Shown here one piece after another: positions 1 through 64,000 of a stretch of DNA of 64,000 nt. Under the pieces are notes generated by a model that saw only the letters and a list, made by a program, of their open reading frames with translations, had not been told where the DNA came from and did no database searches. The stretch spans positions 2,657 to 66,656 of the forward strand of contig JAVEXG010000005.1 in NCBI GenBank assembly GCA_034004115.1, in the 5' to 3' direction. Origin of the DNA: Bacteroidales bacterium. GTDB taxonomy: Bacteria > Bacteroidota > Bacteroidia > Bacteroidales > VadinHA17. Within the stretch, counting starts at the first letter, position 1. Every line of letters starts with the position of its first letter. Both the position numbers and the translations under genes were made by a program.

Positions 1-152
1 TCAATAATGTGCCGGAGGGTCTGAAATACCCGTGTCTGCTATTTGCGCTGTTTAAGGATATATAAGCACTTCCCCTGAATAGCTTTATACAAATCTAATA
101 AAAATAGTAAATTTAACCGCCCGTCAGGCACCACACTTTCTAGAACTTTTAA

Positions 153-1640
153 ATGAAACTCACCTTACTTGACGCTGTAATTTTCTTCTCCCTCATAATC
201 GGGAATGTACTATTCGGGGCTTCCTTCTTTTTCAGGAACAAAACGTCGGACCAGTTCACAACGGGAGGCGGCAGAATTCCCGCGTGGGCAGTTGGCATGT
301 CTATCTTTGCGACCTTTGTAAGCAGCATAAGCTTCCTGGCCCTTCCCGGGAAAGCCTATGCATCGGACTGGAACTCGTTCGTATTCAGTCTCACAATACC
401 TTTCGCCGCCTACGCTGCGGTAAAATTCTTTGTTCCCCTCTACAGAAGCATCGGAAGCGTTTCCGCATACTATTACCTCGAACAAAGGTTCGGAGCCTGG
501 GCCAGGATATATGCTTCGGCCTGCTATGTACTGACCCAGCTGATGAGAACAGGTGCAATCCTTCTGCTTCTTGCTTTGCCCCTCAATGCCCTCTTCGGAT
601 GGGAAATCAGGAGCGTTATTATAATTACAGGTATAGCCGTGATCCTCTATTCAATGCTTGGCGGGATAAAGGCAGTGATATGGACAGACACGATACAGGG
701 AATAATCCTGATCCTGGGTGCACTGACCTGTGCCATTTTCCTTACTGTAAAAATGCCGGGGGGAGCCGGCCGCCTTTTTGAAATTGCTTCCGAACACAAC
801 AAATTCAGCCTTGGAAGCTTTGGGCCCAGTCTCAGGGATTCTACTTTCTGGGTGGTGCTGGTCTACGGTCTTTTCATAAACCTTCAGAATTACGGGATCG
901 ACCAGAACTATATCCAGAGATACATGAGCGCAGGTTCAGAAAGAGAAGCCAGGTCATCGGCACTGTTCGGATCACTGCTGTATGTACCTGTATCACTTCT
1001 GTTTTTCTATATCGGCACCGCCCTGTTTTCGTTCTACACCGCACAGCCCGGTCTTCTTCCCGCTGAATTGAGTGTCGCTGGTGCAGGTGACAGGGTGTTT
1101 CCCCATTTTATTGTAACCGGGCTGCCGGCAGGCCTGACCGGATTACTAATCGCGGCAATATTCTCAGCAGGGATGAGCACTGTGTCCACCAGCCTTAACA
1201 GCACTGCCACAATTTTCCTCACCGATTACTACAAGAGGTATTTCAACATTAAGGCAAGCGAAAAAGCTTCAATGAACGTACTGAGAATCTCTTCACTGAT
1301 AACGGGGCTTCTCGGAATCATAATTGCAATAATTCTCGTGGGAGTGGAAAGCGTCCTGGATGCATGGTGGGCCCTGGCCTCCATTTTCAGCGGCGGTATG
1401 CTGGGCCTCTTCCTGCTTGGTTTTATAGTTAAAAAATCAGGAAAAACAGAGGCAATTATCGGGGTGATTCTTGGTGTTATCCTGATTGTCTGGATGAGCC
1501 TCTCTCCCATCGTATTCACGGAAGGAAACATGGTGGCATTCAGAAGTCCCTTCCATTCCAATCTGACAATAGTGTTCGGCACCACAATAATCTTCCTGGC
1601 CGGATTTTTGATAACCAGTCTAATAAGAAAGAAAAAATGA
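153..1640 (+). CDS. sodium:solute symporter (SSS) family transporter
   Basis: 495-aa ORF with about 13 hydrophobic helices and an SSS-like layout. It shares a 4-nt ATGA overlap with the next gene, which suggests an operon. Confidence 0.8.
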   Translation: MKLTLLDAVIFFSLIIGNVLFGASFFFRNKTSDQFTTGGGRIPAWAVGMSIFATFVSSISFLALPGKAYASDWNSFVFSLTIPFAAYAAVKFFVPLYRSIGSVSAYYYLEQRFGAWARIYASACYVLTQLMRTGAILLLLALPLNALFGWEIRSVIIITGIAVILYSMLGGIKAVIWTDTIQGIILILGALTCAIFLTVKMPGGAGRLFEIASEHNKFSLGSFGPSLRDSTFWVVLVYGLFINLQNYGIDQNYIQRYMSAGSEREARSSALFGSLLYVPVSLLFFYIGTALFSFYTAQPGLLPAELSVAGAGDRVFPHFIVTGLPAGLTGLLIAAIFSAGMSTVSTSLNSTATIFLTDYYKRYFNIKASEKASMNVLRISSLITGLLGIIIAIILVGVESVLDAWWALASIFSGGMLGLFLLGFIVKKSGKTEAIIGVILGVILIVWMSLSPIVFTEGNMVAFRSPFHSNLTIVFGTTIIFLAGFLITSLIRKKK

Positions 1641-2716
1641 ATAAAATCATCCTGTCTGTCTGTTTTCTTATAAGTTGCGGCACACTAACCGCACAGCAGC
1701 CCTTCAGGGGCGAACAGTGCATCACTTTGAAGGAGTTCATCTATCAGCCGGAAGATGTCGCTTTCCCGAGTTGTCATGCCTCAACGATAGCTGAAATCGA
1801 TGGAGGATTAATAGCAGCCTGGTTTGGCGGGACCGCCGAGAAAAACCCGGATGTCGGGATATGGACAAGCAGGTTCATCGGCGGGAAGTGGGCCAGACCG
1901 GAAGAACCTGCCAACGGAATCAGGGGTGACAAGAGGTATCCCTGCTGGAACCCGGTTCTTTTCAACTCAGGTGACGAACTGCTTCTTTTCTTCAAAGTCG
2001 GACCAAGCCCTTCGGAATGGTGGGGCGAACTTATTGTCTCCGGCGACAATGGCATTTCATGGTCGGCGCCCAGAAAGCTTCCTGAGGGATTCATGGGACC
2101 TGTAAAAAATAAACCGGTAATGCTTGACAATGGGGTACTGCTTTGTCCGTCGAGTTCCGAACACGACGGATGGAGAGTCCACATGGAGATGACTCCCGAC
2201 TTCGGGATGACCTGGACGATGACTGAACCTCTGAATGACAAGAGCATATCAGCAATCCAGCCGTCAGTATTATTCCACGCCGGCGGAAAGCTTCAGATGG
2301 TTTGCCGCAGTAAGCAGTCCAGTATTCTTACTTCATGGTCACAGGATAAAGGCCGGACCTGGAGCAGGCTGAGTCCCCTGAGCCTTCCCAATCCCAATTC
2401 GGGAATAGATGCAGTGACCCTGAAGGACGGACGGCATATAATGGTTTACAATCACCTGAAATCAGGACGAACCATGCTCAATGTTGCAATCTCTGACGAT
2501 GGTATAAACTGGAAACCAGCCGCACTTCTCGAAAATGAGGACAAGGGAACTGAATTCTCTTATCCCGCCGTAATACAGACCGGCGACGGTATGATTCATA
2601 TTACATATACCTGGAACAGAAAACTCATAAAGCATGTGGTGGTTGATCCCGGGCTTATTAAAACCGCTGAATTCGGTACCGGCGGAGCCTGGCCGTCTGA
2701 AACCCGGGTAGACTGA
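1637..2716 (+). CDS. secreted BNR/Asp-box repeat protein, sialidase-fold (exo-alpha-sialidase-like)
   Basis: N-terminal signal peptide. Four Asp-box (SxDxGxTW) repeats are present: SGDNGISW, TPDFGMTW, SQDKGRTW and ISDDGINW. Confidence 0.75.
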   Translation: MNKIILSVCFLISCGTLTAQQPFRGEQCITLKEFIYQPEDVAFPSCHASTIAEIDGGLIAAWFGGTAEKNPDVGIWTSRFIGGKWARPEEPANGIRGDKRYPCWNPVLFNSGDELLLFFKVGPSPSEWWGELIVSGDNGISWSAPRKLPEGFMGPVKNKPVMLDNGVLLCPSSSEHDGWRVHMEMTPDFGMTWTMTEPLNDKSISAIQPSVLFHAGGKLQMVCRSKQSSILTSWSQDKGRTWSRLSPLSLPNPNSGIDAVTLKDGRHIMVYNHLKSGRTMLNVAISDDGINWKPAALLENEDKGTEFSYPAVIQTGDGMIHITYTWNRKLIKHVVVDPGLIKTAEFGTGGAWPSETRVD

Positions 2717-3970
2717 TCAATTACCCAGCGCCGGGAGTATAAGAAGTGCACCCGACAAAATAACAAGTATTCCCACAGCGCCCCATCCGATAATATTCTG
2801 GAAAGGCTTGTTCGTGTAGCTGCCCATGATCTTCTTATTGTTGATAAGCAGGATCATGCTTACAAGAACTACCGGAAGCAATATCCCGTTAAGAACCTGC
2901 GACCAGATGGATATGCCTATCAGAGGCGCATTGGGTATAAGAATTATTGCAGCTGAAATAACCAGTATACCGGTGTAAAGAACATAGAACTCCTTAGCCT
3001 CATCCAGCTTCTTGTCGATGCCTGCTTCAAATCCGAAGGCTTCGCATACATAGAAGGCGGTGGCCAGGGGAAGAATTGTCGCTGAAAATACCGATGCTAC
3101 AAACAGACCGAAGGCAAACACATGTGATGCAAGCCTTCCTGCCAGAGGCTCGAGCGAAAGGGCTGCATCGCTGGCTTCAGAGATCACTATCCCGTTTGGA
3201 AACAGCGTCGATCCGCAGGCAACCATAATGAAAAATGCTACGACAACAGTGATTATGCATCCTGCAACAATATCAATCACCGTGTATTTGTAATCCTTAA
3301 TCTTGAGCCCCTTTTCAATCACCGTTGCCTGCATGTAGAACTGCATCCAGGGAGCTATTGTAGTCCCGACAAGGGCAATTATAACGGTCAGACTCTGTGT
3401 ATTGATCTGAATACCCGGCCTGACTATGGCCGACCCGATCTCTCCCCAGTCGGGTTTTGCCATAAGCGCCGACACAACATAAGTCAGAAGCGAAGCGCTG
3501 AAAATCAGAAATATGCGCTCGGCAATCTTGTAGGTACCCTTTACAACCAGTAACCAGACAAGGATTGCAGCCACAGGAACGGAAATATACTTGCTCACAC
3601 CAAATATCTTCATGCTGCCTGCCACTCCTGCAAATTCCGTTGTGGTGTTGCCTATATTTGAAATCAGCAGACCTATAAAAATGAAGAAGGTTACCTTTAC
3701 ACCGGCATTCTCCCTTATCAGGTCCGACAATCCCTTCCCTGTCACTATTCCCATCCTGGCATTCATCTCCTGGATGACAAGAAGCACAATGAGTGACGGG
3801 ATCAGGGTCCAGATCATTCCATAACCGTACATGGCCCCTGCAACAGAATAGGTGGTTATGCCGCCAGCGTCATTATCGACGCTTCCAGTTATTATCCCCG
3901 GTCCCAGGAGTGCAAAAAAGATCGCCAGGTTCCTGAAAAAGCCGCTCTTGCCGATTTTTGTCCTGAACAT
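2717..3970 (-). CDS. NRAMP/SLC11-family divalent cation transporter, NRMT-like (Mg-type) variant
   Basis: Polytopic membrane protein. TM1 'GPGIITGSVDNDAGG' and TM6 'GTTIAPW' align to the NRAMP DPGN and GAxxMPH motifs, with N->G, A->T and M->A changes. The ATG is at 3970; the track start at 3973 is a GTG one codon upstream. Confidence 0.8.
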   Translation of the reverse strand: MFRTKIGKSGFFRNLAIFFALLGPGIITGSVDNDAGGITTYSVAGAMYGYGMIWTLIPSLIVLLVIQEMNARMGIVTGKGLSDLIRENAGVKVTFFIFIGLLISNIGNTTTEFAGVAGSMKIFGVSKYISVPVAAILVWLLVVKGTYKIAERIFLIFSASLLTYVVSALMAKPDWGEIGSAIVRPGIQINTQSLTVIIALVGTTIAPWMQFYMQATVIEKGLKIKDYKYTVIDIVAGCIITVVVAFFIMVACGSTLFPNGIVISEASDAALSLEPLAGRLASHVFAFGLFVASVFSATILPLATAFYVCEAFGFEAGIDKKLDEAKEFYVLYTGILVISAAIILIPNAPLIGISIWSQVLNGILLPVVLVSMILLINNKKIMGSYTNKPFQNIIGWGAVGILVILSGALLILPALGN

Positions 3971-3981
3971 CACCGATGCAC

Positions 3982-5256
3982 TTACCTCTTATATGTTCTT
4001 CTCTTGCTCATAAGGTCTTCGAGAACATCATCCACAACCACCATTCCCTGGAGAATGTTGTCGCGGTCAACAACGGGAACAGCCAGTAGATTGTATTTGG
4101 AAATAGTCTCGGCTATATCGTTGATTTTCTGATCATCATAAAGGAAGACAGGCACAGATTTCATCACACTGCCCAGAACCGTTTCAGGCTCTGCAATAAT
4201 AAGGTCGCTCAAACTGAATGTTCCTGCCAGCCTGTCATCTTCCTCAGTGACAAAAAGCGAATAGAGTTCGGAAGGTTCGGGCTTCCTTATACGGAGTTCC
4301 CTGATGACATCCTCAACTGTAAGTTCAGAACGGAACGACAGTACATCGGTGGTCATAAGCCCTCCTGCATGGTTATCAGGGTATTCGAGCAGTTCCCTTA
4401 CCTCCTGCGACACTTCACTGTCCATCTCCTTCAGAAGCAGCTCTGCCTTCTCATCCTCAATCTCATCCAGAATGTCGGCAGCCTCATCAGCAGGCATTTT
4501 TTCGAGAACATCGGCAGCCTTGGTGACCGGAAGGCTCTCTATAATATGTATCTGAGTCTGGGTTTCCATCTCTTCCAGAACATCGGCAGCCTTTTCCTCA
4601 TCAAGCGCTGAGAAGACCGACGTGCTGGATTTCCTTCCAAGATCTTCGATAATATCCGCCAGATCCGAAGGGTGAAGCGTATGAAGCTTTGCATAACTCT
4701 TTGAAAGCTTGATATTAAGGTTCGAAAAATCGATGGCCTGAACATCATCCCATAGTATGTATTTGGTGGGTATTTTCACCCTGAACAGAGATAGCACTCT
4801 CTGAATGGGAACCAGTATACCTATCCTGCGAAGGAGTCCGCCAATTCCAATATCCACCGCAACAGCAAACGTTCCGGTCGGAAGTGTGGCGAGTCTCACA
4901 TCATTCACCCTTACAAGCTTCCTTCCGTTCAGATCGACTATCTGCTTGTCCTGGATATTCTCACCCAGAAGCAAACCTCCGGCAATCTCTTCACTGCTTA
5001 GTTCAATCAGGTCGTAACAGGTCACACTGATACGTTCGCGGACTTTAACCACCCTGAATGTACTGAACGAATAAAGTTTTGTTTCCCTGCCAATTTTCAG
5101 CCTGATACCGGTTATAAGCTGCTGGTTGGGGTTGTTCTGACCTGAAGGTACGGCGTTGACCATAAGATCCCTGATCACGCCAATAACATCGCCATCGGCT
5201 CCGAATACCTCCTTGCCGGTTATTCCGCTTAAATAAAAAGTTGTGAGTGATGTCAT
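3982..5256 (-). CDS. soluble PRC-barrel + MgtE N-domain + tandem CBS protein (MgtE cytosolic module without a membrane domain)
   Basis: Acidic MgtE_N-like helices (ADVLEEM.., AADVLEKMPADEAADILDEIEDEKAELLL) are followed by two CBS-like repeats. No hydrophobic helices are present. The ATG at 5256 is preceded by GGAGGTGA; the track start at 5262 is a GTG inside that SD. Confidence 0.7.
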   Translation of the reverse strand: MTSLTTFYLSGITGKEVFGADGDVIGVIRDLMVNAVPSGQNNPNQQLITGIRLKIGRETKLYSFSTFRVVKVRERISVTCYDLIELSSEEIAGGLLLGENIQDKQIVDLNGRKLVRVNDVRLATLPTGTFAVAVDIGIGGLLRRIGILVPIQRVLSLFRVKIPTKYILWDDVQAIDFSNLNIKLSKSYAKLHTLHPSDLADIIEDLGRKSSTSVFSALDEEKAADVLEEMETQTQIHIIESLPVTKAADVLEKMPADEAADILDEIEDEKAELLLKEMDSEVSQEVRELLEYPDNHAGGLMTTDVLSFRSELTVEDVIRELRIRKPEPSELYSLFVTEEDDRLAGTFSLSDLIIAEPETVLGSVMKSVPVFLYDDQKINDIAETISKYNLLAVPVVDRDNILQGMVVVDDVLEDLMSKRRTYKR

Positions 5257-5257
5257 A

Positions 5258-5317
5258 GTCACCTCCTTTCTTTTACCGATATAGAAAGAGGTGACCAGCT
5301 GAATGGTCCCGCTCCTC
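5258..5317 (-). promoter_or_regulatory. 5' leader hairpin that sequesters a strong Shine-Dalgarno site
   Basis: Minus-strand RNA reads GGUCACCUCUUUC (5296->5284), a 13-nt loop, then GAAAGGAGGUGAC (5270->5258), U and AUG. This gives a roughly 12-bp stem with one bulge covering AGGAGG. The upstream GAGGAGCGGGACC (5317->5305) could pair instead with the anti-SD arm. Confidence 0.5.
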
Positions 5318-5487
5318 TACATCAGAGAATTAATTAATATACCCGCGGGGCCGTCGTCCATTTTGCTGTTAGAATTGATTTCGCGGCGTAAAAGTAAAAC
5401 CCGCGAAAGGAAATTCCAAATAAATAATAAGAAAGTTGAAAACGCTTCAGGTGTTAATGGCCTGAGGTCAGCAGAGGCAATAAATCA

Positions 5488-5973
5488 TCACTGGGCATCG
5501 GCCATTCTGGTCTTCTTAAGCAACAGGATTATCTTAAGGGCCTCATCGGCATGCTTCTGGACTTGAGTCTGAGATTTGAATACATAAATGATCCTTCCGG
5601 ATTTGTCGGCTACATAGGTAACCCGTCCGGCTACCAGTCCGAACATATGTGACGGAACGCCGAATAACTTCCTGACCTTGTCGTCAGTATCGCTCAGAAG
5701 AGTAAAATTCAGTCTGTTTATTTCTGCAAACTCCTTGTGACTTTCAACTGATTGTCCGCTTATGCCTATTACAACTGCTTCATTCTCATCAAACACGTCA
5801 TTGATGTCCCTGAAATAGCAAGCCTCCCTTGTACAGTACAGACTGCCGTCCCTGGGGTAAAAGAAAACAACCATATTCTTCTTCCCGATAACATCCCGGA
5901 TATGAAACATCTTCCCGTTCTGATCGGGAAGAGAAAAATCGGGAATCATATCTCCTGCCTTTAAAGAATTCAT
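5488..5973 (-). CDS. bcp: thiol peroxidase Bcp (peroxiredoxin Q type)
   Basis: AhpC/TSA fold with 'FFYPRDGSLYCTREAC' (peroxidatic Cys in the PxxxxxxC context). The start was moved to ATG 5973 (MNSLKAGD..); the track start is TTG. Confidence 0.8.
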   Translation of the reverse strand: MNSLKAGDMIPDFSLPDQNGKMFHIRDVIGKKNMVVFFYPRDGSLYCTREACYFRDINDVFDENEAVVIGISGQSVESHKEFAEINRLNFTLLSDTDDKVRKLFGVPSHMFGLVAGRVTYVADKSGRIIYVFKSQTQVQKHADEALKIILLLKKTRMADAQ

Positions 5974-6077
5974 ACTGCGACAATATAGCAATAAAAAATA
6001 TGTGATAAAAACCTGCTTCCTGTATCCTTGCCGTCAAACCCTGAGTTCAATCCGGCATAAATAAATGATGTGAGATC

Positions 6078-7991
6078 TCAGTATGATTTGTATTCCTCAC
6101 TCATTACATTGAGCGTCTGAGGGATCCACACCCTGTATCTTGAGTCCTCGTTCCATGTATTTCCTGCAGAGGCAAAATCACAAAAACTGACCGGCCTGGG
6201 TTGACGGAATTCGCCCTCAAGGTCAGTCCCGAGAACAAGATCCGCCCTGAATGCCATCCAGACATGATCGGGTTTCTCCTTAACGGGCACCAGACCAACT
6301 ATTCCTTCCTTTTCGGCGATTACAGCCGGTTCAGCTATGAATCCGTCACTGAATCTTGTATCCCTTGCCAGAACCACCGGTCCCCTTATGATTGCCTGAT
6401 GACCGTTCTGCTTCAGAAGCCGCGCGGACAGGTCCATTTTAATCAATACCCGGTCGCCCTTGCTCCATGTTCTTGAAATCCTTGCATATGTTCCCGGCCT
6501 GATATCATTAACCCCTACTCCATTTACCTCTACGACAGTGTTCCTGCTCCAGGAGGGTATTCGGAAGCCAAGAGACAGTTCAACAGGTTTATCCGGACTG
6601 ATAACAAAACCGATAGAGTCGGTGACAGGATAGCCTGAGAATTGCTCAATAAGCATATTGTTCTTTTTTGCTAGCGGCACAACTGCGCTTCCAGTACCGT
6701 ACAGATTGATGAACACCTCACCGGCAGCACCCGTAACAGCGAAAGAAGGAAGCATCATAAAAGCCCTCGGACCGTTTGCATTACAACAGTTAATGTGCAT
6801 TCCGCACTGTTCCTCCCCTGAATGCCTTATCCCTCCGAGGGGGCTGTACTTGGCGATCTCCATCCCGTCATACTTCAGCGAGGCCATAAGCGCATTGTAA
6901 GCCGAAAGCTCTATCTGATCAGCATATTCAGGGTTGCCGGTGAGACGGAGAAGACTGAAGCACAACTTCATCCAGGTCATTGTAACACACGTTTCCATCG
7001 TGTGGTAAGTGGGTTCGGTCTGGTGTTTTATCCCCTTGTACCAGCATTCAAAAGCACTCCCCGATCCTGCTATGTTTATCTCGGTGCTGATTATGTTTTT
7101 CACGGCCGACTCCACAGCTCTCAGATAATTTTCATCTCCCGTAACCCGGTATAGTTCCAGCAGACCTTCATAGCACGACATCATCTCGTAAGCTTTCTGT
7201 CCGTTTTCGTACGACCACCATGACGAAGGGTGTGGAAATCTTTCAGATACAGGGATGCCTTTGACTGCAGAGCTGATTAGTAAGGGACCATCCGGGGTTT
7301 CCCACTGACCAACAATGTATTTTGCAAAGTCCAGATATTTATTGTCTCCCGTTCTCCTGTACAGATACACCACAGGCTCAAGAACCGAACTGCTGGGCAT
7401 ACCCCGGTAATTCCCCGTCTTCACAATATCGGCTTTACCCGGACCTACCTGGGTGAGAAGATGATCAGTCAGCCTTACAGCTGCCCTTAGAACATTTTTA
7501 TCCGAAGTGAGATCATAATATGCCAGGAGACCAAGAAGAGTATACTTCCTTCCCCAGATATCCCAGTGCTGCAACGCAGCCCCTTCGCTGTAATTTCCTA
7601 TATAGCCGTCAGGCATCTGTGTCTCAAGAAGTCCCGCAACTGCTCCTTCGATTATCCGGAGCAATTCCGGATCATGGTTATAATTATATGCTGCAATGGC
7701 CGACTGGATCCACTTGCCCCAGAACTCCGACTGCCACAGCCTTGTCTCTTCCTTATGCCGGAAAGGCTCTATCAGATGACCGGCATCCTGTGCCTTTATT
7801 CTTTTACTGATCACAAGGTCCATCTTCTCCCCAAGGTATCCTTCTATCCTTACTGATGAAGGTGCGCAGGAGAACATCCTGTCGGCCACTGCATCGGCCG
7901 GCAGCTGTTTTTGCCTCTGACCGCGCACTGAGGTCAGGCCAGCAACAATAATAAGTGAGATCGTCAGAAGTCTTTTAAATGTCTCTTGCAT
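6078..7991 (-). CDS. glycoside hydrolase family 127 (DUF1680, beta-L-arabinofuranosidase-like), secreted
   Basis: 637 aa with a signal peptide and the typical GH127 length. The Cys cluster 'EEQCGMHINCCNANGPR' resembles the Zn/catalytic Cys region of this family. Confidence 0.7.
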   Translation of the reverse strand: MQETFKRLLTISLIIVAGLTSVRGQRQKQLPADAVADRMFSCAPSSVRIEGYLGEKMDLVISKRIKAQDAGHLIEPFRHKEETRLWQSEFWGKWIQSAIAAYNYNHDPELLRIIEGAVAGLLETQMPDGYIGNYSEGAALQHWDIWGRKYTLLGLLAYYDLTSDKNVLRAAVRLTDHLLTQVGPGKADIVKTGNYRGMPSSSVLEPVVYLYRRTGDNKYLDFAKYIVGQWETPDGPLLISSAVKGIPVSERFPHPSSWWSYENGQKAYEMMSCYEGLLELYRVTGDENYLRAVESAVKNIISTEINIAGSGSAFECWYKGIKHQTEPTYHTMETCVTMTWMKLCFSLLRLTGNPEYADQIELSAYNALMASLKYDGMEIAKYSPLGGIRHSGEEQCGMHINCCNANGPRAFMMLPSFAVTGAAGEVFINLYGTGSAVVPLAKKNNMLIEQFSGYPVTDSIGFVISPDKPVELSLGFRIPSWSRNTVVEVNGVGVNDIRPGTYARISRTWSKGDRVLIKMDLSARLLKQNGHQAIIRGPVVLARDTRFSDGFIAEPAVIAEKEGIVGLVPVKEKPDHVWMAFRADLVLGTDLEGEFRQPRPVSFCDFASAGNTWNEDSRYRVWIPQTLNVMSEEYKSY

Positions 7992-8124
7992 GATTTATAG
8001 GGTTTTATCAAGACGTGCAGCCGGTGTCTGAAATCCGCATTCCATCCTTATGATTAAGCTCATGCAATTTAGCAACAATTATTCATAATTTTGAATTGCC
8101 GGAGAGGTACAAAAAAACAACAGG

Positions 8125-9630
8125 ATGCAGGAGCTTGAAAAGCACTTTGATCAGTTCAGAAAGGACATCGTTGGCCTTGACGCTCATATAGATACACCTT
8201 ACGGGAAGAAGAAGCTTGTATATGCCGACTGGATAGCCAGCGGAAGGTTGTACGGTCCCATCGAAAGACGGATAAGCGATGACATAGGTCAGATGGTCGG
8301 AAATACTCACTCCGAATCGTCAGCGACAGGGAAGGCAATGACGGATGCCTATCACATGGCCCAGAAGATTGTCAAGAACCATGTCAATGCCAACGAGAAT
8401 GACATTATTATCTTCACCGGCACCGGGATGACTTCGGCAATTGCAAAACTGCAGAGGTTACTGGGCCTGAAGGTGCCTGAGCAGGCGATCAATTATTGTG
8501 TTTTCACCCATGGAGAATACAAAAGCTGCCGTGAGATACCCAACGAGAACCGCCCGGTGGTTTTCCTTACCCATGCCGAGCACCATTCAAATCATACATC
8601 ATGGTTCGAAACACTTGCTGATGTAGTGGTTCTCGAACCTGCCGACGGGCTGAGGGTGGATCCTGAATTGCTCCGGTCAAAGATAAGAAGGTATAAGGAC
8701 CGTCCCCTGCTTATAGGATCATTCACGGCATGTTCAAATGTCACCGGTTATGAACCCCCATACTATGAGCTTGCCCGCATCATGCACGAACACAACGGAT
8801 ATTGCTTCATCGACTTTGCGGCATCGGCCCCCTATGTTGAAATAAACATGCATCCGCCCGACAGGATGGAGCAGCTTGACGGGATATTCTTCTCCCCTCA
8901 CAAGTTTCTCGGCGGGCCGGGAAGCGCGGGAGTACTTGTGTTCAACCGGCAGCTTTACAAGAATGAGATACCCGATACTCCGGGCGGGGGAACAGTGAAA
9001 TGGACTAACCGCTGGGGAGGATACAGTTACATCACCGACATTGAGGTAAAGGAAGACGGCGGAACTCCGGGTTTTCTCCAGGGCATCAGGGCAGCACTTG
9101 CAATAACCCTCAAGGAGAAAATGGATATAGCGAAAATATGCGAACGGGAGGAGCATCTTGTAAAACTTGCATTTGAGGGACTTGGCCGGATTCCCGGCCT
9201 GCACATCCTGGCTGAAAACATCACGGACCGGTTGGGCGTTTTTTCATTCTACCTCGACAAAGTTCATCACAACCTTGCAACAAAACTTCTTAACGACAGG
9301 TTCGGGATACAGGTCAGGGGAGGCTGTTCCTGCGCCGGTACATACGGCCACTTCCTCCTGAATGTCGACTTCCTTCATTCACAGGAGATCACCGAAAGAA
9401 TTGAAGCCGGGGACCTTTCGATGAAACCCGGATGGGTGAGGCTTTCGCTTCATCCCACCATGACTGAAGAGGAACTCTCTTTCATAATAAACGCTATCGG
9501 ACAGGTGGCTGAAAATGCCGACGAGTGGGGGAAGGATTACTGTTACAACAATCACACCAACGAGTTTCATCATATAAAACACGAAGACGTTAACCTTCCA
9601 TGGTCGATGAAATGGTTTGAAATTGAATAA
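8125..9630 (+). CDS. aminotransferase class V-fold PLP enzyme (cysteine desulfurase/selenocysteine lyase-like)
   Basis: 501 aa. The PLP-lysine context is 'FFSPHKFLGGPGSAGVL', and there is a C-terminal 'RGGCSCAG' motif. Confidence 0.65.
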   Translation: MQELEKHFDQFRKDIVGLDAHIDTPYGKKKLVYADWIASGRLYGPIERRISDDIGQMVGNTHSESSATGKAMTDAYHMAQKIVKNHVNANENDIIIFTGTGMTSAIAKLQRLLGLKVPEQAINYCVFTHGEYKSCREIPNENRPVVFLTHAEHHSNHTSWFETLADVVVLEPADGLRVDPELLRSKIRRYKDRPLLIGSFTACSNVTGYEPPYYELARIMHEHNGYCFIDFAASAPYVEINMHPPDRMEQLDGIFFSPHKFLGGPGSAGVLVFNRQLYKNEIPDTPGGGTVKWTNRWGGYSYITDIEVKEDGGTPGFLQGIRAALAITLKEKMDIAKICEREEHLVKLAFEGLGRIPGLHILAENITDRLGVFSFYLDKVHHNLATKLLNDRFGIQVRGGCSCAGTYGHFLLNVDFLHSQEITERIEAGDLSMKPGWVRLSLHPTMTEEELSFIINAIGQVAENADEWGKDYCYNNHTNEFHHIKHEDVNLPWSMKWFEIE

Positions 9631-9719
9631 AATACTCCGGTTTCTTAACCATTGTGACAAAATTTAAGGAGGAAATACATCTGCAGTTTTAAAAACACTA
9701 TTTTTGTAATCCCGTTTTA

Positions 9720-9792
9720 CGGCCCGTAGCTCAGCTGGTAGAGCACGTGACTCTTAATCATGGGGTCGAGAGTTCGAGCCTCTCCGGGCCGA
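9720..9792 (+). tRNA. tRNA-Lys (anticodon CTT)
   Basis: Hand-folded cloverleaf. The acceptor stem is CGGCCCG/CGGGCCG, the D-arm GCTC..GAGC, the anticodon stem CGTGA/TCATG with loop CT-CTT-AA, and the T-arm GAGAG-TTCGAGC-CTCTC. The discriminator is A and no CCA is encoded. Confidence 0.9.
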
Positions 9793-9793
9793 C

Positions 9794-9830
9794 AAAAAAA
9801 GGCAGCTTTTTTTTAAATAGCTGCCTTTTT
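9794..9830. terminator. bidirectional intrinsic terminator between tRNA-Lys and fdhA
   Basis: A-run, GGCAGCT, an 11-nt loop, AGCTGCC, then a T-run. It lies between two convergent genes. Confidence 0.75.
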
Positions 9831-9848
9831 CAGATCTCAGAAATCCAT

Positions 9849-12569
9849 TCAGACTTTCTGAATCCTGACTGCTGATAGCTTAAAAGGAGGTATCCTGCTG
9901 TACGGGTCCAGTTCATCCCTGGTGAGACGGTTGACCTGCGACTCGGTGAAATGCCAGGGCATGAAGACCTCGCCAATGAGCACTTCCTCTGAAATGCGCA
10001 CAAGCGTCTCAAGTTCCCCCCGGCGCGATTCAACCTTCACCCTGCCGCCTTCAAAGAGGCCATAACGTAAGGCGTCTTTCGGATGGATAAGGATAAAAGA
10101 CTCATTGATGAAATCCCTCAGCACTTTTGTCCGCCTGCTCATAGTGGCAGTATGGTAATGGTAAAGCAGCCTGCCGCTGTTGAGCATCAGGGGGTATTCA
10201 GAATCGGTAAACTCATTTTGAGGAATGTATTCAACAGGGAACAGCTTGCCCCGTCCGGTAGGGGTATTGAATCTTTCGAGATAAAGCGTAGGAGTTCCGG
10301 GATGGTCGCTTGTGGGACATGGCCATTGAATACTTCCATTTTCAAGCCTCGCATAGGAAATCCCCGCCATGATGGGCGTTACCCTGGCTATCTCGTCAAA
10401 TATCTCACTCTCATCGCGGTAATCAGGCATCGGTTTGCCCATCCTGCGCGATAGTTCATGGATAATCCTCCAGTCAATCCTTGCAGTTCCCGGACACTCA
10501 ACCGCTTTCCGTGCCCTTAACACCCGACGGTCGCTGTTCACAAAAGTACCTTCCTTTTCAGCCCAGGCTGATGCGGGTAGCACCACATCGGCAAGCCTTG
10601 TGGTCTCAGTCAGGAATATATCCTGGACAACAACAAACTCCATCCTGTTCAGTGCCTCTTCAGTATGATTAAGGTTCGGGTCGCTTATCATGGGATTTTC
10701 TCCCATGATGAAGATGCCCTTTATCTTTCCCTTCCAGGCAGCCTGCATTATCTCCACAGTTGTAAGTCCGGGGCGCGGTGAAAGGGATTCATAAGGCACG
10801 TCCCAAACCTTTGCAACCTTGCGGCGGTTCTCATCATCTGCAACAGGAATATAACCCGGGTAATTGACCGGTGAACAGCCCACGTCTGTAACCCCCTGAA
10901 CATTATTCTGACCCCTCGGCGGATTTATTCCGCATCTTTCACGGCCCACCTGTCCGGTAATAAGCATCATGTTGATGAGGCAAAACACGTTGTGTGTCCC
11001 GGTAACCTGCTGACTCATCCCCATTCCTGTGGCAATCATTGCCGTTGGGGATGTTGCATAAAGCCTGGCGGCCAGTATCAGACTTTCGGCAGGAACTCCG
11101 GTTATCTCCGAAACAAATTCAGGGGTATATCTGGTTACAAGCTCCTCAAGATCCGAGAATGCCTCCATGCCACCCTCAACCCGGTCCTCTATGAATCGCC
11201 TGTCGATCCAGCCATTTTTTATAATGATATGAACCAGCCCGTTGAGCAGGGCAATGTCGGTGCCGAGCTTCGGCTGAAGCCATACGGTTGAGTATTTGAC
11301 GAGCGGAGTCCATTTGGGATCAACCACAATGATTTTCTGTCCTTTTGCGGCCGCCCTTTTCACGTAGGTGGCTGTAATGGGATGAGTATCAATAATGTTG
11401 TTACCAATAACAAACAGGCAATCAGTTGTTTCAAAATCCTGAACCGGATTGCTGCCAGCCCCGTCGCCGATGGCTTTCAGCATTGCCGTAACAGTCGAGG
11501 CATGGCAAAGGCGTGTGCAGTAATCTATGTTATTTGTGCCAAAGACTGTCCGTATAAATCTTTGAAACAAATAGTTATCTTCATTGGAGCATTTTGCCGA
11601 AGCATAACCTGCAAGAGCATCGGAACCATATTTGTCTTTGATCTCAAGAAATTTCGCGGCAATAAGGTCGAGAGCCTCATCCCACGATGCTTCCTCAAAC
11701 TTCCCGTTTCGTCTTATAAGCGGAACTGTCAGTCTGTCGGAACTCTGCACGAATTCATACCCGAACCGACCCTTGACACAAAGGCGTCCATCGTTGGGAA
11801 GAACCCCCTCCACCCCATTTATCCTTACCATTTTTCCATCCTGAACCAATAGTTCCACCTGGCATCCCACACCACAATAAGGACAGGTTGAAACAACCCT
11901 CTTCTCAACTTTCGAAAGATCGATACTAGTCCGGTTGGGTTTTTCAACAATTGCTCCCGTCGGGCACAGCTGAATGCATTCTCCGCAACCATCGCACTCA
12001 CTTTCACCCCAGAGACCTGTTCCTGCAATAATCCACGAACCGGTTCCCCTCCCGTTGAAGGAGAGCACATTCTTACCCTGAACCTCGTCGCAAGCCTTTA
12101 TACAGCGGAAGCACTTTATGCATTTTGAAGGATCATAAGTAAGAACAGGAGAAGAATCCTCGGTTTTAAAGTCAGGTTTATGGCGGAAAGGCTTAAGGAA
12201 CCTGTTAGCAGGCTTATCGAGTCCGTATCTCAGAATCAGTTCCCTAAGCTCGTCAGGGTAAGTCCCGTCATAGTGATGGCTGTACTCGTACAAAAGATAG
12301 TTAAGCAGAAATCTGCGGGTTTCTTCAAGTTCCTGGTCAAATGCGATCACCTTCATCCCTTCGGTCACCTTCACCGTGCATGATGTGGTCATGCCCCTTG
12401 TACCCTCTATTTTTACAAGGCACAGTCTGCAGGCGCCGGTGGGAGTCAGCTTGTGGTGGTAGCACAGGCCGGGTATGGGAATGCCGTTCCTGCGGGCTGC
12501 CTCCAGCAGGTTTGAGCCGGCAGGCGCCTGAACAGTCCTGGCATCGATTGTAAAAGTGGCCATCTCCAT
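9849..12569 (-). CDS. fdhA: formate dehydrogenase alpha subunit (NuoG-like Fe-S N-terminus + molybdopterin oxidoreductase), Cys type
   Basis: 906 aa. N-terminal 2Fe-2S (CYHHKL..CRLC) and 4Fe-4S motifs (CIKCFRCIKAC, CDGCGECIQLCP, CPYCGVGC) are followed by an MopB domain with 'RLCHAST'. There is no in-frame TGA. Confidence 0.85.
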   Translation of the reverse strand: MEMATFTIDARTVQAPAGSNLLEAARRNGIPIPGLCYHHKLTPTGACRLCLVKIEGTRGMTTSCTVKVTEGMKVIAFDQELEETRRFLLNYLLYEYSHHYDGTYPDELRELILRYGLDKPANRFLKPFRHKPDFKTEDSSPVLTYDPSKCIKCFRCIKACDEVQGKNVLSFNGRGTGSWIIAGTGLWGESECDGCGECIQLCPTGAIVEKPNRTSIDLSKVEKRVVSTCPYCGVGCQVELLVQDGKMVRINGVEGVLPNDGRLCVKGRFGYEFVQSSDRLTVPLIRRNGKFEEASWDEALDLIAAKFLEIKDKYGSDALAGYASAKCSNEDNYLFQRFIRTVFGTNNIDYCTRLCHASTVTAMLKAIGDGAGSNPVQDFETTDCLFVIGNNIIDTHPITATYVKRAAAKGQKIIVVDPKWTPLVKYSTVWLQPKLGTDIALLNGLVHIIIKNGWIDRRFIEDRVEGGMEAFSDLEELVTRYTPEFVSEITGVPAESLILAARLYATSPTAMIATGMGMSQQVTGTHNVFCLINMMLITGQVGRERCGINPPRGQNNVQGVTDVGCSPVNYPGYIPVADDENRRKVAKVWDVPYESLSPRPGLTTVEIMQAAWKGKIKGIFIMGENPMISDPNLNHTEEALNRMEFVVVQDIFLTETTRLADVVLPASAWAEKEGTFVNSDRRVLRARKAVECPGTARIDWRIIHELSRRMGKPMPDYRDESEIFDEIARVTPIMAGISYARLENGSIQWPCPTSDHPGTPTLYLERFNTPTGRGKLFPVEYIPQNEFTDSEYPLMLNSGRLLYHYHTATMSRRTKVLRDFINESFILIHPKDALRYGLFEGGRVKVESRRGELETLVRISEEVLIGEVFMPWHFTESQVNRLTRDELDPYSRIPPFKLSAVRIQKV

Positions 12570-12611
12570 AGAAAAACAGTTTAATTAAAGTTGCTGGTTA
12601 CTGGTTGCTGC

Positions 12612-13862
12612 TTACTCATTTGCCAGTGCCTCCGAGAAATGCCCCTGAAGCGTTTCAAGCGGAAGTATTGGCGACTGTCCCAGCGGGCAAAGCGAGCTCC
12701 TGGCTATCTGCCGGGCGTGGATCACCATATCGTCGAGGATTGCAATCCGTTCGCCGGGGGCGGCCAGGGATAAATCCATCGACCGTTCATAAATATACGT
12801 TGTTCCGATTCTGCAGGGAACGCATTTACCGCAGCTCTCGTGTTTGAAAAAGCGCAGAATGCTCTGGATCATTGGAACAAGCTTTCTTTCACTTCCCATT
12901 ACAATCACAGCTCCCGAGCCAAGAGTTGCTCCCCGCTCCTTCAGCCGTTCGTAGCACATCGAAAGATCAGCAGAAGAGTAAGGAACGAAAGTGCCGGCAG
13001 CACCTCCCAGCAGAGCGGCTTTCCAGGGTTTCCCGTCGCGGGTTCCTCCAGCAAGATCGTTTATCAGATCATTCAGGATTGCCCCTGCCTCCACCTCGTA
13101 GCAACCGGGAAGAGCAACATCACCGCTTATCGTGAAAATTTTCGTACCGGGCGTCCTTTCGGTTCCCGACGACCTGTACCATGAACTACCGTTTTCAATG
13201 ATCCCCGGGATGTTAGCCAGCGTCTCGACATTATTGACAAGGGTTGGCTGTCCCCACAGACCCTTTTCGGCCGGGAATGGCGGTTTAATGCGCGGATATC
13301 CCCTCTTTCCCTCGAGCGATTCAAGGAGAGTGAGTTCCTCGCCGCAGAGGTAGGAGCCTGCGCCCGGTTTTATCTCAAGATCAAAAGAAAAACCGCTGCC
13401 CAGAATATTGTTGCCCAGGTATCCCTTTTCGTATGCCTGATTGATAGCACTCTGAAGCTTAATAATCGAATCATAGTATTCACCGCGGATATAAATATAC
13501 CCCTTCCCGGAGCTTATTGAGTATGCTGCTATGGCAATCCCCTCAATCAGCAGGTGGGGATTGGTCTCCATGATTATTCTGTCCTTGAATGTTCCCGGTT
13601 CCCCCTCATCGGCGTTGCAAACAACGTAATGGGTTATCCCGGAGTGTGATCCGGAAGCCGTCTGTTTCTTCACTCCCGTAGGGAATCCGGCGCCGCCCCT
13701 GCCCCGGAGTCCTGATGCAAGCACCTCTTCAACAACCCTTTCCGGACCATCCTCAAGAGCCCTGGCCAGGGCGCGGTATCCCCCGGCATCAACATAATCG
13801 ATAATGCTGCAAGGATTTATCCTGCCTGACGATCCAAGTATAATGCGCTTTTCCTTAATCAT
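12612..13862 (-). CDS. NuoF-like NAD(H)/FMN/4Fe-4S subunit (FDH beta/diaphorase)
   Basis: 416 aa with 'GLRGRGGAGFPTG', 'CNADEGEPGTFKDR' and a C-terminal 'ESCGKCVPCR'. It shares an ATGA overlap with the NuoE-like gene. Confidence 0.85.
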   Translation of the reverse strand: MIKEKRIILGSSGRINPCSIIDYVDAGGYRALARALEDGPERVVEEVLASGLRGRGGAGFPTGVKKQTASGSHSGITHYVVCNADEGEPGTFKDRIIMETNPHLLIEGIAIAAYSISSGKGYIYIRGEYYDSIIKLQSAINQAYEKGYLGNNILGSGFSFDLEIKPGAGSYLCGEELTLLESLEGKRGYPRIKPPFPAEKGLWGQPTLVNNVETLANIPGIIENGSSWYRSSGTERTPGTKIFTISGDVALPGCYEVEAGAILNDLINDLAGGTRDGKPWKAALLGGAAGTFVPYSSADLSMCYERLKERGATLGSGAVIVMGSERKLVPMIQSILRFFKHESCGKCVPCRIGTTYIYERSMDLSLAAPGERIAILDDMVIHARQIARSSLCPLGQSPILPLETLQGHFSEALANE

Positions 13863-14350
13863 TTCGATGGAGGATAAGTAAGTTTCAGCTCATCCAGGAC
13901 AGCTGCCAGCGATTCGCGGGTAAGGTAGCCATAGACCTTCCGGTTGATCATCATAGCCGGAGCAACATCGCAGATACCCAGGCATTCGGCCTCCTCAACA
14001 GTAAAAAGACCGTCGGCAGTGGTTTCACCCGGACGGATGTGAAGCAAGGAGGCAAGCATCTCAAGAATATCAGCCGATCCCAGCATATTGCATACCGGAG
14101 AGTTGCATACTCTTAAAATATAACGCCCTCTCGGTTTAAGGCTGAACATTGAATAATAACCGGCAACACCGTACACCCAGGAAAGATTTACATTAAGGTA
14201 GCGGGCTGTGGCACTCAGAGCCTCCTCTGAGAGATAGTTCTGAGGATGACTATCCTGAAGAGCATGAAAGATTGATAACAAGTTAGCCTTATCGGGGCTG
14301 AATCCGGAAATAATTTCCAGCTGATCCATTGCAATTCGTTTAATCTGCAA
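13859..14350 (-). CDS. NuoE-like 2Fe-2S subunit (FDH gamma)
   Basis: Thioredoxin-like 2Fe-2S pattern 'RVCNSPVC ... CLGICDVAP'. The start is either TTG 14350 or ATG 14329. Confidence 0.8.
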   Translation of the reverse strand: MQIKRIAMDQLEIISGFSPDKANLLSIFHALQDSHPQNYLSEEALSATARYLNVNLSWVYGVAGYYSMFSLKPRGRYILRVCNSPVCNMLGSADILEMLASLLHIRPGETTADGLFTVEEAECLGICDVAPAMMINRKVYGYLTRESLAAVLDELKLTYPPSK

Positions 14351-14389
14351 AAGATACAGAATTTTTTAAAAGGACTAAAACATTCAATT

Positions 14390-15070
14390 ATGATAAATAT
14401 CCATAAAGCCGAAGAAATCCGGAGCAGAATGGATAACTTTACTCCAGGCACAAGGTCAAAAGCACAAATAACCAGCAACCGGGTGGAACGATCAGGAATC
14501 GGAGATATCACAGCCATAGTGCTTGCAGGCGGGCTCAGCAAAAGGATGGGCGGTCCGGACAAAAGCATGCTGCCGGTAAACGGAGTGCCCATGATCCAGC
14601 ACATCGTGAAGCAGCTTGAAAAACATTTCAGGAAAATAATAATAGGAGGCGACGAAAAAAAGTACAGTTTCCTGGGGCACAAAGTAGTACCAGACGAATC
14701 TTCAGGCTCAGGTCCCCTGATGGGAGTATATTCATGTCTGGCGAGATCTGACACAGACCTGAACTTCATTACCGCATGCGACATCCCGGAGATCAGAGTA
14801 GAATTTATTGAAAAGATGATTGAAATATCGGAAGGAGCCGATATAGTGATGCCGGTAAGCGAATCAGGAGAATACGAGCCGCTCCATGCCCTTTACCGCC
14901 GGACAGTATTGCCGGCAGCAGGGAAGCAGCTTGGAGAAGGCGGGCTAAAGCTTTCCGGGCTGGCAGGAAAGGTTAAGACCAGGTACATCAGCTTTGATGG
15001 AGGAGGATGGTATCACAATCTCAACAACAAGGATGACTACGAAAGATACAAAGGTCCGGCTACCGGGTGA
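14390..15070 (+). CDS. mobA: molybdenum cofactor guanylyltransferase
   Basis: 'AIVLAGGLSKRMGGPDKSMLPVNG' is the MobA nucleotide-binding motif. The gene is divergent from the FDH operon. The true start may be the ATG at 14429. Confidence 0.8.
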   Translation: MINIHKAEEIRSRMDNFTPGTRSKAQITSNRVERSGIGDITAIVLAGGLSKRMGGPDKSMLPVNGVPMIQHIVKQLEKHFRKIIIGGDEKKYSFLGHKVVPDESSGSGPLMGVYSCLARSDTDLNFITACDIPEIRVEFIEKMIEISEGADIVMPVSESGEYEPLHALYRRTVLPAAGKQLGEGGLKLSGLAGKVKTRYISFDGGGWYHNLNNKDDYERYKGPATG

Positions 15071-15302
15071 AGGCCCGTATCAGTCACCCCCGGTGTCGCA
15101 ACAGCAAAAGTTTCGTACTTGCGAATGATTCTCTTTTACTAATCTTCTGTTTTTGCCTCTCTTTATCTTTTGCAATATATTATTTTTTGCATATATTTTT
15201 CATTTGACTTGTTTTAGTTTTTGCTAAACATTATCTTTGGAGAAATTTTCCGGCCAGATCATACCAACACCTGAAAACCGGTCACGATACTAAACTTATA
15301 TC

Positions 15303-15764
15303 ATGCCAGACAGATCCATAATAAAAATTCTGACAGACAATAACCTTAAGGTCACTCCGCAGAGAACTGCCGTGCTCGAGGTGATCTATAACCTCAGCAA
15401 CCACCCTTCCGCCGATACAATTATCGACTACCTGCGCCTTAACTTCCCTCATATTCCTCTTAGTACTGTCTATAAAATTCTCGACGTGTTCGTGGAAAAG
15501 GGTATCGTTACTAAAGTGAAAACAGGCGACGATGTGATGCGATATGACTTCGTCAGGGATAAACACCACCACCTGTATTGCGCCGAATCGAACCGTATCG
15601 AAGATTACTTCGACGAGAAACTCGATAAAATCATTGAGGATTACCTTGGCAAAAATCCTATTCCAAACTTCAGGATCAAAGATGTCAAACTTCAAATCAC
15701 CGGAAATTTCACCGACAGACCTTACCCGGAATTGCAGACAAAAAAACCGGATACAATCCAGTGA
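15303..15764 (+). CDS. Fur-family transcriptional regulator (PerR-like by context)
   Basis: Winged-helix 'LKVTPQRTAVLEVI...HPSADTIIDYL' plus 'HHHLYC'. It sits directly upstream of the peroxiredoxin and OsmC genes. Confidence 0.8.
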   Translation: MPDRSIIKILTDNNLKVTPQRTAVLEVIYNLSNHPSADTIIDYLRLNFPHIPLSTVYKILDVFVEKGIVTKVKTGDDVMRYDFVRDKHHHLYCAESNRIEDYFDEKLDKIIEDYLGKNPIPNFRIKDVKLQITGNFTDRPYPELQTKKPDTIQ

Positions 15765-15968
15765 TTATCCTTTGATTTGTCGTAACTTATACTGAAATTT
15801 CCTAAAGATCCTCCTCCACTAAAACTCCCTTCAAGACAATGAATAAGAAAAAATATCTTTCAACAGCTTCAAGCCGTCATGGAACTTGCCCGGAGGCCAG
15901 CCAAAGGTCCGGGAATCACTTTTTTGGATAAACGATAAACATTTACTAACAAAAACAAAACAATCATT

Positions 15969-16676
15969 ATGGAAGAGAACAAATCTTACGCGATGCCGAG
16001 GATCGGCGACAAAGCTCCGGAATTCAAAGCAGTTACCACCCAGGGTGACATTAACTTTCCCTCCGATTATAAGGGTAGCTGGGTTATCCTGTTCAGCCAT
16101 CCGGCTGACTTCACCCCGGTATGTACATCGGAATTCATGACTTTTGCCAGCATGGAAAAGCAGTTCAACGAGGCAAACTGCAAACTCGTCGGATTATCGG
16201 TCGACGGACTATACAGCCACATCGCATGGCTCCGCACAATCAAGGAGAAAATCGAATATAAAGGCATGAAGAATGTCGAAGTCAACTTTCCGCTTATCGA
16301 GGACATTACCATGGAGGTCGCCAATAAATACGGTATGATGCAGCCGGGCGAAAGCTCAACCAAGGCGGTCAGGGCTGTATTCTTCATCGACCCCAAGGGA
16401 ATCGTCCGCACCATTCTCTATTATCCGCTTAGCCTGGGCCGTAACTTTGACGAAATCTACAGGGCTCTTATCGGCTTGCAGACAGCTGATGAATTTTCAG
16501 TTGCTCTTCCCGCCGACTGGCGTCCGGGCGACGATGTGATCGTTCCTACTGCAGGTTCATGCGGCGTTGCAAAACAGCGCATGGAAAGCAAGGAAGAAAT
16601 GACATGCTACGACTGGTTCTTCTGCACCAAGAAGCTTGACAAGGAGAAAGTACTGAATGCAATCCTGAAGAAATAG
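15969..16676 (+). CDS. peroxiredoxin, Prx6-like 1-Cys type
   Basis: Carries 'WVILFSHPADFTPVCTSEF' and shows typical Prx6 length and C-terminus. Confidence 0.85.
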   Translation: MEENKSYAMPRIGDKAPEFKAVTTQGDINFPSDYKGSWVILFSHPADFTPVCTSEFMTFASMEKQFNEANCKLVGLSVDGLYSHIAWLRTIKEKIEYKGMKNVEVNFPLIEDITMEVANKYGMMQPGESSTKAVRAVFFIDPKGIVRTILYYPLSLGRNFDEIYRALIGLQTADEFSVALPADWRPGDDVIVPTAGSCGVAKQRMESKEEMTCYDWFFCTKKLDKEKVLNAILKK

Positions 16677-16746
16677 CTTCATTACCGGCGCCCGGATGTC
16701 ACAGTAAACACACAGGGTATTTATTATGTATAAATGAGACAAAAAA

Positions 16747-17139
16747 ATGATTGAAATAACTTTCGATGGCGGCAAAGTCGTAACAGCCCATACAGGCGGA
16801 CATCAAATAAGAACTGATCAGCCTGTTGATAACGGAGGCGGCAACACAGCACCTGCTCCCTTTGACCTGTTTCTGGCATCAATAGGAACCTGTGCGGGTA
16901 TTTATGTAAAAGGATTCTGCGATAACCGCAACATTCCTGCTGAAAATATCAGGATAATTCAAACGACAGTCTGGAATAAGGAAATCCATCTTCCGGCCTC
17001 CATAAAGCTTGAAATAAAACTTCCCCCTGATTTTCCCGAGAAATACAAGGAATCTCTTATCCACGTGGCAAATCTTTGCCTGGTAAAGAAATCAATTGCA
17101 AATCCTCCCGAATTCACCATTGACGCTTCGTATCAATAA
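16747..17139 (+). CDS. OsmC/Ohr-family protein
   Basis: 130 aa with a 'GGGNTAPAPFDLFLASIGTCAGI' OsmC-type core and a second Cys in 'VANLCLV'. Confidence 0.7.
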   Translation: MIEITFDGGKVVTAHTGGHQIRTDQPVDNGGGNTAPAPFDLFLASIGTCAGIYVKGFCDNRNIPAENIRIIQTTVWNKEIHLPASIKLEIKLPPDFPEKYKESLIHVANLCLVKKSIANPPEFTIDASYQ

Positions 17140-17170
17140 AAAAGGCCGGGTTCTTGCCCGGCTTTTTTTC
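17138..17170. terminator. bidirectional intrinsic terminator (OsmC / xylA convergent)
   Basis: AAAAAAG-GCCGGG-ttcttg-CCCGGC-TTTTTTT. Confidence 0.8.
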
Positions 17171-17208
17171 TAAACATAAAAGTATCCTGATCGCGGCTGA
17201 CTGACTGA

Positions 17209-18534
17209 TTATTCAATAAACATGTTTAGAAGCTGTTCAAGGAGTTCCTGCCTGCCGCTTCGTACTTCGGGCTCACCGGCTTTAACTGCCAGATTCCTGA
17301 GGTCTTCGAGGGTAAGCTTGCCTTTCTCGTAATCCTTGCCGGCTCCCTTGTCGAATGATGCATACCTTTGCTTCTTCATCTTCAGGTAATCACTCTCCTT
17401 CAGAATCTTGTCGGCTGCCACAAGCGCCCTTGCAAACGTATCCATGCCGCTGATATGGGCAATGAACAGGTCCTGCAGGTCGGTTGAATTCCTCCTGATG
17501 TGTGCATCGAAATTGATGCCTCCTGTCCTGAATCCTCCTGCCTGAAGTATAACAAGCATGGCTTCGGTTGTCTCATAGACATTGGTCGGGAACTCATCCG
17601 TATCCCATCCGTTCTGGTAATCTCCCTTGTTGGCATCTATGCTTCCTATCATATCATCGCAGGCTGCAACCTGGAGATCGTGGGCAAAGGTGTGGCCTGC
17701 CAGTGTCGCATGGTTTACTTCAATATTCAGCTTGAAGTCCTTGTCGAGACCATAGTTCTTCAGGAAGCCGATAACCGTTGCTGCATCGTAATCGTACTGG
17801 TGCTTGGTGGGTTCCATCGGCTTCGGTTCAATGAGGAAGGTTCCCGTAAAGCCCTGCTTCCTTCCGTAATCGCGTGCCTTTGTAAGCATCATGGCCAGAT
17901 GATCGAGTTCCCTCTTCATATCGGTGTTGTGAAGACTCGTATACCCTTCGCGTCCTCCCCAGAAAACATAGTTCTCCCCTCCGAGAGCTATAGTCGCATC
18001 AATTGCATTCTTAAGCTGGACAGCCGCATTTGTGAGAACCGCAAAATCGGGATTGGTGGCAGCACCGTTCATATACCTTGGATTGCCGAACAGATTTGCC
18101 GTGCCCCACAGAAGCTTCACCCCTGTCTGGTCCTGCAGTTTCTTCATCACAGGCACGTATTTTTCAAGGCGTTTTTCAATATCGAGTACCGACCCGTCGT
18201 TTCCAACAACGTCAACATCATGGAAGCAATAATAGGGGGCCCCAATTTTGGTGGTAAACTCGAACGCCGCATCCAGCCTGTGGCTAATCTTGTCATCGAG
18301 CTTCATGTCATCCCACGGGAAAAAATGCGTTGTGCTGCCAAACTGATCGGTACCATCACCACAGAATGAATGCCAGTAAGCAACAGCAAAACGCATATGA
18401 TCCTTCATCTTTTTTCCCGAAACCACCTGTTCGGGATTATACCACCTGAATGCAAGGGGATTCTTTGATTTCCTGCCTTCATACTCGATCTTCCCGATTC
18501 CGGGATAGAACTCTTTTCTGCCTTTGTAAATCAT
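17209..18534 (-). CDS. xylA: xylose isomerase
   Basis: Class II XylA hallmarks are present (FCFHD-like 'YYCFHDVD', '[16 protein letters not shown]', '[15 protein letters not shown]'). The start was moved to ATG 18534 (MIYKGRKEF); the track start is TTG. Confidence 0.9.
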
Positions 18535-18626
18535 ATCAGTAATTTTTGTTAAAGTATTTCTTTGATCCGTATAACACAAAATAAGAAAGGAAAGTGCAAC
18601 ATTTTTAGCTAAAATTCAAATAATTA

Positions 18627-20105
18627 TCAAACATTTTTTAGAAGTTCTCTCCATTTTTCCCAGGCATCTTCATAAGCACCCTTCCTTGAGCTGTCAGGCT
18701 CGGTGGTACCAACCGGCCTGAGTCCTGAAAATGCTTCACCTGCCGATTTGTAGTATCCGCAGCCAATCCCGGCTCCGCGGGCAGCTCCAACCGAACCGTC
18801 TGTATTATAAAGATGAATCTCTGCTCCCGTAATGCAAGAGAGAGCCTCCCTGAAGACAGGGCTGAGAAACATATTCGCCATTCCGGCCCTTATTAGGCCC
18901 GCATCAATTCCGGTCTCCTGCATTATGTCGAGACCATACCTGAATGAAAAAGCTATTCCCTCCTGTGCAGCCCTGAAAAGATGGGCATTCGAATGCCTGT
19001 TGAAGTTCAGTCCGGAAATCCGGCATCCGATATCCCTGTTCATCAGGATTCTTTCGGCCCCGTTACCGAAGGGAAGAATTGACAACCCGTCGGACCCGGG
19101 TTCAACTTCCGCTGCAAGTCTGTTCATTCCGTTATAGTCGATACCGCTGCCGGTGTTTCTCTTCAACCAGGAATTCAATATCCCGGTGCCGTTTATGCAA
19201 AGCAGAACTCCCAGGCGGGGATTGGAACTTGTGTGATTTACATGCAGAAATGTATTAACCCTCGAAAGCGGATCATACCTTGTCTGATCGGTAACCCCGT
19301 ATATCACCCCGGATGTGCCTGCCGTGGCGGCAACTTCTCCCGGCTGAAGTACATTGAGCGACAGTGCGTTGTTGGGCTGGTCGCCGGCCCGGTATGAAAC
19401 AGGAATACCCGCAGGAAGGCCGAGCTCAACTGCAATATCCTCCCTGAGCAATCCCTGCACCGAGAAGGATTCCCTCTGATCAGGAATAATATCCTGACTG
19501 AATCCGAAAGTTTCCATCAGCTCACCCGAGAGGCCTCCCCTCCTGAAATCCCAGAAAATACCCTCTGAAAGACCTGTGAAAGATGTCACAATCTCCCCCG
19601 TCATCCTCATTGCAATATAATCGCCCGGAAGCATTATCTTAAAAATCCTGCCAAACAGGTCTGGTTCATTTTCCTTAACCCAGGCAAGCTTGGCAGCGGT
19701 GAAGTTTCCAGGAGAATTAAGCAGATGGGACAGACAAAAGTCGCTCCCCAGTTTTTCAAAGGCATTCTGTCCGTACTTAACAGCACGGCTGTCGCACCAG
19801 ATTATGGATGGACGAAGAGGCTTCATATCAGTTCCTACAGCAACAAGCCCGTGCATCTGATAAGAGATACCGACGGCGCCGATACCATCCTTCCTGTCCC
19901 CGAGCTGACTGATGCACTCATGAATCGCCGACCGAAGGTTCAGCCACCAGTCCTCCGGGTCCTGTTCAGCCCAGCCCGGATTAATAGCAACAATCTTCAT
20001 CTCATCCTTTGGATAAAAGGCTGAAGCCAGGCATTCGCCCGATTCGCCGTCAATAACCGAAGCCTTCACGGAAGAACTCCCAAGATCAATCCCCAATAAC
20101 AGCAT
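18627..20105 (-). CDS. xylB: xylulokinase (FGGY carbohydrate kinase)
   Basis: 'LLGIDLGSSSVKA' at the N-terminus, FGGY C-terminal motifs, and adjacency to xylA. Confidence 0.85.
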   Translation of the reverse strand: MLLLGIDLGSSSVKASVIDGESGECLASAFYPKDEMKIVAINPGWAEQDPEDWWLNLRSAIHECISQLGDRKDGIGAVGISYQMHGLVAVGTDMKPLRPSIIWCDSRAVKYGQNAFEKLGSDFCLSHLLNSPGNFTAAKLAWVKENEPDLFGRIFKIMLPGDYIAMRMTGEIVTSFTGLSEGIFWDFRRGGLSGELMETFGFSQDIIPDQRESFSVQGLLREDIAVELGLPAGIPVSYRAGDQPNNALSLNVLQPGEVAATAGTSGVIYGVTDQTRYDPLSRVNTFLHVNHTSSNPRLGVLLCINGTGILNSWLKRNTGSGIDYNGMNRLAAEVEPGSDGLSILPFGNGAERILMNRDIGCRISGLNFNRHSNAHLFRAAQEGIAFSFRYGLDIMQETGIDAGLIRAGMANMFLSPVFREALSCITGAEIHLYNTDGSVGAARGAGIGCGYYKSAGEAFSGLRPVGTTEPDSSRKGAYEDAWEKWRELLKNV

Positions 20106-20323
20106 GTCGTTTCCAGTTTTATTTTATTCAATTACCTGATTAAAGATCCTTACCAGCCGTCCGGAGGTATAATGGTTTGCCTTCAGGAGCGGATTTCCGG
20201 CCCGGTAAACTGTATTTCCGGTATTTGCAACTCCTGCAATGGCTGTCAGATATACCTTTATATTATATATATTATATGGCCGCAGGCAATCAGCAATTGC
20301 GGATATTATAATCAGATACTTCA

Positions 20324-21364
20324 TTATTTCCGTGTCGCCGGCTGCTTCTTTCTTAATGTCGATTCCCTGATTATGAGTTCATGCTTTACAATGATTGTAC
20401 TAAGGCTGGATGCACCTTTGTCATTCAGGATGTTGATCAGTGAAGTTGCGGCAAGCCTGCCTATCTCCCTTGCAGGATAATCAACTGTTGTAAGGCATGG
20501 CTTGATAACCCTGCTTACAGGTTCATTGTTGAAACCGGCCACAGCAATATCGCCCGGAACCTTTATACCTGATTTCTGAAGCTCACATATCACTGCAACA
20601 GCCGATGCATCGTTGGATGTAAAGATCCCGTCGGGCCGGTCCTTCATGCGCAGGATGGCCTGCACGGCATCAAGACCTGCCTGACTTCCAAGCTCGCTTA
20701 CAATCAGCAGTTCATCATCGAATGCTATCCCGTTGTCGGCCAATGCCCGTTTATATCCCTCAAACCTGTCTGAATAGACGTTGCGAAGCATGTTTCCTCC
20801 GATATGCATGATCCTCCGGCAGCCCTGATCAATAAGGTGGGAAGTCACCTCGTACCCGGCCCTGAAATTGTCGATCACAATACCCATGCATCCCGGGCAG
20901 TTTGAAACCCGGTCAAAGAACACAACCGGGATATTTTTCCTGAGTATCTGATTGAAGTGGTCAATGTTTTCGGTGTCGTAGGCCAGGGAAACCAGCAATC
21001 CGTCGACCCTGCTGTGAAAAAGAGTCGATACGCAGGCTGTTTCCTTTTTTCCTGACTCCTGCGACTGACTTATGATCAGCCCGTAACCAAACTGGTTCGT
21101 TATCTCCTCCATCCCTGCTATCACAGTGGCCATGAAAAAACTGTTCAGTTTGGGAACCACCACCCCTATGGTTTCGGTGCTCCTTTTTCTCAGACTGCTG
21201 GCAAACTTGTTCTGCTGGTAGCCCATCTCTTTTGCCATGGCTCTTATCCGCTTCTTCGTATCCGCATGGATATGCGGATGGTCCTTTAAACCTCTGCTGA
21301 CCGTCGAGGGTGAAATATTCAGGGCTTTTGCCACATCGTAAATGGTGACATCACGGGTGCTCAT
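20324..21364 (-). CDS. LacI-family transcriptional regulator
   Basis: N-terminal HTH 'TIYDVAKALNISPSTVSRGL' followed by a periplasmic-binding-protein-like effector domain. Confidence 0.9.
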   Translation of the reverse strand: MSTRDVTIYDVAKALNISPSTVSRGLKDHPHIHADTKKRIRAMAKEMGYQQNKFASSLRKRSTETIGVVVPKLNSFFMATVIAGMEEITNQFGYGLIISQSQESGKKETACVSTLFHSRVDGLLVSLAYDTENIDHFNQILRKNIPVVFFDRVSNCPGCMGIVIDNFRAGYEVTSHLIDQGCRRIMHIGGNMLRNVYSDRFEGYKRALADNGIAFDDELLIVSELGSQAGLDAVQAILRMKDRPDGIFTSNDASAVAVICELQKSGIKVPGDIAVAGFNNEPVSRVIKPCLTTVDYPAREIGRLAATSLINILNDKGASSLSTIIVKHELIIRESTLRKKQPATRK

Positions 21365-21432
21365 CTGCAGGAAAATGAATTAACAAATTTAATATAAAAT
21401 GACAGACAGTGAAAAAAATTAAGAAAAAAACC

Positions 21433-21446
21433 CGCAATCGGTTGCA
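21433..21446. promoter_or_regulatory. LacI-type palindromic operator, site 1 (cGCAATCGGTTGCa)
   Basis: Near-palindrome with a central CG. It lies in the lacI / DUF6807 divergent spacer, 19 nt upstream of the -7-like TATTTTCG (21465-21472). Confidence 0.6.
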
Positions 21447-21523
21447 TATTTTTAAAAACATGTCTATTTTCGGAATTCAAAGAACCTGATCTGCCATTCT
21501 TTTTTTTAATATACTTACTAACC

Positions 21524-22795
21524 ATGAATCATGAAATCCGTTTCCCAATCAAGGCCTCACTAACCGTTGCGGCTTTGCTAAGCCTTTTAGCAGTAACCTG
21601 TCAGGCTCAAAAGATAGCCTCGCTCGAAGTAAATCTTGCCAGTCCCGCCTTTGGGATGAAAATCCCCGTGAGCATCAATCTCGACGAGGTTACCTACCTG
21701 TCCGATACACTCCTGGCATTATATGAGATCAGGGATGGTACCTCAACAAAAGTTCCGTTTCAGACCGAAGCAGGCAATCCAAGAAAACTGACATGGCTGG
21801 TCTCATCGGGAACCGGAGCCAATGAAAAGCACACATATGAGCTGGTGAGCGAAAAATCGATGTTTCCCTATACTATGAAAGCGTCGGTCAAGGATGGCGC
21901 CCTGCTTATTCATTCAGGCGACCAGAAACTGCTTCAGTACTTCTTCACTACAGTATATCCTCCGGCCGGAGTTGATACTGCATACAAAAGAAGCGGATTC
22001 ATACATCCCCTGTGGTCACCTCATGGGCAATCGCTTACGCGGATTCAGCCGCCTGACCATTATCACCATTACGGCATCTGGAATCCATGGACCATGGTTG
22101 AATTTGAGGGTGACACCCTGGATTTCTGGAATATAAATTCAAAGCAGGCCACTGTCCGCTTTGCCAACTTCGTATCGGTTGAAGAGGGACCTGTTTTCTC
22201 TGAATTCGGAGCTCTTCATGAGCATATAGTTTTGAAGAAGGCAGGGAAAGACAAGGTTGCGATGAACGAACTGCAGAATGTAAGAGTCTATGAACCTGAC
22301 AAAAGCGGTGACTGTTTCATAGTCGACTTCAACATAAACATGAACTGCGCAGGTGAAAGTCCATTCAGGATCCTGGAATACCGCTATGCAGGTCTTGGCT
22401 GGAGAACAACTGAGAAATGGAACAAATTGAACAGCATGGTCCTCACATCCGAAGGGAAGGACAGAAAAAGCGCCGACGGCAGCAAGGCAAGGTGGTGCAT
22501 CGTCCAGGGTGAGATCGATACTGACTATGCAGGTGTTGTAATGATGTCGTTCCCGACAAACTACAACTTCCCCGAACCTCTCAGGATATGGCCCGAGAAT
22601 CAGTATAACAGAGGCGACATGTTTGCAAACTTCTGCCCCACCAAAGATATGAACTGGGATCTGATGCCGGGGAAAAACTACAACCTCAGATACAGGTTCC
22701 TCGTCTATAACGGCCGTTTCGAAAAAGAAAAGGCGGAAAGTGCCTGGAACTACTTTGCCCGGCCGCCGGAGGTTATAGTCCGTAAGGTGAAATAA
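21524..22795 (+). CDS. secreted PmoA-family / DUF6807-like protein
   Basis: Signal peptide. The 'GFIHPLWSPHG...HYHHYGIWNPW' region resembles the family often found next to Gfo/Idh/MocA genes. This assignment is from memory only. Confidence 0.5.
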   Translation: MNHEIRFPIKASLTVAALLSLLAVTCQAQKIASLEVNLASPAFGMKIPVSINLDEVTYLSDTLLALYEIRDGTSTKVPFQTEAGNPRKLTWLVSSGTGANEKHTYELVSEKSMFPYTMKASVKDGALLIHSGDQKLLQYFFTTVYPPAGVDTAYKRSGFIHPLWSPHGQSLTRIQPPDHYHHYGIWNPWTMVEFEGDTLDFWNINSKQATVRFANFVSVEEGPVFSEFGALHEHIVLKKAGKDKVAMNELQNVRVYEPDKSGDCFIVDFNINMNCAGESPFRILEYRYAGLGWRTTEKWNKLNSMVLTSEGKDRKSADGSKARWCIVQGEIDTDYAGVVMMSFPTNYNFPEPLRIWPENQYNRGDMFANFCPTKDMNWDLMPGKNYNLRYRFLVYNGRFEKEKAESAWNYFARPPEVIVRKVK

Positions 22796-22847
22796 GCGAT
22801 TTAATTTGTATTTATTATAAATACAATCTATTACCTTCAAAATTATT

Positions 22848-22861
22848 CGCAATCGATTGCA
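22848..22861. promoter_or_regulatory. LacI-type palindromic operator, site 2 (cGCAATCGATTGCa)
   Basis: The 12-bp core is a perfect palindrome. It lies 17 nt upstream of the consensus -7 box TAAATTTG (22879-22886) in front of susC. Confidence 0.65.
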
Positions 22862-22952
22862 CATTAGAAATGTTTTCATAAATTTGGTATCAACTAACCT
22901 TAATTGCCTGATTTTTATAACTCAATTTTATTCAACCCTTTAATTCAATTAC

Positions 22953-25900
22953 ATGAAAAAACTTCTGCTGCTGATTATGTTTGCCGGATTCACCTTGAAT
23001 CTGGCGGCACAAAAAGTTGTCACTGGCAAGGTGACAGATGAAGAACAAAATCCTCTTCCCGGGGTTTCTGTGCAGGTAAAAGGGACATCCATCGGAGTTC
23101 TTACCGATAAGGATGGGCAGTTCCGGCTACAGATCCCCGTCGATGTGAGGATACTCTCATTCTCGTTCATCGGGATGAAAACCCAGGAACTCGAGATCGG
23201 AACACAATCCAGCTTCAGCGTTGTGATGCAGGTCGATGTCGGAATGCTTGAGGAGGTAATCGTAATCGGTTATGGAACAATAAAGAAAAAGGACCTTACC
23301 GGCGCCGTCTCCAGGATCGATGCGAATGAACTCGCTACTGAAGCCACATCTAACGTAACAACAATGCTGAGGGGAGCAATACCCGGACTGGCCGTGAACC
23401 TGAGTACGAGCGCCAAGGGGCTGAGCAGCTCAAGCGACATGCTCATACGCGGAGAGACATCGCTGAGAGCCGACGATGATGACCAGAAAAATGCCAACGC
23501 GCCTCTGGTTGTCGTCGACGGTATGCTTTACTATGGCGACCTGGCCGACATCAACCCGGTCGACATTGAGACTTTTGACATACTGAAGGATGCATCCTCG
23601 GCTGCCATTTACGGGGCCAGGGCTACAAACGGGGTCATCCTGATCACTACAAAAAGAGGGCTTAAGGGCAAACCCGTCGTCAATATAAGCACCAGCACCG
23701 GGATGGCATTCATTTCACATGCGCATTTCGAAATGATGAACGGAGAACAGCACATTGCAAGAAGGATTGCCGGTTTTGAACAGAATGAACGCAGGCAGAC
23801 TTCTATCGGCGCAGGTTATTACAACAGCTATGAAAATCTTCCTTCAGGTGTAACGCTTGAACAGTGGAAGGCCTACGACGGTTCAACCGCTGCAACCGAT
23901 CTCGACGAAGTATGGCTCTCAAGAATAGGCTTTGCTCCAATCGAAATCAACAACTACAAGGCCGGCAGGCTTACCGATTTCAAGGATTACACATGGCAGA
24001 ACGGACTTACCCAGGACTATAACCTGAGCCTGTCAGGTAGTTCCGATGCCGTTTCATATTACTGGTCACTCGGCTACACCGATAACGAAGGTATAAGGTA
24101 TAACGAGGAATTCAGTACCATCCGCTCAAGGATCAATCTTGATGCAGATGTAACTAATTTCCTGAAAGTAGGTCTGAATGCCCAGATGGCCTTCCGGGAT
24201 GAAAGTCCTATTTCGCCCGGAGCAAGTCTCTTCAACACCCCCTATTCATCAATGTTCCAGGATGACGGAGTCACCCTTGAACTGACACCATCAGGCTATA
24301 TCAACGCCCCTAACTTCTGGCTCGAAATGAGGTTCCGGGACCGCTATCGGAAGTACAATACCCTGAACAGCAAGATATTTGCCACTTTGACTTTACCTCT
24401 TGGACTATCATTCACCTCCGAATTCATACCAAGGTTCAACTGGAACAGGGACTATAACAGCTATTCGTCAGGCCACTTTGAGTGGGCATTGCAGGGCGGA
24501 AGAGCTTCCAGGGCCAACACTACGGTATTCGAATGGCAGATAAACAACATGCTGAAATGGAACAAGACATTCGGCGACCATGCCTTCGATGCAACCTTCG
24601 TGCAGAACGCCGAAAGATACAACTACTGGTATGAATATATGGAAAGGCAGAACTTCCAGCCTTCCGATGTTCTTGGCTACCACAGGATGCAGGCTGCAAC
24701 CGAAGACGTCTCCCTCACAAGCAATGATGAGACAAGCACAGGTGATGCACTTCTGGCCAGATTGAATTATACATTCAAATCCAGGTACAACCTCACCGGA
24801 TCCTTCCGCCGGGATGGTTATTCTGCTTTTGGCCAGGCTAACCCAAGAGCCAGCTTCTGGTCAGTTGCAGGAGGCTGGACCATCAGCGAGGAAGATTTCT
24901 TCAACGTCGACTGGATCGATCAGCTGAAGCTGAGATTGTCGTACGGTGTCAACGGGAACCGCGGTGTCGGAATTTACGATGCCCTCTCCAACCTTAACTC
25001 CGGTAAGTTCCTTCTCATTGAAGGCGGAGTTGAACAGTACGTCTCACAGCTTTACACAAGCCGAATGGCGAATGCAAACCTTAAGTGGGAACGCACCTCA
25101 GCTTATAACGGAGGACTCGATTTCGCGGTGATGAAAGGCAGACTGAGAGGTACTATTGAAGCATATTTCTCGATAACCAAAGACCTTATCATCCCGCGCC
25201 AGCTTCCAAACGTGACAGGCTACTCGAGCGTGTTCTCGAACATGGGTCAGGTTAACAACATGGGATTCGAATTCAACCTGAACTCGGTCAATATCTCAAC
25301 CAATGATTTCACCTGGACATCCGACTTCTCGGTATCGCACAACAGAAACAAGATTGTTCATCTGTTCGGCGATTTTGTAACTGATGAGGAAACAGGAGAA
25401 CTGAAGGAAGTGGATGATATAACAAATGAATGGTTTATCGGACATGCAATCGATGAAGTCTGGGATTATAAAACACAGGGAATCTGGCAGGCTTCCGAAT
25501 CTGCAGAAGCTACCGCTTACTCCCGCTCACCCGGTGATTATAAACTTCTCGATTTTGATGATGACGGATATTACACTAATGACGACAAGCAATTCCTGGG
25601 CTTCAGGAGACCAAGGGTAAGACTAAGCCTGAGAAATGATGTCCAGTACAAAAACTGGCAGCTGTCGGTAAAGATGTATTCATATCTCGGTAATCTGAAG
25701 GCAAACAACTTCCTGAGAAACAACGAAGCATTCTACGACAGGGGTACCTATTACGATGTTCCCTACTGGACTGCTGACAATCCCGGTAACAAATGGGCAA
25801 GAGTTGAAAGCTACGAAACCAACTTCAACGTGTGGGAGAAAAATTCATTTGTAAGGCTTGACAATGTTTCACTTTCCTACAATATCCCTAACAGCCTTCT

Positions 25901-26045
25901 TTCAAAGATCAGGATAGTAAACTGCAGACTGTCGCTGGTTGCCGACAACCCTCTTGTTTATGCTCCTCAATGGTCATGGATGGATCCGGAAAATGATTCC
26001 TACACGCCTTCCTATATCTCATTCAAAGTAAATATCACCCTTTAA
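22953..26045 (+). CDS. susC: SusC/RagA-family TonB-dependent outer-membrane transporter
   Basis: 1030 aa. A signal peptide and carboxypeptidase-regulatory-like N-domain (VTGKVTDEEQNPLPGVSV) are followed by a plug, a beta-barrel and a C-terminal aromatic end. Confidence 0.9.
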   Translation: MKKLLLLIMFAGFTLNLAAQKVVTGKVTDEEQNPLPGVSVQVKGTSIGVLTDKDGQFRLQIPVDVRILSFSFIGMKTQELEIGTQSSFSVVMQVDVGMLEEVIVIGYGTIKKKDLTGAVSRIDANELATEATSNVTTMLRGAIPGLAVNLSTSAKGLSSSSDMLIRGETSLRADDDDQKNANAPLVVVDGMLYYGDLADINPVDIETFDILKDASSAAIYGARATNGVILITTKRGLKGKPVVNISTSTGMAFISHAHFEMMNGEQHIARRIAGFEQNERRQTSIGAGYYNSYENLPSGVTLEQWKAYDGSTAATDLDEVWLSRIGFAPIEINNYKAGRLTDFKDYTWQNGLTQDYNLSLSGSSDAVSYYWSLGYTDNEGIRYNEEFSTIRSRINLDADVTNFLKVGLNAQMAFRDESPISPGASLFNTPYSSMFQDDGVTLELTPSGYINAPNFWLEMRFRDRYRKYNTLNSKIFATLTLPLGLSFTSEFIPRFNWNRDYNSYSSGHFEWALQGGRASRANTTVFEWQINNMLKWNKTFGDHAFDATFVQNAERYNYWYEYMERQNFQPSDVLGYHRMQAATEDVSLTSNDETSTGDALLARLNYTFKSRYNLTGSFRRDGYSAFGQANPRASFWSVAGGWTISEEDFFNVDWIDQLKLRLSYGVNGNRGVGIYDALSNLNSGKFLLIEGGVEQYVSQLYTSRMANANLKWERTSAYNGGLDFAVMKGRLRGTIEAYFSITKDLIIPRQLPNVTGYSSVFSNMGQVNNMGFEFNLNSVNISTNDFTWTSDFSVSHNRNKIVHLFGDFVTDEETGELKEVDDITNEWFIGHAIDEVWDYKTQGIWQASESAEATAYSRSPGDYKLLDFDDDGYYTNDDKQFLGFRRPRVRLSLRNDVQYKNWQLSVKMYSYLGNLKANNFLRNNEAFYDRGTYYDVPYWTADNPGNKWARVESYETNFNVWEKNSFVRLDNVSLSYNIPNSLLSKIRIVNCRLSLVADNPLVYAPQWSWMDPENDSYTPSYISFKVNITL

Positions 26046-26056
26046 AATTACCGGAT

Positions 26057-27934
26057 ATGAAAAAGATTTTTTTAATGATATTATTCCTGACGGCACTCAT
26101 TTTTATAGGTCCGCGTTGTTCCGAAGACTTTCTCAAACCCGAGCCTTTATCATTCTATGCTCCTGAAAACACTTTCGTTAATGCCGCCGGCTTCAATGCT
26201 GCGCTTATTGCCTGCCTGCGAAACGCCAGGCATGAGATGTACGGTGATACGCCACCCTTCCTCTCCGAGGGCATCTTTTCAGATGTCGCGGTTGAAGGAA
26301 CAACCGATAAAACAGGTGTTCATATGGATATGCCGGCAGTGATACTTCCCGATGCCAACTTCAGCTACGGCGATGTAACAAAGCTTGGCAACCACTGGAC
26401 CGAAGCCTACAACAGGATCAAGTATGCCAACGTGGTGATCTCAAGAATCGACAATGCCGAATGGAAAAGCGATGCTGAACGTAATAATATCCTCGGAAAG
26501 GCATATTTTCACAGAGCCAATGTCTATTACCGGCTGGTTCATCAGTTCGGCGACGTTCCGCTTATTCTTGAAGAAATAACCCAGCCCAAACTCGATTTCT
26601 ATTCGTGCACACGGGAAAGTATTCTGCAGAAATGCAAAAAAGACCTTGACTTTGCGGCCCAGTGGGTAGATGCCGATGCTCCAATCGGCGACATCAATAA
26701 GGCAGCTGTAAATCATCTGCTGACAAAAGTCAACATGTCGCTCCTTGAGTTCGACGATGCAATAGCTTCTGCAAGCGCGGTGATAAATGACGGAATACAT
26801 GCCCTGATGACAACCAGGTTCGGATCGTACAAGAATGATCCGACACATGATATTATCTGGGACCTTCACCAGGAAGAGAACAAGGCACTCGCCGAAAACA
26901 CTGAAACAATCTGGCTGTTCGTCTGCAGTGAAACCATGACTGAAGACGGAGCAAGCGAAAAGCTCAGAATCATGCGCCAGGCTGTACCTTACTGGGGAGG
27001 GGCCGGAAAAGTCAAGACACCTACAGGCCAGACGGGCACAACCGACCAGCCGGGAGGCGCCCTTGTAGGCGGTCTTCCTGTTGAGATCGACCAGGTATTA
27101 CAGTATGGAAGGGGCATAGGACGCCTTCGTCCAAGCCCATGGTACCAGCACGACCTGTGGGATGATTCCAACGATATGCGCCATAAATACCCCAACTGGA
27201 TAAGAATGGAGGACCTGGTCTACAACATACCCGGTCTTAAGGCAAACGGCGACCCCTATTACAACCAGCATCTCCAGCTTTATGATGCAACGGGAGGCAT
27301 TCTCTGTACTGATACAATCAGATCGTGGTTCGACTGGCCACACTACAAACTCTATGTAATCGACCCGACTGACAACACACCCGACGGCGGTTTCGGAGAC
27401 TGGTATGAGATGAGACTGGCGGAAACTTACCTTCTGAGAGCCGAAGCTTATTTCTGGAACGATCAGCCCGATATGGCAACCACCGATCTGAATGCGGTCA
27501 GGACACGTGCCGGCGCCGCTCCATACACATCAGACGAGATCAATATCGGCACAATCCTGGACGAAAGGGCACGGGAACTCTATTACGAGGAGAAGCGGAA
27601 AACCGAACTGACACGAATTGCATATATTTTCGCAAAAACGGGTAAACCCTGCTACAACGGGAAAACCTATAGTATGGCAAACTTCGGAACAGACAATTTC
27701 TGGTACGACAGGGTCATAGAAAAGAACATTTTCTACAGGGATAACGTAAAGGCTCCATTCTATAATTACCGCGTAGCTCCCTATATTGTCCTGTGGCCAG
27801 TCCTCTCATCGGCAATCAATGCAAACAGCCTCGGACATATTAACCAGAACTTCGGATACCCGGGATATGAGTCAAACATTACACCCTGGAAATGGGTCGA
27901 TGGCGAAGGTGAAGGATCAATTGTTGAACAATGA
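26057..27934 (+). CDS. susD: SusD/RagB-family nutrient-binding lipoprotein
   Basis: Lipoprotein signal (..FIGPRC). The 'RAEAYFW' / 'ERARELYYEE' motifs are typical of SusD. It lies immediately downstream of susC. Confidence 0.85.
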   Translation: MKKIFLMILFLTALIFIGPRCSEDFLKPEPLSFYAPENTFVNAAGFNAALIACLRNARHEMYGDTPPFLSEGIFSDVAVEGTTDKTGVHMDMPAVILPDANFSYGDVTKLGNHWTEAYNRIKYANVVISRIDNAEWKSDAERNNILGKAYFHRANVYYRLVHQFGDVPLILEEITQPKLDFYSCTRESILQKCKKDLDFAAQWVDADAPIGDINKAAVNHLLTKVNMSLLEFDDAIASASAVINDGIHALMTTRFGSYKNDPTHDIIWDLHQEENKALAENTETIWLFVCSETMTEDGASEKLRIMRQAVPYWGGAGKVKTPTGQTGTTDQPGGALVGGLPVEIDQVLQYGRGIGRLRPSPWYQHDLWDDSNDMRHKYPNWIRMEDLVYNIPGLKANGDPYYNQHLQLYDATGGILCTDTIRSWFDWPHYKLYVIDPTDNTPDGGFGDWYEMRLAETYLLRAEAYFWNDQPDMATTDLNAVRTRAGAAPYTSDEINIGTILDERARELYYEEKRKTELTRIAYIFAKTGKPCYNGKTYSMANFGTDNFWYDRVIEKNIFYRDNVKAPFYNYRVAPYIVLWPVLSSAINANSLGHINQNFGYPGYESNITPWKWVDGEGEGSIVEQ

Positions 27935-28045
27935 GCAGAAATACATTAAGAAACACCTGCTTCTTTTAAGGAATTTTTGATCCTAATCCTTATCTTTATG
28001 AACAGAACAATTATGTTTCTTAAATCCTGAAACCGATAATGGAAA

Positions 28046-28080
28046 TTCCCCCGGCAGGCTTTTCAATGCCGCCGGGGGAA
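28046..28080 (+). terminator. strong hairpin after susD (terminator-like, no U-run)
   Basis: Perfect 10-bp inverted repeat TTCCCCCGGC / GCCGGGGGAA with a 15-nt loop. Confidence 0.4.
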
Positions 28081-28116
28081 AACCATATGACAACCCTTAA
28101 CCAAAATAAACAATAA

Positions 28117-29490
28117 ATGAAAAGAAGAATTTTCATCTCCAGAGCTGCTCAGGCTGCTGCAGGGTCGCTGATTCTGCCGACAATTGTTCCTTCTTCCGTC
28201 ATAGGCCGCAATCCGCCGAGCGATAAGATCAACATCGGATGGATAGGCTGCGGCAGGCAGGGAAGAGGAGATATCATGGGTACCATGAGATTCGACACTG
28301 CAATGGTGGTAGCTGCTGCCGATGTTGATTCAAAAAGGGTGGCACTCGGAAAGCAAATGGTCGAAGGCTTTTATTCAAGAAAGACCGGAAACAGCAACTA
28401 TGTCAATGTAAAAACCTACGGCGACTACAAGGAGTTGCTTCTCGACAAATCGATCGATGCGGTCATGATAACAACACCCGACCACTGGCACTCCCAACCC
28501 GCCATTGAAGCAGCCCTTGCCGGAAAGGACATCTATCTTGAAAAGCCTACTTCCCTTACAATAACAGAAGGAAGGCTTCTAAGTGATGTGGTGAAAAAGA
28601 CAAAGGTCATTCTTCAGGTTGGAACCCAACAGCGCTCAAGTCCCCAGTGGAGAATCGCTGCAGAACTTGTACGGAACGGCAGAATCGGCAAGCTCCATAC
28701 AGTCAAAATAGGATTACCCGGAGATCCGGCCGGTCCGGAAGCCCCTGAAATGCCGGTTCCGACAAACCTGAATTACGATATGTGGCTTGGATCCACACCG
28801 GAAGTCTACTACACCGAGATCCGCGTCCATCCGCAAAGTGGGTTTGACCGCCCCGGATGGCTGAGGTGCGAACAGTTTGGCGCCGGCATGATAACAGGCT
28901 GGGGTCAGCACCACTTCGACTCGGCAGCATGGGGAATGGATACAGAACTGACCGGTCCGGTATCGATCGAAGCAGTTGCTCAATTCCCGAAAGCAGGATT
29001 GTGGGATGTTCACGGTGATTTCATGTCAATAGCAGAATATGCCAACGGGATAACTCAGCTTACAAGCGGAAACTACCCCAACGGAGTCAGATATGAGGGA
29101 ACCGACGGATGGATCTTTGTTACACGCGGTAACTACAGGGCCACTGACAGTGACCCGATTGTCCAGGCTCAGAATACCAAAGCCCTCGACGCCAGTGATC
29201 CCAAAATACTGAGTTCAGTGATCGGTCCCAACGAGATTCATCTCTATGAAAGCAGTGATCAGGCAGGCAACTGGCTCGACTGCATCAAATCGCGCAAGGA
29301 ACCCATTTCTCCGGTTGAGATCGGACACAGGGCTTGCACGGTCTGCCTTGTTACCCATATAGCAATGAAACTGGGGAAAAAACTTAAATGGAACCCTGAA
29401 ACTGAGAAATTCGTGGGCGACGATGAGGCCAACAGCTTGCTGTCAAGGCCCCAGAGAGCACCCTATGGCACAAATTACATAAAATTATAG
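28117..29490 (+). CDS. TAT-exported Gfo/Idh/MocA-family oxidoreductase
   Basis: Twin-arginine signal 'MKRRIFISRAAQAAAGS' and Rossmann motif 'INIGWIGCGRQGRG'. Confidence 0.85.
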   Translation: MKRRIFISRAAQAAAGSLILPTIVPSSVIGRNPPSDKINIGWIGCGRQGRGDIMGTMRFDTAMVVAAADVDSKRVALGKQMVEGFYSRKTGNSNYVNVKTYGDYKELLLDKSIDAVMITTPDHWHSQPAIEAALAGKDIYLEKPTSLTITEGRLLSDVVKKTKVILQVGTQQRSSPQWRIAAELVRNGRIGKLHTVKIGLPGDPAGPEAPEMPVPTNLNYDMWLGSTPEVYYTEIRVHPQSGFDRPGWLRCEQFGAGMITGWGQHHFDSAAWGMDTELTGPVSIEAVAQFPKAGLWDVHGDFMSIAEYANGITQLTSGNYPNGVRYEGTDGWIFVTRGNYRATDSDPIVQAQNTKALDASDPKILSSVIGPNEIHLYESSDQAGNWLDCIKSRKEPISPVEIGHRACTVCLVTHIAMKLGKKLKWNPETEKFVGDDEANSLLSRPQRAPYGTNYIKL

Positions 29491-29603
29491 GTTTGTATTT
29501 ACCGGACCCGCATGCATCTGTAGCCTCATTTTTTTGAGATTGTGTAGTGCATGCGGGCTTCCTGTCTTTACAAAGCAGAAAACAGATCACTAAACAAAAA
29601 GAA

Positions 29604-30512
29604 ATGAACAGACTGATAAGAGGCATCCTCATATTACTTACGGGCAGCTTACTGTTTTTACCGGCATCGGCCGCCAAACTGACAGCTGAGCTTACCGGAT
29701 CCAAAATCAATGTGAGCATCGACGGAAAATTCTTTACCAGCTACATCTTTTCAGAGGATGAGAAATACCCTTTCTTCTACCCTGTGAACGGACCGGTAAC
29801 AGGTGGTTCGGTAACATCCATGAGAAACGCTGTTTACCCTCATCATACATCCTTGTTCTTTGGATGCGACATGGTAAACGGAGGAAATTACTGGCAGGAA
29901 GGGCTTGAACGCGGAAGGATAATATCTGTAAATGCCCGCATTGAGAAAGAAGGAGGCGATACAGTTGTGATAACCGACGAATGCATCTGGAGCCGCCCGG
30001 GAGCTGTCTCCCCGGTAAAGGATACCCGGAGGTACATCATAACCGCACCAGCAGCTGACAGGACCCTCATCGATGTTGAAATTACAATGCTGACACTGAT
30101 GGATGTCCATATCAGGAAAACAAACCATTCGCTGTTCAGCGCAAGGCTTGCCGCTGACATCTCCGTCACGAACGGCGGCACAATGATAAATGCCGAGGGT
30201 GCAAAAAGCGAAAAGGATACATTCGGAAAGAGATCCCCGTGGATCGACTTCTGCGGGAAAAGGGGAAATTCAACTGAAGGCCTGGCAATAATGCAGCACC
30301 CGTCAAATCCCTGGTACCCGGCTCCCTGGTTTACTCGCGACTACGGGTTCATTTCACCGACACCCATGTACTGGCCTGAAAACGGTGAGGAGACTTTCCT
30401 TAAGGATGGAACCAGACTTGTCCTGAAATACAGGGTACTTGTCCATGCAGGCGATCATTTACAGGCTGATATCGCCGGAGAGTTTAAAAAATACATATCA
30501 GGAACGTTATAA
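29604..30512 (+). CDS. secreted PmoA-family / DUF6807-like protein (second copy)
   Basis: Signal peptide 'MNRLIRGILILLTGSLLFLPASA'. It is a shorter paralog-like version of 21524-22795. The start was moved from GTG 29547 to ATG 29604. Confidence 0.5.
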   Translation: MNRLIRGILILLTGSLLFLPASAAKLTAELTGSKINVSIDGKFFTSYIFSEDEKYPFFYPVNGPVTGGSVTSMRNAVYPHHTSLFFGCDMVNGGNYWQEGLERGRIISVNARIEKEGGDTVVITDECIWSRPGAVSPVKDTRRYIITAPAADRTLIDVEITMLTLMDVHIRKTNHSLFSARLAADISVTNGGTMINAEGAKSEKDTFGKRSPWIDFCGKRGNSTEGLAIMQHPSNPWYPAPWFTRDYGFISPTPMYWPENGEETFLKDGTRLVLKYRVLVHAGDHLQADIAGEFKKYISGTL

Positions 30513-30581
30513 CATTGTTATAACATTGTCATAGGAAGGCGTGAGGCGTGCGACATGAGGTACGCGGTATGCTGTTTGGTT

Positions 30582-31271
30582 TCATTCATGCGTTTTTCTG
30601 TAAAGACATTCTGTCCTCCGGCACGAACTGCAGGGATACGGATCGAAGTTTACATCTGCTCCCATGCCGATCAATCCGCTGACCGACTTTTCAGGGTTCA
30701 TAAGCGCCGAAGCGTTGAGACTGACTCCGCAGGAATTTCCGGGCATGAGTTCAAACAACCCGTGCTGTTCCGATACGTCCCATCCGCAATACCCCGGACT
30801 ATACCGGTTTGTAACCCTTAAACCTGAGATTTCAGCAGCTTTCCTCACTTCCTGAAGAACCAGCAGGGATGCACGTTCCGCAATCTCACTTCCTATCATG
30901 TCGTAAATATAGGAGGCCAGGGGATCTCCGTCTTCCATGGCCTTCCTGCAGAGTTTTTCAGGTTCCGGACCTGCCGTACAGATAAAGACGGCAAATGATT
31001 CTGCTTTCCTCACCTGTGAAAAGACAACATCTTTAAGACTAAAACCGGCCCCATGGATTATTACTGATTTCGCGGCATTCTTCCATTTCTCAACAGGATA
31101 TATCCTGTATTCGGCTTTTGCTGAACATACAGGGGCAACCTTGCCGATCAGCTCACGGATCAGACCGGAGAAATCATCAGCCTGATATCCTTCACCGTAA
31201 CCGAGTAGTCTGCCTATCCGTTCGCCATCGACGCCAAGTTCTGAAAAATCATATTGAAATGTGCCCATCAT
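30582..31271 (-). CDS. methionine-synthase activation (AdoMet-binding, Met_synt_B12-like) domain protein, stand-alone
   Basis: 229 aa. 'RYSPGYCGWDVSEQHGLFELM' and 'MNPEKSVSGLIG' resemble the MetH reactivation domain. The gene overlaps the stop of metVF. Confidence 0.6.
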   Translation of the reverse strand: MMGTFQYDFSELGVDGERIGRLLGYGEGYQADDFSGLIRELIGKVAPVCSAKAEYRIYPVEKWKNAAKSVIIHGAGFSLKDVVFSQVRKAESFAVFICTAGPEPEKLCRKAMEDGDPLASYIYDMIGSEIAERASLLVLQEVRKAAEISGLRVTNRYSPGYCGWDVSEQHGLFELMPGNSCGVSLNASALMNPEKSVSGLIGMGADVNFDPYPCSSCRRTECLYRKTHE

Positions 31272-32710
31272 TCCTGATCCAGTCCGGCTTCACGGACAAT
31301 CTTTCCAACAACATCTTCCCATCCCAGCGACATAAGGTGAATCCCGCTTATACCCTTTTTTTTCCTTAATGCCGTAATAATTTCAAGTGTTATTGCTATT
31401 CCCTCCTCACGGGCTCCGTCTCCTGCTTTTTCCATGCGACTGAGTATCTTTTCAGGAAGGTACACTCCGGGAACCTTCTCATGGAGGTAAAGCGCAGCCT
31501 TATAGCTTTTAAGCGGTACCAGCCCCACAAGAATACTTACCTTTCCGAGGACATTCCTCCTTTCAAGCTGTTCGAGCCAGGGGTCAAGCCTTTCCGGTTC
31601 GAAAATTATGTTTGTCTGAAAGAACTGGGCACCGGCGTTAACCTTTTTCTGGTCCCTTATTGCCTGAAGTTCAGGGTCAAGTGCAAAGGGTGTAGTTGCA
31701 GCACCAAGAAAATATGTGGGCGGATACTTCATCTTTCTACCGTCGAGGTAGATGCCCTCATCCCGCATTCTGCGGAGAATCCACAGCATCTGCACCGAAT
31801 CGAGATCGTTGATGTTCATATCGCTTGCCGGAGGAGGTCCCACTATGGGACTGTCTCCTGTGACACACAGTATGTTTCTTATCCCGAACTGTCCCGCTCC
31901 GATTGCATCCGCCTGCAGTGATATTCGTGTTGAATCGCGGGCGGCGATCTGAAATACAGGTTCCGCATTCAGATCGACTGCAACTTTGCAGCAGGCCAGT
32001 GCTGACATCTTCGGGATAGCTGATGAAGCATCAGTGAAATTTATTGCCTTTACATAAGGTCTTACCAGCTCTATGTCATTTTTAAGCTTTTCGGAAGAGG
32101 CACTCAGCGGCGGGGTCACTTCCGTGGCAACCACGAAGCGGCCTTCCCTGAGACTCTTCTCCATCTCCGAGGCCGGCTCCCTGTAAGCGGCCGGGTGATA
32201 CTCTGAATCGCCGTTCCACCATACTGGCTGCCTTACAGTTCTGAAAACCGAATCCCAAACCTGTTTTTTAAGCTCCTTGTCGCGCGAAAACAGCGATCCG
32301 ATGAATCTTCCGGTGCCTGTTCTTCCGATCTGACTGAATACATCAGCCCAGGTTTCGGTGCCTGTCCTGCTCCAGTCGAGTGGAGGCAGGACCTCCAGGA
32401 GAGTATCCTCACGTCCGATCTTCCTGGCCCGATAGTATATCGCGTGCCAGACGCATCTTCTTGTCGGGTCGACATAGCATTGTCCGTCGGGAGTGACACC
32501 ACCACAGGGTCCGTTTCTGAGACCTTTCGGGCACTCCATGCAGCATATGAAGGCTGTCTCCTGAAGAAGGCAATTGCCGCACATCCGGCAGCCCCATACC
32601 GGGCCCTTGACAATTATCTCGATCTTTTCACGGAAACGCTTTCCGAAAGTCTCCCTCTTGAACGGATAAAAGGGGGGTTGCCAACGACGGGCAGGCTTGA
32701 TAGCAGACAT
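31268..32710 (-). CDS. metF: fused MetV-like zinc-ribbon domain + methylenetetrahydrofolate reductase (MetF)
   Basis: The N-terminal 'CRMCGNCLLQETAFICCMECPKGLRNGPCGG' is an MTHFR_C/MetV-type Cys cluster. The C-terminal roughly 290 aa form an MTHFR TIM barrel. Confidence 0.75.
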   Translation of the reverse strand: MSAIKPARRWQPPFYPFKRETFGKRFREKIEIIVKGPVWGCRMCGNCLLQETAFICCMECPKGLRNGPCGGVTPDGQCYVDPTRRCVWHAIYYRARKIGREDTLLEVLPPLDWSRTGTETWADVFSQIGRTGTGRFIGSLFSRDKELKKQVWDSVFRTVRQPVWWNGDSEYHPAAYREPASEMEKSLREGRFVVATEVTPPLSASSEKLKNDIELVRPYVKAINFTDASSAIPKMSALACCKVAVDLNAEPVFQIAARDSTRISLQADAIGAGQFGIRNILCVTGDSPIVGPPPASDMNINDLDSVQMLWILRRMRDEGIYLDGRKMKYPPTYFLGAATTPFALDPELQAIRDQKKVNAGAQFFQTNIIFEPERLDPWLEQLERRNVLGKVSILVGLVPLKSYKAALYLHEKVPGVYLPEKILSRMEKAGDGAREEGIAITLEIITALRKKKGISGIHLMSLGWEDVVGKIVREAGLDQE

Positions 32711-32742
32711 ATATTAAGTTATTATAACTGAAGTTTAGGGCT

Positions 32743-33585
32743 TCAGGAATTGCGGCTTTGAAAATACTCAACAAATCTGATGGCAAAGTCATCCCTTCCC
32801 AGAACAAGATCGGCAGCCCGGGCGGCAGATGTTGATTTTTCAGGATTTGCTATTGGGCAGGTCACTCCGCAATAAACGGCAAGTGTCATGAAAGCCGCGT
32901 TAAGCGACTCCCTGTCGGGCAGCCCGAATGATATGTTGCTTGCTCCCATGGTTATGTTCATACCCAGCTTCCGGTGCAATTGTCGGATAGTCTCAAGTGT
33001 GACCACGCAGGCCTGAGGTTCGGCGCTTACGGCCATCGCCAGTGGATCGGCAATTACATCCTCAGCCCTGATTCCGGCCGCAACGGCTCTGTCGATAATC
33101 TTTTCTATTATCAACACCCGCTTTTCCGGATCGTTTGTGATCCCTTCATCATCCATGCACAAGCCTATGATCGCAGCACCATACTCCTTTGCAACGGGAA
33201 TGAGAGTCCTGAGGGACTCCTCCTTGCCGTTAACCGAATTGATAAGACATTTGCCTGCAGAAACCTTAAGCGCGGCTTCGATGGCTGACGGATTCGGGGA
33301 ATCGAGACAAAGGGGAATGTCAAAATTATCCTGTATGGCTGTCACAACTTCCGGAAGAAGCTTCGCATCATCAACCCCCGGATACCCGACATTAACATCG
33401 AGTATATCGGCGCCGGCCTTTATCTGGCTGGCTGCCAGTTCAAGCACATAGGAAAAATCTCCTTCCTGAAGGGAGGAGACCAGTTTCCGGCGGCGGGTCG
33501 GATTAATCGATTCGCCAATTATGATTACAGGACCATCGGTATCGATGATCACCTCCCTGGTCCTGCCTGAAAGAACTGTCTTCAT
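32743..33585 (-). CDS. pterin-binding methyltransferase (methyl-THF:corrinoid methyltransferase, AcsE/MetH-pterin-domain-like)
   Basis: 'IIGESINPT..', 'ADILDVNVG', 'LCLDS', 'LINSVNG' and 'GASNISFGLP' are DHPS-like pterin-binding motifs. The start was moved to ATG 33585, 2 nt after the upstream stop. Confidence 0.8.
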   Translation of the reverse strand: MKTVLSGRTREVIIDTDGPVIIIGESINPTRRRKLVSSLQEGDFSYVLELAASQIKAGADILDVNVGYPGVDDAKLLPEVVTAIQDNFDIPLCLDSPNPSAIEAALKVSAGKCLINSVNGKEESLRTLIPVAKEYGAAIIGLCMDDEGITNDPEKRVLIIEKIIDRAVAAGIRAEDVIADPLAMAVSAEPQACVVTLETIRQLHRKLGMNITMGASNISFGLPDRESLNAAFMTLAVYCGVTCPIANPEKSTSAARAADLVLGRDDFAIRFVEYFQSRNS

Positions 33586-33587
33586 GA

Positions 33588-34256
33588 TTAAACTGCAAAC
33601 TGTTTCAGATAATTTACTGCACCCTGCGGATCGGGGGAATAGAAATCGGCGCCAATCTTTTCGCAATACTCCCGTGTAACCGGAGCCCCGCCAATAAGTA
33701 TCCTGATTTCAGGATGCTTCTCCTTCAATGCAGCAACGGTCTTTTTCATATTCTCCATTGTAGTCGTGAGAAGGGCCGAAAGCCCTACAAAAGCGCCCGG
33801 ATTTTCCTCAATTGCCCTGAGGAACTTATCGGAGCTGACATCCACTCCAAGGTCGATAATCTCCCATCCGCCTCCCTCGATCATCATTGCAACCAGGTTC
33901 TTTCCTATGTCGTGCAAATCGCCGGAGACGGTGCCAATAATGAATTTCCCCTTCCGTTTGGTCTCGCCCGACTGAAAGAAAGGCTTCAGATGCTTCATGG
34001 AGCTGTTCATAGCCTTTGCAGCCATCAGCATCTGGGGAACATAGATCTCCTTACGGCTGAATCGTTCACCAACAGCAGCCATCGCAGGTATAAGCGCCTC
34101 ATCGAGTATCCTGGCAGGACCCAATCCTTCTTCTATAGCCAGTTTCGTAATCTCATCCGCTCCATCCTGCCCCTTCATTCCGGGAGGGTAAGGCGAAGCC
34201 TTGTCCGTTTTGCCTGACTCAACACACAGTGCGATCCGGGCCAGTATATCATCCAT
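33588..34256 (-). CDS. corrinoid (B12-binding) protein with cap domain
   Basis: Carries the DxHxxG motif 'SGDLHDIGKNLV', then 'GLSALLTTTM' (SxL) and 'ILIGGAPVT' (GG). Confidence 0.85.
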   Translation of the reverse strand: MDDILARIALCVESGKTDKASPYPPGMKGQDGADEITKLAIEEGLGPARILDEALIPAMAAVGERFSRKEIYVPQMLMAAKAMNSSMKHLKPFFQSGETKRKGKFIIGTVSGDLHDIGKNLVAMMIEGGGWEIIDLGVDVSSDKFLRAIEENPGAFVGLSALLTTTMENMKKTVAALKEKHPEIRILIGGAPVTREYCEKIGADFYSPDPQGAVNYLKQFAV

Positions 34257-34351
34257 AACTAAAATGATTGGTGCAATTTCGTTCTGAAAACCTTTAAGTC
34301 AATAAAAGCACGAAAATAATAAAATCAAAAGTAATTAATAATATTTGTTCA

Positions 34352-34365
34352 TGCAACCGATTGCA
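34352..34365. promoter_or_regulatory. LacI-type palindromic operator, site 3 (tGCAACCGATTGCa)
   Basis: Over 14 nt (ATGCAACCGATTGC) it is identical to the reverse complement of site 1. It lies 18 nt upstream of the minus-strand -7 box TACTTTTG (34333->34326) in front of the corrinoid operon. Confidence 0.6.
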
Positions 34366-34479
34366 AAATTATTTTAATTAAGATTTTTTAACCTTGAACG
34401 ACATTGCTTACATGAACTTCACCTATTTACCGCTGGCTCTTTTTACAACAGATTCTGACTTTCCTTAATTTGCAGGATT

Positions 34480-34529
34480 CAACACAAATTTCTTATCTTG
34501 TACTTTCTAAAAAATCAACTGACTTGAAA
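34480..34529 (+). repeat. 50-bp direct repeat, copy 1
   Basis: CAACACAAATTTCTTATCTTGTACTTTCTAAAAAATCAACTGACTTGAAA. It is 48/50 identical to 34971-35020. Confidence 0.9.
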
Positions 34530-34624
34530 ATTGCATCTCTTTTCCTGTTTTATGCGGTTTTTATGAACCCAAAAGAGTAACTGGCATACATCTAATCTAT
34601 TATGTAAAGTTTTAATGAAAAATT

Positions 34625-34886
34625 GGGTGTCTCGACCTGTGATTTTTTGGATGTTTGTTCGTCATGGTATGGGCAGTAACCGGGATCTCCAGCCTTGAGG
34701 GCTGGCCTTCCAGTAGCCCCGGTCCCATCCGGGGTGGGGGGCAATAATACCAATCCGACCCCGGAGGGGTGGCCTTCAATTTTCACATGTAATTGAAAGT
34801 CAACCCCTCCAGGGTTGTTCATCGTGTGTGGTGCTATCTTCCCGGGGTGAGACCCGGGCTACTGGAAGTCGACACCCCAGGTGTCG
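34625..34886. ncRNA. candidate structured RNA or MITE-like element (class unknown, strand unresolved)
   Basis: A GC-rich island in an AT-rich spacer. A perfect 13-bp long-range helix joins 34707-34719 and 34856-34868. Perfect local hairpins lie at 34689-34705, 34717-34734, 34761-34813 (nested 34775-34797), 34841-34858 and 34870-34886. Confidence 0.3.
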
Positions 34887-34970
34887 GAATAAGTTGAATT
34901 AATGTTTGGTCCGGTAGAAGTTCCTGAAAATATTAAACTCATCTTAACTTTGGGTGTCTTTCTCACAAAA

Positions 34971-35020
34971 CAACACAAATTTCTTATCTTGTACTTTCCA
35001 AAAAATCAACTGACATGAAA
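34971..35020 (+). repeat. 50-bp direct repeat, copy 2
   Basis: 48/50 identical to 34480-34529. It ends 87 nt before the 35108 start codon. Confidence 0.9.
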
Positions 35021-35107
35021 CCTCCATGTATTAGCATACACAAACAAAATAATATAATAATCACTTACATGGAGGTTCCATCATACCATTAAAATCAAAA
35101 TTTTATA

Positions 35108-36634
35108 ATGATGAAAACTATATCTCTTCTGTTCTGCCTTATGCTGTCGGGGACTGTCATGGCCCAGACTACTGCCACAGGAATATTTCAGGGAAATGCA
35201 GACATCGGGAATCCCGCACTAAAAGGCTCAGCCTCATACAACCCTGCCGATCAGTCCTATTTGCTGAAAGGATCAGGTTATAACATCTGGTTTGAAAGAG
35301 ATGAGTTCCGCTATGTTTTCAACCAGATCGAGGGTGATTTCATCCTCACTGCCAATTTCCGCTTTGAAGGCCAGGGAACAGATCCACACAGGAAAACCGG
35401 CTGGATGATAAGGGCTTCGGAAGATGAAGATTCCCAGCATATCTCAGCTGTGGTCCATGGCGACGGACTTACCGTGATGCAATGGCGCGATTTCAAGGGT
35501 GCTGAAATGAAGGACCCTGAAGATGAATTGTTTGCAAAGGGTTCCGGCTATGAAATAATCCAGCTCGAAAGGGCCGGAAAAATTATTTTCATGAGGGCGG
35601 CAGTTGCCGGTAAGCCTTTTGAGAATATCGGCTCTTACGCAATGGAAAATATGCCCGATAAAGTCCTTGCAGGATTGTTCATCGGCTCTCACAATCCAGA
35701 GGTGACTGAACAGGCCACCATCTGGAATGTAAGGATCGACAAGCCGGTCGGAGACAATTACAATGCCTCCAGGGACGGAGCTGTGGGATGCCGTCTTGAA
35801 ACCATGAATGTCTTCGACGGAAAAAGAACAGTGATACATGAAAAACAGGGAAGATTTGAGGCTCCGAACTGGATGCCCGACGGTAAACAACTGCTTTTCA
35901 ATATGGACGGATTAATGTACAAAATCCCTGTAACGGGAGGCGCTATAAGCCAGCTGAACACAGGCACGGTTAAAAGAAACAATAACGACCACGGAATATC
36001 CTTTAACGGAAAACTGCTTGCTATAAGCAGCTCCAAGGATGATGCAGCCGGAAAAGGCTCGGCAGTGTACGTTGTGAAGCTGAAAGGCGGGGAACCAAGG
36101 CTCGTTACCCCCGAAACACCCTCCTACTGGCACGGCTGGCACCCCAACAACAAGGAAGTGATTTATGTCGCCCAGCGCAAGGGGATACCCGTTTACAATA
36201 TTTACCGCAATTCGATAAAGGGAGGAAAGGAAGTGGCCCTGACCGATATTCCTGAAGGCGAACACGTTGACGGCTGTGAATATTCGCCCGACGGTAAATA
36301 TATTTACTACAACGGCAGTCATACCGGAAATATGCAGTTATGGCGCATCAATGCCGACGGAACAGGAAGGGAACAGCTTACCTTCGATGACTACAAAAAC
36401 TGGTTCCCCCATATTTCACCCGACGGAAAATGGATAGCTTTCATCTCATTCCCTCCGGATATCGAAAAGAACAGCCATCCATCATACAAGAGAGTCATGC
36501 TGAGGCTGATGCCTGCAGGGGGCGGTGAGCCGAGGGTGATTGCATATCTCTACGGCGGACAGGGAACCATAAACGTTCCATCGTGGTCGCCTGACAGCAA
36601 GCAGATTGCATTTGTCAGCAACTCGGGAAATTAA
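35108..36634 (+). CDS. secreted protein: lectin/glucanase-like N-domain + TolB-like beta-propeller
   Basis: Signal peptide. The C-terminal PD40-type repeats are 'YSPDGKYIYY', 'ISPDGKWIAFIS' and 'WSPDSKQIAFVS'. Confidence 0.6.
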   Translation: MMKTISLLFCLMLSGTVMAQTTATGIFQGNADIGNPALKGSASYNPADQSYLLKGSGYNIWFERDEFRYVFNQIEGDFILTANFRFEGQGTDPHRKTGWMIRASEDEDSQHISAVVHGDGLTVMQWRDFKGAEMKDPEDELFAKGSGYEIIQLERAGKIIFMRAAVAGKPFENIGSYAMENMPDKVLAGLFIGSHNPEVTEQATIWNVRIDKPVGDNYNASRDGAVGCRLETMNVFDGKRTVIHEKQGRFEAPNWMPDGKQLLFNMDGLMYKIPVTGGAISQLNTGTVKRNNNDHGISFNGKLLAISSSKDDAAGKGSAVYVVKLKGGEPRLVTPETPSYWHGWHPNNKEVIYVAQRKGIPVYNIYRNSIKGGKEVALTDIPEGEHVDGCEYSPDGKYIYYNGSHTGNMQLWRINADGTGREQLTFDDYKNWFPHISPDGKWIAFISFPPDIEKNSHPSYKRVMLRLMPAGGGEPRVIAYLYGGQGTINVPSWSPDSKQIAFVSNSGN

Positions 36635-36718
36635 ACATAAACCGTTAAAAACTTACCGGTTTACATTTTATATTGGATTTTAACTTACTTTAATCCCCGC
36701 GAATTTTACGTTTTCCGG

Positions 36719-37438
36719 ATGAGATCTGGTATTAATACCTTTCTGTCTTTCCCAGTGTTTGCTATCCTCTACTGCTATACCGCGGTTGGGGTTGTTATCG
36801 TATTTATCCTCACTACGTTAAAGGCAAAGAGAGCTGTTCAGTTCCTGACCATGATATGGGCAAAATCAGTATTTGCAATCATGGGAAAAAAGCTGACAAT
36901 AAAGGGTAAGGACAACCTCGATAAAAACAACAGGTACATCCTCGTGGCCAATCATGCCAGCCTTTTCGACATTGTTGCAATTACTTCGTTTTACCCGCAG
37001 GTTGCATGGTTCGGACATGAGCGCCTGCTAAAAGTGCCTATCTTCGGGGGCTTCCTCAGACTTATCGGTTATGTACCATTCAGGGAACCCACAGTCCGGA
37101 ACACCCGGCATATGCTTGATCAGCTCATAAACAGATCAAAAAATCAGTCGGTTGCCCTGTTCCCCGAAGGAACCCGGACCCTCAGCGGAAAAATCAATCC
37201 GTTTTTCAGGGGATTCATATACCTGATGAGAACAGGAAACACTGATATTTTGCCAATAACCCTCAACGGATTCTATGACCTTAAACCAAAGAACAGGTTC
37301 TTTATAGATTTCGGTTCAAAACTGGAAGTGATCATACACAAACCCGTTCCGGGAGAAGAACTTAAGGATAAGACCGACGGTGAAATAATTCAGAGAATCA
37401 AAGGGATTATTGAATCTGCTTATAACTGTAACCAATAA
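36719..37438 (+). CDS. plsC: 1-acyl-sn-glycerol-3-phosphate acyltransferase family
   Basis: HX4D motif 'ANHASLFD' and 'FPEGTRT', with an N-terminal membrane anchor. Confidence 0.8.
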   Translation: MRSGINTFLSFPVFAILYCYTAVGVVIVFILTTLKAKRAVQFLTMIWAKSVFAIMGKKLTIKGKDNLDKNNRYILVANHASLFDIVAITSFYPQVAWFGHERLLKVPIFGGFLRLIGYVPFREPTVRNTRHMLDQLINRSKNQSVALFPEGTRTLSGKINPFFRGFIYLMRTGNTDILPITLNGFYDLKPKNRFFIDFGSKLEVIIHKPVPGEELKDKTDGEIIQRIKGIIESAYNCNQ

Positions 37439-37457
37439 TATTTCCCAGGCAGACATT

Positions 37458-38390
37458 ATGGAATCAATAAAAAATGAAAAATGGGTTTTCATAGTAAATC
37501 CGATAGCAGGAAACGGCTTCGGAAAGACGATGGTTCCCATAATCAGTGAAAAAATCAAAAAATACGGCATCGACGGGGAAATCGTCCAGACTGAAAGAAG
37601 CGGCCATGCAGTGGAGCTTTCAGGAGAATACTACGAAAAGGGATTCAGGATAATAATTGGTGTGGGAGGCGATGGTACTGCCAATGAGGTTGCAAGACCT
37701 CTTATCAACAGGAAAGATGTCGTTTTTGGTATGATCCCGGCCGGTACTGGCAATGATTTCATACAGATCACAGGATTTCATGACCGGATGACGGACTCTG
37801 ACTGGGATATGTTTTTCAGGAAACAAGTCATCGCCATGGACGCCGGATCAGTTAACGGGATGATTTTCATCAACGGTATGGGACTCGGATTTGATGCCCA
37901 GGTAGCTGCGGAAAATTATACTGAACCAGGCGTTGTAAAAAAGGGAGGAAAACACAAGTATATCTGGCACATTATCAAAACCATACTGTTCTTCAGGGAA
38001 AAAAGGATGGCAGCAACTTATGGGGGAAGCAGAACAGAAACAGACTGCTTTATTAATACAGTCTCCATAGGGCGACGCTTCGCCGGCGGGTTCCTTCTGA
38101 CACCCCGCGCTATTGCAAATGACAGCCTGCTTGATGTTTGCTCGATCAAAAGGCTAAACCTGATCCAGAGGCTTAAGTTGTTCATGAAAGTCCCGAAAGG
38201 AGACCATATAAAAGATAAAAAGGTGTTCTACTATCAGACTGACGGGCTGAAAATTGAATTTCCTGAAAAGGTCCCGTTCCACGTCGACGGGGAACTTAAT
38301 TTTTCTGACCGCTTCGATGTCAGAATTATGCCTGAGGCACTCAACATCATATACAATCCTGATGGGAACCATTTTTTCAGAAAAAAGTAA
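37458..38390 (+). CDS. diacylglycerol-kinase-family lipid kinase (YegS/BmrU-like)
   Basis: 'FIVNPIAGNG', 'IIGVGGDGTANEV' and 'IPAGTGNDF'. The start was moved from TTG 37410 to ATG 37458. Confidence 0.8.
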   Translation: MESIKNEKWVFIVNPIAGNGFGKTMVPIISEKIKKYGIDGEIVQTERSGHAVELSGEYYEKGFRIIIGVGGDGTANEVARPLINRKDVVFGMIPAGTGNDFIQITGFHDRMTDSDWDMFFRKQVIAMDAGSVNGMIFINGMGLGFDAQVAAENYTEPGVVKKGGKHKYIWHIIKTILFFREKRMAATYGGSRTETDCFINTVSIGRRFAGGFLLTPRAIANDSLLDVCSIKRLNLIQRLKLFMKVPKGDHIKDKKVFYYQTDGLKIEFPEKVPFHVDGELNFSDRFDVRIMPEALNIIYNPDGNHFFRKK

Positions 38391-39051
38391 TCCTGGAATA
38401 AATCAGATTGCATTCTTCGATCTCGACCGGACAATTACAAGGGCTGTCAGCGGGAGACTTCTCGTAACAGGTGCTTACAGGCGCGGTCTGATGAAAAAAT
38501 CAGATATCCTGAAAGCTCTATGGCTCTCATCTGCTTACCGGCTTAAGCTCAGGGACCCCGTCGCCATTATGAATGAAATGATAATTTGGGTGAAGGGAAT
38601 AAAGGTCTCCGACTTCTCTTCCATGTGCCACGAAGTTGCCACTGAGGATCTTTTTCCATCTGTCTATAAGGAAGCTGCAGCTGAAATAGAACTTCACAGA
38701 GGGAAAAATATCCGCACGGTTTTGCTGTCATCATCGGTGTGCCAGATTTGCCGCGAAATATCAGTCCACCTGGGAATCAATGATATCATCTGCTCGGAGC
38801 TTGAAGCATCGGACGGACTTCTTACCGGCTTACCCCTTGGCAATCTGTGCTTTGGAGAAGAAAAAGCCAGAAGACTTACTATGTATTGTGAAAACAACAA
38901 CTACTCTCCAGCTTATGCCTGGTATTACGGTGATTCAATTTCTGATCTGCCTGCCCTGAGCATTGTCGGAAATCCGGTATGCGTCAACCCTGACAGGCAG
39001 CTTGAAAAGGAAGCCTGTAAAAGAGGATGGAAAATATTCCTGTGGAAGTAG
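38362..39051 (+). CDS. HAD-IB family hydrolase (SerB-like)
   Basis: 'AFFDLDRTIT' (DxDxT), 'LLSSS', and 'YGDSISDLP'. The start is uncertain; ATG 38362 overlaps the upstream gene by 29 nt. Confidence 0.65.
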   Translation: MGTIFSEKSNPGINQIAFFDLDRTITRAVSGRLLVTGAYRRGLMKKSDILKALWLSSAYRLKLRDPVAIMNEMIIWVKGIKVSDFSSMCHEVATEDLFPSVYKEAAAEIELHRGKNIRTVLLSSSVCQICREISVHLGINDIICSELEASDGLLTGLPLGNLCFGEEKARRLTMYCENNNYSPAYAWYYGDSISDLPALSIVGNPVCVNPDRQLEKEACKRGWKIFLWK

Positions 39052-39093
39052 TATGCAAAGTGAATCACAGGCTGATACGATCTGTTTTTATTC

Positions 39094-39130
39094 GTGCATT
39101 GGTGGCAAAAAAAAGTAGCCACGAATGCAC
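39094..39130. terminator. hairpin between convergent genes
   Basis: GTGCATTGGTGGC-aaaaaaaagta-GCCACGAATGCAC, 12 bp with one mismatch. There is no clear U-run on either side. Confidence 0.35.
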
Positions 39131-39175
39131 TAATGTTATACGGATTAATGACGGATACGATCTGGTTTTTACCAC

Positions 39176-40072
39176 TCAGCTTTCAAGAATCAGTTTAAGC
39201 CTGTCGCACAGATCCCTTAGCCCTTCAGGTGTATCTCCTCCTCCCATTTCGATAGTAGCCCATCCGTTGTATCCTGTATCATCAATAGCCTTCATCACAG
39301 CGGTCCAGTTGACATCCCCCTCACGGAGCCTGACATTGAACCCGGCCGACCGGCCTTTTTCATCAGCAAGCTTACGGCTGTACTCCTTAATGTGAATTTT
39401 GGCTATCCTTTTGCCAAGAATCCTGATCCACTGTTCCGGCCAGCCAAAGGCAAGTATGTTGCCGCAATCGAAATAGGCGCCCACAAACTCACTCCGGAAC
39501 TGGTCGATATAACGGGCCATTTCCAGAGGACTAAGAAGAAAACTGTTCCAGACATTCTCGATGGCAATCCTGACCTTCAGCTTTTCTGCCAGCGGAACAA
39601 CCTTCTTTATCTCCCCTGCCGACCGGTCCCAGCATTCATCATAACCGACACTGTCTGTCACGCGTCCGGGTACAAGAAGCACCGTATCGGCACCGAAAGC
39701 TGCCGCATCTTCAAGGGCAACTTTCATTGCGGTTACTCCATCCTCCCTGACAGAAGGATCGGGACTCGACATCAGGAATTTCCAGTGCTGTGAATTACAA
39801 ACACTTGGTACATGCAATCCGGTCTTCTTCATTGCCTGCAGCACCTCAGCCCTGTCGAGATGGCTGTCCACCTCCACGCCGTCAAATCCTGCCTGTTTTG
39901 CAGCTTCAAACTTTTCCATTATGCTGCTGCCCACTCTGATGCCTCCCCACATCATGCCTTTCTTCAGCGACCTGGCAGCCGGGGTACCGAACAAACCTGA
40001 CCCCGTCAACGGCACTGCCGAAATAAATGCAGAAGCAAGACCCGTAGTCCTTGCGAATTGTCTTCTGTTCAT
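39176..40072 (-). CDS. TAT-exported sugar phosphate isomerase/epimerase (xylose-isomerase-like TIM barrel)
   Basis: 'MNRRQFARTTGLASAFISA' twin-arginine signal on an AP-endonuclease-2/TIM-barrel-like body. The start was moved from TTG 40099. Confidence 0.7.
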   Translation of the reverse strand: MNRRQFARTTGLASAFISAVPLTGSGLFGTPAARSLKKGMMWGGIRVGSSIMEKFEAAKQAGFDGVEVDSHLDRAEVLQAMKKTGLHVPSVCNSQHWKFLMSSPDPSVREDGVTAMKVALEDAAAFGADTVLLVPGRVTDSVGYDECWDRSAGEIKKVVPLAEKLKVRIAIENVWNSFLLSPLEMARYIDQFRSEFVGAYFDCGNILAFGWPEQWIRILGKRIAKIHIKEYSRKLADEKGRSAGFNVRLREGDVNWTAVMKAIDDTGYNGWATIEMGGGDTPEGLRDLCDRLKLILES

Positions 40073-40126
40073 TATTGCAGATTTTTCTGATAATATCAAT
40101 GTATTACTCCAACAAAACCCAGGGCA

Positions 40127-41503
40127 TCAACTCAGATTTGGCGCAACTCCTATTACAGGCGGCACTTCAGGGATATCAGGCACGGGGCCGAATTCGAATA
40201 CCTTTGGCCCGAGCGACAGATCGGAATTCATCAGTTCATCCCATGTGACATCCTTGCCCGTGTAAGCCGACATCCTTCCCATGATTGTAATGAGGGTTGA
40301 ATTCACCTGTGCCTCTCCGTCGTTGATTGTATTTCCGGTCCGGATCCCGGTAACAAGATTGATATGCTCCTGAACATAGGGATCAGTGACTTTCCATGTC
40401 TCGTCAGTCGAACCTTCCTCCGGATGCGGATATTTCCATATCTCCTCACCCTTAAGATTATATATCATCCCCTTTGCATTTGCAAATCCTTCAGTGCCAA
40501 CAATGAACTGCTCGGTAAGATTGCTGCATCCTGTTATCTGACGGGCGGCGCAATGAGTATGCATCCCGTTGTCGTAGACGTATTCGACGCTGAAGAAATC
40601 GTACTGGTCGCCGCTCACTCTCCTCTGGCGCCCTCCCCATCCCATCGCCTTGACAGGATTTTTACCGATATACCAGTTCATAACATCAACTTCATGAATG
40701 AACTGTTCAACTATATGATCGCCGGAAAGCCAGCAGAAATTTGCCCAGTTACGCAGCATGTATTCCATATCCGTCCACCCGGGCTGGCGCTGAACCACCC
40801 ACAGACCACCGCCATTGCGAATAATATGGGCGCTGACTATGTCGCCGATTTCACCGCTTGCCACCCTGCGCCAGGTCTCGGCAAAATCCTTCTGAACGCG
40901 CCTTATGGTGCCGCTTACCATGCAGAGTCCCTTCTCCTGGGCTCTCTTAACAGAGATCAAAACTTTCCTGGCTCCAACCGGATCCACTGCAACGGGCTTC
41001 TCCATGAAAATATGTTTTCCGGCATTCACGGCTGCCTCAATATGATACGGCCTGAATGCAGGAGGAGTGCACAGAAGTACAAGATCGACTCCCGAATCTA
41101 TTACCTTCTGATAGCTGTCAAAACCAAGGAAACAATTCTCATCAGCGACTTCAACTGCATGCTTTGATTTCCTTAGTTGCTCCCTGCACTGGTCAAGCTT
41201 GTCCTTGAAGACATCACCGAGGGCCGTTATCTGCAAATTCGGACCCGCATCGAGGAAGTTTACTGCAGCGCCCGTACCTCTGCCTCCGCATCCGATCAGA
41301 CCTGCCTTTATTGGCTTGCCATCGGGAGCCTGAGTCAGAAATGCGGGTAACGGGACCTCTGTCCTTTTTGGTTTACCGGAACACGATGAAACCAGCCCTG
41401 CGGTTCCTATTGCTCCAATAGCCGCCAGTGATGTTCTTGAAATAAAACTACGACGGTCGATACCTTCTCTAACTGTGCTTTTCGGGCTTTTGTCTTTTTC
41501 CAT
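40127..41503 (-). CDS. TAT-exported Gfo/Idh/MocA-family oxidoreductase
   Basis: 'RRSFISRTSLAAIGAIG' signal and 'IKAGLIGCGGRGTGA' Rossmann motif. Confidence 0.85.
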   Translation of the reverse strand: MEKDKSPKSTVREGIDRRSFISRTSLAAIGAIGTAGLVSSCSGKPKRTEVPLPAFLTQAPDGKPIKAGLIGCGGRGTGAAVNFLDAGPNLQITALGDVFKDKLDQCREQLRKSKHAVEVADENCFLGFDSYQKVIDSGVDLVLLCTPPAFRPYHIEAAVNAGKHIFMEKPVAVDPVGARKVLISVKRAQEKGLCMVSGTIRRVQKDFAETWRRVASGEIGDIVSAHIIRNGGGLWVVQRQPGWTDMEYMLRNWANFCWLSGDHIVEQFIHEVDVMNWYIGKNPVKAMGWGGRQRRVSGDQYDFFSVEYVYDNGMHTHCAARQITGCSNLTEQFIVGTEGFANAKGMIYNLKGEEIWKYPHPEEGSTDETWKVTDPYVQEHINLVTGIRTGNTINDGEAQVNSTLITIMGRMSAYTGKDVTWDELMNSDLSLGPKVFEFGPVPDIPEVPPVIGVAPNLS

Positions 41504-41529
41504 AGGTTTGATTTAAATATCTGATTATT

Positions 41530-42717
41530 CTAATAAACTTCAAGTTCTCTCCATCCCGGTATTGCCGGGAATTTAACGTGCGGTTCGGTCTGATACCAGT
41601 AACAAACCGAAGCTATATCCGACTTCTGGGCCAGGTACCTGCCTCCCTGCCTCCATCCCAGATCCTGAATCGTAATACGGAGATCCTTCTCAAACCTTAC
41701 GGGATCCATTATATGCCAGCGGTACATCCCGAACCTCTGCATTACGTTATAGTGCCCGTCTCCCTTTATAACCTGGTGAAGACCCGAGTACGGCGTACAG
41801 AATTCTGTGTAATTCACCTCCTCAACCCCATAGGGATTTTTCGCTCTTGTATCAAAATCGTAGGAGCCGCAGATATAATCCTCGGTACCTGTTCCGCAGA
41901 TTGTAGGATATTTTGTGTCGCCGTCGATAAAAAATTTGATCTCGCCTTCACCCCACCAGCCGTTGTTGAACACGCCCCATGCAAGATAAACGCCCACATA
42001 CTGGCCCCTTCCCTTTATCCCGTCAACAATTGTATAGTCGGAAGTCATATTCGGATTGAGCCGTCTGTACTGCGCATGGAAGTAGGCTGCATCATCAGGA
42101 ACATCGGTCAGCGTGTAATCGAGCTGGTAATACAGTGTCATTACGTCAGCATCTCCCACATTCTCCATAGTGATCCTGCAATGCTTCCTGAAGGGCATCA
42201 CCCAGTAGCTGTTAAAGGCGCTTCCCGGATTAACGCAAACGGCCTGGGAAACAAGAGGAGCATACTGGCCCCATCCCATGCCGAAGAAGTCGCCGACCGG
42301 ACATTCAACAGAGGGTTCCGTCTCATTGTCCCAGTAAATTCGCAGTATTGAATAACGCCATTTGCCGGCCGGAGTCATCCATATATGCTGGATCGCTCCC
42401 GGGCCATCAATATCGGCAAGTGTAAAAGTTTCGCCCGGCTGAATCCGGACATAGGGATTCACTTTCCATCCCTGACCCAGGTCGCGGGCTGCATTGAATG
42501 CGTTTGCGACATTTGGTTTATCCTTGTCAGCGGGAGAGGCCATTCCTCCCCTTCCCTTCTCTCCGGTAAAGTTCTCGGGGCTTATCGAACGGGTTTTCGC
42601 ATCGGATAGCCTGTAAAGGTTACCCATGTTCATGTCGAGTCCGTTGAATCCTTTCTGTGAAAAAGCCGAAAAGGCTGACATGGAAAGGATCAGTGCAACA
42701 AAAACGAATTTTCTCAT
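41530..42717 (-). CDS. secreted DUF2961 / GH172-family protein
   Basis: Signal peptide. The size and 'ISPENFTGEKGRGG ... IDGPGAIQHIWMT ... LRIYWD' region recall DUF2961. This assignment is from memory only. Confidence 0.6.
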   Translation of the reverse strand: MRKFVFVALILSMSAFSAFSQKGFNGLDMNMGNLYRLSDAKTRSISPENFTGEKGRGGMASPADKDKPNVANAFNAARDLGQGWKVNPYVRIQPGETFTLADIDGPGAIQHIWMTPAGKWRYSILRIYWDNETEPSVECPVGDFFGMGWGQYAPLVSQAVCVNPGSAFNSYWVMPFRKHCRITMENVGDADVMTLYYQLDYTLTDVPDDAAYFHAQYRRLNPNMTSDYTIVDGIKGRGQYVGVYLAWGVFNNGWWGEGEIKFFIDGDTKYPTICGTGTEDYICGSYDFDTRAKNPYGVEEVNYTEFCTPYSGLHQVIKGDGHYNVMQRFGMYRWHIMDPVRFEKDLRITIQDLGWRQGGRYLAQKSDIASVCYWYQTEPHVKFPAIPGWRELEVY

Positions 42718-42870
42718 ACTTTCTGGGTTATTGTGATTGATTAACAGGTCAGCAGGTCAGCAGGTGATCATTTGCTTAAAATTAAAAAAATCTGATCACT
42801 TACAGGAAAAAAATCCGCATTTTATTCAAATCTTTATGCCGGACAGGGTCACATCGATATTTTTAAAGAC

Positions 42871-42978
42871 CCCCTTTCCCGTCACGCGATGCGGGAGGCT
42901 TTTTGCGCTTTCCCCCCGGGAGCAAAAGCATGTTGCCCCTTCCCCCCTGGGGGAAGGTTGGGAAGGGGGTTTTATATT
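42871..42978 (+). promoter_or_regulatory. C/G-rich multi-hairpin leader ending in a terminator-like stem + U-run (possible attenuator)
   Basis: It follows the -7-like TATTTTTA (42858-42865). Hairpins lie at about 42875-42898 and 42901-42927. The arm CCCCTTCC (42936-42943) can pair either with GGAAGGGG (42950-42957) or with GGAAGGGG (42961-42968), which is followed by GTTTTATATT. Confidence 0.4.
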
Positions 42979-43029
42979 AGTGACAATAGGCCGAAATCCG
43001 TATTTTTGATAAACTACAAATCATCTTCC

Positions 43030-44631
43030 ATGAATTTCAAGTTTTCAATACCTCACAACCTGGTGATAGTCTTCAGCATCATTATCTGTGCTGCTATACT
43101 GACATGGGTTATTCCCGGCGGCCGGTACGAACGGGAAACAGTTGATGTCAACGGTGTTGAGCGAAGCGTGATTGTGAACGGTTCATTTCAGTACGTGGAT
43201 AGCCAGCCGCAAACCTGGCAGGTTTTCTCTGCATTTTACAAGGGCTTCATCAATATGTCGCACATAATTGTATTCATACTTATGGTCGGTGGTGCCTTCT
43301 GGATAATGAACGATACAAAGGCCATTGATGTGGGGATTTTCTCATTTCTGGGATTCACCCGGCGAATGGAAAAATACAAGGCAGTGAGACTGCTGGGAGT
43401 CAACAATATGGTGATCTCATTCATAATGGTGCTTTTCAGTCTCTTTGGAGCGATATTCGGAATGGCCGAGGAGACGATTGCCTTTTCGGTGATCTTCGTG
43501 CCTCTTGCAATTTCGATGGGTTATGATTCACTTGTCGGCATAGCCCTGTGCTATTTCGCTGCCCATATCGGATTTGCAGGAGCCATTCTCAATCCCTTCA
43601 CTGTAGGGATTGCCCAGGGGCTGGCAAGTGTGCCGCTTTTCACAGGGATCGAATACAGGACACTTTGCTGGGTGCTTATCACTGTGACCGGAATTCTGTT
43701 CGTATTATGGTATGCAGCACGCATCAGAAAGAATCCTGCGAAAAGCATCATGTATGAGGCTGACAGTTTCTGGAGGCAAAAAGGCAACTCCCAGACCGGA
43801 GAGATAAAATACCATACCCCCCGGTCAGCATGGCTCACAGCTCTTGCAACAGGCATTGTCGTCGTGATCTTTGCCGTGAAATACCCTGTAACCCAGCTTA
43901 ATATAGGACTGACAAAGATATCGGCTCCGATAATGCCGGTGCTGGCAGCGTTATTTCTTATTTTCAGCTATATAAGCCTGAGAAAATCGATCCACTTCTT
44001 TGTGCTTACTATTCTTGCCTTCACAATGATGTATCTCGTGGCAGGTGTTCTGGGATATGAATGGTACATTATGGAAATTGCAGCGTTGTTTCTTGCAATG
44101 GGGCTTGTAACAGGTTTTGCAGCCGGGAAAAAGCCCGGCGATCTGGCCAGGCTTTTTATTGAAGGTGTTAAGGATATTGTTTCGGCAGCACTTGTTGTAG
44201 GCTTTGCAGGAGGGATAATTGCAGTCCTCACTGACGGCCAGATAATCGATACAGTGCTCTTTTCGCTTTCGGGAGCACTTGAAGGGTCGGGGCAGATGTC
44301 GGCACTGACAATAATGTATGCTTTTCAATCGGCGCTTAACCTTGTAATTACCTCAGGCTCGGCAAAAGCTGCACTTACGATTCCCATCATGGCTGAATTT
44401 TCCGATCTGGTGGGTCTTACCAGGCAGGCAACCATAATGGCTTTCCAGTTCGGGGCAGGCTTCACTGACATGATAGCCCCTACATCCGGAGTACTAATGG
44501 GAGTACTTGGAATGGCAAGGGTGCCCTACGTCAAATGGCTGAAATGGATAATGCCTGTTCTTATTATCCTTGTACTGCTTGGTTTCCTGCTGCTTATACC
44601 AACAGTAACCATGAAACTCAGCGGGTTCTAG
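43030..44631 (+). CDS. YfcC/DcuC-like (C4-dicarboxylate anaerobic carrier family) transporter
   Basis: Polytopic, about 530 aa. The start was moved to ATG 43030 (MNFKFSIPHN); the upstream 47 codons of the track ORF run through the hairpin leader and are low-complexity. Confidence 0.7.
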   Translation: MNFKFSIPHNLVIVFSIIICAAILTWVIPGGRYERETVDVNGVERSVIVNGSFQYVDSQPQTWQVFSAFYKGFINMSHIIVFILMVGGAFWIMNDTKAIDVGIFSFLGFTRRMEKYKAVRLLGVNNMVISFIMVLFSLFGAIFGMAEETIAFSVIFVPLAISMGYDSLVGIALCYFAAHIGFAGAILNPFTVGIAQGLASVPLFTGIEYRTLCWVLITVTGILFVLWYAARIRKNPAKSIMYEADSFWRQKGNSQTGEIKYHTPRSAWLTALATGIVVVIFAVKYPVTQLNIGLTKISAPIMPVLAALFLIFSYISLRKSIHFFVLTILAFTMMYLVAGVLGYEWYIMEIAALFLAMGLVTGFAAGKKPGDLARLFIEGVKDIVSAALVVGFAGGIIAVLTDGQIIDTVLFSLSGALEGSGQMSALTIMYAFQSALNLVITSGSAKAALTIPIMAEFSDLVGLTRQATIMAFQFGAGFTDMIAPTSGVLMGVLGMARVPYVKWLKWIMPVLIILVLLGFLLLIPTVTMKLSGF

Positions 44632-45104
44632 AAAATGTACCTTATAGACAATGCTCCGCCGTCACCCCAGAAACCGCTATATCCTGTAAGGTTGAATGCA
44701 GGCTTCCAGTCGAGGCCTATGTTGATTGGAACTTCCTCGAAATTATATTCGATACCCAGAATTCCATCAATTCCGATTACGGTATAATTCTCACCCGGGT
44801 CTCCCCATCTGTCGCCTGTGTTGTCACCATTCCAGAATCCGATGTGAGCCCCGCCGCCGAAGTACCAGTTAAGTCGTGATACATCGAAAGCATTGTCGTG
44901 GACTTCATACAAGCCGGTAAGCTCGAATCCTCTCCATCTTGTAGAAAGAATACCTTCAAAAGCAGACCGTTGACTGACAAAATGCTTGATTGTTAGACCA
45001 TTTGAGAAACCAAGCCTCAGGCCCACCCCAGTATTGTAATCCTGGGCTGAAGCAAAAGCAGACAGGAATATTACAAGGGTAAATGTGAGAACGATCTTTT
45101 TCAT
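44628..45104 (-). CDS. small outer-membrane beta-barrel protein
   Basis: Signal peptide 'LSAFASAQ', alternating beta-strand pattern and a C-terminal '..IRYIF'. Its stop overlaps the yfcC stop in a shared CTAG. Confidence 0.55.
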   Translation of the reverse strand: MKKIVLTFTLVIFLSAFASAQDYNTGVGLRLGFSNGLTIKHFVSQRSAFEGILSTRWRGFELTGLYEVHDNAFDVSRLNWYFGGGAHIGFWNGDNTGDRWGDPGENYTVIGIDGILGIEYNFEEVPINIGLDWKPAFNLTGYSGFWGDGGALSIRYIF

Positions 45105-45153
45105 AGCTAATAGTTTTTGTTAATAACACGACAAATTTATTAAAACATTTAAT

Positions 45154-45194
45154 ATAAAAAAAGGGGAAGGATTTACCCCGGATCCTCTCCCCTT
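45154..45194 (-). terminator. intrinsic terminator (minus strand)
   Basis: Minus-strand RNA: AAGGGGAGAGGAU, a 9-nt loop, AUCCUUCCCCUU, then UUUUUUAUAUU. Confidence 0.7.
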
Positions 45195-45263
45195 CAAAAG
45201 CCCCGGATTATTCACCCGGGAAAGAATGATTAACAAACCAAACAAACCAAACTTAAACCAAAG

Positions 45264-45398
45264 CTAACTTACGAAGAATACATACTTGTAGTCAAAACCG
45301 TTTTCGCGAAGCCACCATCTTAAGGCTTTTGCAATTTTTCTCCTTCTGAGCATTACCGTCCCAAGTTCCTGTGATGATATCCTGTAGAAAGTTTTCAT
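45264..45398 (-). CDS. 44-aa basic small ORF (hypothetical)
   Basis: MKTFYRISSQELGTVMLRRRKIAKALRWWLRENGFDYKYVFFVS. It falls below the ORF-track cut-off. It has an ATG start and is followed by the strong terminator at 45154-45194. Confidence 0.3.
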   Translation of the reverse strand: MKTFYRISSQELGTVMLRRRKIAKALRWWLRENGFDYKYVFFVS

Positions 45399-45836
45399 GA
45401 CTCTGTTTTTATTTGACTTTTATCCTGATTCCTTTATTGTAAAGATACTGCCCGAAACAAAGCCTGTCAATACGCTCAGGCCCAATTAATGAGGAATGCA
45501 GCATGTCATACACCCCCCTTTGTCAATTAAATTCCGTGAATCGGCCCTGGCTTTTCCCTGCTCATAAATGAAACCCGCTGTTTCGTCAAAACGGGGGCGG
45601 AATTTACCAGTGCAACTGCCGGAATTGTATTATATCACCTCCGTCTCCGGTCAAAATCCTGATTTTCTATCAATTAGAATCCGCATAGCCGGAATTTAGT
45701 GCAAACCCGGGCTTTTGACCAAAGGTTAAAACAGAATGATGTAAATTTGCCAAAACCTATGATTCCGGGATAAATTCACCGGTTTTTTCTCCTTATTGAG
45801 TATCTTTCAACCCCAAAATCTTAGTCTTTTTGAATT

Positions 45837-46757
45837 ATGCCACTCAATATTTCAGATAATCTTCCGGCAGTCAGGATCCTTGAAAACGAGAACATATTCG
45901 TTATGAAGGAGACCAGGGCAGTTCATCAGGATATAAGGCCACTGCAGATTCTGATCTTCAACCTTATGCCCGTTAAGATCACAACCGAAACCCAGATATT
46001 GAGGCTCCTCAGCAATACGCCCCTTCAGGTTGAGATCACCCTGATCAACACCAGCATGCACCTTTCGAAGAATACCCCCAGGGAGCATCTTGACTCATTC
46101 TACAAGACATTTGACGACATTGCTCATCACAAGTTTGATGGCCTGATAATTACGGGCGCCCCAATAGAGCATCTGGAATTCGAGGAGGTTGATTACTGGG
46201 ATGAGATGGTGAGGATAATGAACTGGGCCGATCAGCATATAACCTCAACATTGTACATCTGCTGGGCATCCCAGGCCGGCCTTTGGCATCATTACGGGAT
46301 CCCGAAGTATATGATGGACGAAAAGAAATTCGGTGTCTTCAGTCACAGGATATACAATAAGAAACATGTTCTCACAAGAGGCTTCGACGACGATTTTCTC
46401 GCCCCGCACTCAAGATATACCGAGGTGAGAAAAGAGGATATTGAAAGAGTGAGCGACCTGGAGATACTTGCCGACTCAGATGAAGCGGGCATATACCTGC
46501 TGGCTTCGCGCGACCTTAAAAGGGTATTTGTGACAGGCCATTCCGAATACGACCCACTGACGCTTAAAGAGGAATATGAACGCGATATTGCAAAGGGACT
46601 CGATATAAAAATTCCAAGGAACTATTTCCTCAATGATGATCCCCGCTGCGAGCCTGTTGTGAAATGGAGAAGCCATGCCAGCCTTCTGTTCTCAAACTGG
46701 CTTAACTATTGTGTTTACCAGGTTACCCCTTTTGTGCTCGAAAACGGGAAACGGTAA
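45837..46757 (+). CDS. metA: homoserine O-acyltransferase (MetA family)
   Basis: '[13 protein letters not shown]', 'DGLIITGAP', 'CWASQAGL' (catalytic Cys) and 'HSRYTEV'. Confidence 0.9.
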
Positions 46758-46805
46758 AACAGTCTTTATTTTTCCTTATCCGGGCGAACTAAAAGCATAC
46801 ATGGA

Positions 46806-47921
46806 TCAGTCGTCGAAATTAATATTCCGGTAGTAGGAAAGCTCATTGGCCATCTTCCTGAATGTCTTCCTGTTCTGCTTGTCATCCATGTAACCGCTGA
46901 TCCGGCTCAGACCAAAATAGGCATATGATGAGTAATCGTTGCCGTAATAACCATACCTTGAAAATTCACTGATTCCCCTGTTGTAGTACTTCCCCGCCTG
47001 ATCATAATTGCGGTAACGCTTTTCCTGAAGTATCCCGTTGAATACCGACATCTGTGCCTGGAAAAACCTGTTTGTGCTGCTGCCCTTAAGTGATTTCATT
47101 ACTGCTTCAGCTTCACTGTATTTTTTAAGAAGAAGAAGATTCTTTATATATCCTGCCGTGTAGGGCAGGTTTGCCGGATAAAGTTCATATAGTCCCTTGG
47201 TATAGGGAAGAGCCAGCTGATAATTGTTTTCAAAGCTCATGAATATATACGACAGAAATGACCAGGCTTCGGCCTTCAGCATGATTGAATTGAAAGCGGC
47301 ATTCTGCATCTCGGCTATACCCTTTACCCTGTCGCCCCTTGGAAAGAGAAATGCAAGCACCTTGTAGATGGGATGAGCCTCAGGATATGCCTCCCGGTAG
47401 TAATTATACAAGCCCGTGAAAAAATTGAAATCGGGATAAACTGTTGCGTAATCAAACGATTCCCTGATATACCTGTAAGTGTCAATAACCATTGGATTGA
47501 TCTTTGATTGCAGGTTATTGTCGGCATAGTACATCAGAAGCATTCCCCTCGCACCAAGATTCGCAAGAAGATATTCGGCATAATTGCCCTGATCCTGTTC
47601 TTTCTCGCACAGGCTGATGCATGTTGTCATGTCCTTCTCATACAAGTCGGAAGCCTGGCTCATCGGAGTCAGCGGATGGTTCGACCAGTAAGTCAGCATC
47701 CCGTTGTAAAGATAAAGCACCGGATGGTCCGGATAGATTTCGGAAAGCATTATAGCTGTCTGTCTGGCTTCTGAAAATCTGAAACCGTAAATATCATCAA
47801 CACCCTTCTTCAATATTCTTATTGCAGCTGTGTCATTCAGTATCTGACCATGGACTGCCGGGACAGCCAGCGTCATCAACAAAAAAATACATTTCCTGAT
47901 TATCTGTGACATGGTTGACAT
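46806..47921 (-). CDS. hypothetical secreted protein, helical/TPR-like
   Basis: It has a signal peptide and is rich in Y/N/L helices. I recognise no motif. Confidence 0.35.
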   Translation of the reverse strand: MSTMSQIIRKCIFLLMTLAVPAVHGQILNDTAAIRILKKGVDDIYGFRFSEARQTAIMLSEIYPDHPVLYLYNGMLTYWSNHPLTPMSQASDLYEKDMTTCISLCEKEQDQGNYAEYLLANLGARGMLLMYYADNNLQSKINPMVIDTYRYIRESFDYATVYPDFNFFTGLYNYYREAYPEAHPIYKVLAFLFPRGDRVKGIAEMQNAAFNSIMLKAEAWSFLSYIFMSFENNYQLALPYTKGLYELYPANLPYTAGYIKNLLLLKKYSEAEAVMKSLKGSSTNRFFQAQMSVFNGILQEKRYRNYDQAGKYYNRGISEFSRYGYYGNDYSSYAYFGLSRISGYMDDKQNRKTFRKMANELSYYRNINFDD

Positions 47922-48150
47922 CTATCAAATATCCCTCCAAATTACAACTTTTCCGGTCATGCCGGTAACCAGATAACCGGGCCGGTAGTCAGTCCTAACT
48001 TATAACGTTGATTTAAAGAGACCAGGGCGAAGCAAGAAAGAAAAAAAAAGTTAATTATTCTCCGCTGCTGAACATATCTATCAGGTTGTTGTTTGAACAT
48101 ATACCGGCTTACTTTAAGTTGTTCTTTAACTCACTAATCCCGTTCCCAAC

Positions 48151-48912
48151 ATGTTCTCTTTAAAAAAAATATTCAACACTAAAGGGTTTGCAGGAATGCC
48201 GGGAAGGAGAGCGGAACACAGGAATTTTCGTATCCCCCTGATCGGCGAAAAGGCGCCCTCATTCACCTGTGATTCAACTACAGGAAAATTTACATTCCCC
48301 TACGATTATGGCACTTGCTGGAAGATACTTCTCAGTCATCCTCTCGATTTCACCCCTGTATGTTCGACGGAACTGATTGAACTGGCAGCGTTACAGGAGG
48401 AATTTGATAAAATTGGTACTGTTTTATGCGCTGTGTCAACAGATCCCCTTGAGATACATAAGCAATGGAAGAAAGCCCTTGAGAAGATAGAATACAAGAA
48501 TAACTCGAAGGTGAAGATCAACTTCCCCATAATTGATGATTCTGGTCTGGCGATAGCCAAGCTTTACGGAATGATTCACCGCGAATCGGACAACAGCAGG
48601 GACGTCAGAGGGGTGTTTATCATTGATCCGGATAATAATATCAGGGCCGAATTCTTCTATCCGATGGAAGTGGGAAGAAACATGGAGGAGCTTTTCAGGA
48701 CAGTAGTTGCCCTTCAGACTGCTGACGAGCATAAGGTGATGACACCCGCAAACTGGAAGGCAGGAAATGACGTTCTTGTTCCCTTCCCTGTAAAAGCGCA
48801 TATATCAGCCATGAGCAAGGAATCAGGAGAATTTTATCAGTTCTCATGGTTCATGATTTTCAAACGCGGAATAAGCGGAGGCAACGGGAAAAGGACCCAG
48901 CAATTGGAGTGA
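48151..48912 (+). CDS. peroxiredoxin, Prx6-like 1-Cys type (second copy)
   Basis: 'WKILLSHPLDFTPVCSTEL'. It is a paralog-like version of 15969-16676 with an N-terminal extension. Confidence 0.8.
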   Translation: MFSLKKIFNTKGFAGMPGRRAEHRNFRIPLIGEKAPSFTCDSTTGKFTFPYDYGTCWKILLSHPLDFTPVCSTELIELAALQEEFDKIGTVLCAVSTDPLEIHKQWKKALEKIEYKNNSKVKINFPIIDDSGLAIAKLYGMIHRESDNSRDVRGVFIIDPDNNIRAEFFYPMEVGRNMEELFRTVVALQTADEHKVMTPANWKAGNDVLVPFPVKAHISAMSKESGEFYQFSWFMIFKRGISGGNGKRTQQLE

Positions 48913-49000
48913 GAATCGAAGATACTGACCGATGCAGGAGCGTCATGGTGAGAGAGAAAAAATAAGCTCCATAATGATGAAATTGTGAATCGCCGGAATA

Positions 49001-50041
49001 CTATGCCCAGGATAATTTCTTCTTAAAAGCCAGGGCTACATTTACCAGAAGTATTAAAACGGGAACTTCAACCAAAGGACCGATGACTGTCGCAAAAGCA
49101 ACCTGAGAATTAATCCCGAAGACAGCCACACCCACAGCGATTGCAAGTTCAAAATCATTGCTTCCTGCCGTGAAAGCCATGGTTGCTGATTTTTCATATC
49201 CGGTTCCAATCCATCTGGCAATGAAGAATGTGGAGAAGAACATTACTGCAAAATAAATAGTGTATGGAACAGCTACCCTGAGGACATCCATCGGCAGCTT
49301 TATTATGTTTTCACCCTTCAGCGAGAACATAACGAAAATTGTAAAAAGAAGAGCTATGGGTGTGAGCCAGGATACTTTGGGAATAAATTTTCCATAATAC
49401 CATTCATCATTTTTAACTCTTCTCAGAATAGTGTTTGTAATTAATCCTGCAAGAAAGGGTATCCCCAGATAGATCAGTACGGTAACAGCAATTTCGGATA
49501 TTGACACCTCAACCACCGAACCGCTTAATCCGAAAAATGTCGGAAGAATTGTTACGAAAAAATACGCATACACGGAGTAAAGGAACACCTGAAACAGGGC
49601 ATTGAAAGCCACCAGGCCGGCAGCCAGCTCAGTGTCGCCTTTTGCAAGGTCGTTCCATACAAGAACCATCGCAATGCACCGGGCAAGTCCGACAAGAATG
49701 ACTCCAACCATCAGATCCGGATGATTGTGAAGGAACAGGATTGCCAGAAGGAACATCACGATGGGTCCGATGATCCAGTTCATCGATAATGACAGGCCCA
49801 GCAATCTGAGGTTTTTGAAGACCAGCGGAAGTTTTTCATACCTCACTTTTGCCAGCGGCGGGTACATCATGAGAATAAGACCTATGGCAATGGGTATATT
49901 CGTGGTGCCTGAACTTAATGAATTCCAGAAACCCGAGATTCCCGGCCAGAAATAGCCAATCAACACTCCGGCAAACATTACAAGAAATATCCACAGGGTA
50001 AGATACCTGTCGAAGAATGAGAGTCGTCTGGTGGTATTCAT
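49001..50041 (-). CDS. acr3: arsenite efflux transporter, ACR3 family
   Basis: '[14 protein letters not shown]' N-terminus, 10-TM BART fold and '[12 protein letters not shown]' (conserved Cys). The start was moved to ATG 50041. Confidence 0.9.
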
Positions 50042-50055
50042 TGTGGTAATTTGGT

Positions 50056-50104
50056 AATTTGAAAATTCGGCAATTTGAAAATGAAGAAGAAAGATTTTCA
50101 AATT
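50056..50104 (-). repeat. TTTTCAAATT array A (arsM-acr3 spacer), including an 11-bp inverted pair
   Basis: Gene-sense copies lie at 50065->50056 and 50081->50072. An inverted copy lies at 50095-50104. Positions 50072-50082 and 50094-50104 form a perfect 11-bp hairpin across the arsM stop codon. Confidence 0.85.
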
Positions 50105-50904
50105 CTCTTTTCTCCGGATACCGTTATGCTGAAGATTCCTGCAAGGTCATTCCCGGGCTGGGTTGTTCCCGGATGATCAGAATACTCAGACAGAATTGAA
50201 TCGGGAAGTTCAATCTCCTTTTGCTTATGGACTTTAAGATTATCGAATCCTGCTTCTTTAATGAACTTCAGATATTCGCTTATTTCGCTTGCGCCGGATA
50301 CGCATCCCACATACATCTCTGCATCTTTCTGAATCCTTTCCGGCAGAGTGCCTTTAACAACAACATCAGAGACACAAAAATGAGCACCCGTTTTAAGTAC
50401 CCTGAATATTTCACTGAAGGCTTTGGATTTATCCGGGACAAGGTTCAATACACAATTGGAGATAACTACGTCAAACATATTCTCAGTGAAAGGCATTGAT
50501 TCAATATCCCCGGGGAAAAATTCAACATTGTCGTACTTAAGCTTCTTACAGTTTTCCCTGGCTTTGGCTACCATCTGTTCTGTCAGATCAAGGCCTGTCA
50601 CCTTTCCGGTCTCACCTACTATTGCCCTGGCGACAAAACAATCATTGCCTGCACCGCTTCCAAGGTCAAGAACATGGTCTCCCTTTTTTATTCCGGCATA
50701 GTCCGTAGGAATGCCGCAGCCAAGACTCAGATCAGCATCAGGGTTGTAGCCTTCCCTGTTTTCATAACTATCGCTGAATATTGTCAGATCGGGTCCGGAG
50801 CAGCAACAGGATGAGCTTCCGCAACAGCCATTCTCTTCAATATCCTGTTCGGCAATCTTGCCGTATTTTTCTTTTACAATTTCCTTCAGGTTTTCTGGTT
50901 TCAT
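50098..50904 (-). CDS. arsM: arsenite S-adenosylmethionine methyltransferase
   Basis: SAM motif '[11 protein letters not shown]', an N-terminal Cys cluster '[11 protein letters not shown]', and 'SNCVLNL' and 'GCVSGA' cysteines. Confidence 0.85.
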
Positions 50905-50918
50905 AATATTACAGGTTG

Positions 50919-51359
50919 TTATTCAGTAAGTTTAATAAGAATATTTACCGCATCGGATACATATTTTTCACACCTGATATCGAATAAATTCCGTTCTTCG
51001 ATAAGTTTATGATCCTCGGGATTGTTAATATCAAGCCCATCCAATAAATCGCGGCAATTCACCGATCCGTTAAGTTTTTTAAATTCATCAAAGAACTTCC
51101 TTGTTTTCAGGTAGGTATCACTCTTTTTCTCTTCAGGGTCGTTCATTCCTTTACCATATCTTAAGCCCAGCACCATCAGTGCACCCGTAATGGCACCGCA
51201 AATATGCTGCTGACGGCCCATTCCTGCACCGAAGGCAGTAGCAATCCTGAGACTCTCATCCTCGGATAATCCGTAGTCGGGTCCAAATGCAGTCAGAACC
51301 GACTGTGAACAGTTAAAATGACCCCTGAAATAATTGATTGCCGTAGTCTGCTTATCCAT
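50919..51359 (-). CDS. C_GCAxxG_C_C family redox protein
   Basis: Shows 'FNCSQSV', 'ICGAITGA' and a C-terminal 'NCRD..' / 'RCEKY' Cys pattern. Confidence 0.75.
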   Translation of the reverse strand: MDKQTTAINYFRGHFNCSQSVLTAFGPDYGLSEDESLRIATAFGAGMGRQQHICGAITGALMVLGLRYGKGMNDPEEKKSDTYLKTRKFFDEFKKLNGSVNCRDLLDGLDINNPEDHKLIEERNLFDIRCEKYVSDAVNILIKLTE

Positions 51360-51783
51360 TTATCTCCGCTTTTATAGTATTTAAATAGAGTGTCCTGAAG
51401 TCATCCTTAATCAAGTCACGGATTCTCCTGAATTCACTCAAAACATATTCATCTGTTCCTGTCCTTCGGGAGGGATCTTCATATCCCATATGCAGGCGGT
51501 GCTTCACTTTGCCTGTGAATACCGGACAGGTCTCATTTGCCTCATCGCACACTGTGATAACATAATCCCATTCATCACTAATGTACTTGTTTGCATTCTT
51601 TGGATAGTGGCTGCTGATATCTATTCCGGCTTCAGCCATGACTTTTACGGCCGTTAAATTAATACTTCCGGCGGGAATGGTGCCTGCTGAATGCACTTCA
51701 ATTCTCCTGTCGAATGACTGAAGGAAGCCATGAGCCATCTGACTGCGGCAACTGTTTCCGGTACAAAGAATAAAAATTTTCAT
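51352..51783 (-). CDS. arsC: arsenate reductase, LMW-PTPase (thioredoxin-coupled) type
   Basis: P-loop 'CTGNSCRSQMA' plus the downstream 'CDEANETCP' cysteines. Confidence 0.85.
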   Translation of the reverse strand: MKIFILCTGNSCRSQMAHGFLQSFDRRIEVHSAGTIPAGSINLTAVKVMAEAGIDISSHYPKNANKYISDEWDYVITVCDEANETCPVFTGKVKHRLHMGYEDPSRRTGTDEYVLSEFRRIRDLIKDDFRTLYLNTIKAEING

Positions 51784-51853
51784 CCTGTGTGGTTTGCAGT
51801 TGATTTATCAAAACTGGGAATAATTGTCTTTTTCTTGCAAATTTATAAAATCA

Positions 51854-51871
51854 TTTCGTAATTTTGCGAAA
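51854..51871. promoter_or_regulatory. imperfect palindrome TTTCGTAATTTTGCGAAA upstream of arsR-1
   Basis: It lies 22 nt upstream of the arsR-1 ATG, in the arsC/arsR divergent spacer. It matches the perfect palindrome at 59955-59974 at 16 of 18 positions. Confidence 0.45.
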
Positions 51872-51892
51872 CATCAAACTATATATTTTATA

Positions 51893-52255
51893 ATGTCAGC
51901 AAAATTAGAATTTACACAGGAAGTTCAGAGGATCGCCGGATTTTCAAAGGCTCTCAGTCATCCTGTGAGAGTATACATTTTGCAAAAACTCTCCAAGATG
52001 GGCTCCTGTTGCTACAGCGGGGATCTGGTCGAAGAACTCCCGGTGGGCAGGTCCACCCTTTCACAGCATCTGAAGGAACTGAAATATGCAGGGCTGATAC
52101 AGGGAGAAATCAATCCGCCCTATATTAAATATTGTATCAACAGGAAGAACTGGGAAGAAGCCAGACAGCTTTTTCTTTCATTTCTCAGTGAAGGTGATGC
52201 AGGAGTAATAAACTGCGAATTGAATGAATTCTCAGGCAGCAAATCCCCCAATTAA
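51893..52255 (+). CDS. arsR: ArsR/SmtB-family transcriptional regulator (copy 1)
   Basis: 'FSKALSHPVRVYILQKL', a 'CC' metalloid-site-like pair and 'STLSQHLKELKYAGLI'. The start was moved to ATG 51893. Confidence 0.85.
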   Translation: MSAKLEFTQEVQRIAGFSKALSHPVRVYILQKLSKMGSCCYSGDLVEELPVGRSTLSQHLKELKYAGLIQGEINPPYIKYCINRKNWEEARQLFLSFLSEGDAGVINCELNEFSGSKSPN

Positions 52256-52259
52256 CTTA

Positions 52260-52337
52260 TTTTCAAATTAGCACATTTTCAAATTGATTTTTCCATTTTC
52301 AAATTCTCAAATTCTCAAATTCTCAAATTTTCAAATT
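52260..52337 (+). repeat. TTTTCAAATT array B with an 8-nt tandem run (ATTCTCAA x3)
   Basis: Copies start at 52260, 52276, 52296 and 52328. The last copy ends 4 nt before the ATG at 52342. Confidence 0.9.
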
Positions 52338-52341
52338 ATCT

Positions 52342-52581
52342 ATGGACATAAAGATTTTAGGAACAGGCTGTCCCAAATGCATTACCCTCGAAAAAGTTAC
52401 CCGCGAGGCTGTTGCAGAAACAGGTATCGATGCAACAATCGAAAAAGTGGATGACATAGTTAAAATATTGGAGTACAGGATTATGCATACGCCCGGACTG
52501 GTTATTAACGGGAAAGTAGTCCTCAGCGGACAGGTGCCAACGGTAAACAAGGTGAAAGAAATTCTCATTCAAAACCAATAA
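52342..52581 (+). CDS. small thioredoxin-fold protein (redox-active disulfide protein 2 type)
   Basis: 79 aa beginning 'KILGTGCPKC'. Confidence 0.75.
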   Translation: MDIKILGTGCPKCITLEKVTREAVAETGIDATIEKVDDIVKILEYRIMHTPGLVINGKVVLSGQVPTVNKVKEILIQNQ

Positions 52582-52592
52582 CTCAGGAAACC

Positions 52593-53021
52593 ATGAAGAA
52601 ATTCAGATTAATTATTGCAATGTTGATGTTTGTCCCTTTTGTTGCATGCAACTCACAGCAGGCGAGTAAACAGGCAGAATCTTCGGACAGCAACTCCGAT
52701 AAAATTGAAGCTTATTATTTTCATTTCACTGCCCGGTGTGTGACGTGCAATACGATTGAGGCAAAAGCAAAGGAGAATCTTCAGACACTATATCCGAACC
52801 AGTTTAACCAGGGATTGATAACATTTCAATCTTTGAACCTTGAAGAATCAGTTAACAAGCCGCTTGCAGACAAACTTGGTGTTTCAGGACAGACTCTTCT
52901 TATAGTGAAGGGAGACAAGAAGGTCAATCTCACCAACGAGGGCTTCCTGTATGCGGTTGCCAAACCCGAAAAATTCAGGGAGATAATCAACGAGAAGGTT
53001 GACGGTCTGCTGGCTCAGTAG
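52593..53021 (+). CDS. lipoprotein with CxxC (thioredoxin-like; possibly ArsF-family)
   Basis: Lipobox 'FVACN' and 'FTARCVTCN'. It is paired with a CcdA-like gene, as in loci I recall being annotated ArsF/ArsG; that naming is from memory only. Confidence 0.4.
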   Translation: MKKFRLIIAMLMFVPFVACNSQQASKQAESSDSNSDKIEAYYFHFTARCVTCNTIEAKAKENLQTLYPNQFNQGLITFQSLNLEESVNKPLADKLGVSGQTLLIVKGDKKVNLTNEGFLYAVAKPEKFREIINEKVDGLLAQ

Positions 53022-53025
53022 CTAA

Positions 53026-53724
53026 ATGGAATTTCTGACAAATCTGCTGGATAACAGCACCATGCCGTGGCTGACGGCATTGCTGCTGGGTCTTATGACT
53101 GCCATAAGCCCCTGTCCGCTGGCCACAAACATCACTGCTATCGGATTTATAAGCAAAGACATTGAAAACCGCAACAGGGTATTCATCAACGGCCTGGTCT
53201 ATACTCTTGGCAGGGCAATCACCTATACTGCAATAGCACTGATAATCTTCCTTGGAGCTGATCAGCTGAAGTTTGGGGGATTCTTTCAGCGATATGGGGA
53301 GAAGATCATTGGTCCGTTGCTGATAGTTATAGGTTTATTCATGCTTGATATTATCAGAATAAAATTTCCGGGATTTAACAGGCTGACATCAGGGATGCAG
53401 GATAAAAAGAAGTGGAGGTACGGGGATGCACTGCTGCTTGGATTGCTTTTTGCCCTTGCATTCTGCCCCTACAGCGGCGTGCTGTATTTCGGCATGCTTG
53501 TCCCGCTTACTGTTGCCAGTGTCTCAGGACTTTACCTCCCGGTCATCTTTGCAGTGGCAACTGGAATTCCGGTGATAATAATCGCATGGGTACTTGCCTA
53601 TACAGTTTCCGGGATCGGTAATGTATACAACAAGATTAAGGCATTTGAGCTATGGTTCAGACGGATAATTGCCATTCTGTTCATTGTCGTCGGAATTTAT
53701 TATATCATAAGGATATATGTGTAA
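53026..53724 (+). CDS. CcdA/DsbD-like membrane thiol-disulfide transporter (possibly ArsG-family)
   Basis: Six TM helices, with 'AISPCPLATN' and 'AFCPYSG' Cys-Pro motifs in TM1 and TM4. Confidence 0.6.
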   Translation: MEFLTNLLDNSTMPWLTALLLGLMTAISPCPLATNITAIGFISKDIENRNRVFINGLVYTLGRAITYTAIALIIFLGADQLKFGGFFQRYGEKIIGPLLIVIGLFMLDIIRIKFPGFNRLTSGMQDKKKWRYGDALLLGLLFALAFCPYSGVLYFGMLVPLTVASVSGLYLPVIFAVATGIPVIIIAWVLAYTVSGIGNVYNKIKAFELWFRRIIAILFIVVGIYYIIRIYV

Positions 53725-53749
53725 TCGTTTTACGCGGCATGCATTATTA

Positions 53750-53790
53750 GGTATTCGGTAATCGGTATTCGGTAATCGGTAATTCGGTGG
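53750..53790 (+). repeat. tandem repeat GGTATTCGGTAATC x2 plus a degenerate third unit
   Basis: 53750-53763 equals 53764-53777, followed by GGTAATTCGGTGG. Confidence 0.9.
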
Positions 53791-53799
53791 GTACAGACA

Positions 53800-53841
53800 T
53801 TTTCAAATTTTCAAATTGCCTCATTTTCAAATTTTCAAATT
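53800..53841 (+). repeat. TTTTCAAATT array C
   Basis: Copies start at 53800, 53808, 53824 and 53832. The last copy ends 3 nt before the ATG at 53845. Confidence 0.9.
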
Positions 53842-53844
53842 ATC

Positions 53845-55188
53845 ATGGAACTCAAAAAAGAAATAAAAATACTATTCTGGATTGCAGCAGTTTTTGCATT
53901 TGCTTTCTTTTTACCAATAGAGAGTGCAAGGTTCAATACTGCCATCGCCGCAACACTCGATCTTGTAAAATGGTATGCACAGGAACATGTTATTCTCTGT
54001 CTGCTTCCGGCGTTTTTTATTGCTGGAGTAATTTCAGTTTTCGTGAGTCAGGCTTCTGTATTGAAATATTTCGGAGCACAGGCAAAAAAATGGGTAGCGT
54101 ATACTATAGCCTCTGTTTCAGGAACAATACTTGCTGTCTGTTCATGCACAATCCTTCCGTTGTTTTCAAGCATTCATAAGAGAGGTGCAGGTCTTGGTCC
54201 GGCAATCGCGTTTTTATACTCGGGACCCGCAATAAATATCCTGGCAATAATACTTACTGCAAGGATCCTTGGTTTTGAGATGGGTGTTGCAAGGATTATC
54301 GGAGCGGTAACATTCAGCATAATTATAGGATTACTTATGTCATTTGTCTACCGGAAAGAGGAAAAAGCCAAAAGAGAAGAGCAGATGAATATTGTTCCTC
54401 CGCCCGAGAAGAGGCCAATGTGGCAGACATCCTTACACTTCTTCACCCTCGTTCTGATCCTTGTCTTTGCCAACTGGGGAAAGCCGGCTGAAGGTGATAC
54501 AACAAGTACCTGGTATTCAATCTGGCATTATAAGTGGTGGATCACCGGCTTCTTCAGTATTGTTCTGGGCTATTCGCTTATTAAAATTCTAAAGATCAAA
54601 TGGCAATGGGTGCTTGGAGCTTTCCTTGTTACCATAGCCTCAGTTGTTCTCTCAAATAATCTTATCGAAAGCGATAAGCTAAGACCTCTTGTACCGATGC
54701 TTGTTGGAATAATTGCATTGAGTGTTATAACGATTCTCGATAAAGTGGATGAAGATAACAAAGCGTGGACAATTGCAACCTGGGATTTTGCCAAACAGAT
54801 CCTCCCGTTGCTTGCCATCGGAGTGGTTACAGCAGGTTTTCTGCTCGGATCAACTCACGACGGCAAGACAATTGCAGGAGTTATACCAAATGAATGGATA
54901 TCAGCGCTTGTCGGAGGCAATTCGGTATTTTCAAACTTTTTTGCTTCAATTGTGGGGGCATTCATGTACTTTGCAACCCTGACTGAAGTGCCTATTCTGC
55001 AGGGACTTATTGCATCGGGTATGGGGAAAGGTCCCGCACTTGCACTTCTGCTTGCCGGACCATCACTCTCATTGCCAAATATGCTTGTTATAAGAGGTAT
55101 TATTGGTACCCGGAAAACAATAGTTTATGTAAGTCTCGTTGTTATAATGGCTACGATTACCGGACTTATCTATGGTTCAATTTTTTAA
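53845..55188 (+). CDS. permease of the ArsP/DUF318 type
   Basis: 447 aa and polytopic, with the 'AVCSCTILPLF' vicinal-Cys motif typical of this permease family. Confidence 0.6.
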   Translation: MELKKEIKILFWIAAVFAFAFFLPIESARFNTAIAATLDLVKWYAQEHVILCLLPAFFIAGVISVFVSQASVLKYFGAQAKKWVAYTIASVSGTILAVCSCTILPLFSSIHKRGAGLGPAIAFLYSGPAINILAIILTARILGFEMGVARIIGAVTFSIIIGLLMSFVYRKEEKAKREEQMNIVPPPEKRPMWQTSLHFFTLVLILVFANWGKPAEGDTTSTWYSIWHYKWWITGFFSIVLGYSLIKILKIKWQWVLGAFLVTIASVVLSNNLIESDKLRPLVPMLVGIIALSVITILDKVDEDNKAWTIATWDFAKQILPLLAIGVVTAGFLLGSTHDGKTIAGVIPNEWISALVGGNSVFSNFFASIVGAFMYFATLTEVPILQGLIASGMGKGPALALLLAGPSLSLPNMLVIRGIIGTRKTIVYVSLVVIMATITGLIYGSIF

Positions 55189-55207
55189 TCAACCAAACCA
55201 TCTCAAA

Positions 55208-55609
55208 ATGAAATTATTAAGAAAATCCGTTTTGCTCTTTTTCACACTTGCCGTACTTATTATAAATACTGACTGTTCAGGTCAATCTCCAAAAGCAGGA
55301 GAAAAAGCAGATAAAGGAACAGAATCGTATAAGGTTACTTTTATTGAGCTTGGCTCTGTAAAATGTATCCCCTGCCAGCAAATGCAGCCTGTAATGAAAT
55401 CAGTTGAAGAGAAATACGGTAAAGATGTAAAGGTTGTTTTCCATGATGTTTGGACTGAAGCAGGTGCTCCTTTTGCAAAACAATATGGAATTGAAGCAAT
55501 TCCCACACAGGTTTTTCTTGACGAAAACGGACAGGAATATTTCAGGCATGTTGGCTTCTTTCCTGAAGATGAACTTGTCAAGGTGCTTAAGCAGAAAGGG
55601 ATAAAGTAA
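55208..55609 (+). CDS. secreted thioredoxin-family protein
   Basis: Signal peptide, 'GSVKCIPCQQM' CxxC motif and 'AIPTQVF'. The start was moved to ATG 55208. Confidence 0.7.
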   Translation: MKLLRKSVLLFFTLAVLIINTDCSGQSPKAGEKADKGTESYKVTFIELGSVKCIPCQQMQPVMKSVEEKYGKDVKVVFHDVWTEAGAPFAKQYGIEAIPTQVFLDENGQEYFRHVGFFPEDELVKVLKQKGIK

Positions 55610-55638
55610 TGGTTTGTTCTAATTCATAAGTAAAAAGT

Positions 55639-56409
55639 CTATGGTTTGATTTTTTCAAACAGACCTATGAGTTTGGTTTTATAGATCTCTGCAATCTGCT
55701 GTTCATTCTCCCCTATTGGTTTCACAGGTATCAGATCAATAACATCTGAAGCAGCTAAACCGGATTTATACATCAGATCGAGAGATGCAATTATTGTCTC
55801 ATAGATGGATTTCTTGCTCTCTTCTTCAGAAAGGCCGATTTTACCTCCTATTTCAGCAAGCTCTCTCCACTGGAACCAGAAATATGTGGGAAGCATTGCA
55901 GACAAGATTGCATAACTTTCTAGCTTTTCTTCGGAGACTTCAAATGTGGTCCCAAGCGAACTTAACATATCCATCACCTCTTTCTTCGCTGAAGGATCAA
56001 ATCCAGCCGCAAACGTCACCGGATTATACCCCTGATTAATGTATGATGTGGCGTTGGGGATAAGCCGCGCGAGGTTTTTAACGTGTCCGAATTTCATTGA
56101 TAACTTAGGCAGATTGATTTTTGGAGCCAGCGATACAACAACCGCATCCGACCTAACATCATTCTTAACAAGCTCGAGGGTATCCATCACAACCGGCGGA
56201 TGAAGAGCTATGAAAACAATATCCTGGCTGGCCGCAGTGGCTGCATCGGACGATTCAACCTCCGGGAACTGCTTTTTCAGATTTGCCAGAACTTCCGGAT
56301 TGATGTCTGTCACGACAATCTTTCCGCTTAGTGCATTTTTGTTTTTAAACCCTTGCAGAAGGATTTTTGTCACCCTTCCGCCACCAATAAAACCAATTGA
56401 TTTTTTCAT
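55639..56409 (-). CDS. pyrroline-5-carboxylate-reductase-like NAD(P)-binding oxidoreductase
   Basis: 'IGFIGGGRVTKILLQG' Rossmann motif with a ProC-like dimerisation C-terminus. Confidence 0.6.
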   Translation of the reverse strand: MKKSIGFIGGGRVTKILLQGFKNKNALSGKIVVTDINPEVLANLKKQFPEVESSDAATAASQDIVFIALHPPVVMDTLELVKNDVRSDAVVVSLAPKINLPKLSMKFGHVKNLARLIPNATSYINQGYNPVTFAAGFDPSAKKEVMDMLSSLGTTFEVSEEKLESYAILSAMLPTYFWFQWRELAEIGGKIGLSEEESKKSIYETIIASLDLMYKSGLAASDVIDLIPVKPIGENEQQIAEIYKTKLIGLFEKIKP

Positions 56410-56528
56410 GGTATTATTTTTTAATTGTTTGATTATAAAATACTATCATCATTAATGTACATAAGATTCCAAATCGCTCGAAAATCAATTTTTTTACCCC
56501 ATCCCCAAGGGGAGCAAATTGAATATCA

Positions 56529-58979
56529 TTATTCCCTTGCCCCGGCTTTAAGAATAATGAACTGATCGTTTATGAAATATATTATTGAAATTAAAACACT
56601 TATAACAACAGATACGTCAAATACCGTGTAGGCAACCCTCACTATCTGGTAAATAAGGTCGAACTTGATCATCATCAGAATACCCGAAATACCAGCCAGT
56701 ATCAGGAAAAATGCCTGAAGTCTGCAAAGAAGGGTTCCTGCACGGTTTTCCTTTCTCATTCTGATCCAGGTATATGCTCCAGCAAACAAAGCGATTACTG
56801 TTATAATGAAATGGTTGGCGTCGAGCGTAAGTCTGTCTGGAAGCACATAACTGTTTACATCAGGTTTCAGATAGACAAGAGCTACGCCGGCGGCCAGGGC
56901 GCCATAAAGAACAAGGAGAAAATTCGATTTCACCGGGAAGAAATTTTCTTTCCTGTTCACTTTAAAGACTATTGAAATGAGGATTGTCAGCAGGAGAATT
57001 ATAATTGCCGGGTATGCAAATGATTTGACAACCTGTTCCCTGAATGCAGACATGCCCATCATGAAACCGCTCATGCCCAGTTTAACATATTGAGGTTCTG
57101 TTACCGGATCTCCGTCTTCCCCAAACGGGTATTTTACCACCTGCCTGAAAAACATATCAGAACCAAAGGAGTGGCAATCAGTGCACCCGTTAGTGCCCAG
57201 ACCGGCCCTTGCAGGAAAGACGTCATGATTGTATTTGTAAACAGAAGCATAGGGTGATGATTCCCAATATTCCTTCTCAAGTATTTGATATTCAGACCCT
57301 GAAAGATACATTCTGTCGTTATTTACCCATACAATCTTCCTGCCTGACAGATCGTATCCCTGATCGTTCATGTATGCAGTTACTGAACTTATGAAGGCAT
57401 CAATTTCTTCTGCCGTATTAACCTCGGGAATTGTATCAGAATCATTATCTGCGATCTTTGACAGATCGGGATATAAGGATTTATCCTTTCGGTGTGTAAT
57501 CCACATATTATAGATATCCCTCATTTTCGGCTGGTCAAGTCCTTTTACCCCTTCATTATATATCCCGGGCCATGCACTATGGACGGTATTCACCGGGAAT
57601 ATCTGTCCCTTATATTTTGCAAATTCAGGAACGAAAGGATCCGATGGCTGATCTTTTGCAGTGAACATTGCAAGTTCGCCATAATGGTTCCAGTAATTCA
57701 TGTTCTGGTCGTAAAAGGTCCAGACAAATTTCGGAGGAGGAGAAATTTTCGTACCGGGATTATAAACATCACTTACCTGGACCAGGGCTGACTTAACCTT
57801 TCTCTGAGGGATATGGCATGCCTGGCATGAGAGTTTGTCGAGATGCAGATCGGGCAGCCAGGCGTGTTTTGCAACCGGAGCATTCAGATAGCCCGTCGTA
57901 TGGCAATCGGTGCAGGTTCGCATTGTATTATCCAGGTCGTTCCTCACCCAGCCTGATGGATCGTCTCCCTTTCCGAACTGGTGAACTTCCTTTCCTGCTA
58001 TCCTCGGATCTGAGGCCATTGAGCCTGAAACATGACAGTCAACACATTTGACTTCTTTGGCAATATGAACATCCGTGAATTCCGTGAAGGAAGAGCCGCG
58101 CTTTTTCCACTGGGGTTTTGAGTGACAATTGAGACAGGTTTCGTTCCTTGGTTCCCTGACAAGATGCATCGATACCTTGCCATCCGGACCAAATTTTGCC
58201 AGGTTATACTTTACCTGGACATCAACAGTGTCCCTGATTGATCCTTCCACTGCAGCTAATCCGGATCCAACAGTAGCCATCCATTTAAAGTTGAATTTTG
58301 CAAGGTGGTCGTTCCTTGTTTTATAATCATATTCAGGAAGGTGACAGAGGTTGCAGTCGGCTTCGATAACACCCGACCGGTTCCAGTGTGCCTGGAAGTA
58401 ATCCCCGTCGAAATTGTTGGTTCCTCCAGCTGTAAATCCCATCTTTTCCATCTGCTTGTCGTATCTGAATCCCTCCCTGTCATATTCAAGAGGACCACCC
58501 CCGGGGTGGCAGGTTGCACAACCATTTGTTATAAAGGTGAAAGAGGTCATATCCATCTCTTTCGCAGAAACGTTGTTCTTATCCGACAGGTAATTATACA
58601 AGGGGGCCGGAGAACACCAGTTACCTCCGTAGTTGCCGGGATGTGACACCCACTGGTACCTCTCGGCCAAAGTCCCGGATGGAATTTCATCTTTCCCCTG
58701 CTGAAAATGAAATCCCTCTGTTATCTTCTCATAATCGTGACATTTACCGCATGTCTGTTTTGGTGAATAAGGTTTATCTGCATTAATCCCGTTAACAGGA
58801 TCAATTATATTCCCATCCTCATCGTAAAGATTAAAAGGAGGACATACACCCGATTGGGTCACAAGTTCCCGGTCGGTAATTGGAACCTTGTTCTTAACGG
58901 AGAATATTCCCCATATACCACTGATTATTAGTCCGGTTAAAACCAGTAACAACAACAGGTTCAGGTTTCCACTTTTCAT
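56529..58979 (-). CDS. membrane-anchored octaheme c-type cytochrome with a C-terminal 5-TM domain
   Basis: Eight CxxCH motifs are present: CGKCH, CATCH, CNLCH, CLNCH, CVDCH, CTDCH, CQACH and CTDCH. There is an N-terminal signal anchor and five hydrophobic helices in the last roughly 190 aa. Confidence 0.8.
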   Translation of the reverse strand: MKSGNLNLLLLLVLTGLIISGIWGIFSVKNKVPITDRELVTQSGVCPPFNLYDEDGNIIDPVNGINADKPYSPKQTCGKCHDYEKITEGFHFQQGKDEIPSGTLAERYQWVSHPGNYGGNWCSPAPLYNYLSDKNNVSAKEMDMTSFTFITNGCATCHPGGGPLEYDREGFRYDKQMEKMGFTAGGTNNFDGDYFQAHWNRSGVIEADCNLCHLPEYDYKTRNDHLAKFNFKWMATVGSGLAAVEGSIRDTVDVQVKYNLAKFGPDGKVSMHLVREPRNETCLNCHSKPQWKKRGSSFTEFTDVHIAKEVKCVDCHVSGSMASDPRIAGKEVHQFGKGDDPSGWVRNDLDNTMRTCTDCHTTGYLNAPVAKHAWLPDLHLDKLSCQACHIPQRKVKSALVQVSDVYNPGTKISPPPKFVWTFYDQNMNYWNHYGELAMFTAKDQPSDPFVPEFAKYKGQIFPVNTVHSAWPGIYNEGVKGLDQPKMRDIYNMWITHRKDKSLYPDLSKIADNDSDTIPEVNTAEEIDAFISSVTAYMNDQGYDLSGRKIVWVNNDRMYLSGSEYQILEKEYWESSPYASVYKYNHDVFPARAGLGTNGCTDCHSFGSDMFFRQVVKYPFGEDGDPVTEPQYVKLGMSGFMMGMSAFREQVVKSFAYPAIIILLLTILISIVFKVNRKENFFPVKSNFLLVLYGALAAGVALVYLKPDVNSYVLPDRLTLDANHFIITVIALFAGAYTWIRMRKENRAGTLLCRLQAFFLILAGISGILMMIKFDLIYQIVRVAYTVFDVSVVISVLISIIYFINDQFIILKAGARE

Positions 58980-59060
58980 GAATTATCCATTATATTAATA
59001 TCATTTCACTCTTTCGATAATTCAACCAATCTCTTCTCTCTTAGTCTCCCCTTCTCCCCT

Positions 59061-59486
59061 TTACGCTCCCGCCTCCCTCGCTTTCAACTGACATAAGCAC
59101 GAGCCTGACAAACGGTTAGTGATCTCAGTTGTAATAGGCAATCCATCTCTTTCCCAGTCAACAATACCTCCAGCCATATTAAATGCATTATTAAAACCGT
59201 GTTCATTCATGAACAGAACACTTTCTCGGCTACTTAAACCGACAGCATCAGCAAATATTAACAACTTATCTCCAGGGAGGTCTGAATAGGAACCGGCAAG
59301 TTTGCTATGTGGCAGGTAAATTACATTCCCGACGTTGAACATTTTGAAATTATTCAGATAAGATTCCCTGACATCAACAATAACGGCCCCTTTATTGCAC
59401 AATTCAAAACTTTCCTTCGGGGTCAGATTTTGCACTCCGTGAGATGCAAATCCTATGTTAAACCAGGTACTCATCTGCTTGGCCAT
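59061..59486 (-). CDS. rhodanese-like domain protein (active-site Cys apparently absent)
   Basis: Rhodanese fold ('VIVDVRE', 'GFNNAFNMAGGIVDWERDGLP'). The loop reads 'IFADAVGLSSRES' where CxxGxR is expected. There is also a C-terminal 'SCLC'. Confidence 0.7.
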   Translation of the reverse strand: MAKQMSTWFNIGFASHGVQNLTPKESFELCNKGAVIVDVRESYLNNFKMFNVGNVIYLPHSKLAGSYSDLPGDKLLIFADAVGLSSRESVLFMNEHGFNNAFNMAGGIVDWERDGLPITTEITNRLSGSCLCQLKAREAGA

Positions 59487-59818
59487 TACTGGGCATTCTC
59501 GTATTTAACTATCTTAATTTGTGCGAATTCCGCAAAATGTTTCCTGAGAAACTTCCAGTTTTCATAATTAATACAATACTGAAGTTTTGGGGGGTCGATG
59601 CATCCCTGGATCAATCCGGCCTTCTTAAGCTCTGACAAGTGTTGAAATACAGTTGAATTAGCCAGAGACAGTTCATTTGAGATTTCAGTGAACCGGCAAG
59701 TGTCAAGTGAAGCCAGATGGCGCAGGATTGCTATCCGGGCAGGATGCCCAAGTGCTTTGGCAAACCGGGCTGTCTTAACATCTTCGGGAGGATAAGTATC
59801 CTTATTTGATGATTTCAT
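59486..59818 (-). CDS. arsR: ArsR/SmtB-family transcriptional regulator (copy 2)
   Basis: 'FAKALGHPARIAILRHL' and 'STVFQHLSELKKAGLI'. It is a paralog of 51893-52255 (both end ..YCIN..NW). The start was chosen at ATG 59818. Confidence 0.85.
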   Translation of the reverse strand: MKSSNKDTYPPEDVKTARFAKALGHPARIAILRHLASLDTCRFTEISNELSLANSTVFQHLSELKKAGLIQGCIDPPKLQYCINYENWKFLRKHFAEFAQIKIVKYENAQ

Positions 59819-59850
59819 CAGTATATATTTTGATTTTATAGGTCTGATGG

Positions 59851-59908
59851 AACCCACATGTTTGAAAATTATATACATACGTGTTTCTGAATTTGATACA
59901 TGTGGGTT
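59851..59908. promoter_or_regulatory. 11-bp inverted repeat AACCCACATGT ... ACATGTGGGTT upstream of arsR-2
   Basis: Perfect arms at 59851-59861 and 59898-59908, 33-90 nt upstream of the arsR-2 start. Confidence 0.4.
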
Positions 59909-59954
59909 TCATGATTTCAAATCGTGAGTAAGAAATAAGATGACATAATGGCAA

Positions 59955-59974
59955 TTTTCGTAAATTTACGAAAA
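59955..59974. promoter_or_regulatory. perfect 20-bp palindrome TTTTCGTAAATTTACGAAAA
   Basis: It lies in the arsR-2 / 60013 divergent spacer. It is related to TTTCGTAATTTTGCGAAA at 51854-51871. Confidence 0.5.
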
Positions 59975-60012
59975 GATTATTTACAATACCCCTGGACAAC
60001 CTGAAATAATCT

Positions 60013-61728
60013 TTGTACATTTCGATAAATACTGCAAGAGAATTGAGAAACACAAAACTAAAAACACTGATCGGGCTTGCCTTGCTGACACTTACCGGTC
60101 CGGGGTTGTTATGCCCGGCTGTTCAGGCGCAAAGCAATGCGGCGAAAAACAGCAGCCGTCCCAAAATCGTTAACATTATAAACTTCATCCGTCTGCTGGA
60201 ACCGAGGGACCCGGAGATAACTGAAGATGTGCTTTATCAGACTGTAGTAAAACAGATTGAACTCATGAGGAAGTACGATCTGGGCGGGACGTTTTTGCTG
60301 CAGTATGATGCATTGATTGACCCTCGTTATCAGCAGCTGCTTTCAGGTCTGCCGGCCGACTCCTTTGAAATTGGTGCCTGGTGGGAGATTCCCCAGCCTA
60401 TGGCAGAAAAAGCCGGATTGCTTTGGAGAGGCCGTTATCCGTGGGACTGGCACGCCAACATTGGGTTTACAACAGGATATACGCCGGTCGAACGCGAAAA
60501 GATGGCTGATATTTACATGAACGATTTCAAAAGCATATTCGGCTATTATCCAAAATCCGTAGCCTCCTGGTTTATTGATGCCCATACCCTCAATTACCTG
60601 TACGAGAAATATCATATTACGGCTTCGGCAAATTGCAAGGACCAGTATGGAACTGATGGCTATACCCTTTGGGGCGGTTACTGGAACCAGGCTTACTACC
60701 CGGCCAAAGTAAACTCCTATATGCCTGCCCAACATGCCAAAAACCAGATCCCTGTACCCGTTTTCAGGATGCTTGGCAGCGACCCCGTCCGCCAGTACGA
60801 CAGCGGACTTGGCAGCAACGGACAGGGCGTAATTACTCTCGAACCGGTATACAAACATGGCGGCGGCGACTCCGCATGGGTGAACTGGTATTTCAGAGAA
60901 TTTACAGACGGGGAAAGCATGGAATTTGCATATGTACAGGCCGGACAGGAGAATTCCTTTACATGGGATGCCATGAAAAAAGGATTTGAGATACAAATCC
61001 CCTTAATAGCCAGCCTGCGCGACCAGAACCTTATTCGTGTTGAAACTCTGGCGGAAGCAGGAAACTGGTTCAGGAATAATTACAAAGTGACCCCGGCGAC
61101 ATCGGTAACTGTAAATGATGATATCGGAGAGAGCGATCTGAAAACTGTCTGGTTTAACAGCAGGTACTACCGTATTAACATTTTGTGGGAAAACAGCACA
61201 CTGAGGATAAGGGATATTCATTTATTCAATGAGAAAGTCCCGTCGGTTTATGAGACGGAGCCGACCACCTCAAACGAATGTAAATTCTTTACGCTTCCTT
61301 TCGTAGACGGATTCCTGTGGAGTGATAAGCAGCACCTGGCCGGAATGAGACTGAAAGTCATGGCCGACGGAAAGGAAACCGCTTTAACAGGGGGTGATCC
61401 GGTTATAACAAGTCCCCGGAAAGGAAATCTGCATATAGAATGGCCTTTGAAATCAATCGAAGGGACTCTGATTATTGATATGAATGAACGTGAATTAAAA
61501 ATGGCTCTGAAAAGCGAAGAGAGCGCAGACTGGTTTCTGGATCTCACTGCAGCCGAAAAGAAAGTGTTGCCATTCAAAAATATCAGCCGCAGTAAAGCAG
61601 AATGTAACTTTGAGGGATTTGACTATGCGGTAAAGGCTTCAAGAGGCAATTTTGAATCTTCCGTTACCGGGTTAGGTTTCAAAATCTTCCCGAATAACAA
61701 TCACATTGTTTTAAATTTATCCAGATGA
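60013..61728 (+). CDS. hypothetical secreted protein
   Basis: Signal peptide (..LTGPGLLCPAVQAQ). The track start is TTG and an alternative TTG lies at 60043. I recognise no motif with confidence. Confidence 0.35.
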   Translation: MYISINTARELRNTKLKTLIGLALLTLTGPGLLCPAVQAQSNAAKNSSRPKIVNIINFIRLLEPRDPEITEDVLYQTVVKQIELMRKYDLGGTFLLQYDALIDPRYQQLLSGLPADSFEIGAWWEIPQPMAEKAGLLWRGRYPWDWHANIGFTTGYTPVEREKMADIYMNDFKSIFGYYPKSVASWFIDAHTLNYLYEKYHITASANCKDQYGTDGYTLWGGYWNQAYYPAKVNSYMPAQHAKNQIPVPVFRMLGSDPVRQYDSGLGSNGQGVITLEPVYKHGGGDSAWVNWYFREFTDGESMEFAYVQAGQENSFTWDAMKKGFEIQIPLIASLRDQNLIRVETLAEAGNWFRNNYKVTPATSVTVNDDIGESDLKTVWFNSRYYRINILWENSTLRIRDIHLFNEKVPSVYETEPTTSNECKFFTLPFVDGFLWSDKQHLAGMRLKVMADGKETALTGGDPVITSPRKGNLHIEWPLKSIEGTLIIDMNERELKMALKSEESADWFLDLTAAEKKVLPFKNISRSKAECNFEGFDYAVKASRGNFESSVTGLGFKIFPNNNHIVLNLSR

Positions 61729-63575
61729 ACGAAATCCTTATAACAGCTAAGAACTGCAGGCACTACGCCATGTGCAAAATTGACTTTCTGGATTCCGGAT
61801 TATGCCTGTCAGGGACAGAAAAGCACTACGTCAGCTTCTATCCCCAGGGGAGGATGGATCTGTATGCCGCTCTTGCAGAGAACAGGATTCCGGTGACTGA
61901 AAAATGCCTCGAGATTGCAGACAGCTGTGATCTCTGCGGGAGATGCGACTATCAGTGCTATTTCGTTACAGAGATGAAACCATCGCTTGTTATGGCGGCA
62001 CTGAAGGAGCATATAAGACTTCACATCGATAATGGCGGTGAGGTTGTGATGCCGGAACACGATACAATTCTTGATGAAATCAGGGGAATAGTGGGAGAAT
62101 ACTGGGCAACAAACGACCGTGCCGTTGCCCTTACATATTCACATGATCCCTGCCCTGTGGCAGAGCCCCGGATGCCGGAATATGTAATAATGCCGGCTTC
62201 AACAGCAGAAATTTCAGCTGTTGTAAAACTTCTGAACAGTCATAATATAAAATATGCTGTCAGGGGCAATGGTTCGAGTGTTATGGGCTTTGTAATGAGC
62301 GAAGGTGCTGTTATTGATCTGGGCAGAATGAAATCAATACAATTTGATGAGAAGAACTGGGTGGTAAGGGTTGGACCCGGAGTTACCGCTTTCGATCTTC
62401 AGAAAGCTGCTGTGGAACGGGGTTTCAGGGTAAATGTCGCGGAACCTTCAGCCCTGGTCTGTGCAAATATTATGTGCTCGGGAATATTCTCCCTTTTCTC
62501 AGCAAGTTACGGAACTGCAGCCGATAATTTCGTTGATGCCGAATTTGTGGGCCACAACGGTGAGATAAGCAGGCTAAACGAAAAATCTTCCCGGAATCTT
62601 TTCGCTTTCAGGAAGGAAGATTCACCAATACCCGCGATATGCTCTTCGGTGGATATCCGGCTTCACAGGATTATTCCGGATGAAGGTGCGGCATTTGTTC
62701 CTTTCGGATCACTTGAAAGCGCACTTGATTTTGCCAAAGAGTGTGCGCAAAGGCGCATAGGTATTGCTATCGGGGTTCTTGGAGGAGAATATTTTTCGGT
62801 CTTTTTGTCACCTACCCAGGCACTCGCAAAAAGGGTCAAGGATACGTTCAGGGATAAACTGAAAATTGAATACATCGTGCTTGTTATCGGTGACAAGTAT
62901 GCATTACAGTCGATTAAAGAGATGGGATTCAATTATTTCGATAACCAGTTGATAAGAATACTGAATCTCGGGCTGCCATCGCTCACATCGGCTGGCTGGC
63001 TTGACCTTATCAATGAACTTGGCGCAGATGAACCATTTGCATATCTGGGACTGAAACATTTCCCCGACCTGGCTGAAGCAGCCCTGGCCCCTTCCCCATC
63101 GCAACTTGTTAATGACGTGGATCCCGAACTTCGTCCTTTCTTTGAGAAACTGTACTCCCTGCCTCACATGACCGACCCCGTCTGGCTAAATATGTTCAGA
63201 ATTATAAGTGCCCGTATGGGGCGTGAGAAGCATGTCCTTGCAATAATCATATACCTTCCTGTGGATAATAAACTTATAGCGGAGATAAACAGTGAATTCA
63301 AAAGAATCGCAGACAGTCATGAACTGAAAAACGATTACGGCTTCATTACTCCTCTGGATGAAGGGAAGCGTTGTGTGTTCGAATATGACTATTATCTTGA
63401 CCATACTGATCCTGAAGAGAGAAAGAGGGCGCAGATGGCGATGATGGAAGCAGGAATGATGATAGAAAGATATTCCGCTGAAACGGGAACCGTTACATGG
63501 ATCAGGTATGTCTTTGGCCAGGGATTCAGCAGGAAGGAGAGTTTCCTTTACTCAACAGCACATCCGGATAAATGA
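61725..63575 (+). CDS. Cys-rich (Fe-S-like) N-domain + FAD-binding PCMH-type oxidoreductase
   Basis: 'CDLCGRCDYQC' plus upstream cysteines, then the FAD_binding_4-like stretch 'VIMPASTAEISAVVKLLNSHNIKYAVRGNGSS'. It has ATGA overlaps with both neighbouring genes. Confidence 0.6.
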   Translation: MNEILITAKNCRHYAMCKIDFLDSGLCLSGTEKHYVSFYPQGRMDLYAALAENRIPVTEKCLEIADSCDLCGRCDYQCYFVTEMKPSLVMAALKEHIRLHIDNGGEVVMPEHDTILDEIRGIVGEYWATNDRAVALTYSHDPCPVAEPRMPEYVIMPASTAEISAVVKLLNSHNIKYAVRGNGSSVMGFVMSEGAVIDLGRMKSIQFDEKNWVVRVGPGVTAFDLQKAAVERGFRVNVAEPSALVCANIMCSGIFSLFSASYGTAADNFVDAEFVGHNGEISRLNEKSSRNLFAFRKEDSPIPAICSSVDIRLHRIIPDEGAAFVPFGSLESALDFAKECAQRRIGIAIGVLGGEYFSVFLSPTQALAKRVKDTFRDKLKIEYIVLVIGDKYALQSIKEMGFNYFDNQLIRILNLGLPSLTSAGWLDLINELGADEPFAYLGLKHFPDLAEAALAPSPSQLVNDVDPELRPFFEKLYSLPHMTDPVWLNMFRIISARMGREKHVLAIIIYLPVDNKLIAEINSEFKRIADSHELKNDYGFITPLDEGKRCVFEYDYYLDHTDPEERKRAQMAMMEAGMMIERYSAETGTVTWIRYVFGQGFSRKESFLYSTAHPDK

Positions 63576-64000
63576 CTCAGGGGAAATCAGAAATATCTGA
63601 GAAATTTATTCTTACCGGCGCCACGGGCTTCCTGGGCAGTCATATCATGGCCGGGCTGCTGTCCAGGGGCTTAGGAGTGGTTATTTTGGGAAGAACTTCA
63701 AACGGAAAGTTGCTAAAGGACAGGATCGGAAAATTGCTTCGCTGGTTCGGGATTGAACGCCTTGAGGGATTACTTGAATTTCATGAGACCGACTTTCAGA
63801 AGACACGGATGGGACTGGACGAAGATGAATATGAGAAGCTGGCCGTAAGAAGCTTAGCCATTATTCACTGTGCTTCAGATACAAGCTTTAATGAAAAGAG
63901 CCGTGACAAAGTGATCAGATCCAACGTTGAGAACCTCTCTGAGATCATGACTTTTGCAGTGAAAAGCCGTGCAAAATACTTTCACCTCATCAGCAGCGCT
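63572..64000 (+). CDS. SDR / thioester-reductase-like NAD(P)-binding protein (3' end outside window)
   Basis: Hand translation gives MTQGKSEISEKFILTGATGFLGSHIMAGLL... (TGxxGxxG). The frame stays open to the window edge. It is absent from the ORF track because it is truncated. Confidence 0.6.
   Translation, partial: MTQGKSEISEKFILTGATGFLGSHIMAGLLSRGLGVVILGRTSNGKLLKDRIGKLLRWFGIERLEGLLEFHETDFQKTRMGLDEDEYEKLAVRSLAIIHCASDTSFNEKSRDKVIRSNVENLSEIMTFAVKSRAKYFHLISSA

What the first reader, a model, noticed from the sequence alone, without database searches (positions are those of the whole stretch)
20324..34365. One LacI-type palindrome at three promoters links a SusC/D locus to a corrinoid methyl-transfer/MTHFR operon
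The core GCAAyCGrTTGC occurs at 21433-21446, 22848-22861 and 34352-34365. Site 3 matches the reverse complement of site 1 over 14 nt (ATGCAACCGATTGC). A given 12-mer is expected about 0.01 times in 64 kb on both strands. All three sites sit 17-19 nt upstream of a TAnnTTTG-like -7 box: TATTTTCG at 21465, TAAATTTG at 22879, and TACTTTTG on the minus strand at 34333. That is classic repressor geometry. The central CG and TG..CA flanks fit LacI-family operators, and the only LacI gene in the window (20324-21364) is adjacent to site 1. If this is real, a sugar-type repressor co-controls four units: its own gene, a PmoA-like gene, susC/susD/gfo, and the convergent operon of B12 protein, pterin methyltransferase, MetVF and activation domain. 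I do not know of a glycan-uptake locus wired to a cobalamin methyl-transfer module. One speculative reading is anaerobic, O2-independent handling of a methylated sugar or glycoside, for example 4-O-methyl-glucuronate from xylan, since xylA/xylB sit next to lacI. A degenerate relative, GCAATCAGCAATTGC at 20286-20300 upstream of xylB, may or may not be a fourth site.
Basis: partly seen in the sequence, partly recalled or inferred. Interest (0 to 1): 0.75.

Follow-up and report, generated by a model that had tools for sequence, protein, structure and literature searches.

The report
Xylan regulon includes B12 methyl-transfer operon
A sugar-type (LacI) repressor site is conserved in about 20 anaerobic Bacteroidales species in front of a glycan-uptake locus and a vitamin-B12 methyl-transfer/folate operon, and the neighbouring genes suggest, without proving, that these bacteria strip the methyl group from 4-O-methyl-glucuronic acid of wood xylan without oxygen.

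Summary
The core GCAAYCGRTTGC occurs exactly three times in the window (0.01 expected), each 17-18 nt upstream of a TAnnTTTG-like -7 box.

Comparative data show it is a real operator:
- In 980 kb of orthologous loci, all 53 exact cores are intergenic.
- They lie upstream of susC, between lacI and DUF6807, or about 95 nt upstream of the corrinoid-protein gene (18 of 41 species).
- In a 14-species alignment, only the palindrome and the -7 box are invariant.

The corrinoid operon (B12 protein, methyl-THF methyltransferase, MetV-MetF reductase, MetH-type reactivation domain) sits inside glucuronoxylan loci. Neighbours are GH67, GH115, CE15 glucuronoyl esterase, GH10, GH3 and xylAB, and in some species they form one gene array with it.

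The main gap is that the window has no substrate:corrinoid methyltransferase. A URO-D/MtaA-type candidate is fused to the same module in one relative. In another lineage it sits behind the same operator.

The main rival is a split methionine synthase. The proposed fourth site is not conserved. "PmoA-like" is a misnomer for a periplasmic, mutarotase-fold protein.

No publication of such a link was found in the library searched.

The parts
17209..18579 (-). xylA, xylose isomerase. It is the last gene of the probable lacI-xylB-xylA unit. The likely ATG start is at 18534.
   Evidence: NCBIfam xylose isomerase, 674 bits. The order lacI-(GH67)-xylB-xylA on one strand is conserved in L001-L004, L006, L040, L140 and L169.
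18627..20105 (-). xylB, xylulokinase
   Evidence: TIGR01312 XylB, 298 bits, with FGGY_N and FGGY_C domains
20324..21364 (-). LacI-family regulator, the presumed repressor that binds the palindrome
   Evidence: Pfam LacI HTH plus Peripla_BP_1/3. It is the only LacI homologue in the window. The recognition helix S-P-S-T-V-S-R and the hinge N-K-F-A-S-S-L-R are conserved in orthologues.
21433..21446 (.). Operator site 1 (CGCAATCGGTTGCA) in the divergent lacI / DUF6807 intergenic region
   Evidence: The equivalent site is present between LacI and DUFa (or GH115) in every orthologous locus that covers this region.
21465..21472 (+). -7-like box TATTTTCG of the DUF6807 promoter, 18 nt from site 1
   Evidence: Read. 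It is an imperfect match to the Bacteroidota TAnnTTTG consensus (own knowledge).
21524..22795 (+). DUF6807 paralogue a. It is periplasmic (signal peptide) and was formerly mis-named PmoA.
   Evidence: Pfam PF14100, 218 bits. The N-terminal signal peptide is visible.
22848..22861 (.). Operator site 2 (CGCAATCGATTGCA) upstream of susC
   Evidence: The site is conserved 88-240 nt upstream of SusC in 14 loci, and 21 metagenome hits lie before SusC.
22879..22886 (+). -7 box TAAATTTG of the susC promoter, 17 nt from site 2
   Evidence: Read
22953..27934 (+). susC (22953-26045) and susD (26057-27934), the outer-membrane glycan import pair
   Evidence: Pfam CarbopepD_reg_2 and Plug for SusC; SusD_RagB for SusD
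28117..29490 (+). Gfo/Idh/MocA oxidoreductase with a twin-arginine signal (periplasmic), related to glycoside/glucuronide 3-dehydrogenases
   Evidence: Pfam. NCBIfam BT_2158 family at 135 bits, below the cut-off. Best PDB hits are 8TDF and 8TDH, and 8TDI is also matched. The RR motif is visible.
29604..30512 (+). DUF6807 paralogue b, periplasmic, with a predicted galactose-mutarotase-like beta-sandwich fold
   Evidence: Pfam. AF2 model with pLDDT 67.5 and pTM 0.74. Foldseek hits to GalM 1NSM/1L7K at about E 1e-4.
30582..31271 (-). MetH-type reactivation (AdoMet-binding) domain protein, last gene of the corrinoid operon
   Evidence: Pfam Met_synt_B12. Matches Thermotoga 1J6R with the R-x-S-P-G-Y motif kept.
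31268..32710 (-). MetV-MetF fusion, a methylene-THF reductase of the acetogen type
   Evidence: Pfam DUF5981 (MetV) plus MTHFR. There are 55 related loci.
32743..33585 (-). Methyl-THF:corrinoid methyltransferase (MT-II, pterin-binding)
   Evidence: NCBIfam PRK07535, 266 bits, above its 259-bit cut-off. The best PDB hits are MeTr 2YCI and MtgA 4O0Q, ahead of MetH.
33588..34256 (-). Corrinoid (B12-binding) protein, first gene of the operon
   Evidence: Pfam B12-binding and B12-binding_2. DxHxxG motif at residue 113. The best PDB hits are 1Y80, MttC 7XCN and 4JGI, ahead of MetH.
34326..34333 (-). -7 box TACTTTTG of the corrinoid operon promoter, 18 nt from site 3
   Evidence: Read. The box is invariant (TA..TT.G) in the 14-species alignment.
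34352..34365 (.). Operator site 3 (TGCAACCGATTGCA), 96 nt upstream of the corrinoid-protein start codon
   Evidence: The exact core lies 57-109 nt upstream of CP in 18 of 41 species-level loci. It forms an invariant island in alignment A2. In 12 metagenome contigs the same operator/-7 geometry precedes CP.
35108..36634 (+). Periplasmic PD40/TolB-like beta-propeller protein, divergent from the corrinoid operon and a possible fifth target
   Evidence: Pfam PD40. The gene is syntenic in 27 loci, where its start lies 64-390 nt from the operator. In the window a 491-bp insertion separates them.

Best explanation
The three palindromes are operators of a LacI-family repressor, most simply the one encoded at 20324-21364. 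Each operator overlaps the -33 region of a Bacteroidota-type promoter, so the bound repressor would block RNA polymerase. An inducer derived from glucuronoxylan or a uronate would release it.

The regulon in this window has three promoter regions:
1. lacI-xylB-xylA, divergent with DUF6807a.
2. susC-susD-gfo-DUF6807b.
3. The corrinoid operon CP-MT-II-MetVF-reactivation domain.

This is one arm of a glucuronoxylan utilisation system of anaerobic Bacteroidales. SusCD imports MeGlcA-decorated xylo-oligosaccharides. The periplasmic Gfo 3-dehydrogenase-like enzyme and the mutarotase-fold DUF6807 proteins (or GH67/GH115 in relatives) process the uronic side chain. XylAB consume the xylose.

The cytoplasmic corrinoid module most likely receives the O-methyl group of a methylated sugar, with 4-O-methyl-glucuronate as the best candidate. 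It would pass the methyl group from methyl-Co(III) to THF through MT-II, and MetVF would oxidise methyl-THF to methylene-THF for C1 metabolism. The MetH-type domain would reactivate oxidised cobalamin using AdoMet. The substrate:corrinoid methyltransferase (MT-I) must be encoded elsewhere. A URO-D/MtaA-family protein is the best candidate.

What is shown and what is inferred:
- Shown: the motif, its geometry, its conservation and the gene neighbourhoods.
- Inferred: repression, the inducer, the methyl donor and the direction of methyl flow.

My sub-confidences: real LacI operator and regulon about 0.9; the corrinoid operon is functionally part of glucuronoxylan use about 0.75; sugar O-demethylation about 0.5; MeGlcA as the specific donor about 0.4.
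For: Operator:
- Three exact cores against 0.01 expected.
- All 53 exact cores in 980 kb of loci from about 60 species are intergenic, although about 90% of that DNA is coding. Of 27 one-mismatch hits, 24 lie inside genes.
- The cores sit at fixed positions before CP, SusC and LacI/DUFa.
- In the 14-species alignment, the invariant columns are only GCAA.CG.TTGCA and the -7 box.
- Loci that lack LacI/SusCD/DUFa (L015-L017) keep only a decayed half-site at the same position.
- The HTH recognition helix and the hinge Leu are conserved.
- An unbiased metagenome scan for operator plus -7 box found the following downstream genes: SusC 21, kduI 19, LacI 13, CP 12, GH10 4, CE15 3, and GH67, GH3 and xylB once each.

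Xylan link:
- GH67 follows lacI in L002-L004, L040 and L048.
- L039 has CP-PtMT-MetVF-Act-GH3-CE15 with 4-11 nt gaps behind the operator.
- GH115, CE15, GH10 and an MFS_2 transporter are neighbours.
- L023 has FecR-SusC-SusD-GH10-CP..., so the same gene assembly sits under a different regulator.
- L037 has PtMT-MetVF next to an SDR, UxuA and GH30.

Catabolic character:
- CP and MT-II score higher against methyltransferase-system proteins (MtgC/MtbC, MeTr, MtgA, 1Y80, 4JGI) than against MetH.
- No SAM or B12 riboswitch is present.
- L041 has CP-PtMT-MetVF-formate-THF ligase.

MT-I candidate:
- L038 has URO-D-CP-PtMT-MetVF-GH53-MFS-GH2.
- L142/L180 carry the same operator about 140 nt upstream of URO-D-MFS-GH2.
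- The URO-D protein matches the MtaA/CmuA family, but only at 41 bits, far below that model's 235-bit cut-off.
Against: - No MT-I (URO-D, MttB or MtaB type) lies in the window or in any of about 40 xylan-type loci.
- The only URO-D contexts found are galactan-type, with a BT4151-like exo-beta-1,4-galactosidase and GH53, not xylan.
- The operator precedes URO-D in one lineage only. It is absent in L182-L185.
- In a Lentimicrobiaceae relative (L037) the CP and reactivation genes follow a homocysteine S-methyltransferase gene. That is a split MetH.
- The reactivation domain here is MetH-type, not the RACE/RamA type of known O-demethylases.
- 23 of 41 loci lack an exact core within 200 nt upstream of CP.
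- Paralogous LacI proteins (40-45% identical) share the recognition helix and the operator. The adjacent LacI is therefore not the only possible binder.
- Corrinoid demethylation of an aliphatic sugar methyl ether has no biochemical precedent that I know of.
- Nothing here was measured experimentally.
Confidence: 0.5

Rival explanations
1. The minus-strand operon is an anabolic, split cobalamin-dependent methionine synthase plus its MTHFR. MetF makes methyl-THF. The pterin-binding protein loads the corrinoid protein. A separately encoded homocysteine S-methyltransferase makes methionine. The activation domain repairs Co(II). Its position next to xylan genes and its LacI site would then reflect carbon-source-dependent tuning of C1 and methionine supply, not demethylation of a sugar.
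For: L037 has Hcy-S-methyltransferase-CP-Act and PtMT-MetVF, with 63-72% identity to the window proteins. Act is a MetH-type AdoMet domain. No MT-I lies in the window. The operon keeps a stable position next to housekeeping-like genes (PD40, acyltransferase, DAG kinase, HAD) in 18-27 loci. Split MetH systems are known (own knowledge: Thermotoga TM0268/TM0269; three-part MetH in Phaeobacter).
Against: No homocysteine-binding gene lies in the window or in the other loci. No SAM or B12 riboswitch is present. A sugar-type repressor site over the promoter is conserved in 18 or more species. In L039 the operon runs on into GH3-CE15 with gaps of 4-11 nt. Other relatives pair the module with URO-D, GH53, MFS and GH2, or with formate-THF ligase. 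CP and MT-II are closer to catabolic methyltransferase components than to MetH. Even L037 is flanked by uronate and xylan genes.
Confidence: 0.25
2. The regulon and the demethylase reading are right, but the methyl donor is not MeGlcA. One alternative is aromatic methoxy groups of ferulate or lignin fragments released from lignin-carbohydrate complexes, for example by CE15. Another is a different methylated neutral sugar, such as an O-methyl-galactose or O-methyl-xylose, taken up by a XylE-like porter.
For: Known corrinoid O-demethylases act on aryl methyl ethers (own knowledge: Acetobacterium, Moorella and Desulfitobacterium systems). CE15 is co-operonic in L039, L049 and L055. The only MT-I candidate found travels with a XylE-like sugar porter and a galactan-type GH2/GH53.
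Against: The three enzyme families specific for (Me)GlcA side chains (GH67, GH115, CE15) and the glucuronate catabolic genes dominate the neighbourhood. No feruloyl esterase or aromatic-acid transporter was seen. The LacI subfamily is uronate-associated: its paralogues sit before kduI and GH88.
Confidence: 0.15
3. The palindrome in front of the corrinoid operon is bound by a different LacI paralogue that shares the motif, for example a KdgR-like hexuronate regulator encoded elsewhere. The SusCD locus and the corrinoid operon would then not be strictly co-regulated by the adjacent LacI.
For: LacI paralogues only 40-45% identical carry the same recognition helix and sit next to the same operator before kduI and GH88 in many metagenome contigs.
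Against: Where the LacI/SusCD/DUFa block is missing from the locus, the CP site is decayed (L015-L017). Eleven loci show sites at CP and at SusC/DUFa together. Either way the input would still be a uronate-type signal.
Confidence: 0.1

Closest known systems
LacI/GalR-family repressors with palindromic operators that have a central CG (PurR, CcpA/cre, GalR; Bacteroidota LacI regulons reconstructed by comparative genomics)
   Same: It has an HTH_LacI domain plus a periplasmic-binding-protein sugar domain. The operator is a 14-bp palindrome TGCAAyCGrTTGCA with a central CG, and the hinge helix carries a Leu. An autoregulatory site lies next to its own gene. The operator overlaps the core promoter.
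   Different: The target set includes a corrinoid methyl-transfer/MTHFR operon, which I found in no published LacI regulon. The promoters are of the Bacteroidota -33/-7 type.
Corrinoid-dependent O-demethylase and methyltransferase systems of anaerobes (MT-I / corrinoid protein / MT-II / activating enzyme; for example Mtv of Moorella, Odm of Acetobacterium, MtgABC of Desulfitobacterium)
   Same: It has a stand-alone corrinoid protein with DxHxxG and a pterin-binding MT-II whose best hits are MeTr and MtgA. It is linked to THF and MTHFR. Relatives have a URO-D/MtaA-family gene directly upstream of the corrinoid protein.
   Different: MT-I is missing from this locus. The activator is a MetH-type AdoMet domain rather than a RACE/RamA ATPase. 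The host is a fermentative Bacteroidales with PULs, not an acetogen or methanogen. The presumed donor is an aliphatic sugar methyl ether rather than an aryl ether or a quaternary amine.
Split cobalamin-dependent methionine synthase (for example Thermotoga MetH plus the separate activation protein 1J6R)
   Same: The pterin-binding, B12-binding and activation modules are separate proteins. Act aligns to 1J6R and keeps the AdoMet motif.
   Different: There is no homocysteine-binding module. The operon is under a sugar repressor and lies inside xylan loci. CP and MT-II score better against catabolic systems than against MetH.
LigM-MetF-LigH C1 pathway of Sphingobium sp. SYK-6 (own knowledge)
   Same: A catabolic MTHFR oxidises methyl-THF that comes from O-demethylation of a plant-derived methoxy compound. 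In L041 a formate-THF ligase follows MetVF.
   Different: LigM is THF-dependent without a corrinoid and works in an aerobe on aromatic substrates. Here the system is corrinoid-dependent, anaerobic and embedded in a PUL.
Oxidative (3-keto) glycoside cleavage pathway of Bacteroides/Alistipes (BT2156-2160; PDB 8TDF, 8TDH, 8TDI)
   Same: The periplasmic TAT-exported Gfo/Idh/MocA enzyme has these dehydrogenases as its best PDB and NCBIfam relatives.
   Different: It scores far below the family cut-off (135 against 750 bits). The partner proteins are DUF6807 (mutarotase-like fold) rather than the xylose-isomerase-like lyase and DUF1080 hydratase (own knowledge of that pathway).

Membership tests
LacI/GalR transcription factor with its operator | N-terminal LacI-type HTH plus a C-terminal periplasmic-binding-protein-like effector domain | tested here: met
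   PF00356 at 46.8 bits; PF13377 and PF00532
LacI/GalR transcription factor with its operator | A palindromic operator with a central CG, found near its own gene and upstream of its target genes, and conserved across species | tested here: met
   53 of 53 exact cores are intergenic, and the core is an invariant island in 14 species
LacI/GalR transcription factor with its operator | Demonstrated DNA binding and effector-dependent release | not testable with these tools
   Needs EMSA or DAP-seq and ligand screening
Polysaccharide utilisation locus (PUL) | Adjacent susC-like TonB-dependent transporter and susD-like genes | tested here: met
   22953-27934
Polysaccharide utilisation locus (PUL) | Co-localised glycan-degrading enzymes | tested here: inconclusive
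   The regulated units in the window contain no GH, only Gfo and DUF6807. Orthologous loci carry GH67, GH115, GH3, GH10 and CE15.
Three-component corrinoid O-demethylase / methyltransferase system | Corrinoid protein with a B12-binding domain and DxHxxG | tested here: met
   (DLHDIG at residue 113)
Three-component corrinoid O-demethylase / methyltransferase system | MT-II: methyl-corrinoid:THF methyltransferase (pterin-binding TIM barrel) | tested here: met
   PRK07535 at 266 bits, above its 259-bit cut-off; PDB hits 2YCI and 4O0Q
Three-component corrinoid O-demethylase / methyltransferase system | MT-I: substrate:corrinoid methyltransferase (URO-D/MtaA, MttB or MtaB type) in the system | tested here: not met
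   None in the window. A URO-D gene is present only in relatives L038 and L142/L180.
Three-component corrinoid O-demethylase / methyltransferase system | Reductive activator of the RACE/RamA type | tested here: not met
   A MetH-type activation domain is present instead. RACo occurs only in the Chloroflexi loci.
Cobalamin-dependent methionine synthase (MetH), split form | Homocysteine-binding S-methyltransferase module (PF02574) | tested here: not met
   Absent from the window and from 58 of 59 loci; present only in L037
Cobalamin-dependent methionine synthase (MetH), split form | Pterin-binding, B12-binding and AdoMet activation modules | tested here: met
MetVF-type methylene-THF reductase | MetV (DUF5981, Cys-rich) together with the MetF TIM barrel | tested here: met
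   PF12225 at 86 bits plus PF02219 at 102 bits in one 480-aa protein
Particulate methane monooxygenase PmoA (the old name of PF14100) | Integral membrane subunit of pMMO | tested here: not met
   The proteins are soluble with signal peptides. The predicted fold is a beta-sandwich of the galactose-mutarotase type, from a model of only moderate confidence.

The most novel reading that the evidence does not exclude
Anaerobic Bacteroidales from peat, sediments and digesters carry, inside their glucuronoxylan regulon, a cobalamin-dependent sugar O-demethylase. A URO-D-type methyltransferase encoded elsewhere would move the 4-O-methyl group of methyl-glucuronate (or of another methylated cell-wall sugar) onto the corrinoid protein. 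MT-II would pass it to THF, and MetVF would oxidise it. If true, this would be the first corrinoid demethylation of an aliphatic sugar methyl ether and the first B12 methyl-transfer module integrated in a PUL. It would divert xylan methyl groups from methanol, and so from methylotrophic methanogenesis, into the folate pool.
Probability: 0.4. Interest if true: 0.85.

Novelty: new variant of a known kind. Interest (0 to 1): 0.72.

Why it matters
Hardwood and grass xylans carry one 4-O-methyl-glucuronate per roughly 6-10 xyloses. To my knowledge, how anaerobes remove that methyl ether is not established. Without removal, the standard glucuronate pathway should stall at the KDG aldolase step (own reasoning).

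A PUL-linked corrinoid/THF module would give that question a concrete, testable gene set: operator, regulator, corrinoid protein, MT-II, MetVF and a URO-D candidate. It would extend B12-dependent methyl transfer from acetogens and methanogens to fermentative Bacteroidales. It would add a B12 requirement to fibre degradation. It would also change where xylan-derived methyl groups go in peat, sediment and digester carbon budgets: into the folate pool and formate rather than methanol.

Even if the biochemical reading fails, the regulon stands as a clean, well-footprinted LacI operator in Bacteroidota. It can be used to annotate hundreds of MAGs.

Tried and rejected
1. DUF6807 ('PmoA') as the missing MT-I or as a methane-oxygenase-like enzyme. 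Rejected: both copies, the Gfo enzyme and the PD40 protein have export signals, and the model has a galactose-mutarotase-like fold.
2. The fourth site at 20286-20300. It has no central CG and is not conserved in L001 or L006. In other loci lacI is followed directly by GH67 or xylB. It is probably a chance match.
3. A riboswitch (SAM or B12) upstream of the corrinoid operon. None was found at the Rfam gathering threshold or at E<=1.
4. MT-I among the other window genes. Pfam on 50 of the 56 ORFs of at least 150 aa found none. tblastn with URO-D and Hcy-methyltransferase queries found none in the window or in the xylan-type loci.
5. The extra gene 'c43' after Act in L044, L046 and L048 as MT-I. 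It is a lipoprotein with no Pfam hit.
6. Literature. Nothing on DUF6807 function. Nothing on corrinoid or cobalamin demethylation of methyl-glucuronate, or on a PUL-corrinoid link. A search for 'split MetH' returned only noise, and the paper on the oxidative glycan pathway is not held in the library.
7. Showing that a URO-D gene and the xylan-type corrinoid locus lie in the same MAG. The contig names in the two collections could not be matched.
8. The operator upstream of URO-D in other lineages. It is absent in L182-L185.

Full report
**1. The observation**

The degenerate 12-mer GCAAYCGRTTGC matches exactly three times in the 64-kb window, at 21434, 22849 and 34353. Dinucleotide-preserving shuffles give a mean of 0.01, and none of 100 reaches three matches. 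Relaxing the perfect palindrome TGCAATCGATTGCA to three mismatches adds only two hits, which is the chance level.

Site 3 is the reverse complement of site 1 over 14 nt. Each site lies 17-18 nt from a Bacteroidota-type -7 box: TATTTTCG at 21465, TAAATTTG at 22879, and TACTTTTG on the minus strand ending at 34326.

Pfam and NCBIfam confirm the gene content:
- xylA, xylB and LacI on the minus strand.
- DUF6807 (old name PmoA), SusC, SusD, a Gfo/Idh/MocA oxidoreductase and a second DUF6807 on the plus strand.
- A convergent minus-strand operon: a B12-binding corrinoid protein (CP), a pterin-binding methyl-THF:corrinoid methyltransferase (PtMT, i.e. MT-II), a MetV-MetF fusion, and a MetH-type activation domain (Act).

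The LacI gene has no paralogue in the window.

**2. Is it a real operator?**

LacI orthologues of about 70% identity are very numerous in Bacteroidales metagenome bins. Four LacI-centred contigs keep the order LacI / DUF6807 / SusC / SusD / Gfo / DUF6807, and the palindrome sits at the same two places.

A search of GTDB species representatives with MetVF returned 55 loci. I mapped genes and motif on all of them. In 980 kb, of which about 90% is coding, the exact core GCAANCGNTTGC occurs 53 times, and all 53 are intergenic. Of the 27 one-mismatch hits, 24 are inside genes, which is what background predicts.

The exact cores fall into a few classes:
- 57-109 nt upstream of CP.
- 88-240 nt upstream of SusC.
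- In the LacI/DUF6807 or LacI/GH115 divergent region.

Eighteen of the 41 species-level loci that include the CP upstream region have the exact core within 200 nt of CP, down to 64% MetVF identity. L007 (short upstream region) and the window add two more. In L055 and L056 the site precedes a SusC-SusD pair that lies upstream of CP on the same strand. A hairpin follows SusD there, so co-transcription is not certain.

An alignment of the CP upstream regions from 14 species has only these invariant columns: GCAA.CG.TTGCA, and TA..TT.G 17-19 nt downstream. Everything else has diverged. Loci without LacI/SusCD/DUF6807a nearby (L015-L017) retain only a half-site (GGTTGCA) at the homologous position, as expected for an operator that has lost its regulator.

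The HTH recognition helix (S-P/A-S-T-V-S-R) and the hinge helix with its Leu are conserved. This fits a LacI-family operator with a central CG (own knowledge of PurR and LacI structures). The right half of the operator (GGTTGCA) occupies the place of the -33 element, so binding should occlude the promoter. That last point is inference.

**3. An independent, unbiased check**

I scanned the JGI metagenome collection for the operator followed by N17-19 and TAnnTTTG. The first gene downstream was:

| Downstream gene | Matches |
|---|---|
| SusC | 21 |
| KduI | 19 |
| LacI | 13 |
| CP | 12 |
| GH10 | 4 |
| CE15 | 3 |
| GH88 | 3 |
| DUF6807a | 2 |
| GH67, GH3, xylB, MFS_2 | 1 each |

The corrinoid operon is therefore a frequent target of this operator. 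The motif belongs to a LacI subfamily devoted to uronic-acid metabolism. The kduI-linked regulators are paralogues, 40-45% identical, with the same recognition helix. This supports a uronate-type inducer. It also means a paralogue encoded elsewhere could share the sites.

**4. What the surroundings say**

In relatives the corrinoid operon is embedded in glucuronoxylan machinery:
- GH67 alpha-glucuronidase follows lacI in L002-L004, L040 and L048. In L004 and L040 an SDR and an enolase-superfamily dehydratase lie between GH67 and xylB-xylA.
- GH115, CE15 glucuronoyl esterase, GH3, GH10 and an MFS_2 transporter flank the operon.
- In L039 the array CP-PtMT-MetVF-Act-GH3-CE15 has gaps of only 4-11 nt and carries the operator in front of CP.
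- In L023 the order is FecR anti-sigma, SusC, SusD, GH10, CP, PtMT, MetVF, Act. The same assembly therefore sits under a different type of PUL regulator.
- In a different family (Lentimicrobiaceae, L037), PtMT-MetVF is followed by an esterase, an SDR, UxuA and GH30.
- The Chloroflexi hits place MetVF in Wood-Ljungdahl clusters, so they are a different context.

GH67, GH115 and CE15 all act on the (4-O-methyl-)glucuronyl side chain of xylan (own knowledge of the CAZy families). That methyl ether is the only methyl group in the polymer.

**5. Localisation and the DUF6807 question**

Gfo has a twin-arginine signal. Both DUF6807 proteins and the divergent PD40 protein have signal peptides. The four corrinoid-operon proteins have none.

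Gfo's closest NCBIfam and PDB relatives are the glycoside/glucuronide 3-dehydrogenases of the oxidative glycan-cleavage pathway: BT_2158 family, 8TDF, 8TDH and 8TDI. The scores are far below the family cut-off.

DUF6807 has no sequence relative of known structure. An AlphaFold model of moderate quality (pLDDT 67.5, pTM 0.74) matches galactose mutarotases and the mutarotase-like domains of glycoside hydrolases and phosphorylases (E about 1e-4, TM about 0.4). DUF6807 is thus a periplasmic sugar-acting protein. It is neither PmoA nor the missing methyltransferase.

**6. The corrinoid module and its gap**

- CP has the DxHxxG motif. It scores best against cognate corrinoid proteins of methyltransferase systems (MtgC and MtbC models; PDB 1Y80, 7XCN, 4JGI), ahead of MetH.
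- PtMT passes the cut-off of the methyl-THF:corrinoid/iron-sulfur-protein methyltransferase model. It is closest to MeTr and MtgA, ahead of MetH.
- Act aligns to the stand-alone Thermotoga activation protein 1J6R and keeps R-x-S-P-G-Y.
- No riboswitch precedes the operon.

What is missing is a substrate:corrinoid methyltransferase (MT-I). None is in the window or in the roughly 40 xylan-type loci.

Two relatives are informative:
- L038 has URO-D-family protein - CP - PtMT - MetVF - GH53 - sugar porter - GH2 in one array. This is a complete MT-I/CP/MT-II set joined to glycan genes.
- The metagenome scan recovered L142 (= L180/L181). There the same operator lies 19 nt from a TGATTTTG box and about 140 nt upstream of a URO-D - XylE-like porter - GH2 operon, divergent from a SusC gene.

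The URO-D protein matches the MtaA/CmuA methyltransferase family weakly. It is widespread and highly conserved in Bacteroidales, always with the sugar porter. However, its GH2 partner is a BT4151-like exo-beta-1,4-galactosidase. The operator is also absent before URO-D in other lineages. These findings show that the module can work with a sugar-linked MT-I encoded elsewhere, and that such a gene can belong to the same regulon. They do not show that this happens in the organism of the window.

**7. Best explanation and rivals**

I consider it nearly certain (about 0.9) that the palindromes are LacI-family operators and that the three promoter regions form one regulon. I consider it likely (about 0.75) that the corrinoid operon is a functional part of glucuronoxylan use.

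The most probable role (about 0.5) is capture of a sugar O-methyl group on cobalamin, transfer to THF, and oxidation by MetVF. This is analogous to anaerobic O-demethylases and to the catabolic MetF of the Sphingobium LigM pathway (own knowledge). 4-O-methyl-glucuronate is the leading donor (about 0.4).

The main rival (0.25) is a split methionine synthase with its MTHFR. L037 supports it, because a homocysteine methyltransferase gene precedes CP-Act there, and the activation domain is MetH-type. Several observations count against it: the sugar repressor, the co-operonic CAZymes, the absence of a riboswitch, and the better match of CP and MT-II to catabolic systems. The two readings are not exclusive, since a shared CP/MT-II module could serve both.

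Lesser rivals are a different methyl donor (aryl methoxy groups, or a neutral methyl-sugar) and binding by a paralogous LacI.

**8. Novelty**

The regulator and operator type are ordinary. Full-text searches found nothing on the following:
- DUF6807 function.
- Corrinoid-dependent demethylation of methyl-glucuronate.
- A corrinoid/MTHFR module in a PUL.

I therefore rate this a new variant of known kinds (LacI regulon, PUL, corrinoid methyltransferase system), with a substantial chance of being a new pathway. All functional statements rest on sequence and context. No binding, expression or enzymology was measured.

Noticed in passing
window 34480-35032: A 62-nt direct repeat (34480-34541 and 34971-35032, 89% identical, 491 nt apart) brackets a G+C-rich, strongly structured insert. 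The stretch 34620-34900 folds at -131 kcal/mol (z = -5.4) and contains a 39-nt imperfect inverted repeat. It lies between operator site 3 and the PD40 gene. Orthologous loci lack it. It looks like a MITE/REP-like insertion or a small RNA, and it has no Rfam match.
   Followed up: partly
L063, L069, L077, L082, L087, L092, L093, L095, L102, L104, L126, L131, L133, L134, L137, L148, L162, L168, L177: The same operator and -7 geometry precedes kduI (a 280-aa KduI-family protein) next to LacI paralogues that are 40-45% identical to the window LacI and share its recognition helix. GH88-like genes are targets in three more contigs. The motif therefore marks a uronate-catabolism LacI subfamily across Bacteroidota.
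   Followed up: partly
L180-L191 and L038 (for example L182 10001-18292): A widespread and highly conserved Bacteroidales operon: URO-D/MtaA-family 'methyltransferase' - XylE-like sugar porter - BT4151-like GH2 exo-beta-1,4-galactosidase. The first two genes overlap or abut in several loci (L180-L185, L191). It is usually divergent from a small 188-aa gene and a SusC-like gene. It suggests demethylation of an imported methylated monosaccharide from galactan. I found no literature on it.
   Followed up: partly
window 9849-14350 (-): A molybdopterin oxidoreductase with N-terminal 2Fe-2S/4Fe-4S domains, plus NuoF-like and NuoE-like subunits, looks like an NAD(P)-linked formate dehydrogenase or hydrogenase-type complex. 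A MobA-like gene lies at 14390-15070. It could oxidise formate produced from methyl-group oxidation, but no operator is nearby.
   Followed up: no
window 39176-42717 (-): A second oxidative-sugar cluster: a xylose-isomerase-like TIM barrel, a second Gfo/Idh/MocA enzyme and DUF2961. It is syntenic with the PD40/acyltransferase/DAG-kinase/HAD block in 13-19 loci, often together with GH116. It has no LacI site.
   Followed up: no
L067, L075, L152: In three independent metagenome contigs the operator plus -7 box lies 63-64 nt upstream of a pheS-like gene (phenylalanyl-tRNA synthetase alpha subunit, judged from the sequence). This is either a recurrent chance match in one lineage or an unexpected target.
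   Followed up: no
L023 (8187-8363), L055 (8292-8443), L022: Where the corrinoid operon follows SusD or GH10 on the same strand, the short spacer holds a G+C-rich hairpin (for example gagaactgagg...cctcagttctc) that looks like a terminator or processing site. Read-through from the PUL promoter is therefore uncertain in those species.
   Followed up: no
L034 9322-11437: In this species the pterin-binding methyltransferase gene is missing between CP and MetVF, and the operator is also absent. The module may be decaying.
   Followed up: no

What the first reader, a model, noticed from the sequence alone, without database searches (positions are those of the whole stretch)
30582..34256. MetH dismembered into four genes, lacking the homocysteine module and carrying a fused MetV-MetF
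The minus-strand operon encodes four proteins in order. First is a B12-binding cap+Rossmann protein with DxHxxG. Second is a pterin-binding methyl-THF:corrinoid methyltransferase. Third is a single polypeptide joining a MetV-type Cys-rich domain (CRMCGNC...CMECPKGLRNGPCGG) to an MTHFR barrel. Fourth is a stand-alone MetH-reactivation-domain-like protein. Start and stop codons overlap or lie within 2 nt (31268-31271 and 33585-33588), which implies translational coupling. No homocysteine S-methyltransferase domain or other substrate-specific methyltransferase (MT1) lies in or next to the operon. The module therefore moves methyl groups between THF and Co(I), but its substrate partner is unknown. 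MetV is normally a separate subunit in the acetogen MetVF enzymes I know of, so the fusion is noteworthy.
Basis: partly seen in the sequence, partly recalled or inferred. Interest (0 to 1): 0.65.

Follow-up and report, generated by a model that had tools for sequence, protein, structure and literature searches.

The report
Split B12 methionine synthase operon
This four-gene operon of an uncultured anaerobic Bacteroidales bacterium makes methyl-folate and loads the methyl group onto a vitamin-B12 carrier protein, most likely for methionine synthesis together with a separately encoded homocysteine-binding subunit; it is a widespread rearrangement of known parts, not a new kind of system.

Summary
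Four co-directional minus-strand genes encode a corrinoid protein, a pterin-binding methyl-THF:corrinoid methyltransferase, a fused MetV-MetF reductase and a stand-alone MetH-type reactivation protein. Their junctions are tight. No homocysteine or other MT1 domain lies in the 64-kb window or 10 kb beyond either end.

The interpretation needs correcting.
- The MetV-MetF fusion is common: at least 565 GTDB species genomes and thousands of proteins.
- The operon order is complete and colinear in 59 of the 80 closest Bacteroidales species.
- A good partner candidate exists. A stand-alone ~294-aa homocysteine S-methyltransferase with intact zinc cysteines is common in Bacteroidales MAGs.
- In some relatives this gene sits directly upstream of corrinoid-protein and reactivation genes. 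In one Lentimicrobiaceae MAG, all five components lie within 8.4 kb.
- One metagenomic protein fuses a 53%-identical MetV-MetF to a complete MetH.

Best reading (about 0.65): a multi-subunit cobalamin-dependent methionine synthase with its own ferredoxin-type methylene-THF reductase. I could not show the homocysteine subunit in this organism's own genome. The main rival is a general methyl hub serving other methyltransferases. Novelty: a new variant of a known kind. Interest is moderate.

The parts
33588..34256 (-). Corrinoid (B12-binding) carrier protein, 222 aa. It has a cap domain plus a Rossmann domain with DxHxxG (D113, H115, G118).
   Evidence: PF02607 and PF02310. The best NCBIfam scores are MtgC_2 181.6 bits and pyl_corrinoid 168.6 bits against metH 126.3 bits, all below their cut-offs. 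It is 32% identical to the E. coli MetH Cob domain. The motif is at least 95% conserved across 81 homologues.
32743..33585 (-). Pterin-binding methyl-THF:corrinoid methyltransferase, 280 aa. It starts at the ATG 2 nt after the upstream stop codon.
   Evidence: PF00809, E 4.6e-31. NF005719 scores 266.9 bits against a cut-off of 259. The junction was read.
31268..32710 (-). Fused MetV-MetF methylene-THF reductase, 480 aa. The MetV domain spans aa 40-114 and has 8 invariant Cys. A linker of about 70 aa follows, then the MTHFR barrel at aa 183-476.
   Evidence: PF12225 and PF02219. C41, C44, C47, C56, C60, C69, C78 and C86 are invariant in alignment A1. The segment GIRNILCVTGD / AGAQFFQT aligns to yeast MTHFR 6FNU.
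30582..31271 (-). Stand-alone MetH-type reactivation (AdoMet-binding) protein, 229 aa. It has an R-x-SPGY motif and four invariant cysteines (C162, C214, C217, C222). Its start overlaps the MetV-MetF stop as ATGA.
   Evidence: PF02965, 42.6 bits against a cut-off of 25. A family profile matches the T. maritima TM0269 structure 1J6R at E 3.1e-12. Invariant columns are listed. The junction was read.
34257..35107 (.). Upstream intergenic region, presumably holding the promoter. No riboswitch was detected. It carries a ~490-bp inserted repeat element.
   Evidence: The Rfam gathering scan and the E-value scan both found nothing meaningful. The sigma-70 and terminator scan found no more sites than shuffled controls. 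The insertion is described.

Best explanation
The operon encodes four of the five components of a multi-subunit, cobalamin-dependent methionine synthase coupled to its own methyl-THF supply.

1. The fused MetV-MetF takes low-potential electrons, probably from ferredoxin. They would pass through two predicted [4Fe-4S] clusters in the MetV domain to the flavin of the MetF barrel. This reduces 5,10-methylene-THF to 5-methyl-THF.
2. The pterin-binding methyltransferase moves the methyl group to Co(I) on the separate corrinoid protein.
3. A stand-alone zinc homocysteine S-methyltransferase (PF02574, about 294 aa), encoded elsewhere in the genome, passes the methyl group to homocysteine to give methionine.
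4. When the cofactor is oxidised to Co(II), the stand-alone reactivation protein re-methylates it with S-adenosylmethionine and one electron. Its four invariant cysteines may bind a metal or Fe-S centre.

Shown here: the domain identities, the conservation of gene order, and the linkage of the same component families with a homocysteine subunit in relatives.
Inferred: every catalytic step, the electron donor, and the presence of the homocysteine subunit in this particular organism.
For: Conservation of the operon:
- CoP-Fol-MetVF-Act is complete and colinear in 59 of 80 species loci. About 11 more loci are cut by contig ends.

Linkage to a homocysteine subunit:
- Rosetta stone: P0121 (1681 aa) has a MetV-MetF part 53% identical to the query. 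It carries PF12225, PF02219, PF02574, PF00809, PF02607, PF02310 and PF02965 in one gene.
- L081 (Lentimicrobiaceae MAG) holds Hcy-CoP-Act and Fol-MetVF within 8.4 kb.
- Hcy-CoP-Act clusters occur in L088, L171, L172 and L175.
- Stand-alone PF02574 proteins are common in Bacteroidales or Prolixibacteraceae MAGs and keep the zinc cysteines equivalent to MetH C247, C310 and C311.
- In some contigs the Hcy gene is solitary, as this reading predicts for genomes of the window's operon type.

Other support:
- The reactivation protein is of the SAM-dependent MetH type, matching 1J6R (TM0269) at E 3e-12. It is not the ATP-dependent RamA/RACo type used by catabolic corrinoid systems.
- The homocysteine pathway gene metA (PF04204) lies 11.5 kb away in the window.
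- Precedents: B. thetaiotaomicron BT0180 + BT0249 and the Burkholderia split (PMC7311316); the three-part MetH of Phaeobacter (PMC5764234); MtgC/MtgD/MtgE (PMC12478193).
Against: - No PF02574 gene was found in the 84 kb of this organism that I could see.
- None of the operons with the window's gene order among the 80 loci has an Hcy gene within 10 kb; only the rearranged L081 does.
- The CoP and Act proteins that sit next to Hcy form a clade apart from the operon's CoP and Act. L081 CoP averages 65% identity to the operon CoPs, where about 79% would be expected at that MetVF divergence. The Hcy clusters could therefore be a paralogous system.
- CoP and Fol score higher against methylotroph or acetogen families than against MetH.
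- No SAM, THF or cobalamin riboswitch lies upstream.
- I could not determine whether the genome also has a canonical MetH or MetE.
Confidence: 0.65

Rival explanations
1. General methyl hub, possibly running in reverse. In this reading the corrinoid protein and the pterin methyltransferase exchange methyl groups between THF and several substrate-specific methyltransferases encoded elsewhere (URO-D/MtaA-like or MttB-like). Methyl groups stripped from environmental methylated compounds would enter THF. They would then be oxidised via MetV-MetF, or go directly to homocysteine.
For: - CoP and Fol best match methylotroph-type families.
- In relatives the stand-alone Hcy gene is paired with other methyl-donor methyltransferases. 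A URO-D family gene scoring best against MtaA/CmuA lies divergently next to Hcy-CoP-Act in L081, L088, L171, L172 and L175.
- L092 reads CoP - URO-D - Hcy - CobW - Act - RACo. L102 and L103 read MttB - Act - CoP - Hcy.
- Formate-THF ligase follows MetVF in L082.
- An FDH-like gene pair lies in the window.
- MtgD is bidirectional in Ruegeria (PMC12478193).
Against: - No MT1 gene lies in the window or near any of the 80 operon loci.
- The operon has no RamA/RACo activator. It has only the SAM-consuming MetH-type reactivation protein, which suits low-flux anabolism.
- The P0121 superfusion ties this MetV-MetF clade to a complete MetH.
Confidence: 0.2
2. Second, redundant or conditional system. 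In this reading the organism has a canonical MetH of the Bacteroides BT0180 type elsewhere. The operon would then be an accessory methyl-THF and corrinoid module. It might serve a different cobamide or redox condition, or the Hcy domain of the canonical enzyme might take methyl groups from it.
For: - Bacteroides has a four-domain MetH plus a separate reactivation protein (PMC7311316).
- One MAG, fen_982, carries two copies of the operon (L051 and L070), so copy number is flexible.
- The operon never carries its own Hcy gene.
Against: - The operon is widely conserved with intact motifs in every component, which argues for a self-sufficient role.
- Stand-alone Hcy proteins are abundant in the same order, and a canonical MetH would make them unnecessary.
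- Neither the presence nor the absence of a canonical MetH could be tested here.
Confidence: 0.1
3. Methyl-corrinoid donor for a core-MetE type (folate-independent) methionine synthase, rather than for a PF02574 protein.
For: Core methionine synthases accept methyl groups from corrinoid proteins (PMC7857596).
Against: - MesB and MesC are confined to organisms with the Wood-Ljungdahl CoFeSP.
- No Meth_synt domain was found in the window.
- The comparative links found here are all to PF02574.
Confidence: 0.05

Closest known systems
Three-part split methionine synthase of Phaeobacter inhibens, also described as MtgC/MtgD/MtgE of Ruegeria pomeroyi (PMC5764234, PMC12478193)
   Same: It has a separate corrinoid protein, a separate pterin-binding methyltransferase and a separate Hcy-binding subunit. 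The corrinoid protein is not simply a MetH fragment. The hub can serve more than one methyltransferase.
   Different: - Reactivation there uses a RamA-like DUF4445 protein plus DUF1638. Here it uses a PF02965 SAM-dependent protein.
- Those organisms are aerobic Proteobacteria.
- No MTHFR gene lies in that operon.
- The Hcy subunit of the window organism has not yet been located.
Thermotoga maritima TM0268/TM0269 and Bacteroides thetaiotaomicron BT0180/BT0249, two-part MetH enzymes (Huang 2007, cited in PMC10293825; PMC7311316)
   Same: The stand-alone reactivation-domain protein is the same kind of component. The family profile matches the TM0269 structure 1J6R at E 3e-12.
   Different: - There the Hcy, Fol and Cob domains remain in one polypeptide.
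- In the alignment TM0269 has Gly where the window protein has C162, and it ends before the C-terminal CxxCxxxxC motif.
MetVF-type methylene-THF reductase of acetogens such as Clostridium ljungdahlii and Eubacterium callanderi (PMC8515935, PMC8760232)
   Same: It combines a MetF barrel with a Cys-rich MetV module (PF12225). That enzyme is reported to carry Fe-S clusters and to use reduced ferredoxin in vitro.
   Different: - Here the two parts are one polypeptide, with MetV at the N-terminus.
- The host is a non-acetogenic Bacteroidales bacterium.
- The gene sits in a methionine-synthase-like operon, not a Wood-Ljungdahl cluster.
YitJ-type Hcy S-methyltransferase-MTHFR fusions (NCBIfam PRK08645)
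   Same: They join MTHFR physically to a methionine-synthesis module. The MetF part of the window protein scores best against this model, at 174 bits. Many such fusions appeared in the metagenome scan.
   Different: - The fusion partner there is the Hcy domain, not MetV.
- The score is below the model's cut-off of 453 bits.

Membership tests
Cobalamin-dependent methionine synthase MetH (TIGR02082) | Zinc homocysteine-binding domain (PF02574) | tested here: not met
   It is absent from the four proteins at E <= 0.1. It is absent from the whole window and 10 kb beyond each end. tblastn was also negative.
Cobalamin-dependent methionine synthase MetH (TIGR02082) | Pterin-binding methyl-THF domain (PF00809) | tested here: met
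   E 4.6e-31.
Cobalamin-dependent methionine synthase MetH (TIGR02082) | B12 cap plus Rossmann domain with DxHxxG | tested here: met
   PF02607 and PF02310. D113, H115 and G118 are at least 95% conserved.
Cobalamin-dependent methionine synthase MetH (TIGR02082) | AdoMet-dependent reactivation domain (PF02965) with the RxxxGY motif | tested here: met
   42.6 bits against a cut-off of 25, as a partial match. P159, G160 and Y161 of N-R-Y-S-P-G-Y are invariant, and N155 is nearly invariant.
Cobalamin-dependent methionine synthase MetH (TIGR02082) | Equivalog score cut-off, with all domains in one polypeptide | tested here: not met
   The four proteins score 126, 142, no match at E <= 0.1, and 22 bits, in gene order (genes 1-4). 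The cut-off is 1010.85 bits. There are four separate genes.
Multi-part split methionine synthase (Phaeobacter / MtgCDE type) | Separate corrinoid protein and separate pterin methyltransferase | tested here: met
Multi-part split methionine synthase (Phaeobacter / MtgCDE type) | Separate Hcy-binding subunit in the same genome | not testable with these tools
   It is present and linked in relatives (L081, L088, L171, L175). The rest of the source genome could not be searched.
Multi-part split methionine synthase (Phaeobacter / MtgCDE type) | RamA-like (DUF4445) reactivation | tested here: not met
   No RACo or DUF4445 domain was found in the window. A PF02965 protein takes that role.
MetVF-type methylene-THF reductase | MTHFR barrel with conserved catalytic residues | tested here: met
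   PF02219, E 3.4e-29. E197 and Q365 are invariant in A1. The GD of ...CVTGD aligns to yeast 6FNU. The equivalence to E. coli E28, D120 and Q183 comes from my own knowledge.
MetVF-type methylene-THF reductase | MetV Cys-rich module (PF12225) able to hold two Fe-S clusters | tested here: met
   86.4 bits against a cut-off of 23. Eight cysteines are invariant. Actual cluster binding was not tested.
MetVF-type methylene-THF reductase | MetV and MetF as separate subunits within an acetogenesis gene cluster | tested here: not met
   It is a single 480-aa polypeptide. No acs or cdh genes are in the window.
Catabolic corrinoid methyltransferase system (MT1-CoP-MT2-RamA) | Substrate-specific MT1 and an ATP-dependent activator next to CoP and MT2 | tested here: not met
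   Neither is in the window, and neither is among the recurrent neighbours of the 80 loci.

The most novel reading that the evidence does not exclude
The operon could be a free-standing methyl-THF:corrinoid hub of anaerobic Bacteroidales, serving several interchangeable methyltransferases: the stand-alone Hcy enzyme, MtaA-like URO-D proteins and MttB-like proteins. It would link demethylation of environmental methylated compounds, methionine synthesis and ferredoxin-coupled C1 oxidation or reduction. That would make it an anaerobic Bacteroidota counterpart of the marine MtgBCDE system. The reactivation subunit might also carry its own Cys4 metal or Fe-S centre.
Probability: 0.2. Interest if true: 0.65.

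Novelty: new variant of a known kind. Interest (0 to 1): 0.38.

Why it matters
If the best reading holds, hundreds of uncultured Bacteroidales species from digesters, fens and sediments make methionine with a MetH split into four separate proteins. These are coupled to a MetV-type reductase, presumably ferredoxin-dependent, that is otherwise studied only in acetogens.

- This affects how automated tools call methionine and B12 dependence in these MAGs. A search for a full-length MetH would report a false gap.
- It places MetVF-type reductases in an anabolic role.
- The Cys4 motif on the reactivation subunit points to a possible variation in how Co(II) is re-reduced.
- The Hcy / URO-D / MttB clusters in relatives hint at folate-independent methyl sources for methionine.

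None of this changes the known chemistry.

Tried and rejected
- **Riboswitch or leader upstream.** The Rfam gathering scan of the whole window found only a tRNA. The E-value scan of 34150-35200 gave only chance-level hits. The sigma-70 and terminator scan found no more sites than shuffled controls.
- **Expression evidence.** The one run labelled RNA (X3) covers genes on both strands at a flat 36x on a 16-kb contig. It behaves like DNA and says nothing about transcription.
- **Finding the Hcy gene of the same organism.**
  - Extending the window by 10 kb on each side found nothing.
  - Laying four runs that hold the window onto L081 URO-D|Hcy-CoP-Act at 80% gave only short motif matches.
  - One URO-D-family contig tracks the window contig's depth in all four runs: 23.9/11.7/14.1/8.12 against 22.9/10.9/13.2/9.75. 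Its derived peptide matched none of the 120 best URO-D homologues, so its neighbourhood could not be read.
  - Matching contig lengths between the MetVF, Hcy and URO-D hit lists gave no shared contig with any locus that has the window's operon order.
- **Structure of the reactivation protein.** The single-sequence model has pLDDT 38 and is unusable. No fold search was run.
- **A cryptic Hcy domain in one of the four proteins.** Rejected: Pfam gives no hit at E 0.1, and the protein lengths leave no spare room.
- **An MttB-like gene downstream in L071 and L078.** Rejected: the 492-aa ORF is an FGGY kinase.
- **Literature search for a described MetV-MetF fusion.** Nothing was found.

Full report
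**1. Observation**

The four minus-strand ORFs exist as described. Pfam assigns them as follows.

| Gene (window coordinates) | Length | Pfam result |
|---|---|---|
| 34256-33588 | 222 aa | PF02607 + PF02310 |
| 33585-32743 | 280 aa | PF00809 |
| 32710-31268 | 480 aa | PF12225 (aa 40-114) + PF02219 (aa 183-476) |
| 31271-30582 | 229 aa | PF02965, partial match above the cut-off |

- The second protein passes the NCBIfam cut-off for methyl-THF:corrinoid/iron-sulfur protein methyltransferase.
- The corrinoid protein has D113-x-H115-x-x-G118.
- Junctions read from the DNA are TAA-tc-ATG, a 32-nt spacer, and an ATGA overlap.
- I Pfam-scanned the ORFs of at least 180 aa that do not lie inside a longer ORF on the other strand, and also 10 kb beyond each end of the window. 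None carries a homocysteine S-methyltransferase, MetE, MttB, MtaB or URO-D domain.
- tblastn with the authentic E. coli MetH Hcy domain found nothing.
- The factual part of the finding is therefore confirmed.

**2. Host and surroundings**

- Identical or near-identical contigs come from biogas, manure, bioreactor and landfill metagenomes.
- The closest GTDB genomes are Bacteroidales MAGs, including UBA6117 and MAGs labelled 'Rikenellaceae'.
- The flanking genes are sugar-utilisation and lipid genes. Their synteny is conserved across many relatives, and they have no C1 function.
- metA (homoserine O-acyltransferase) lies 11.5 kb away.
- No riboswitch precedes the operon.

**3. How common the pieces are**

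- The MetV-MetF fusion is abundant. There were 4731 hits, and the best 120 are all about 480 aa with both domains.
- Several further 50%-identity clusters of fusions exist.
- Fusions outside the Bacteroidales clade sit in unrelated contexts. It is the Bacteroidales clade specifically that is embedded in this operon.
- Among the 80 closest species loci, 59 have CoP-Fol-MetVF-Act complete and colinear. About 11 more are cut by contig ends.
- The real exceptions are informative:
  - L071, L073 and L078 lack Fol.
  - L058 and L061 lack Act.
  - L082 reads CoP-MetVF followed by formate-THF ligase.
  - L038 has Fol-MetVF only.
  - L081 is rearranged (see section 4).

**4. The missing partner**

Three lines of evidence point to a homocysteine subunit.

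- *A fused relative.* The nearest representative outside the query's own cluster is P0121, 1681 aa. Its N-terminal part is 53% identical to the MetV-MetF. It continues into a complete MetH with Hcy, Fol, cap, B12 and reactivation domains. It is a single called gene on a 37-kb contig.
- *A locus with all five components.* In the Lentimicrobiaceae MAG locus L081, a stand-alone 305-aa PF02574 gene lies directly upstream of the corrinoid-protein and reactivation genes. Fol-MetVF follows 3.5 kb downstream.
- *A widespread stand-alone Hcy protein.*
  - It has at least 120 cluster representatives of 61-100% identity. All are about 294 aa and carry PF02574 only. Those that carry an NCBI name are from Bacteroidales, Prolixibacteraceae or Bacteroidota MAGs.
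  - The three zinc cysteines are invariant.
  - Its contexts are either Hcy-CoP-Act (L088, L171, L172, L175) or solitary (L089, L090).
  - A solitary Hcy gene is what genomes with the window's type of operon would be expected to have.

**5. Complications**

- *Possible paralogy.* The CoP and Act proteins that sit beside Hcy form a clade separate from the operon's CoP and Act. They are also more divergent than the MetVF distance predicts. The difference may reflect lineage or paralogy, and I could not tell which without whole genomes.
- *Other methyl-donor partners.* In relatives the stand-alone Hcy gene is also paired with other methyltransferases.
  - A URO-D family protein that scores best against MtaA/CmuA lies divergently adjacent in five loci.
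  - The URO-D and Hcy hit lists share contigs in at least 14 cases, judged by equal contig lengths.
  - L092 reads CoP - URO-D+thioredoxin - Hcy - CobW - Act - RACo.
  - L102 and L103 read MttB - Act - CoP - Hcy.
- *Family affinities.* CoP and Fol score higher against methylotroph or acetogen families than against MetH.
- These facts keep alive a 'methyl hub' reading like that shown for MtgBCDE in marine bacteria (PMC12478193).

**6. Mechanism I commit to**

1. MetV-MetF makes methyl-THF from methylene-THF with low-potential electrons. This is by analogy with acetogen MetVF (PMC8515935, PMC8760232). Eight cysteines are invariant.
2. Fol methylates Co(I) on the corrinoid protein.
3. A separately encoded PF02574 protein methylates homocysteine.
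4. Act repairs Co(II) with SAM.

Two points favour an anabolic, MetH-like role over a catabolic one. The reactivation protein is the SAM-dependent type, with its profile matching TM0269 (1J6R) at E 3e-12, and not a RamA/RACo activator. The P0121 fusion points the same way. My confidence is 0.65.

Act also has four invariant cysteines: C162, C214, C217 and C222. In the alignment TM0269 has Gly where the window protein has C162, and it ends before the C-terminal CxxCxxxxC. They may bind zinc or an Fe-S cluster, but this is untested.

**7. Comparison with what is known**

- Every individual split is already published:
  - Act split off in Thermotoga and Bacteroides.
  - Hcy split off in Burkholderia.
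  - A three-way split in Phaeobacter and Ruegeria.
- MTHFR fused to a methionine-synthesis module is known from the YitJ type.
- New here is the combination: all four MetH functions on separate polypeptides, a fused MetV-MetF inside the operon, and the breadth of this layout across Bacteroidales.
- I found no paper describing it.
- I rate it a new variant of a known kind, of moderate interest.

**8. What remains open**

- It is open whether this organism has the stand-alone Hcy gene, a canonical MetH, or URO-D/MttB partners.
- My attempts to answer this by contig extension, read laying and co-abundance failed or were inconclusive.
- A Pfam scan of the whole genome would settle it.

Noticed in passing
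window 34480-35020 (upstream intergenic region of the operon): A ~490-bp insertion is flanked by 50-bp direct repeats (34480-34529 and 34971-35020, 96% identical). Its core is GC-rich and full of hairpins, with an imperfect internal palindrome at 34707-34868. Close relatives L008 and L012 have a single copy of the 50-bp site, so theirs is an empty site. In run X3 the core has ~1300x word depth against 36x for the flanks, and contigs break there. It is therefore a multicopy element, or possibly a very abundant RNA.
   Followed up: partly
L081:1918-2943 (-), L088:6802-7827 (-), L171:4722-5747 (-), L172:2060-3085 (-), L175:4808-5833 (-): A 341-aa URO-D family protein lies divergently next to Hcy-CoP-Act in five loci. 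It scores better against MtaA/CmuA methylcobamide methyltransferases than against HemE, though all scores are below cut-off. It is a candidate second methyltransferase using the same corrinoid protein.
   Followed up: partly
L092:1256-7915; L102:133-3863; L103:26-3385: These metagenome operons look like folate-independent routes from a methylated substrate to methionine. L092 reads CoP - URO-D+thioredoxin (540 aa) - Hcy - CobW GTPase - Act - RACo/RamA-like activator. L102 and L103 read MttB-family methyltransferase - Act - CoP - Hcy.
   Followed up: partly
window 30582-31271 (-), residues C162, C214, C217, C222: The reactivation protein has four invariant cysteines: one in PGYCGW and three in a C-terminal CxxCxxxxC. 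In the alignment the T. maritima TM0269 structure sequence has Gly at the first position and ends before the other three. They may form a metal or Fe-S site.
   Followed up: partly
window 9849-15070: An FdhA-like molybdopterin oxidoreductase with 2Fe-2S and 4Fe-4S domains (906 aa) lies next to a NuoF-like flavoprotein (416 aa) and a MobA-like gene. Together they look like a soluble NAD-linked formate dehydrogenase module.
   Followed up: no
window 45837-46757 (+): Homoserine O-acyltransferase (MetA, PF04204, E 3e-141). The organism therefore has at least part of the homocysteine pathway.
   Followed up: no
window 49001-55188 and L177:1-3885: A cluster that looks like arsenic or metal resistance: an ACR3-like SBF transporter, a SAM methyltransferase (ArsM-like), ArsR-type HTH proteins, thioredoxins, DsbD_2, an ArsP_1 permease and LMWPc.
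   Followed up: no
window 56529-58979 (-): An 816-aa multihaem c-type cytochrome with weak matches to MtrC/NrfB/c7-type models. This is unusual for a fermentative Bacteroidales bacterium.
   Followed up: no
L051 and L070 (both from MAG fen_982, PLMC01): One MAG carries two complete copies of the CoP-Fol-MetVF-Act operon on different contigs. This is either a real duplication or a mixed bin.
   Followed up: no
L065 (JBLNAO010000054.1, 3.2 kb): A Bacteroidales-like copy of the operon (67% identical) sits in a MAG labelled Chloroflexota. It is probably a binning contaminant.
   Followed up: no
Runs X2, X17, X5, X1 laid on L081:1930-1987: A contig carrying a URO-D-family gene tracks the depth of the window contig in four runs. 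Its derived sequence reads ...NHDRIIWSAGGG... and ends in VNEIKQT. The window organism therefore probably has some URO-D-family gene, but I could not tell which kind.
   Followed up: partly

What the first reader, a model, noticed from the sequence alone, without database searches (positions are those of the whole stretch)
34480..35020. GC-rich multi-hairpin element flanked by 48/50-identical 50-bp direct repeats in an 851-bp gene-free gap
Direct repeats at 34480-34529 and 34971-35020 bracket a roughly 260-nt GC-rich island (34625-34886) within AT-rich spacer. The island can fold into a multi-branch structure. A perfect 13-bp long-range helix, CTTCCAGTAGCCC/GGGCTACTGGAAG, joins 34707-34719 and 34856-34868. 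An outer 5+5-bp helix joins 34625-34636 and 34868-34877. Five perfect local hairpins lie at 34689-34705, 34717-34734, 34761-34813 (with nested 34775-34797), 34841-34858 and 34870-34886. GGGTGTC recurs at 34625 and 34952, with GGTGTCG at 34880. Each could pair with GACACCC at 34871-34877, the kind of mutually exclusive pairing seen in switches. By eye it does not match cobalamin, SAM-I, TPP, THF or M-box riboswitches, nor RNase P, tmRNA, 6S or SRP RNA. The 76-aa ORF across it (34592-34822, minus) is Gly/Pro-rich and looks like a by-product of the hairpins. Each repeat copy sits about 90 nt upstream of something: copy 1 before the island and copy 2 before the 35108 start codon. It could therefore be a duplicated promoter or leader. 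Alternatively the repeats could be att-like or MITE ends around an inserted non-coding element.
Basis: seen in the sequence. Interest (0 to 1): 0.65.

Follow-up and report, generated by a model that had tools for sequence, protein, structure and literature searches.

The report
Hairpin-rich mobile element with 50-bp duplication
The GC-rich hairpin island is not a riboswitch-like RNA gene but a gene-less 441-bp copy of a many-copy mobile element related to REP/RAYT systems, and its insertion duplicated 50 bp of the target, an unusually long duplication that recurs across this element family.

Summary

- **Multi-copy.** Window 34530-34970 is a dispersed repeat: about 10-30x the flank depth for its arms and over 100x for its hairpin core, in eight public runs.
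- **Empty site.** A relative (L047, neighbouring protein 95% identical) has 359 nt instead of 851 nt between the same two genes. It carries one copy of the 50-nt repeat. Deleting 491 nt from the window restores end-to-end alignment (338/360).
- **Structure of the element.** It has about 18-nt terminal inverted repeats, two arms, and two inverted REP-like units (GTAG plus a GC hairpin). Those units account for the "13-bp long-range helix".
- **Parent element.** Full-length relatives carry, exactly at the central hairpin, a 150-aa HUH/Y1 transposase gene with the Y---Q--HH signature of subclass 1.2.
- **Recent movement.** One full-length copy (L002) sits between perfect 86-nt repeats, and a strain with identical flanks (L056) has an empty site.
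- **Recurrence.** Six of nine complete copies have 34-92-nt flanking duplications.

Known IS200/IS605 elements have neither terminal inverted repeats nor such duplications. Whether the Y1 enzyme drives the movement is inferred, not shown.

The parts
34480..34529 (.). Target-site duplication, copy 1 (50 nt)
   Evidence: 48/50 identical to 34971-35020. The relative L047 has a single copy at its empty site. Both mismatches are in this copy; copy 2 agrees with the empty site.
34530..34539 (.). 10-nt filler (ATTGCATCTC) between duplication copy 1 and the left end of the element
   Evidence: Absent from the empty site L047 and not shared with other copies of the element. Similar 7-17-nt fillers occur at junctions in L038 and L012.
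34540..34557 (+). Left terminal inverted repeat (TTTTCCTGTTTTATGCGG)
   Evidence: One mismatch to the family consensus TTTTCCTGTTTTGTGCGG. The same sequence in reverse complement ends the element in L036, L038, L012 and L059.
34540..34687 (+). Left arm of the element, including an invariant GGTGTC motif at 34626-34631
   Evidence: 92-94% identical in L009, L010, L033, L034, L036, L037 and L038. Other contigs' similarity starts at 34541-34544.
34689..34734 (+). REP-like unit A: hairpin 34689-34705, linker CCTTCCA, GTAG 34713-34716, hairpin CCCCGG-TCCCAT-CCGGGG 34717-34734
   Evidence: Sequence. It lies downstream of the Y1 gene in L007, L002 and L023-L032. A stem variant CCCGGG/CCCGGG in other copies stays complementary. 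Depth is about 100x the flank.
34758..34815 (.). Central hairpin, formed by the two sequences that flank the Y1 transposase gene in full-length elements. The deletion junction lies between 34777 and 34791.
   Evidence: 28-nt arms, 75% complementary. L007 169-258 matches 34688-34777 and L007 820-1002 matches 34791-34973, with the Y1 ORF between them. Contig joints that skip 554-565 nt of L007 are seen in four runs.
34841..34886 (-). REP-like unit B, inverted relative to A: hairpin 34841-34858, CTAC (GTAG on the minus strand) 34859-34862, hairpin CGACACC-CCA-GGTGTCG 34870-34886
   Evidence: Sequence. It lies upstream of the Y1 gene in relatives. It is the most repeated stretch, with depth up to about 250x the flank at 34860-34877.
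34887..34970 (+). Right arm with GGGTGTC at 34952-34958 and a truncated right terminal inverted repeat (TTCTCACAAAA; the consensus continues CAGGAAAAA)
   Evidence: 89-93% identical in L009, L010, L033, L034, L036 and L038. Other contigs diverge at 34972-34973. End comparison.
34971..35020 (.). Target-site duplication, copy 2 (50 nt)
   Evidence: Continuous with the right flank exactly as in the empty site L047.
34592..34822 (-). 76-aa ORF, not a gene
   Evidence: Its start (MNNPGGVDFQL) matches the nucleotide stretch upstream of the real Y1 start in L007 and L002 (MYNPGRVDFQL...MSTYTQ). The rest reads through the REP units.

Best explanation
**What it is.** Window 34530-34970 is a non-autonomous, gene-less (MITE-like) copy of a mobile element family of Bacteroidales.

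**Shown here:**
1. It is an insertion. Its arrival duplicated 50 bp of the target, 34480-34529 = 34971-35020.
2. The family has about 18-nt terminal inverted repeats, (TTTT)CCTGTTTTGTGCG.
3. Inside these are two conserved arms and a pair of inverted REP-like units. Each unit is GTAG followed by a 6-bp GC stem, next to a second small hairpin.
4. Full-length members carry a 150-aa HUH/Y1 transposase gene between the two REP-like units. The window copy has lost about 560 bp there, leaving the central hairpin.
5. The gene-less form is present at tens of copies per genome and the REP-like core at over 100. The Y1 gene is present at about 1-2 copies.
6. Long (34-92 nt), variable flanking duplications are a family trait. 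A full-length copy moved very recently.

**Inferred, not shown:**
- The Y1 enzyme, supplied in trans from the low-copy gene, recognises the GTAG hairpins and/or the ends as DNA and mobilises the element.
- Integration differs from the classical IS200/IS605 single-strand 'peel and paste', which leaves no duplication.
- The two element ends appear to be joined to target positions 34-95 nt apart on opposite strands, often next to an A-run, and the gap is then filled in. Fillers and truncated ends suggest a polymerase- or repair-dependent second step.

The hairpins are therefore recognition or structural DNA palindromes of a transposon, not an RNA switch.
For: **Multi-copy.**
- Depth over 34540-34970 is 300-5800 against about 23 in the flanks in run X18, which holds the window strain with 0 mismatches.
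- The same pattern appears in X7, X1, X4, X10, X12 and X16.

**Empty site.**
- L047 has 359 nt against 851 nt between the same genes.
- It aligns 338/360 once 491 nt are removed, and it holds one copy of the repeat.
- L048-L051 are also empty.

**Family anatomy and ends.**

**Y1 gene inside full-length copies.**
- ORFs in L007, L002 and L004.
- Pfam PF01797 at 46 bits, against a cut-off of 23.
- Invariant H54-x-H56, W95-Q96 and Y115-xxx-Q119-xx-H122 across homologues.
- Fold-search ranks 1-29 are all IS608, ISDra2 or IS200 TnpA.

**Gene copy number.** About 1-2x the flank depth in X18 and X7. The exact protein P0019 sits in one fixed neighbourhood in six samples.

**Long duplications.**
- Window 47/49, L034 84/91, L036 64/68, L038 33/34, L012 66/70. 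The highest score among about 300 random controls is 12.5, against 31-72 observed.
- L002 is 86/86.

**Recent move of the full-length element.** L056 has flanks 100% and 99.4% identical to L002, one copy of the 86-mer, and no element.

**Junction regularities.**
Against: - No experiment or read-level evidence links the Y1 protein to movement.
- The characterised relatives, IS200/IS605 TnpA and E. coli RAYT, act on single strands, and known IS200/IS605 members have no terminal inverted repeats and make no such duplications (PMC2817692). The chemistry proposed here therefore has no precedent.
- Terminal inverted repeats plus target duplication are the hallmark of DDE transposons, so an unlinked transposase could be the driver.
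- The arms and terminal repeats are absent around the Y1 genes of other lineages (L017-L032 have only the REP-like units). The arms and the Y1/REP core are therefore separable.
- Three of nine complete copies (L009, L010, L004) have no flanking duplication.
- No Y1 gene lies in the 64-kb window. Assigning the Y1 gene to the window's genome rests on depth ratios only.
- L059 carries an element end at exactly the target position used in L002. For that locus, an old insertion followed by loss through repeat-repeat recombination is an alternative to a pristine empty site. The perfect 86/86 repeats and identical flanks in L002 and L056 argue for a recent insertion.
Confidence: 0.8

Rival explanations
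1. The element is a conventional MITE. Its terminal inverted repeats are recognised by an unlinked DDE-type transposase of a kind that makes long, variable target duplications. The Y1 gene with its REP-like units is a passenger nested inside, not the driver.
For: Terminal inverted repeats plus target duplication are typical of DDE elements. The duplication abuts the terminal repeats, not the REP-like units. Y1 genes with REP-like units but without the arms exist in other lineages. REP-only clusters without arms show no long flanking repeats. From memory, not tested here: IS1634 and IS1549 (IS4 family) make long variable duplications.
Against: The recently moved 1.25-kb unit in L002 encodes only the Y1 protein. 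Every arm-bearing copy contains REP-like units or their remnants. No transposase gene bounded by these ends was found in the window or in 61 loci. Fillers, truncated ends and 34-95-nt variability are unlike clean DDE strand transfer.
Confidence: 0.2
2. The copies spread without a dedicated transposase. Replication template switching or microhomology-mediated repair copies an existing element into a stalled fork and re-replicates a stretch of the target. This is 'insertion with long target duplication', as described for restriction-modification genes.
For: The duplications are variable in length. There are 4-5-nt A/T-run microhomologies at junctions, fillers of 7-17 nt, and truncated ends. Some targets end at terminator-like hairpins (L034, L038). 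Insertion with more than 30 bp of duplication and no mobility gene is documented in many bacteria (PMC2853133).
Against: The element ends are sharply defined and are inverted repeats conserved over unrelated loci. That implies recognition of the ends rather than random break points. Tens of copies share the same ends.
Confidence: 0.1
3. The island is a cis-regulatory or stand-alone structured RNA (a switch with mutually exclusive GGGTGTC/GACACCC pairings), and the repeats are a duplicated promoter or leader.
For: Folding is very stable (z about -6). The GGTGTC motifs are invariant in eight copies. Stem changes are compensatory. Known REP elements can affect mRNA stability or termination once transcribed (background in PMC3733652).
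Against: There is no Rfam match. Both strands fold equally well. The island is absent from the orthologous site in relatives with 95% and 87% identical neighbouring proteins. The same sequence lies next to unrelated genes at tens of loci and has a transposase gene in its middle in full-length copies. The repeat is single-copy in the empty site.
Confidence: 0.03
4. The 50-bp repeats are attL/attR of a small integrative element inserted by a site-specific recombinase.
For: Direct repeats of this length flank integrated elements, and the empty site has one copy.
Against: The flanking repeats at other copies have unrelated sequences and different lengths, so the element carries no attP copy. No integrase is present. 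No tRNA lies at the site.
Confidence: 0.01

Closest known systems
REPIN / REP-RAYT systems (REPtrons; Nunvar 2010 PMC2817692, Bertels and Rainey 2011 PMC3116915)
   Same: GTAG-tagged GC-rich palindromes. Two units in inverted orientation form a long hairpin. There are hundreds of copies per genome against a low-copy Y1 (HUH) gene that is itself flanked by the same units in inverted orientation. JGI annotates the protein family as 'REP element-mobilizing transposase RayT'.
   Different: The protein has the class 1 / subclass 1.2 signature Y---Q--HH, not the class 2 RAYT motif Y..(L/N)NP (PMC6006769). The stem is 6 bp with a 6-nt loop, outside the published REP descriptor (PMC6006769). The mobile unit has extra arms ending in terminal inverted repeats and is flanked by 34-92-nt target duplications. 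Neither feature appears in the REPIN papers consulted here.
TnpA-Y1 subclass 1.2 (Quentin et al. 2018, PMC6006769)
   Same: About 150 aa, an HUH motif, WQ, the Y---Q--HH motif, a Bacteroidetes host, and low copy number.
   Different: That study listed no REP association for subclass 1.2 and concluded it 'does not share IS properties'. Here the gene is flanked by GTAG hairpins that are highly repeated. In one lineage it lies inside a unit with terminal inverted repeats that has moved recently.
TIRtrons / TIRYT (Di Nocera et al. 2013, PMC3733652)
   Same: A Y1 transposase gene bracketed by terminal inverted repeats whose sequence is also repeated elsewhere in the genome.
   Different: Most described TIRYTs belong to subclass 2.1, have HTH domains, and carry a GGGGWSAS repeat motif (PMC6006769). 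Neither applies here. A text search of that paper found no mention of target duplication.
IS200/IS605 insertion sequences and their gene-less derivatives
   Same: The fold and catalytic motifs of the transposase, hairpins inside the element, and gene-less derivatives.
   Different: IS200/IS605 members lack terminal inverted repeats and make no target duplication (PMC2817692). The protein scores 29.5 bits against the NCBIfam IS200 cut-off of 55. The gene is low-copy and in a fixed position.
'Insertion with long target duplication' of restriction-modification genes (Furuta et al. 2010, PMC2853133)
   Same: An insert flanked by more than 30 bp of variable-length direct repeats that are single-copy in the empty allele.
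   Different: Those inserts are single events with no defined ends and no mobility gene. Here the same ends recur at many loci and a candidate enzyme is encoded inside.

Membership tests
REPIN / REP-RAYT system | GTAG (or GTGG) tetranucleotide 0-2 nt 5' of a GC-rich palindrome | tested here: met
   GTAG at 34713-34716 is followed directly by CCCCGG-TCCCAT-CCGGGG, and the mirror unit is at 34841-34862. It recurs in dozens of distinct copies. The stem (6 bp) and loop (6 nt) fall outside the published descriptor of stem at least 7 and loop 2-5 (PMC6006769).
REPIN / REP-RAYT system | Two REPs in inverted orientation forming one hairpin; high copy number | tested here: met
   Inverted arms 34696-34734 / 34841-34879. 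Depth is 100-250x the flank in X18 and similar in six other runs.
REPIN / REP-RAYT system | Low-copy cognate Y1 gene flanked by the same REPs | tested here: met
   L007, L002 and L023-L032. Depth is about 1-2x the flank in X18 and X7. P0019 has one fixed neighbourhood. Assignment of the gene to the window's own genome is by depth only.
REPIN / REP-RAYT system | Transposase of the RAYT clade (class 2, Y..NP-type tyrosine motif) | tested here: not met
   The motif is YIQDQEEHH (Y---Q--HH), which is subclass 1.2 (PMC6006769). The fold search ranks IS608, ISDra2 and IS200 TnpA above RAYT 4ER8, which is rank 30.
IS200/IS605 insertion sequence | HUH/Y1 transposase | tested here: met
   PF01797 at 46 bits, cut-off 23. 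Invariant HxH and Y. Fold match.
IS200/IS605 insertion sequence | No terminal inverted repeats and no target duplication | tested here: not met
   Terminal inverted repeats. Duplications of 34-92 nt with two empty sites.
IS200/IS605 insertion sequence | Scores above the NCBIfam IS200 equivalog cut-off | tested here: not met
   NF033573 scores 29.5 bits against a cut-off of 55.
[quoted passage not shown] | Small, non-coding, multi-copy, with terminal inverted repeats | tested here: met
   441 nt. The only ORF is spurious. Multi-copy. Terminal repeats are present in the family, but the window's right one is truncated.
[quoted passage not shown] | Flanking target-site duplication, verified by an empty site | tested here: met
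   50 nt, with L047 empty. The length is 5-25 times that of usual MITE duplications.
[quoted passage not shown] | A longer element with the same ends that encodes a transposase | tested here: met
   L002 1486-2735 has the same ends and a Y1 gene. That this gene is the active transposase is not tested.
Riboswitch / curated structured RNA | Match to a curated covariance model | tested here: not met
   No match at gathering threshold over the whole window. The best permissive hits are microRNA models at E of about 0.6-0.8.
Riboswitch / curated structured RNA | Conserved position relative to the regulated gene in relatives | tested here: not met
   Absent upstream of the orthologous genes in L047 and L048-L051.
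Riboswitch / curated structured RNA | Discrete strand-specific transcript | not testable with these tools
   The only 'RNA' runs that hold the locus are labelled metagenomic, are kept as contigs, and show flat depth like DNA runs.
Integrative element with att sites | The same attachment sequence at every copy, plus an integrase | tested here: not met
   The flanking repeats are unrelated between loci, and there is no integrase.
Insertion with long target duplication (PMC2853133) | Direct repeats longer than 30 bp flanking the insert and single-copy in the uninserted allele | tested here: met
   Window against L047. L002 against L056.

The most novel reading that the evidence does not exclude
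Subclass 1.2 HUH/Y1 proteins of Bacteroidales were previously described as low-copy, not IS-like and without associated repeats. Here they may be the transposases of a family of elements with terminal inverted repeats, and of its abundant gene-less derivatives. These elements integrate with 34-95-bp variable target duplications. That mode of integration is not known for any Y1 enzyme. It could also explain 'insertion with long target duplication' more generally.
Probability: 0.4. Interest if true: 0.8.

Novelty: new variant of a known kind. Interest (0 to 1): 0.6.

Why it matters
- **For annotation.** It removes a false ncRNA or riboswitch candidate. It also explains a class of GC-rich hairpin islands in the AT-rich intergenic regions of Bacteroidales from digesters, manure and sludge.
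- **REP/REPIN movement.** How REP/REPIN-type repeats are moved by their Y1 enzymes is still unresolved. This family offers filled and empty site pairs, defined ends, a very recent move of a full-length copy, and a single candidate enzyme.
- **Long target duplication.** The origin of 'insertion with long target duplication' has been unexplained since it was first noticed in genome comparisons. Here it is a recurrent property of one element family, which makes it testable.
- **Reclassification.** If the Y1 protein is responsible, known HUH transposition chemistry would have to be extended beyond single-strand 'peel and paste'. Subclass 1.2 would then be reclassified from 'not IS-like' to mobile.

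Tried and rejected
- **Rfam.** Nothing at gathering threshold on the whole window or at permissive threshold on 34250-35120. The hits were microRNA and speF models at E of about 0.6-7.
- **tRNA/tmRNA.** None in 34000-35300.
- **Other copies in the window.** None found.
- **Promoter and terminator scan.** No more sites than shuffles give.
- **Y1 gene in the window.** tblastn found none.
- **PDB sequence search with the Y1 protein.** Only spurious hits. The fold search was informative instead.
- **Plasmid collection.** No DNA match, and only distant protein matches at 35-37% identity.
- **Empty-site alleles as contig joints.** None across eight runs for the window locus. Four runs for L002 gave only ambiguous depth ratios.
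- **Same-species contigs.** All carry the filled site. The empty sites came from more distant contigs.
- **Metagenome scan with a left-arm 24-mer.** Only 6 loci.
- **RNA evidence.** No usable strand-specific run.
- **62-nt extension of the repeat.** Rejected as chance.
- **Target consensus at the six duplication boundaries.** No clear motif beyond A/T-runs.
- **Literature.** Searches found no description of a Y1-associated element with long duplications.
Full report
**1.

The gap between the corrinoid-protein gene (33588-34256, minus strand) and the TolB-like gene (35108-36634, plus strand) is 851 nt.
- The repeats 34480-34529 and 34971-35020 are 48/50 identical, and nothing like them is expected by chance.
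- GC rises to 0.54-0.59 between about 34650 and 34900, against 0.21-0.35 around it.
- The island folds far better than shuffles, but on both strands: z = -6.0 on the plus strand and -6.5 on the minus strand.
- Rfam has no match at either threshold, and there is no tRNA.

**2. The island is one copy of a dispersed repeat.**

I laid Logan contigs of public runs on the region.
- The flanks have single-copy depth: about 23 in X18, a run that carries the window strain without mismatch.
- 34536-34970 has depth 300-500 over the outer parts and 2400-5800 over 34680-34715 and 34842-34895.
- Six further runs from digesters, manure, soil, landfill and wastewater show the same profile.
- The arms run at roughly 10-30 times the flank depth in most of these very different communities. 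That argues the copies lie in the same genome.
- Contigs from other loci begin to resemble the window at 34541-34544 and stop at 34972-34973, exactly between the two direct repeats.
- The window itself holds only this one copy.

**3. Anatomy of the family.**

A scan of one genome per species with the most repeated 20-mer, and a metagenome scan with a left-arm 24-mer, gave loci in Bacteroidales and Rikenellaceae MAGs. Eight copies align over their whole length.
- The conserved element runs from (TTTT)CCTGTTTTGTGCGG to CGCACAAAACAGG(AAAAA). These are terminal inverted repeats of 13-18 nt. The window's right repeat is truncated.
- Inside are a 148-nt left arm and an 85-nt right arm, each with an invariant GGTGTC.
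- Between the arms lie two units in inverted orientation. Each unit is a small hairpin, then CTTCCA, then GTAG, then a 6-bp GC stem with a 6-nt loop.
- Across copies the GC stem comes as CCCCGG/CCGGGG or CCCGGG/CCCGGG and is always complementary.
- The interior varies. L009 and L010 have internal deletions, and L007, L015, L016 and L002 have tandem amplified sub-units of 65 or 80-85 nt.

**4. The parent element carries a Y1 transposase gene.**

In L007, L002 and (broken) L004, the two halves of the window element are separated by about 560-600 bp. The halves are 34688-34777 and 34791-34973. The intervening DNA encodes a 150-aa protein on the opposite strand.
- It matches Pfam Y1_Tnp (PF01797) at 46 bits, against a cut-off of 23.
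- It scores below the NCBIfam IS200 equivalog cut-off, 29.5 against 55.
- Across 31 homologues the invariant residues include N53-H54-x-H56, W95-Q96 and Y115-xxx-Q119-xx-H122.
- A moderate-confidence model (pLDDT 67) matches only IS608, ISDra2 and IS200 TnpA structures in ranks 1-29. The E. coli RAYT is rank 30.
- The Y---Q--HH signature, the length of about 150 aa, the host phylum and the low copy number match "subclass 1.2" of Quentin et al. 2018. That study listed no REP association for it and concluded it lacks IS properties (PMC6006769).
- JGI labels members of the family "REP element-mobilizing transposase RayT".
- The central hairpin of the window copy (34758-34815) is what remains when the gene is deleted. 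The 76-aa ORF is a by-product.
- The gene is low-copy. Its depth is about 40-54 against 23 in X18, while the REP-like units reach 1000-4500. Contigs that skip 554-565 nt, the gene-less form, are present in the same runs.
- The exact protein P0019 lies in one fixed neighbourhood in six samples.
- In other lineages (L017-L032) the gene is flanked by the REP-like units, sometimes in clusters of eight, but without the arms.

**5. The 50-bp repeats are a target duplication, and long duplications are a family trait.**

- L047 has a TolB-like protein 95% identical to the window's and the same gene order. Its intergenic region is 359 nt.
- Removing 491 nt from the window gives an end-to-end alignment of 338/360. 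L047 has a single copy of CAACACAAATTTC...CTGACATGAAA, continuous with both flanks.
- More distant relatives, with the protein 87% identical, are also empty. All contigs of the window's own species are filled.
- The inserted piece is 34530-34970: a 10-nt filler plus the element.
- Of nine copies with both ends available, six have long flanking repeats directly at the ends:

| Copy | Flanking repeat (identical / aligned nt) |
|---|---|
| window | 47/49 |
| L034 | 84/91 |
| L036 | 64/68 |
| L038 | 33/34 |
| L012 | 66/70 |
| L002 | 86/86 |

- About 300 random control pairs in the window score at most 12.5, against 31-72 for the five gene-less copies and 87 for L002. L009, L010 and L004 have none.
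- The repeat sequences are unrelated between loci, which excludes att sites.
- The L002 copy is full-length, about 1.25 kb with an intact Y1 gene.
- L056 has flanks 100% and 99.4% identical to L002, one copy of the 86-mer and no element. A gene-carrying unit therefore moved very recently.
- In a relative with the neighbouring protein 87% identical (L059), an element end sits at exactly the same target position. Another relative (L060) is empty. This points either to a preferred site or to an older insertion with losses.

**6. Junction details (observations).**

- The sequence just outside both ends is A- or purine-rich. It reads CAAAAC-AGG-AAAAA in 11 of 21 ends.
- At several junctions the A-run or T-run is shared between the element end and the target.
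- Fillers of 7-17 nt occur in the window, L038 and L012. The 9 nt after the L002 right end align imperfectly (5/9) with the target.
- Truncated ends occur in the window and L034.
- No further target motif is evident from six cases.

**7. Interpretation.**

*Shown.* The island is a gene-less, MITE-like member of a mobile family. It was inserted with a 50-bp duplication, and its hairpins are the REP-like palindromes of that family.

*Inferred.* The low-copy Y1 enzyme mobilises it in trans.
- Known IS200/IS605 members lack terminal inverted repeats and make no such duplications (PMC2817692). The REPIN papers I consulted describe neither.
- Integration here must therefore differ from the classical pathway.
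- The most economical geometry joins the two element ends to target positions 34-95 nt apart on opposite strands, followed by fill-in. The irregular second junction suggests polymerase or repair involvement.

*Rivals.*
- An unlinked DDE transposase acting on the terminal repeats.
- Transposase-independent template switching, as in the "insertion with long target duplication" described for restriction-modification genes (PMC2853133).
- TIRtrons (PMC3733652) are the nearest described arrangement of a Y1 gene within terminal inverted repeats, but they involve a different protein subclass.

**8. Verdict.**

The finding is real but is not an RNA element.
- For the locus itself, the answer is an ordinary kind of thing: a MITE/REPIN-like insertion.
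- The family behind it is unusual in three ways: a subclass 1.2 Y1 gene tied to repeats, terminal inverted repeats, and long variable target duplications backed by two filled/empty site pairs.
- I rate it a new variant of a known kind, with interest 0.6.

Noticed in passing
window 35066-35112 (+) and 59811-59860 (-): A conserved leader of about 45 nt lies directly upstream of two start codons (CATGGAGGTTCCATCATACCATTAAAATCAAAATTTTATAATGATGAAAA against CATGTGGGTTCCATCAGACCTATAAAATCAAAATATATACTGATGAAAT). In metagenome contigs, 35075-35116 reaches depth 100-2900 against 18-25 in its flanks, so it is shared by many loci or organisms. Its 5' part pairs with 35015-35030. It is not in Rfam.
   Followed up: partly
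window 30582-34256 (minus strand): A gene cluster for a corrinoid-dependent methyl transfer system lies next to the insertion: B12-binding protein, pterin-binding methyltransferase, MTHFR with DUF5981, and a Met_synt_B12-domain protein. The order is conserved in relatives.
   Followed up: no
L059 1-110 compared with L002 2700-2745, L056 and L060: Two lineages whose neighbouring proteins are 87% identical carry an element end at exactly the same target position (CAGG followed by AAAAAATC). Their closest relatives are empty. This indicates either a preferred insertion site or an old insertion with later loss.
   Followed up: partly
L023 1970-2130, L027 1990-2130, L012 225-270 and 870-905: Short tandem arrays lie directly beside the REP-like clusters or targets: a 7-nt unit CTGTGC(C/T) repeated more than 20 times in L023 and L027, and a 9-nt unit GTCGTGCAA in L012.
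   Followed up: no
L007 3-197; L015 6868-7077; L016 6411-6605; L002 2400-2640: Sub-units of the element are amplified in tandem: 65 nt three times in L007 and 80-85 nt three times in the others. This resembles the mosaic arrays (BIMEs) of enterobacterial REPs.
   Followed up: no
L017 353-2117 and L022 536-1893: A group II intron-type reverse transcriptase (L017) and rve-type integrase genes (L017, L022) lie immediately upstream of the Y1 gene. They are absent from other samples with the same Y1 neighbourhood.
   Followed up: no
L034 flanks (oriented), L038 and L033 downstream flanks: Several insertions sit at or inside terminator-like hairpins followed by T-runs, for example AAAAAGAGGTGCC...GGCACCTCTTTTT in L034. 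This hints at a preference for gene ends.
   Followed up: no
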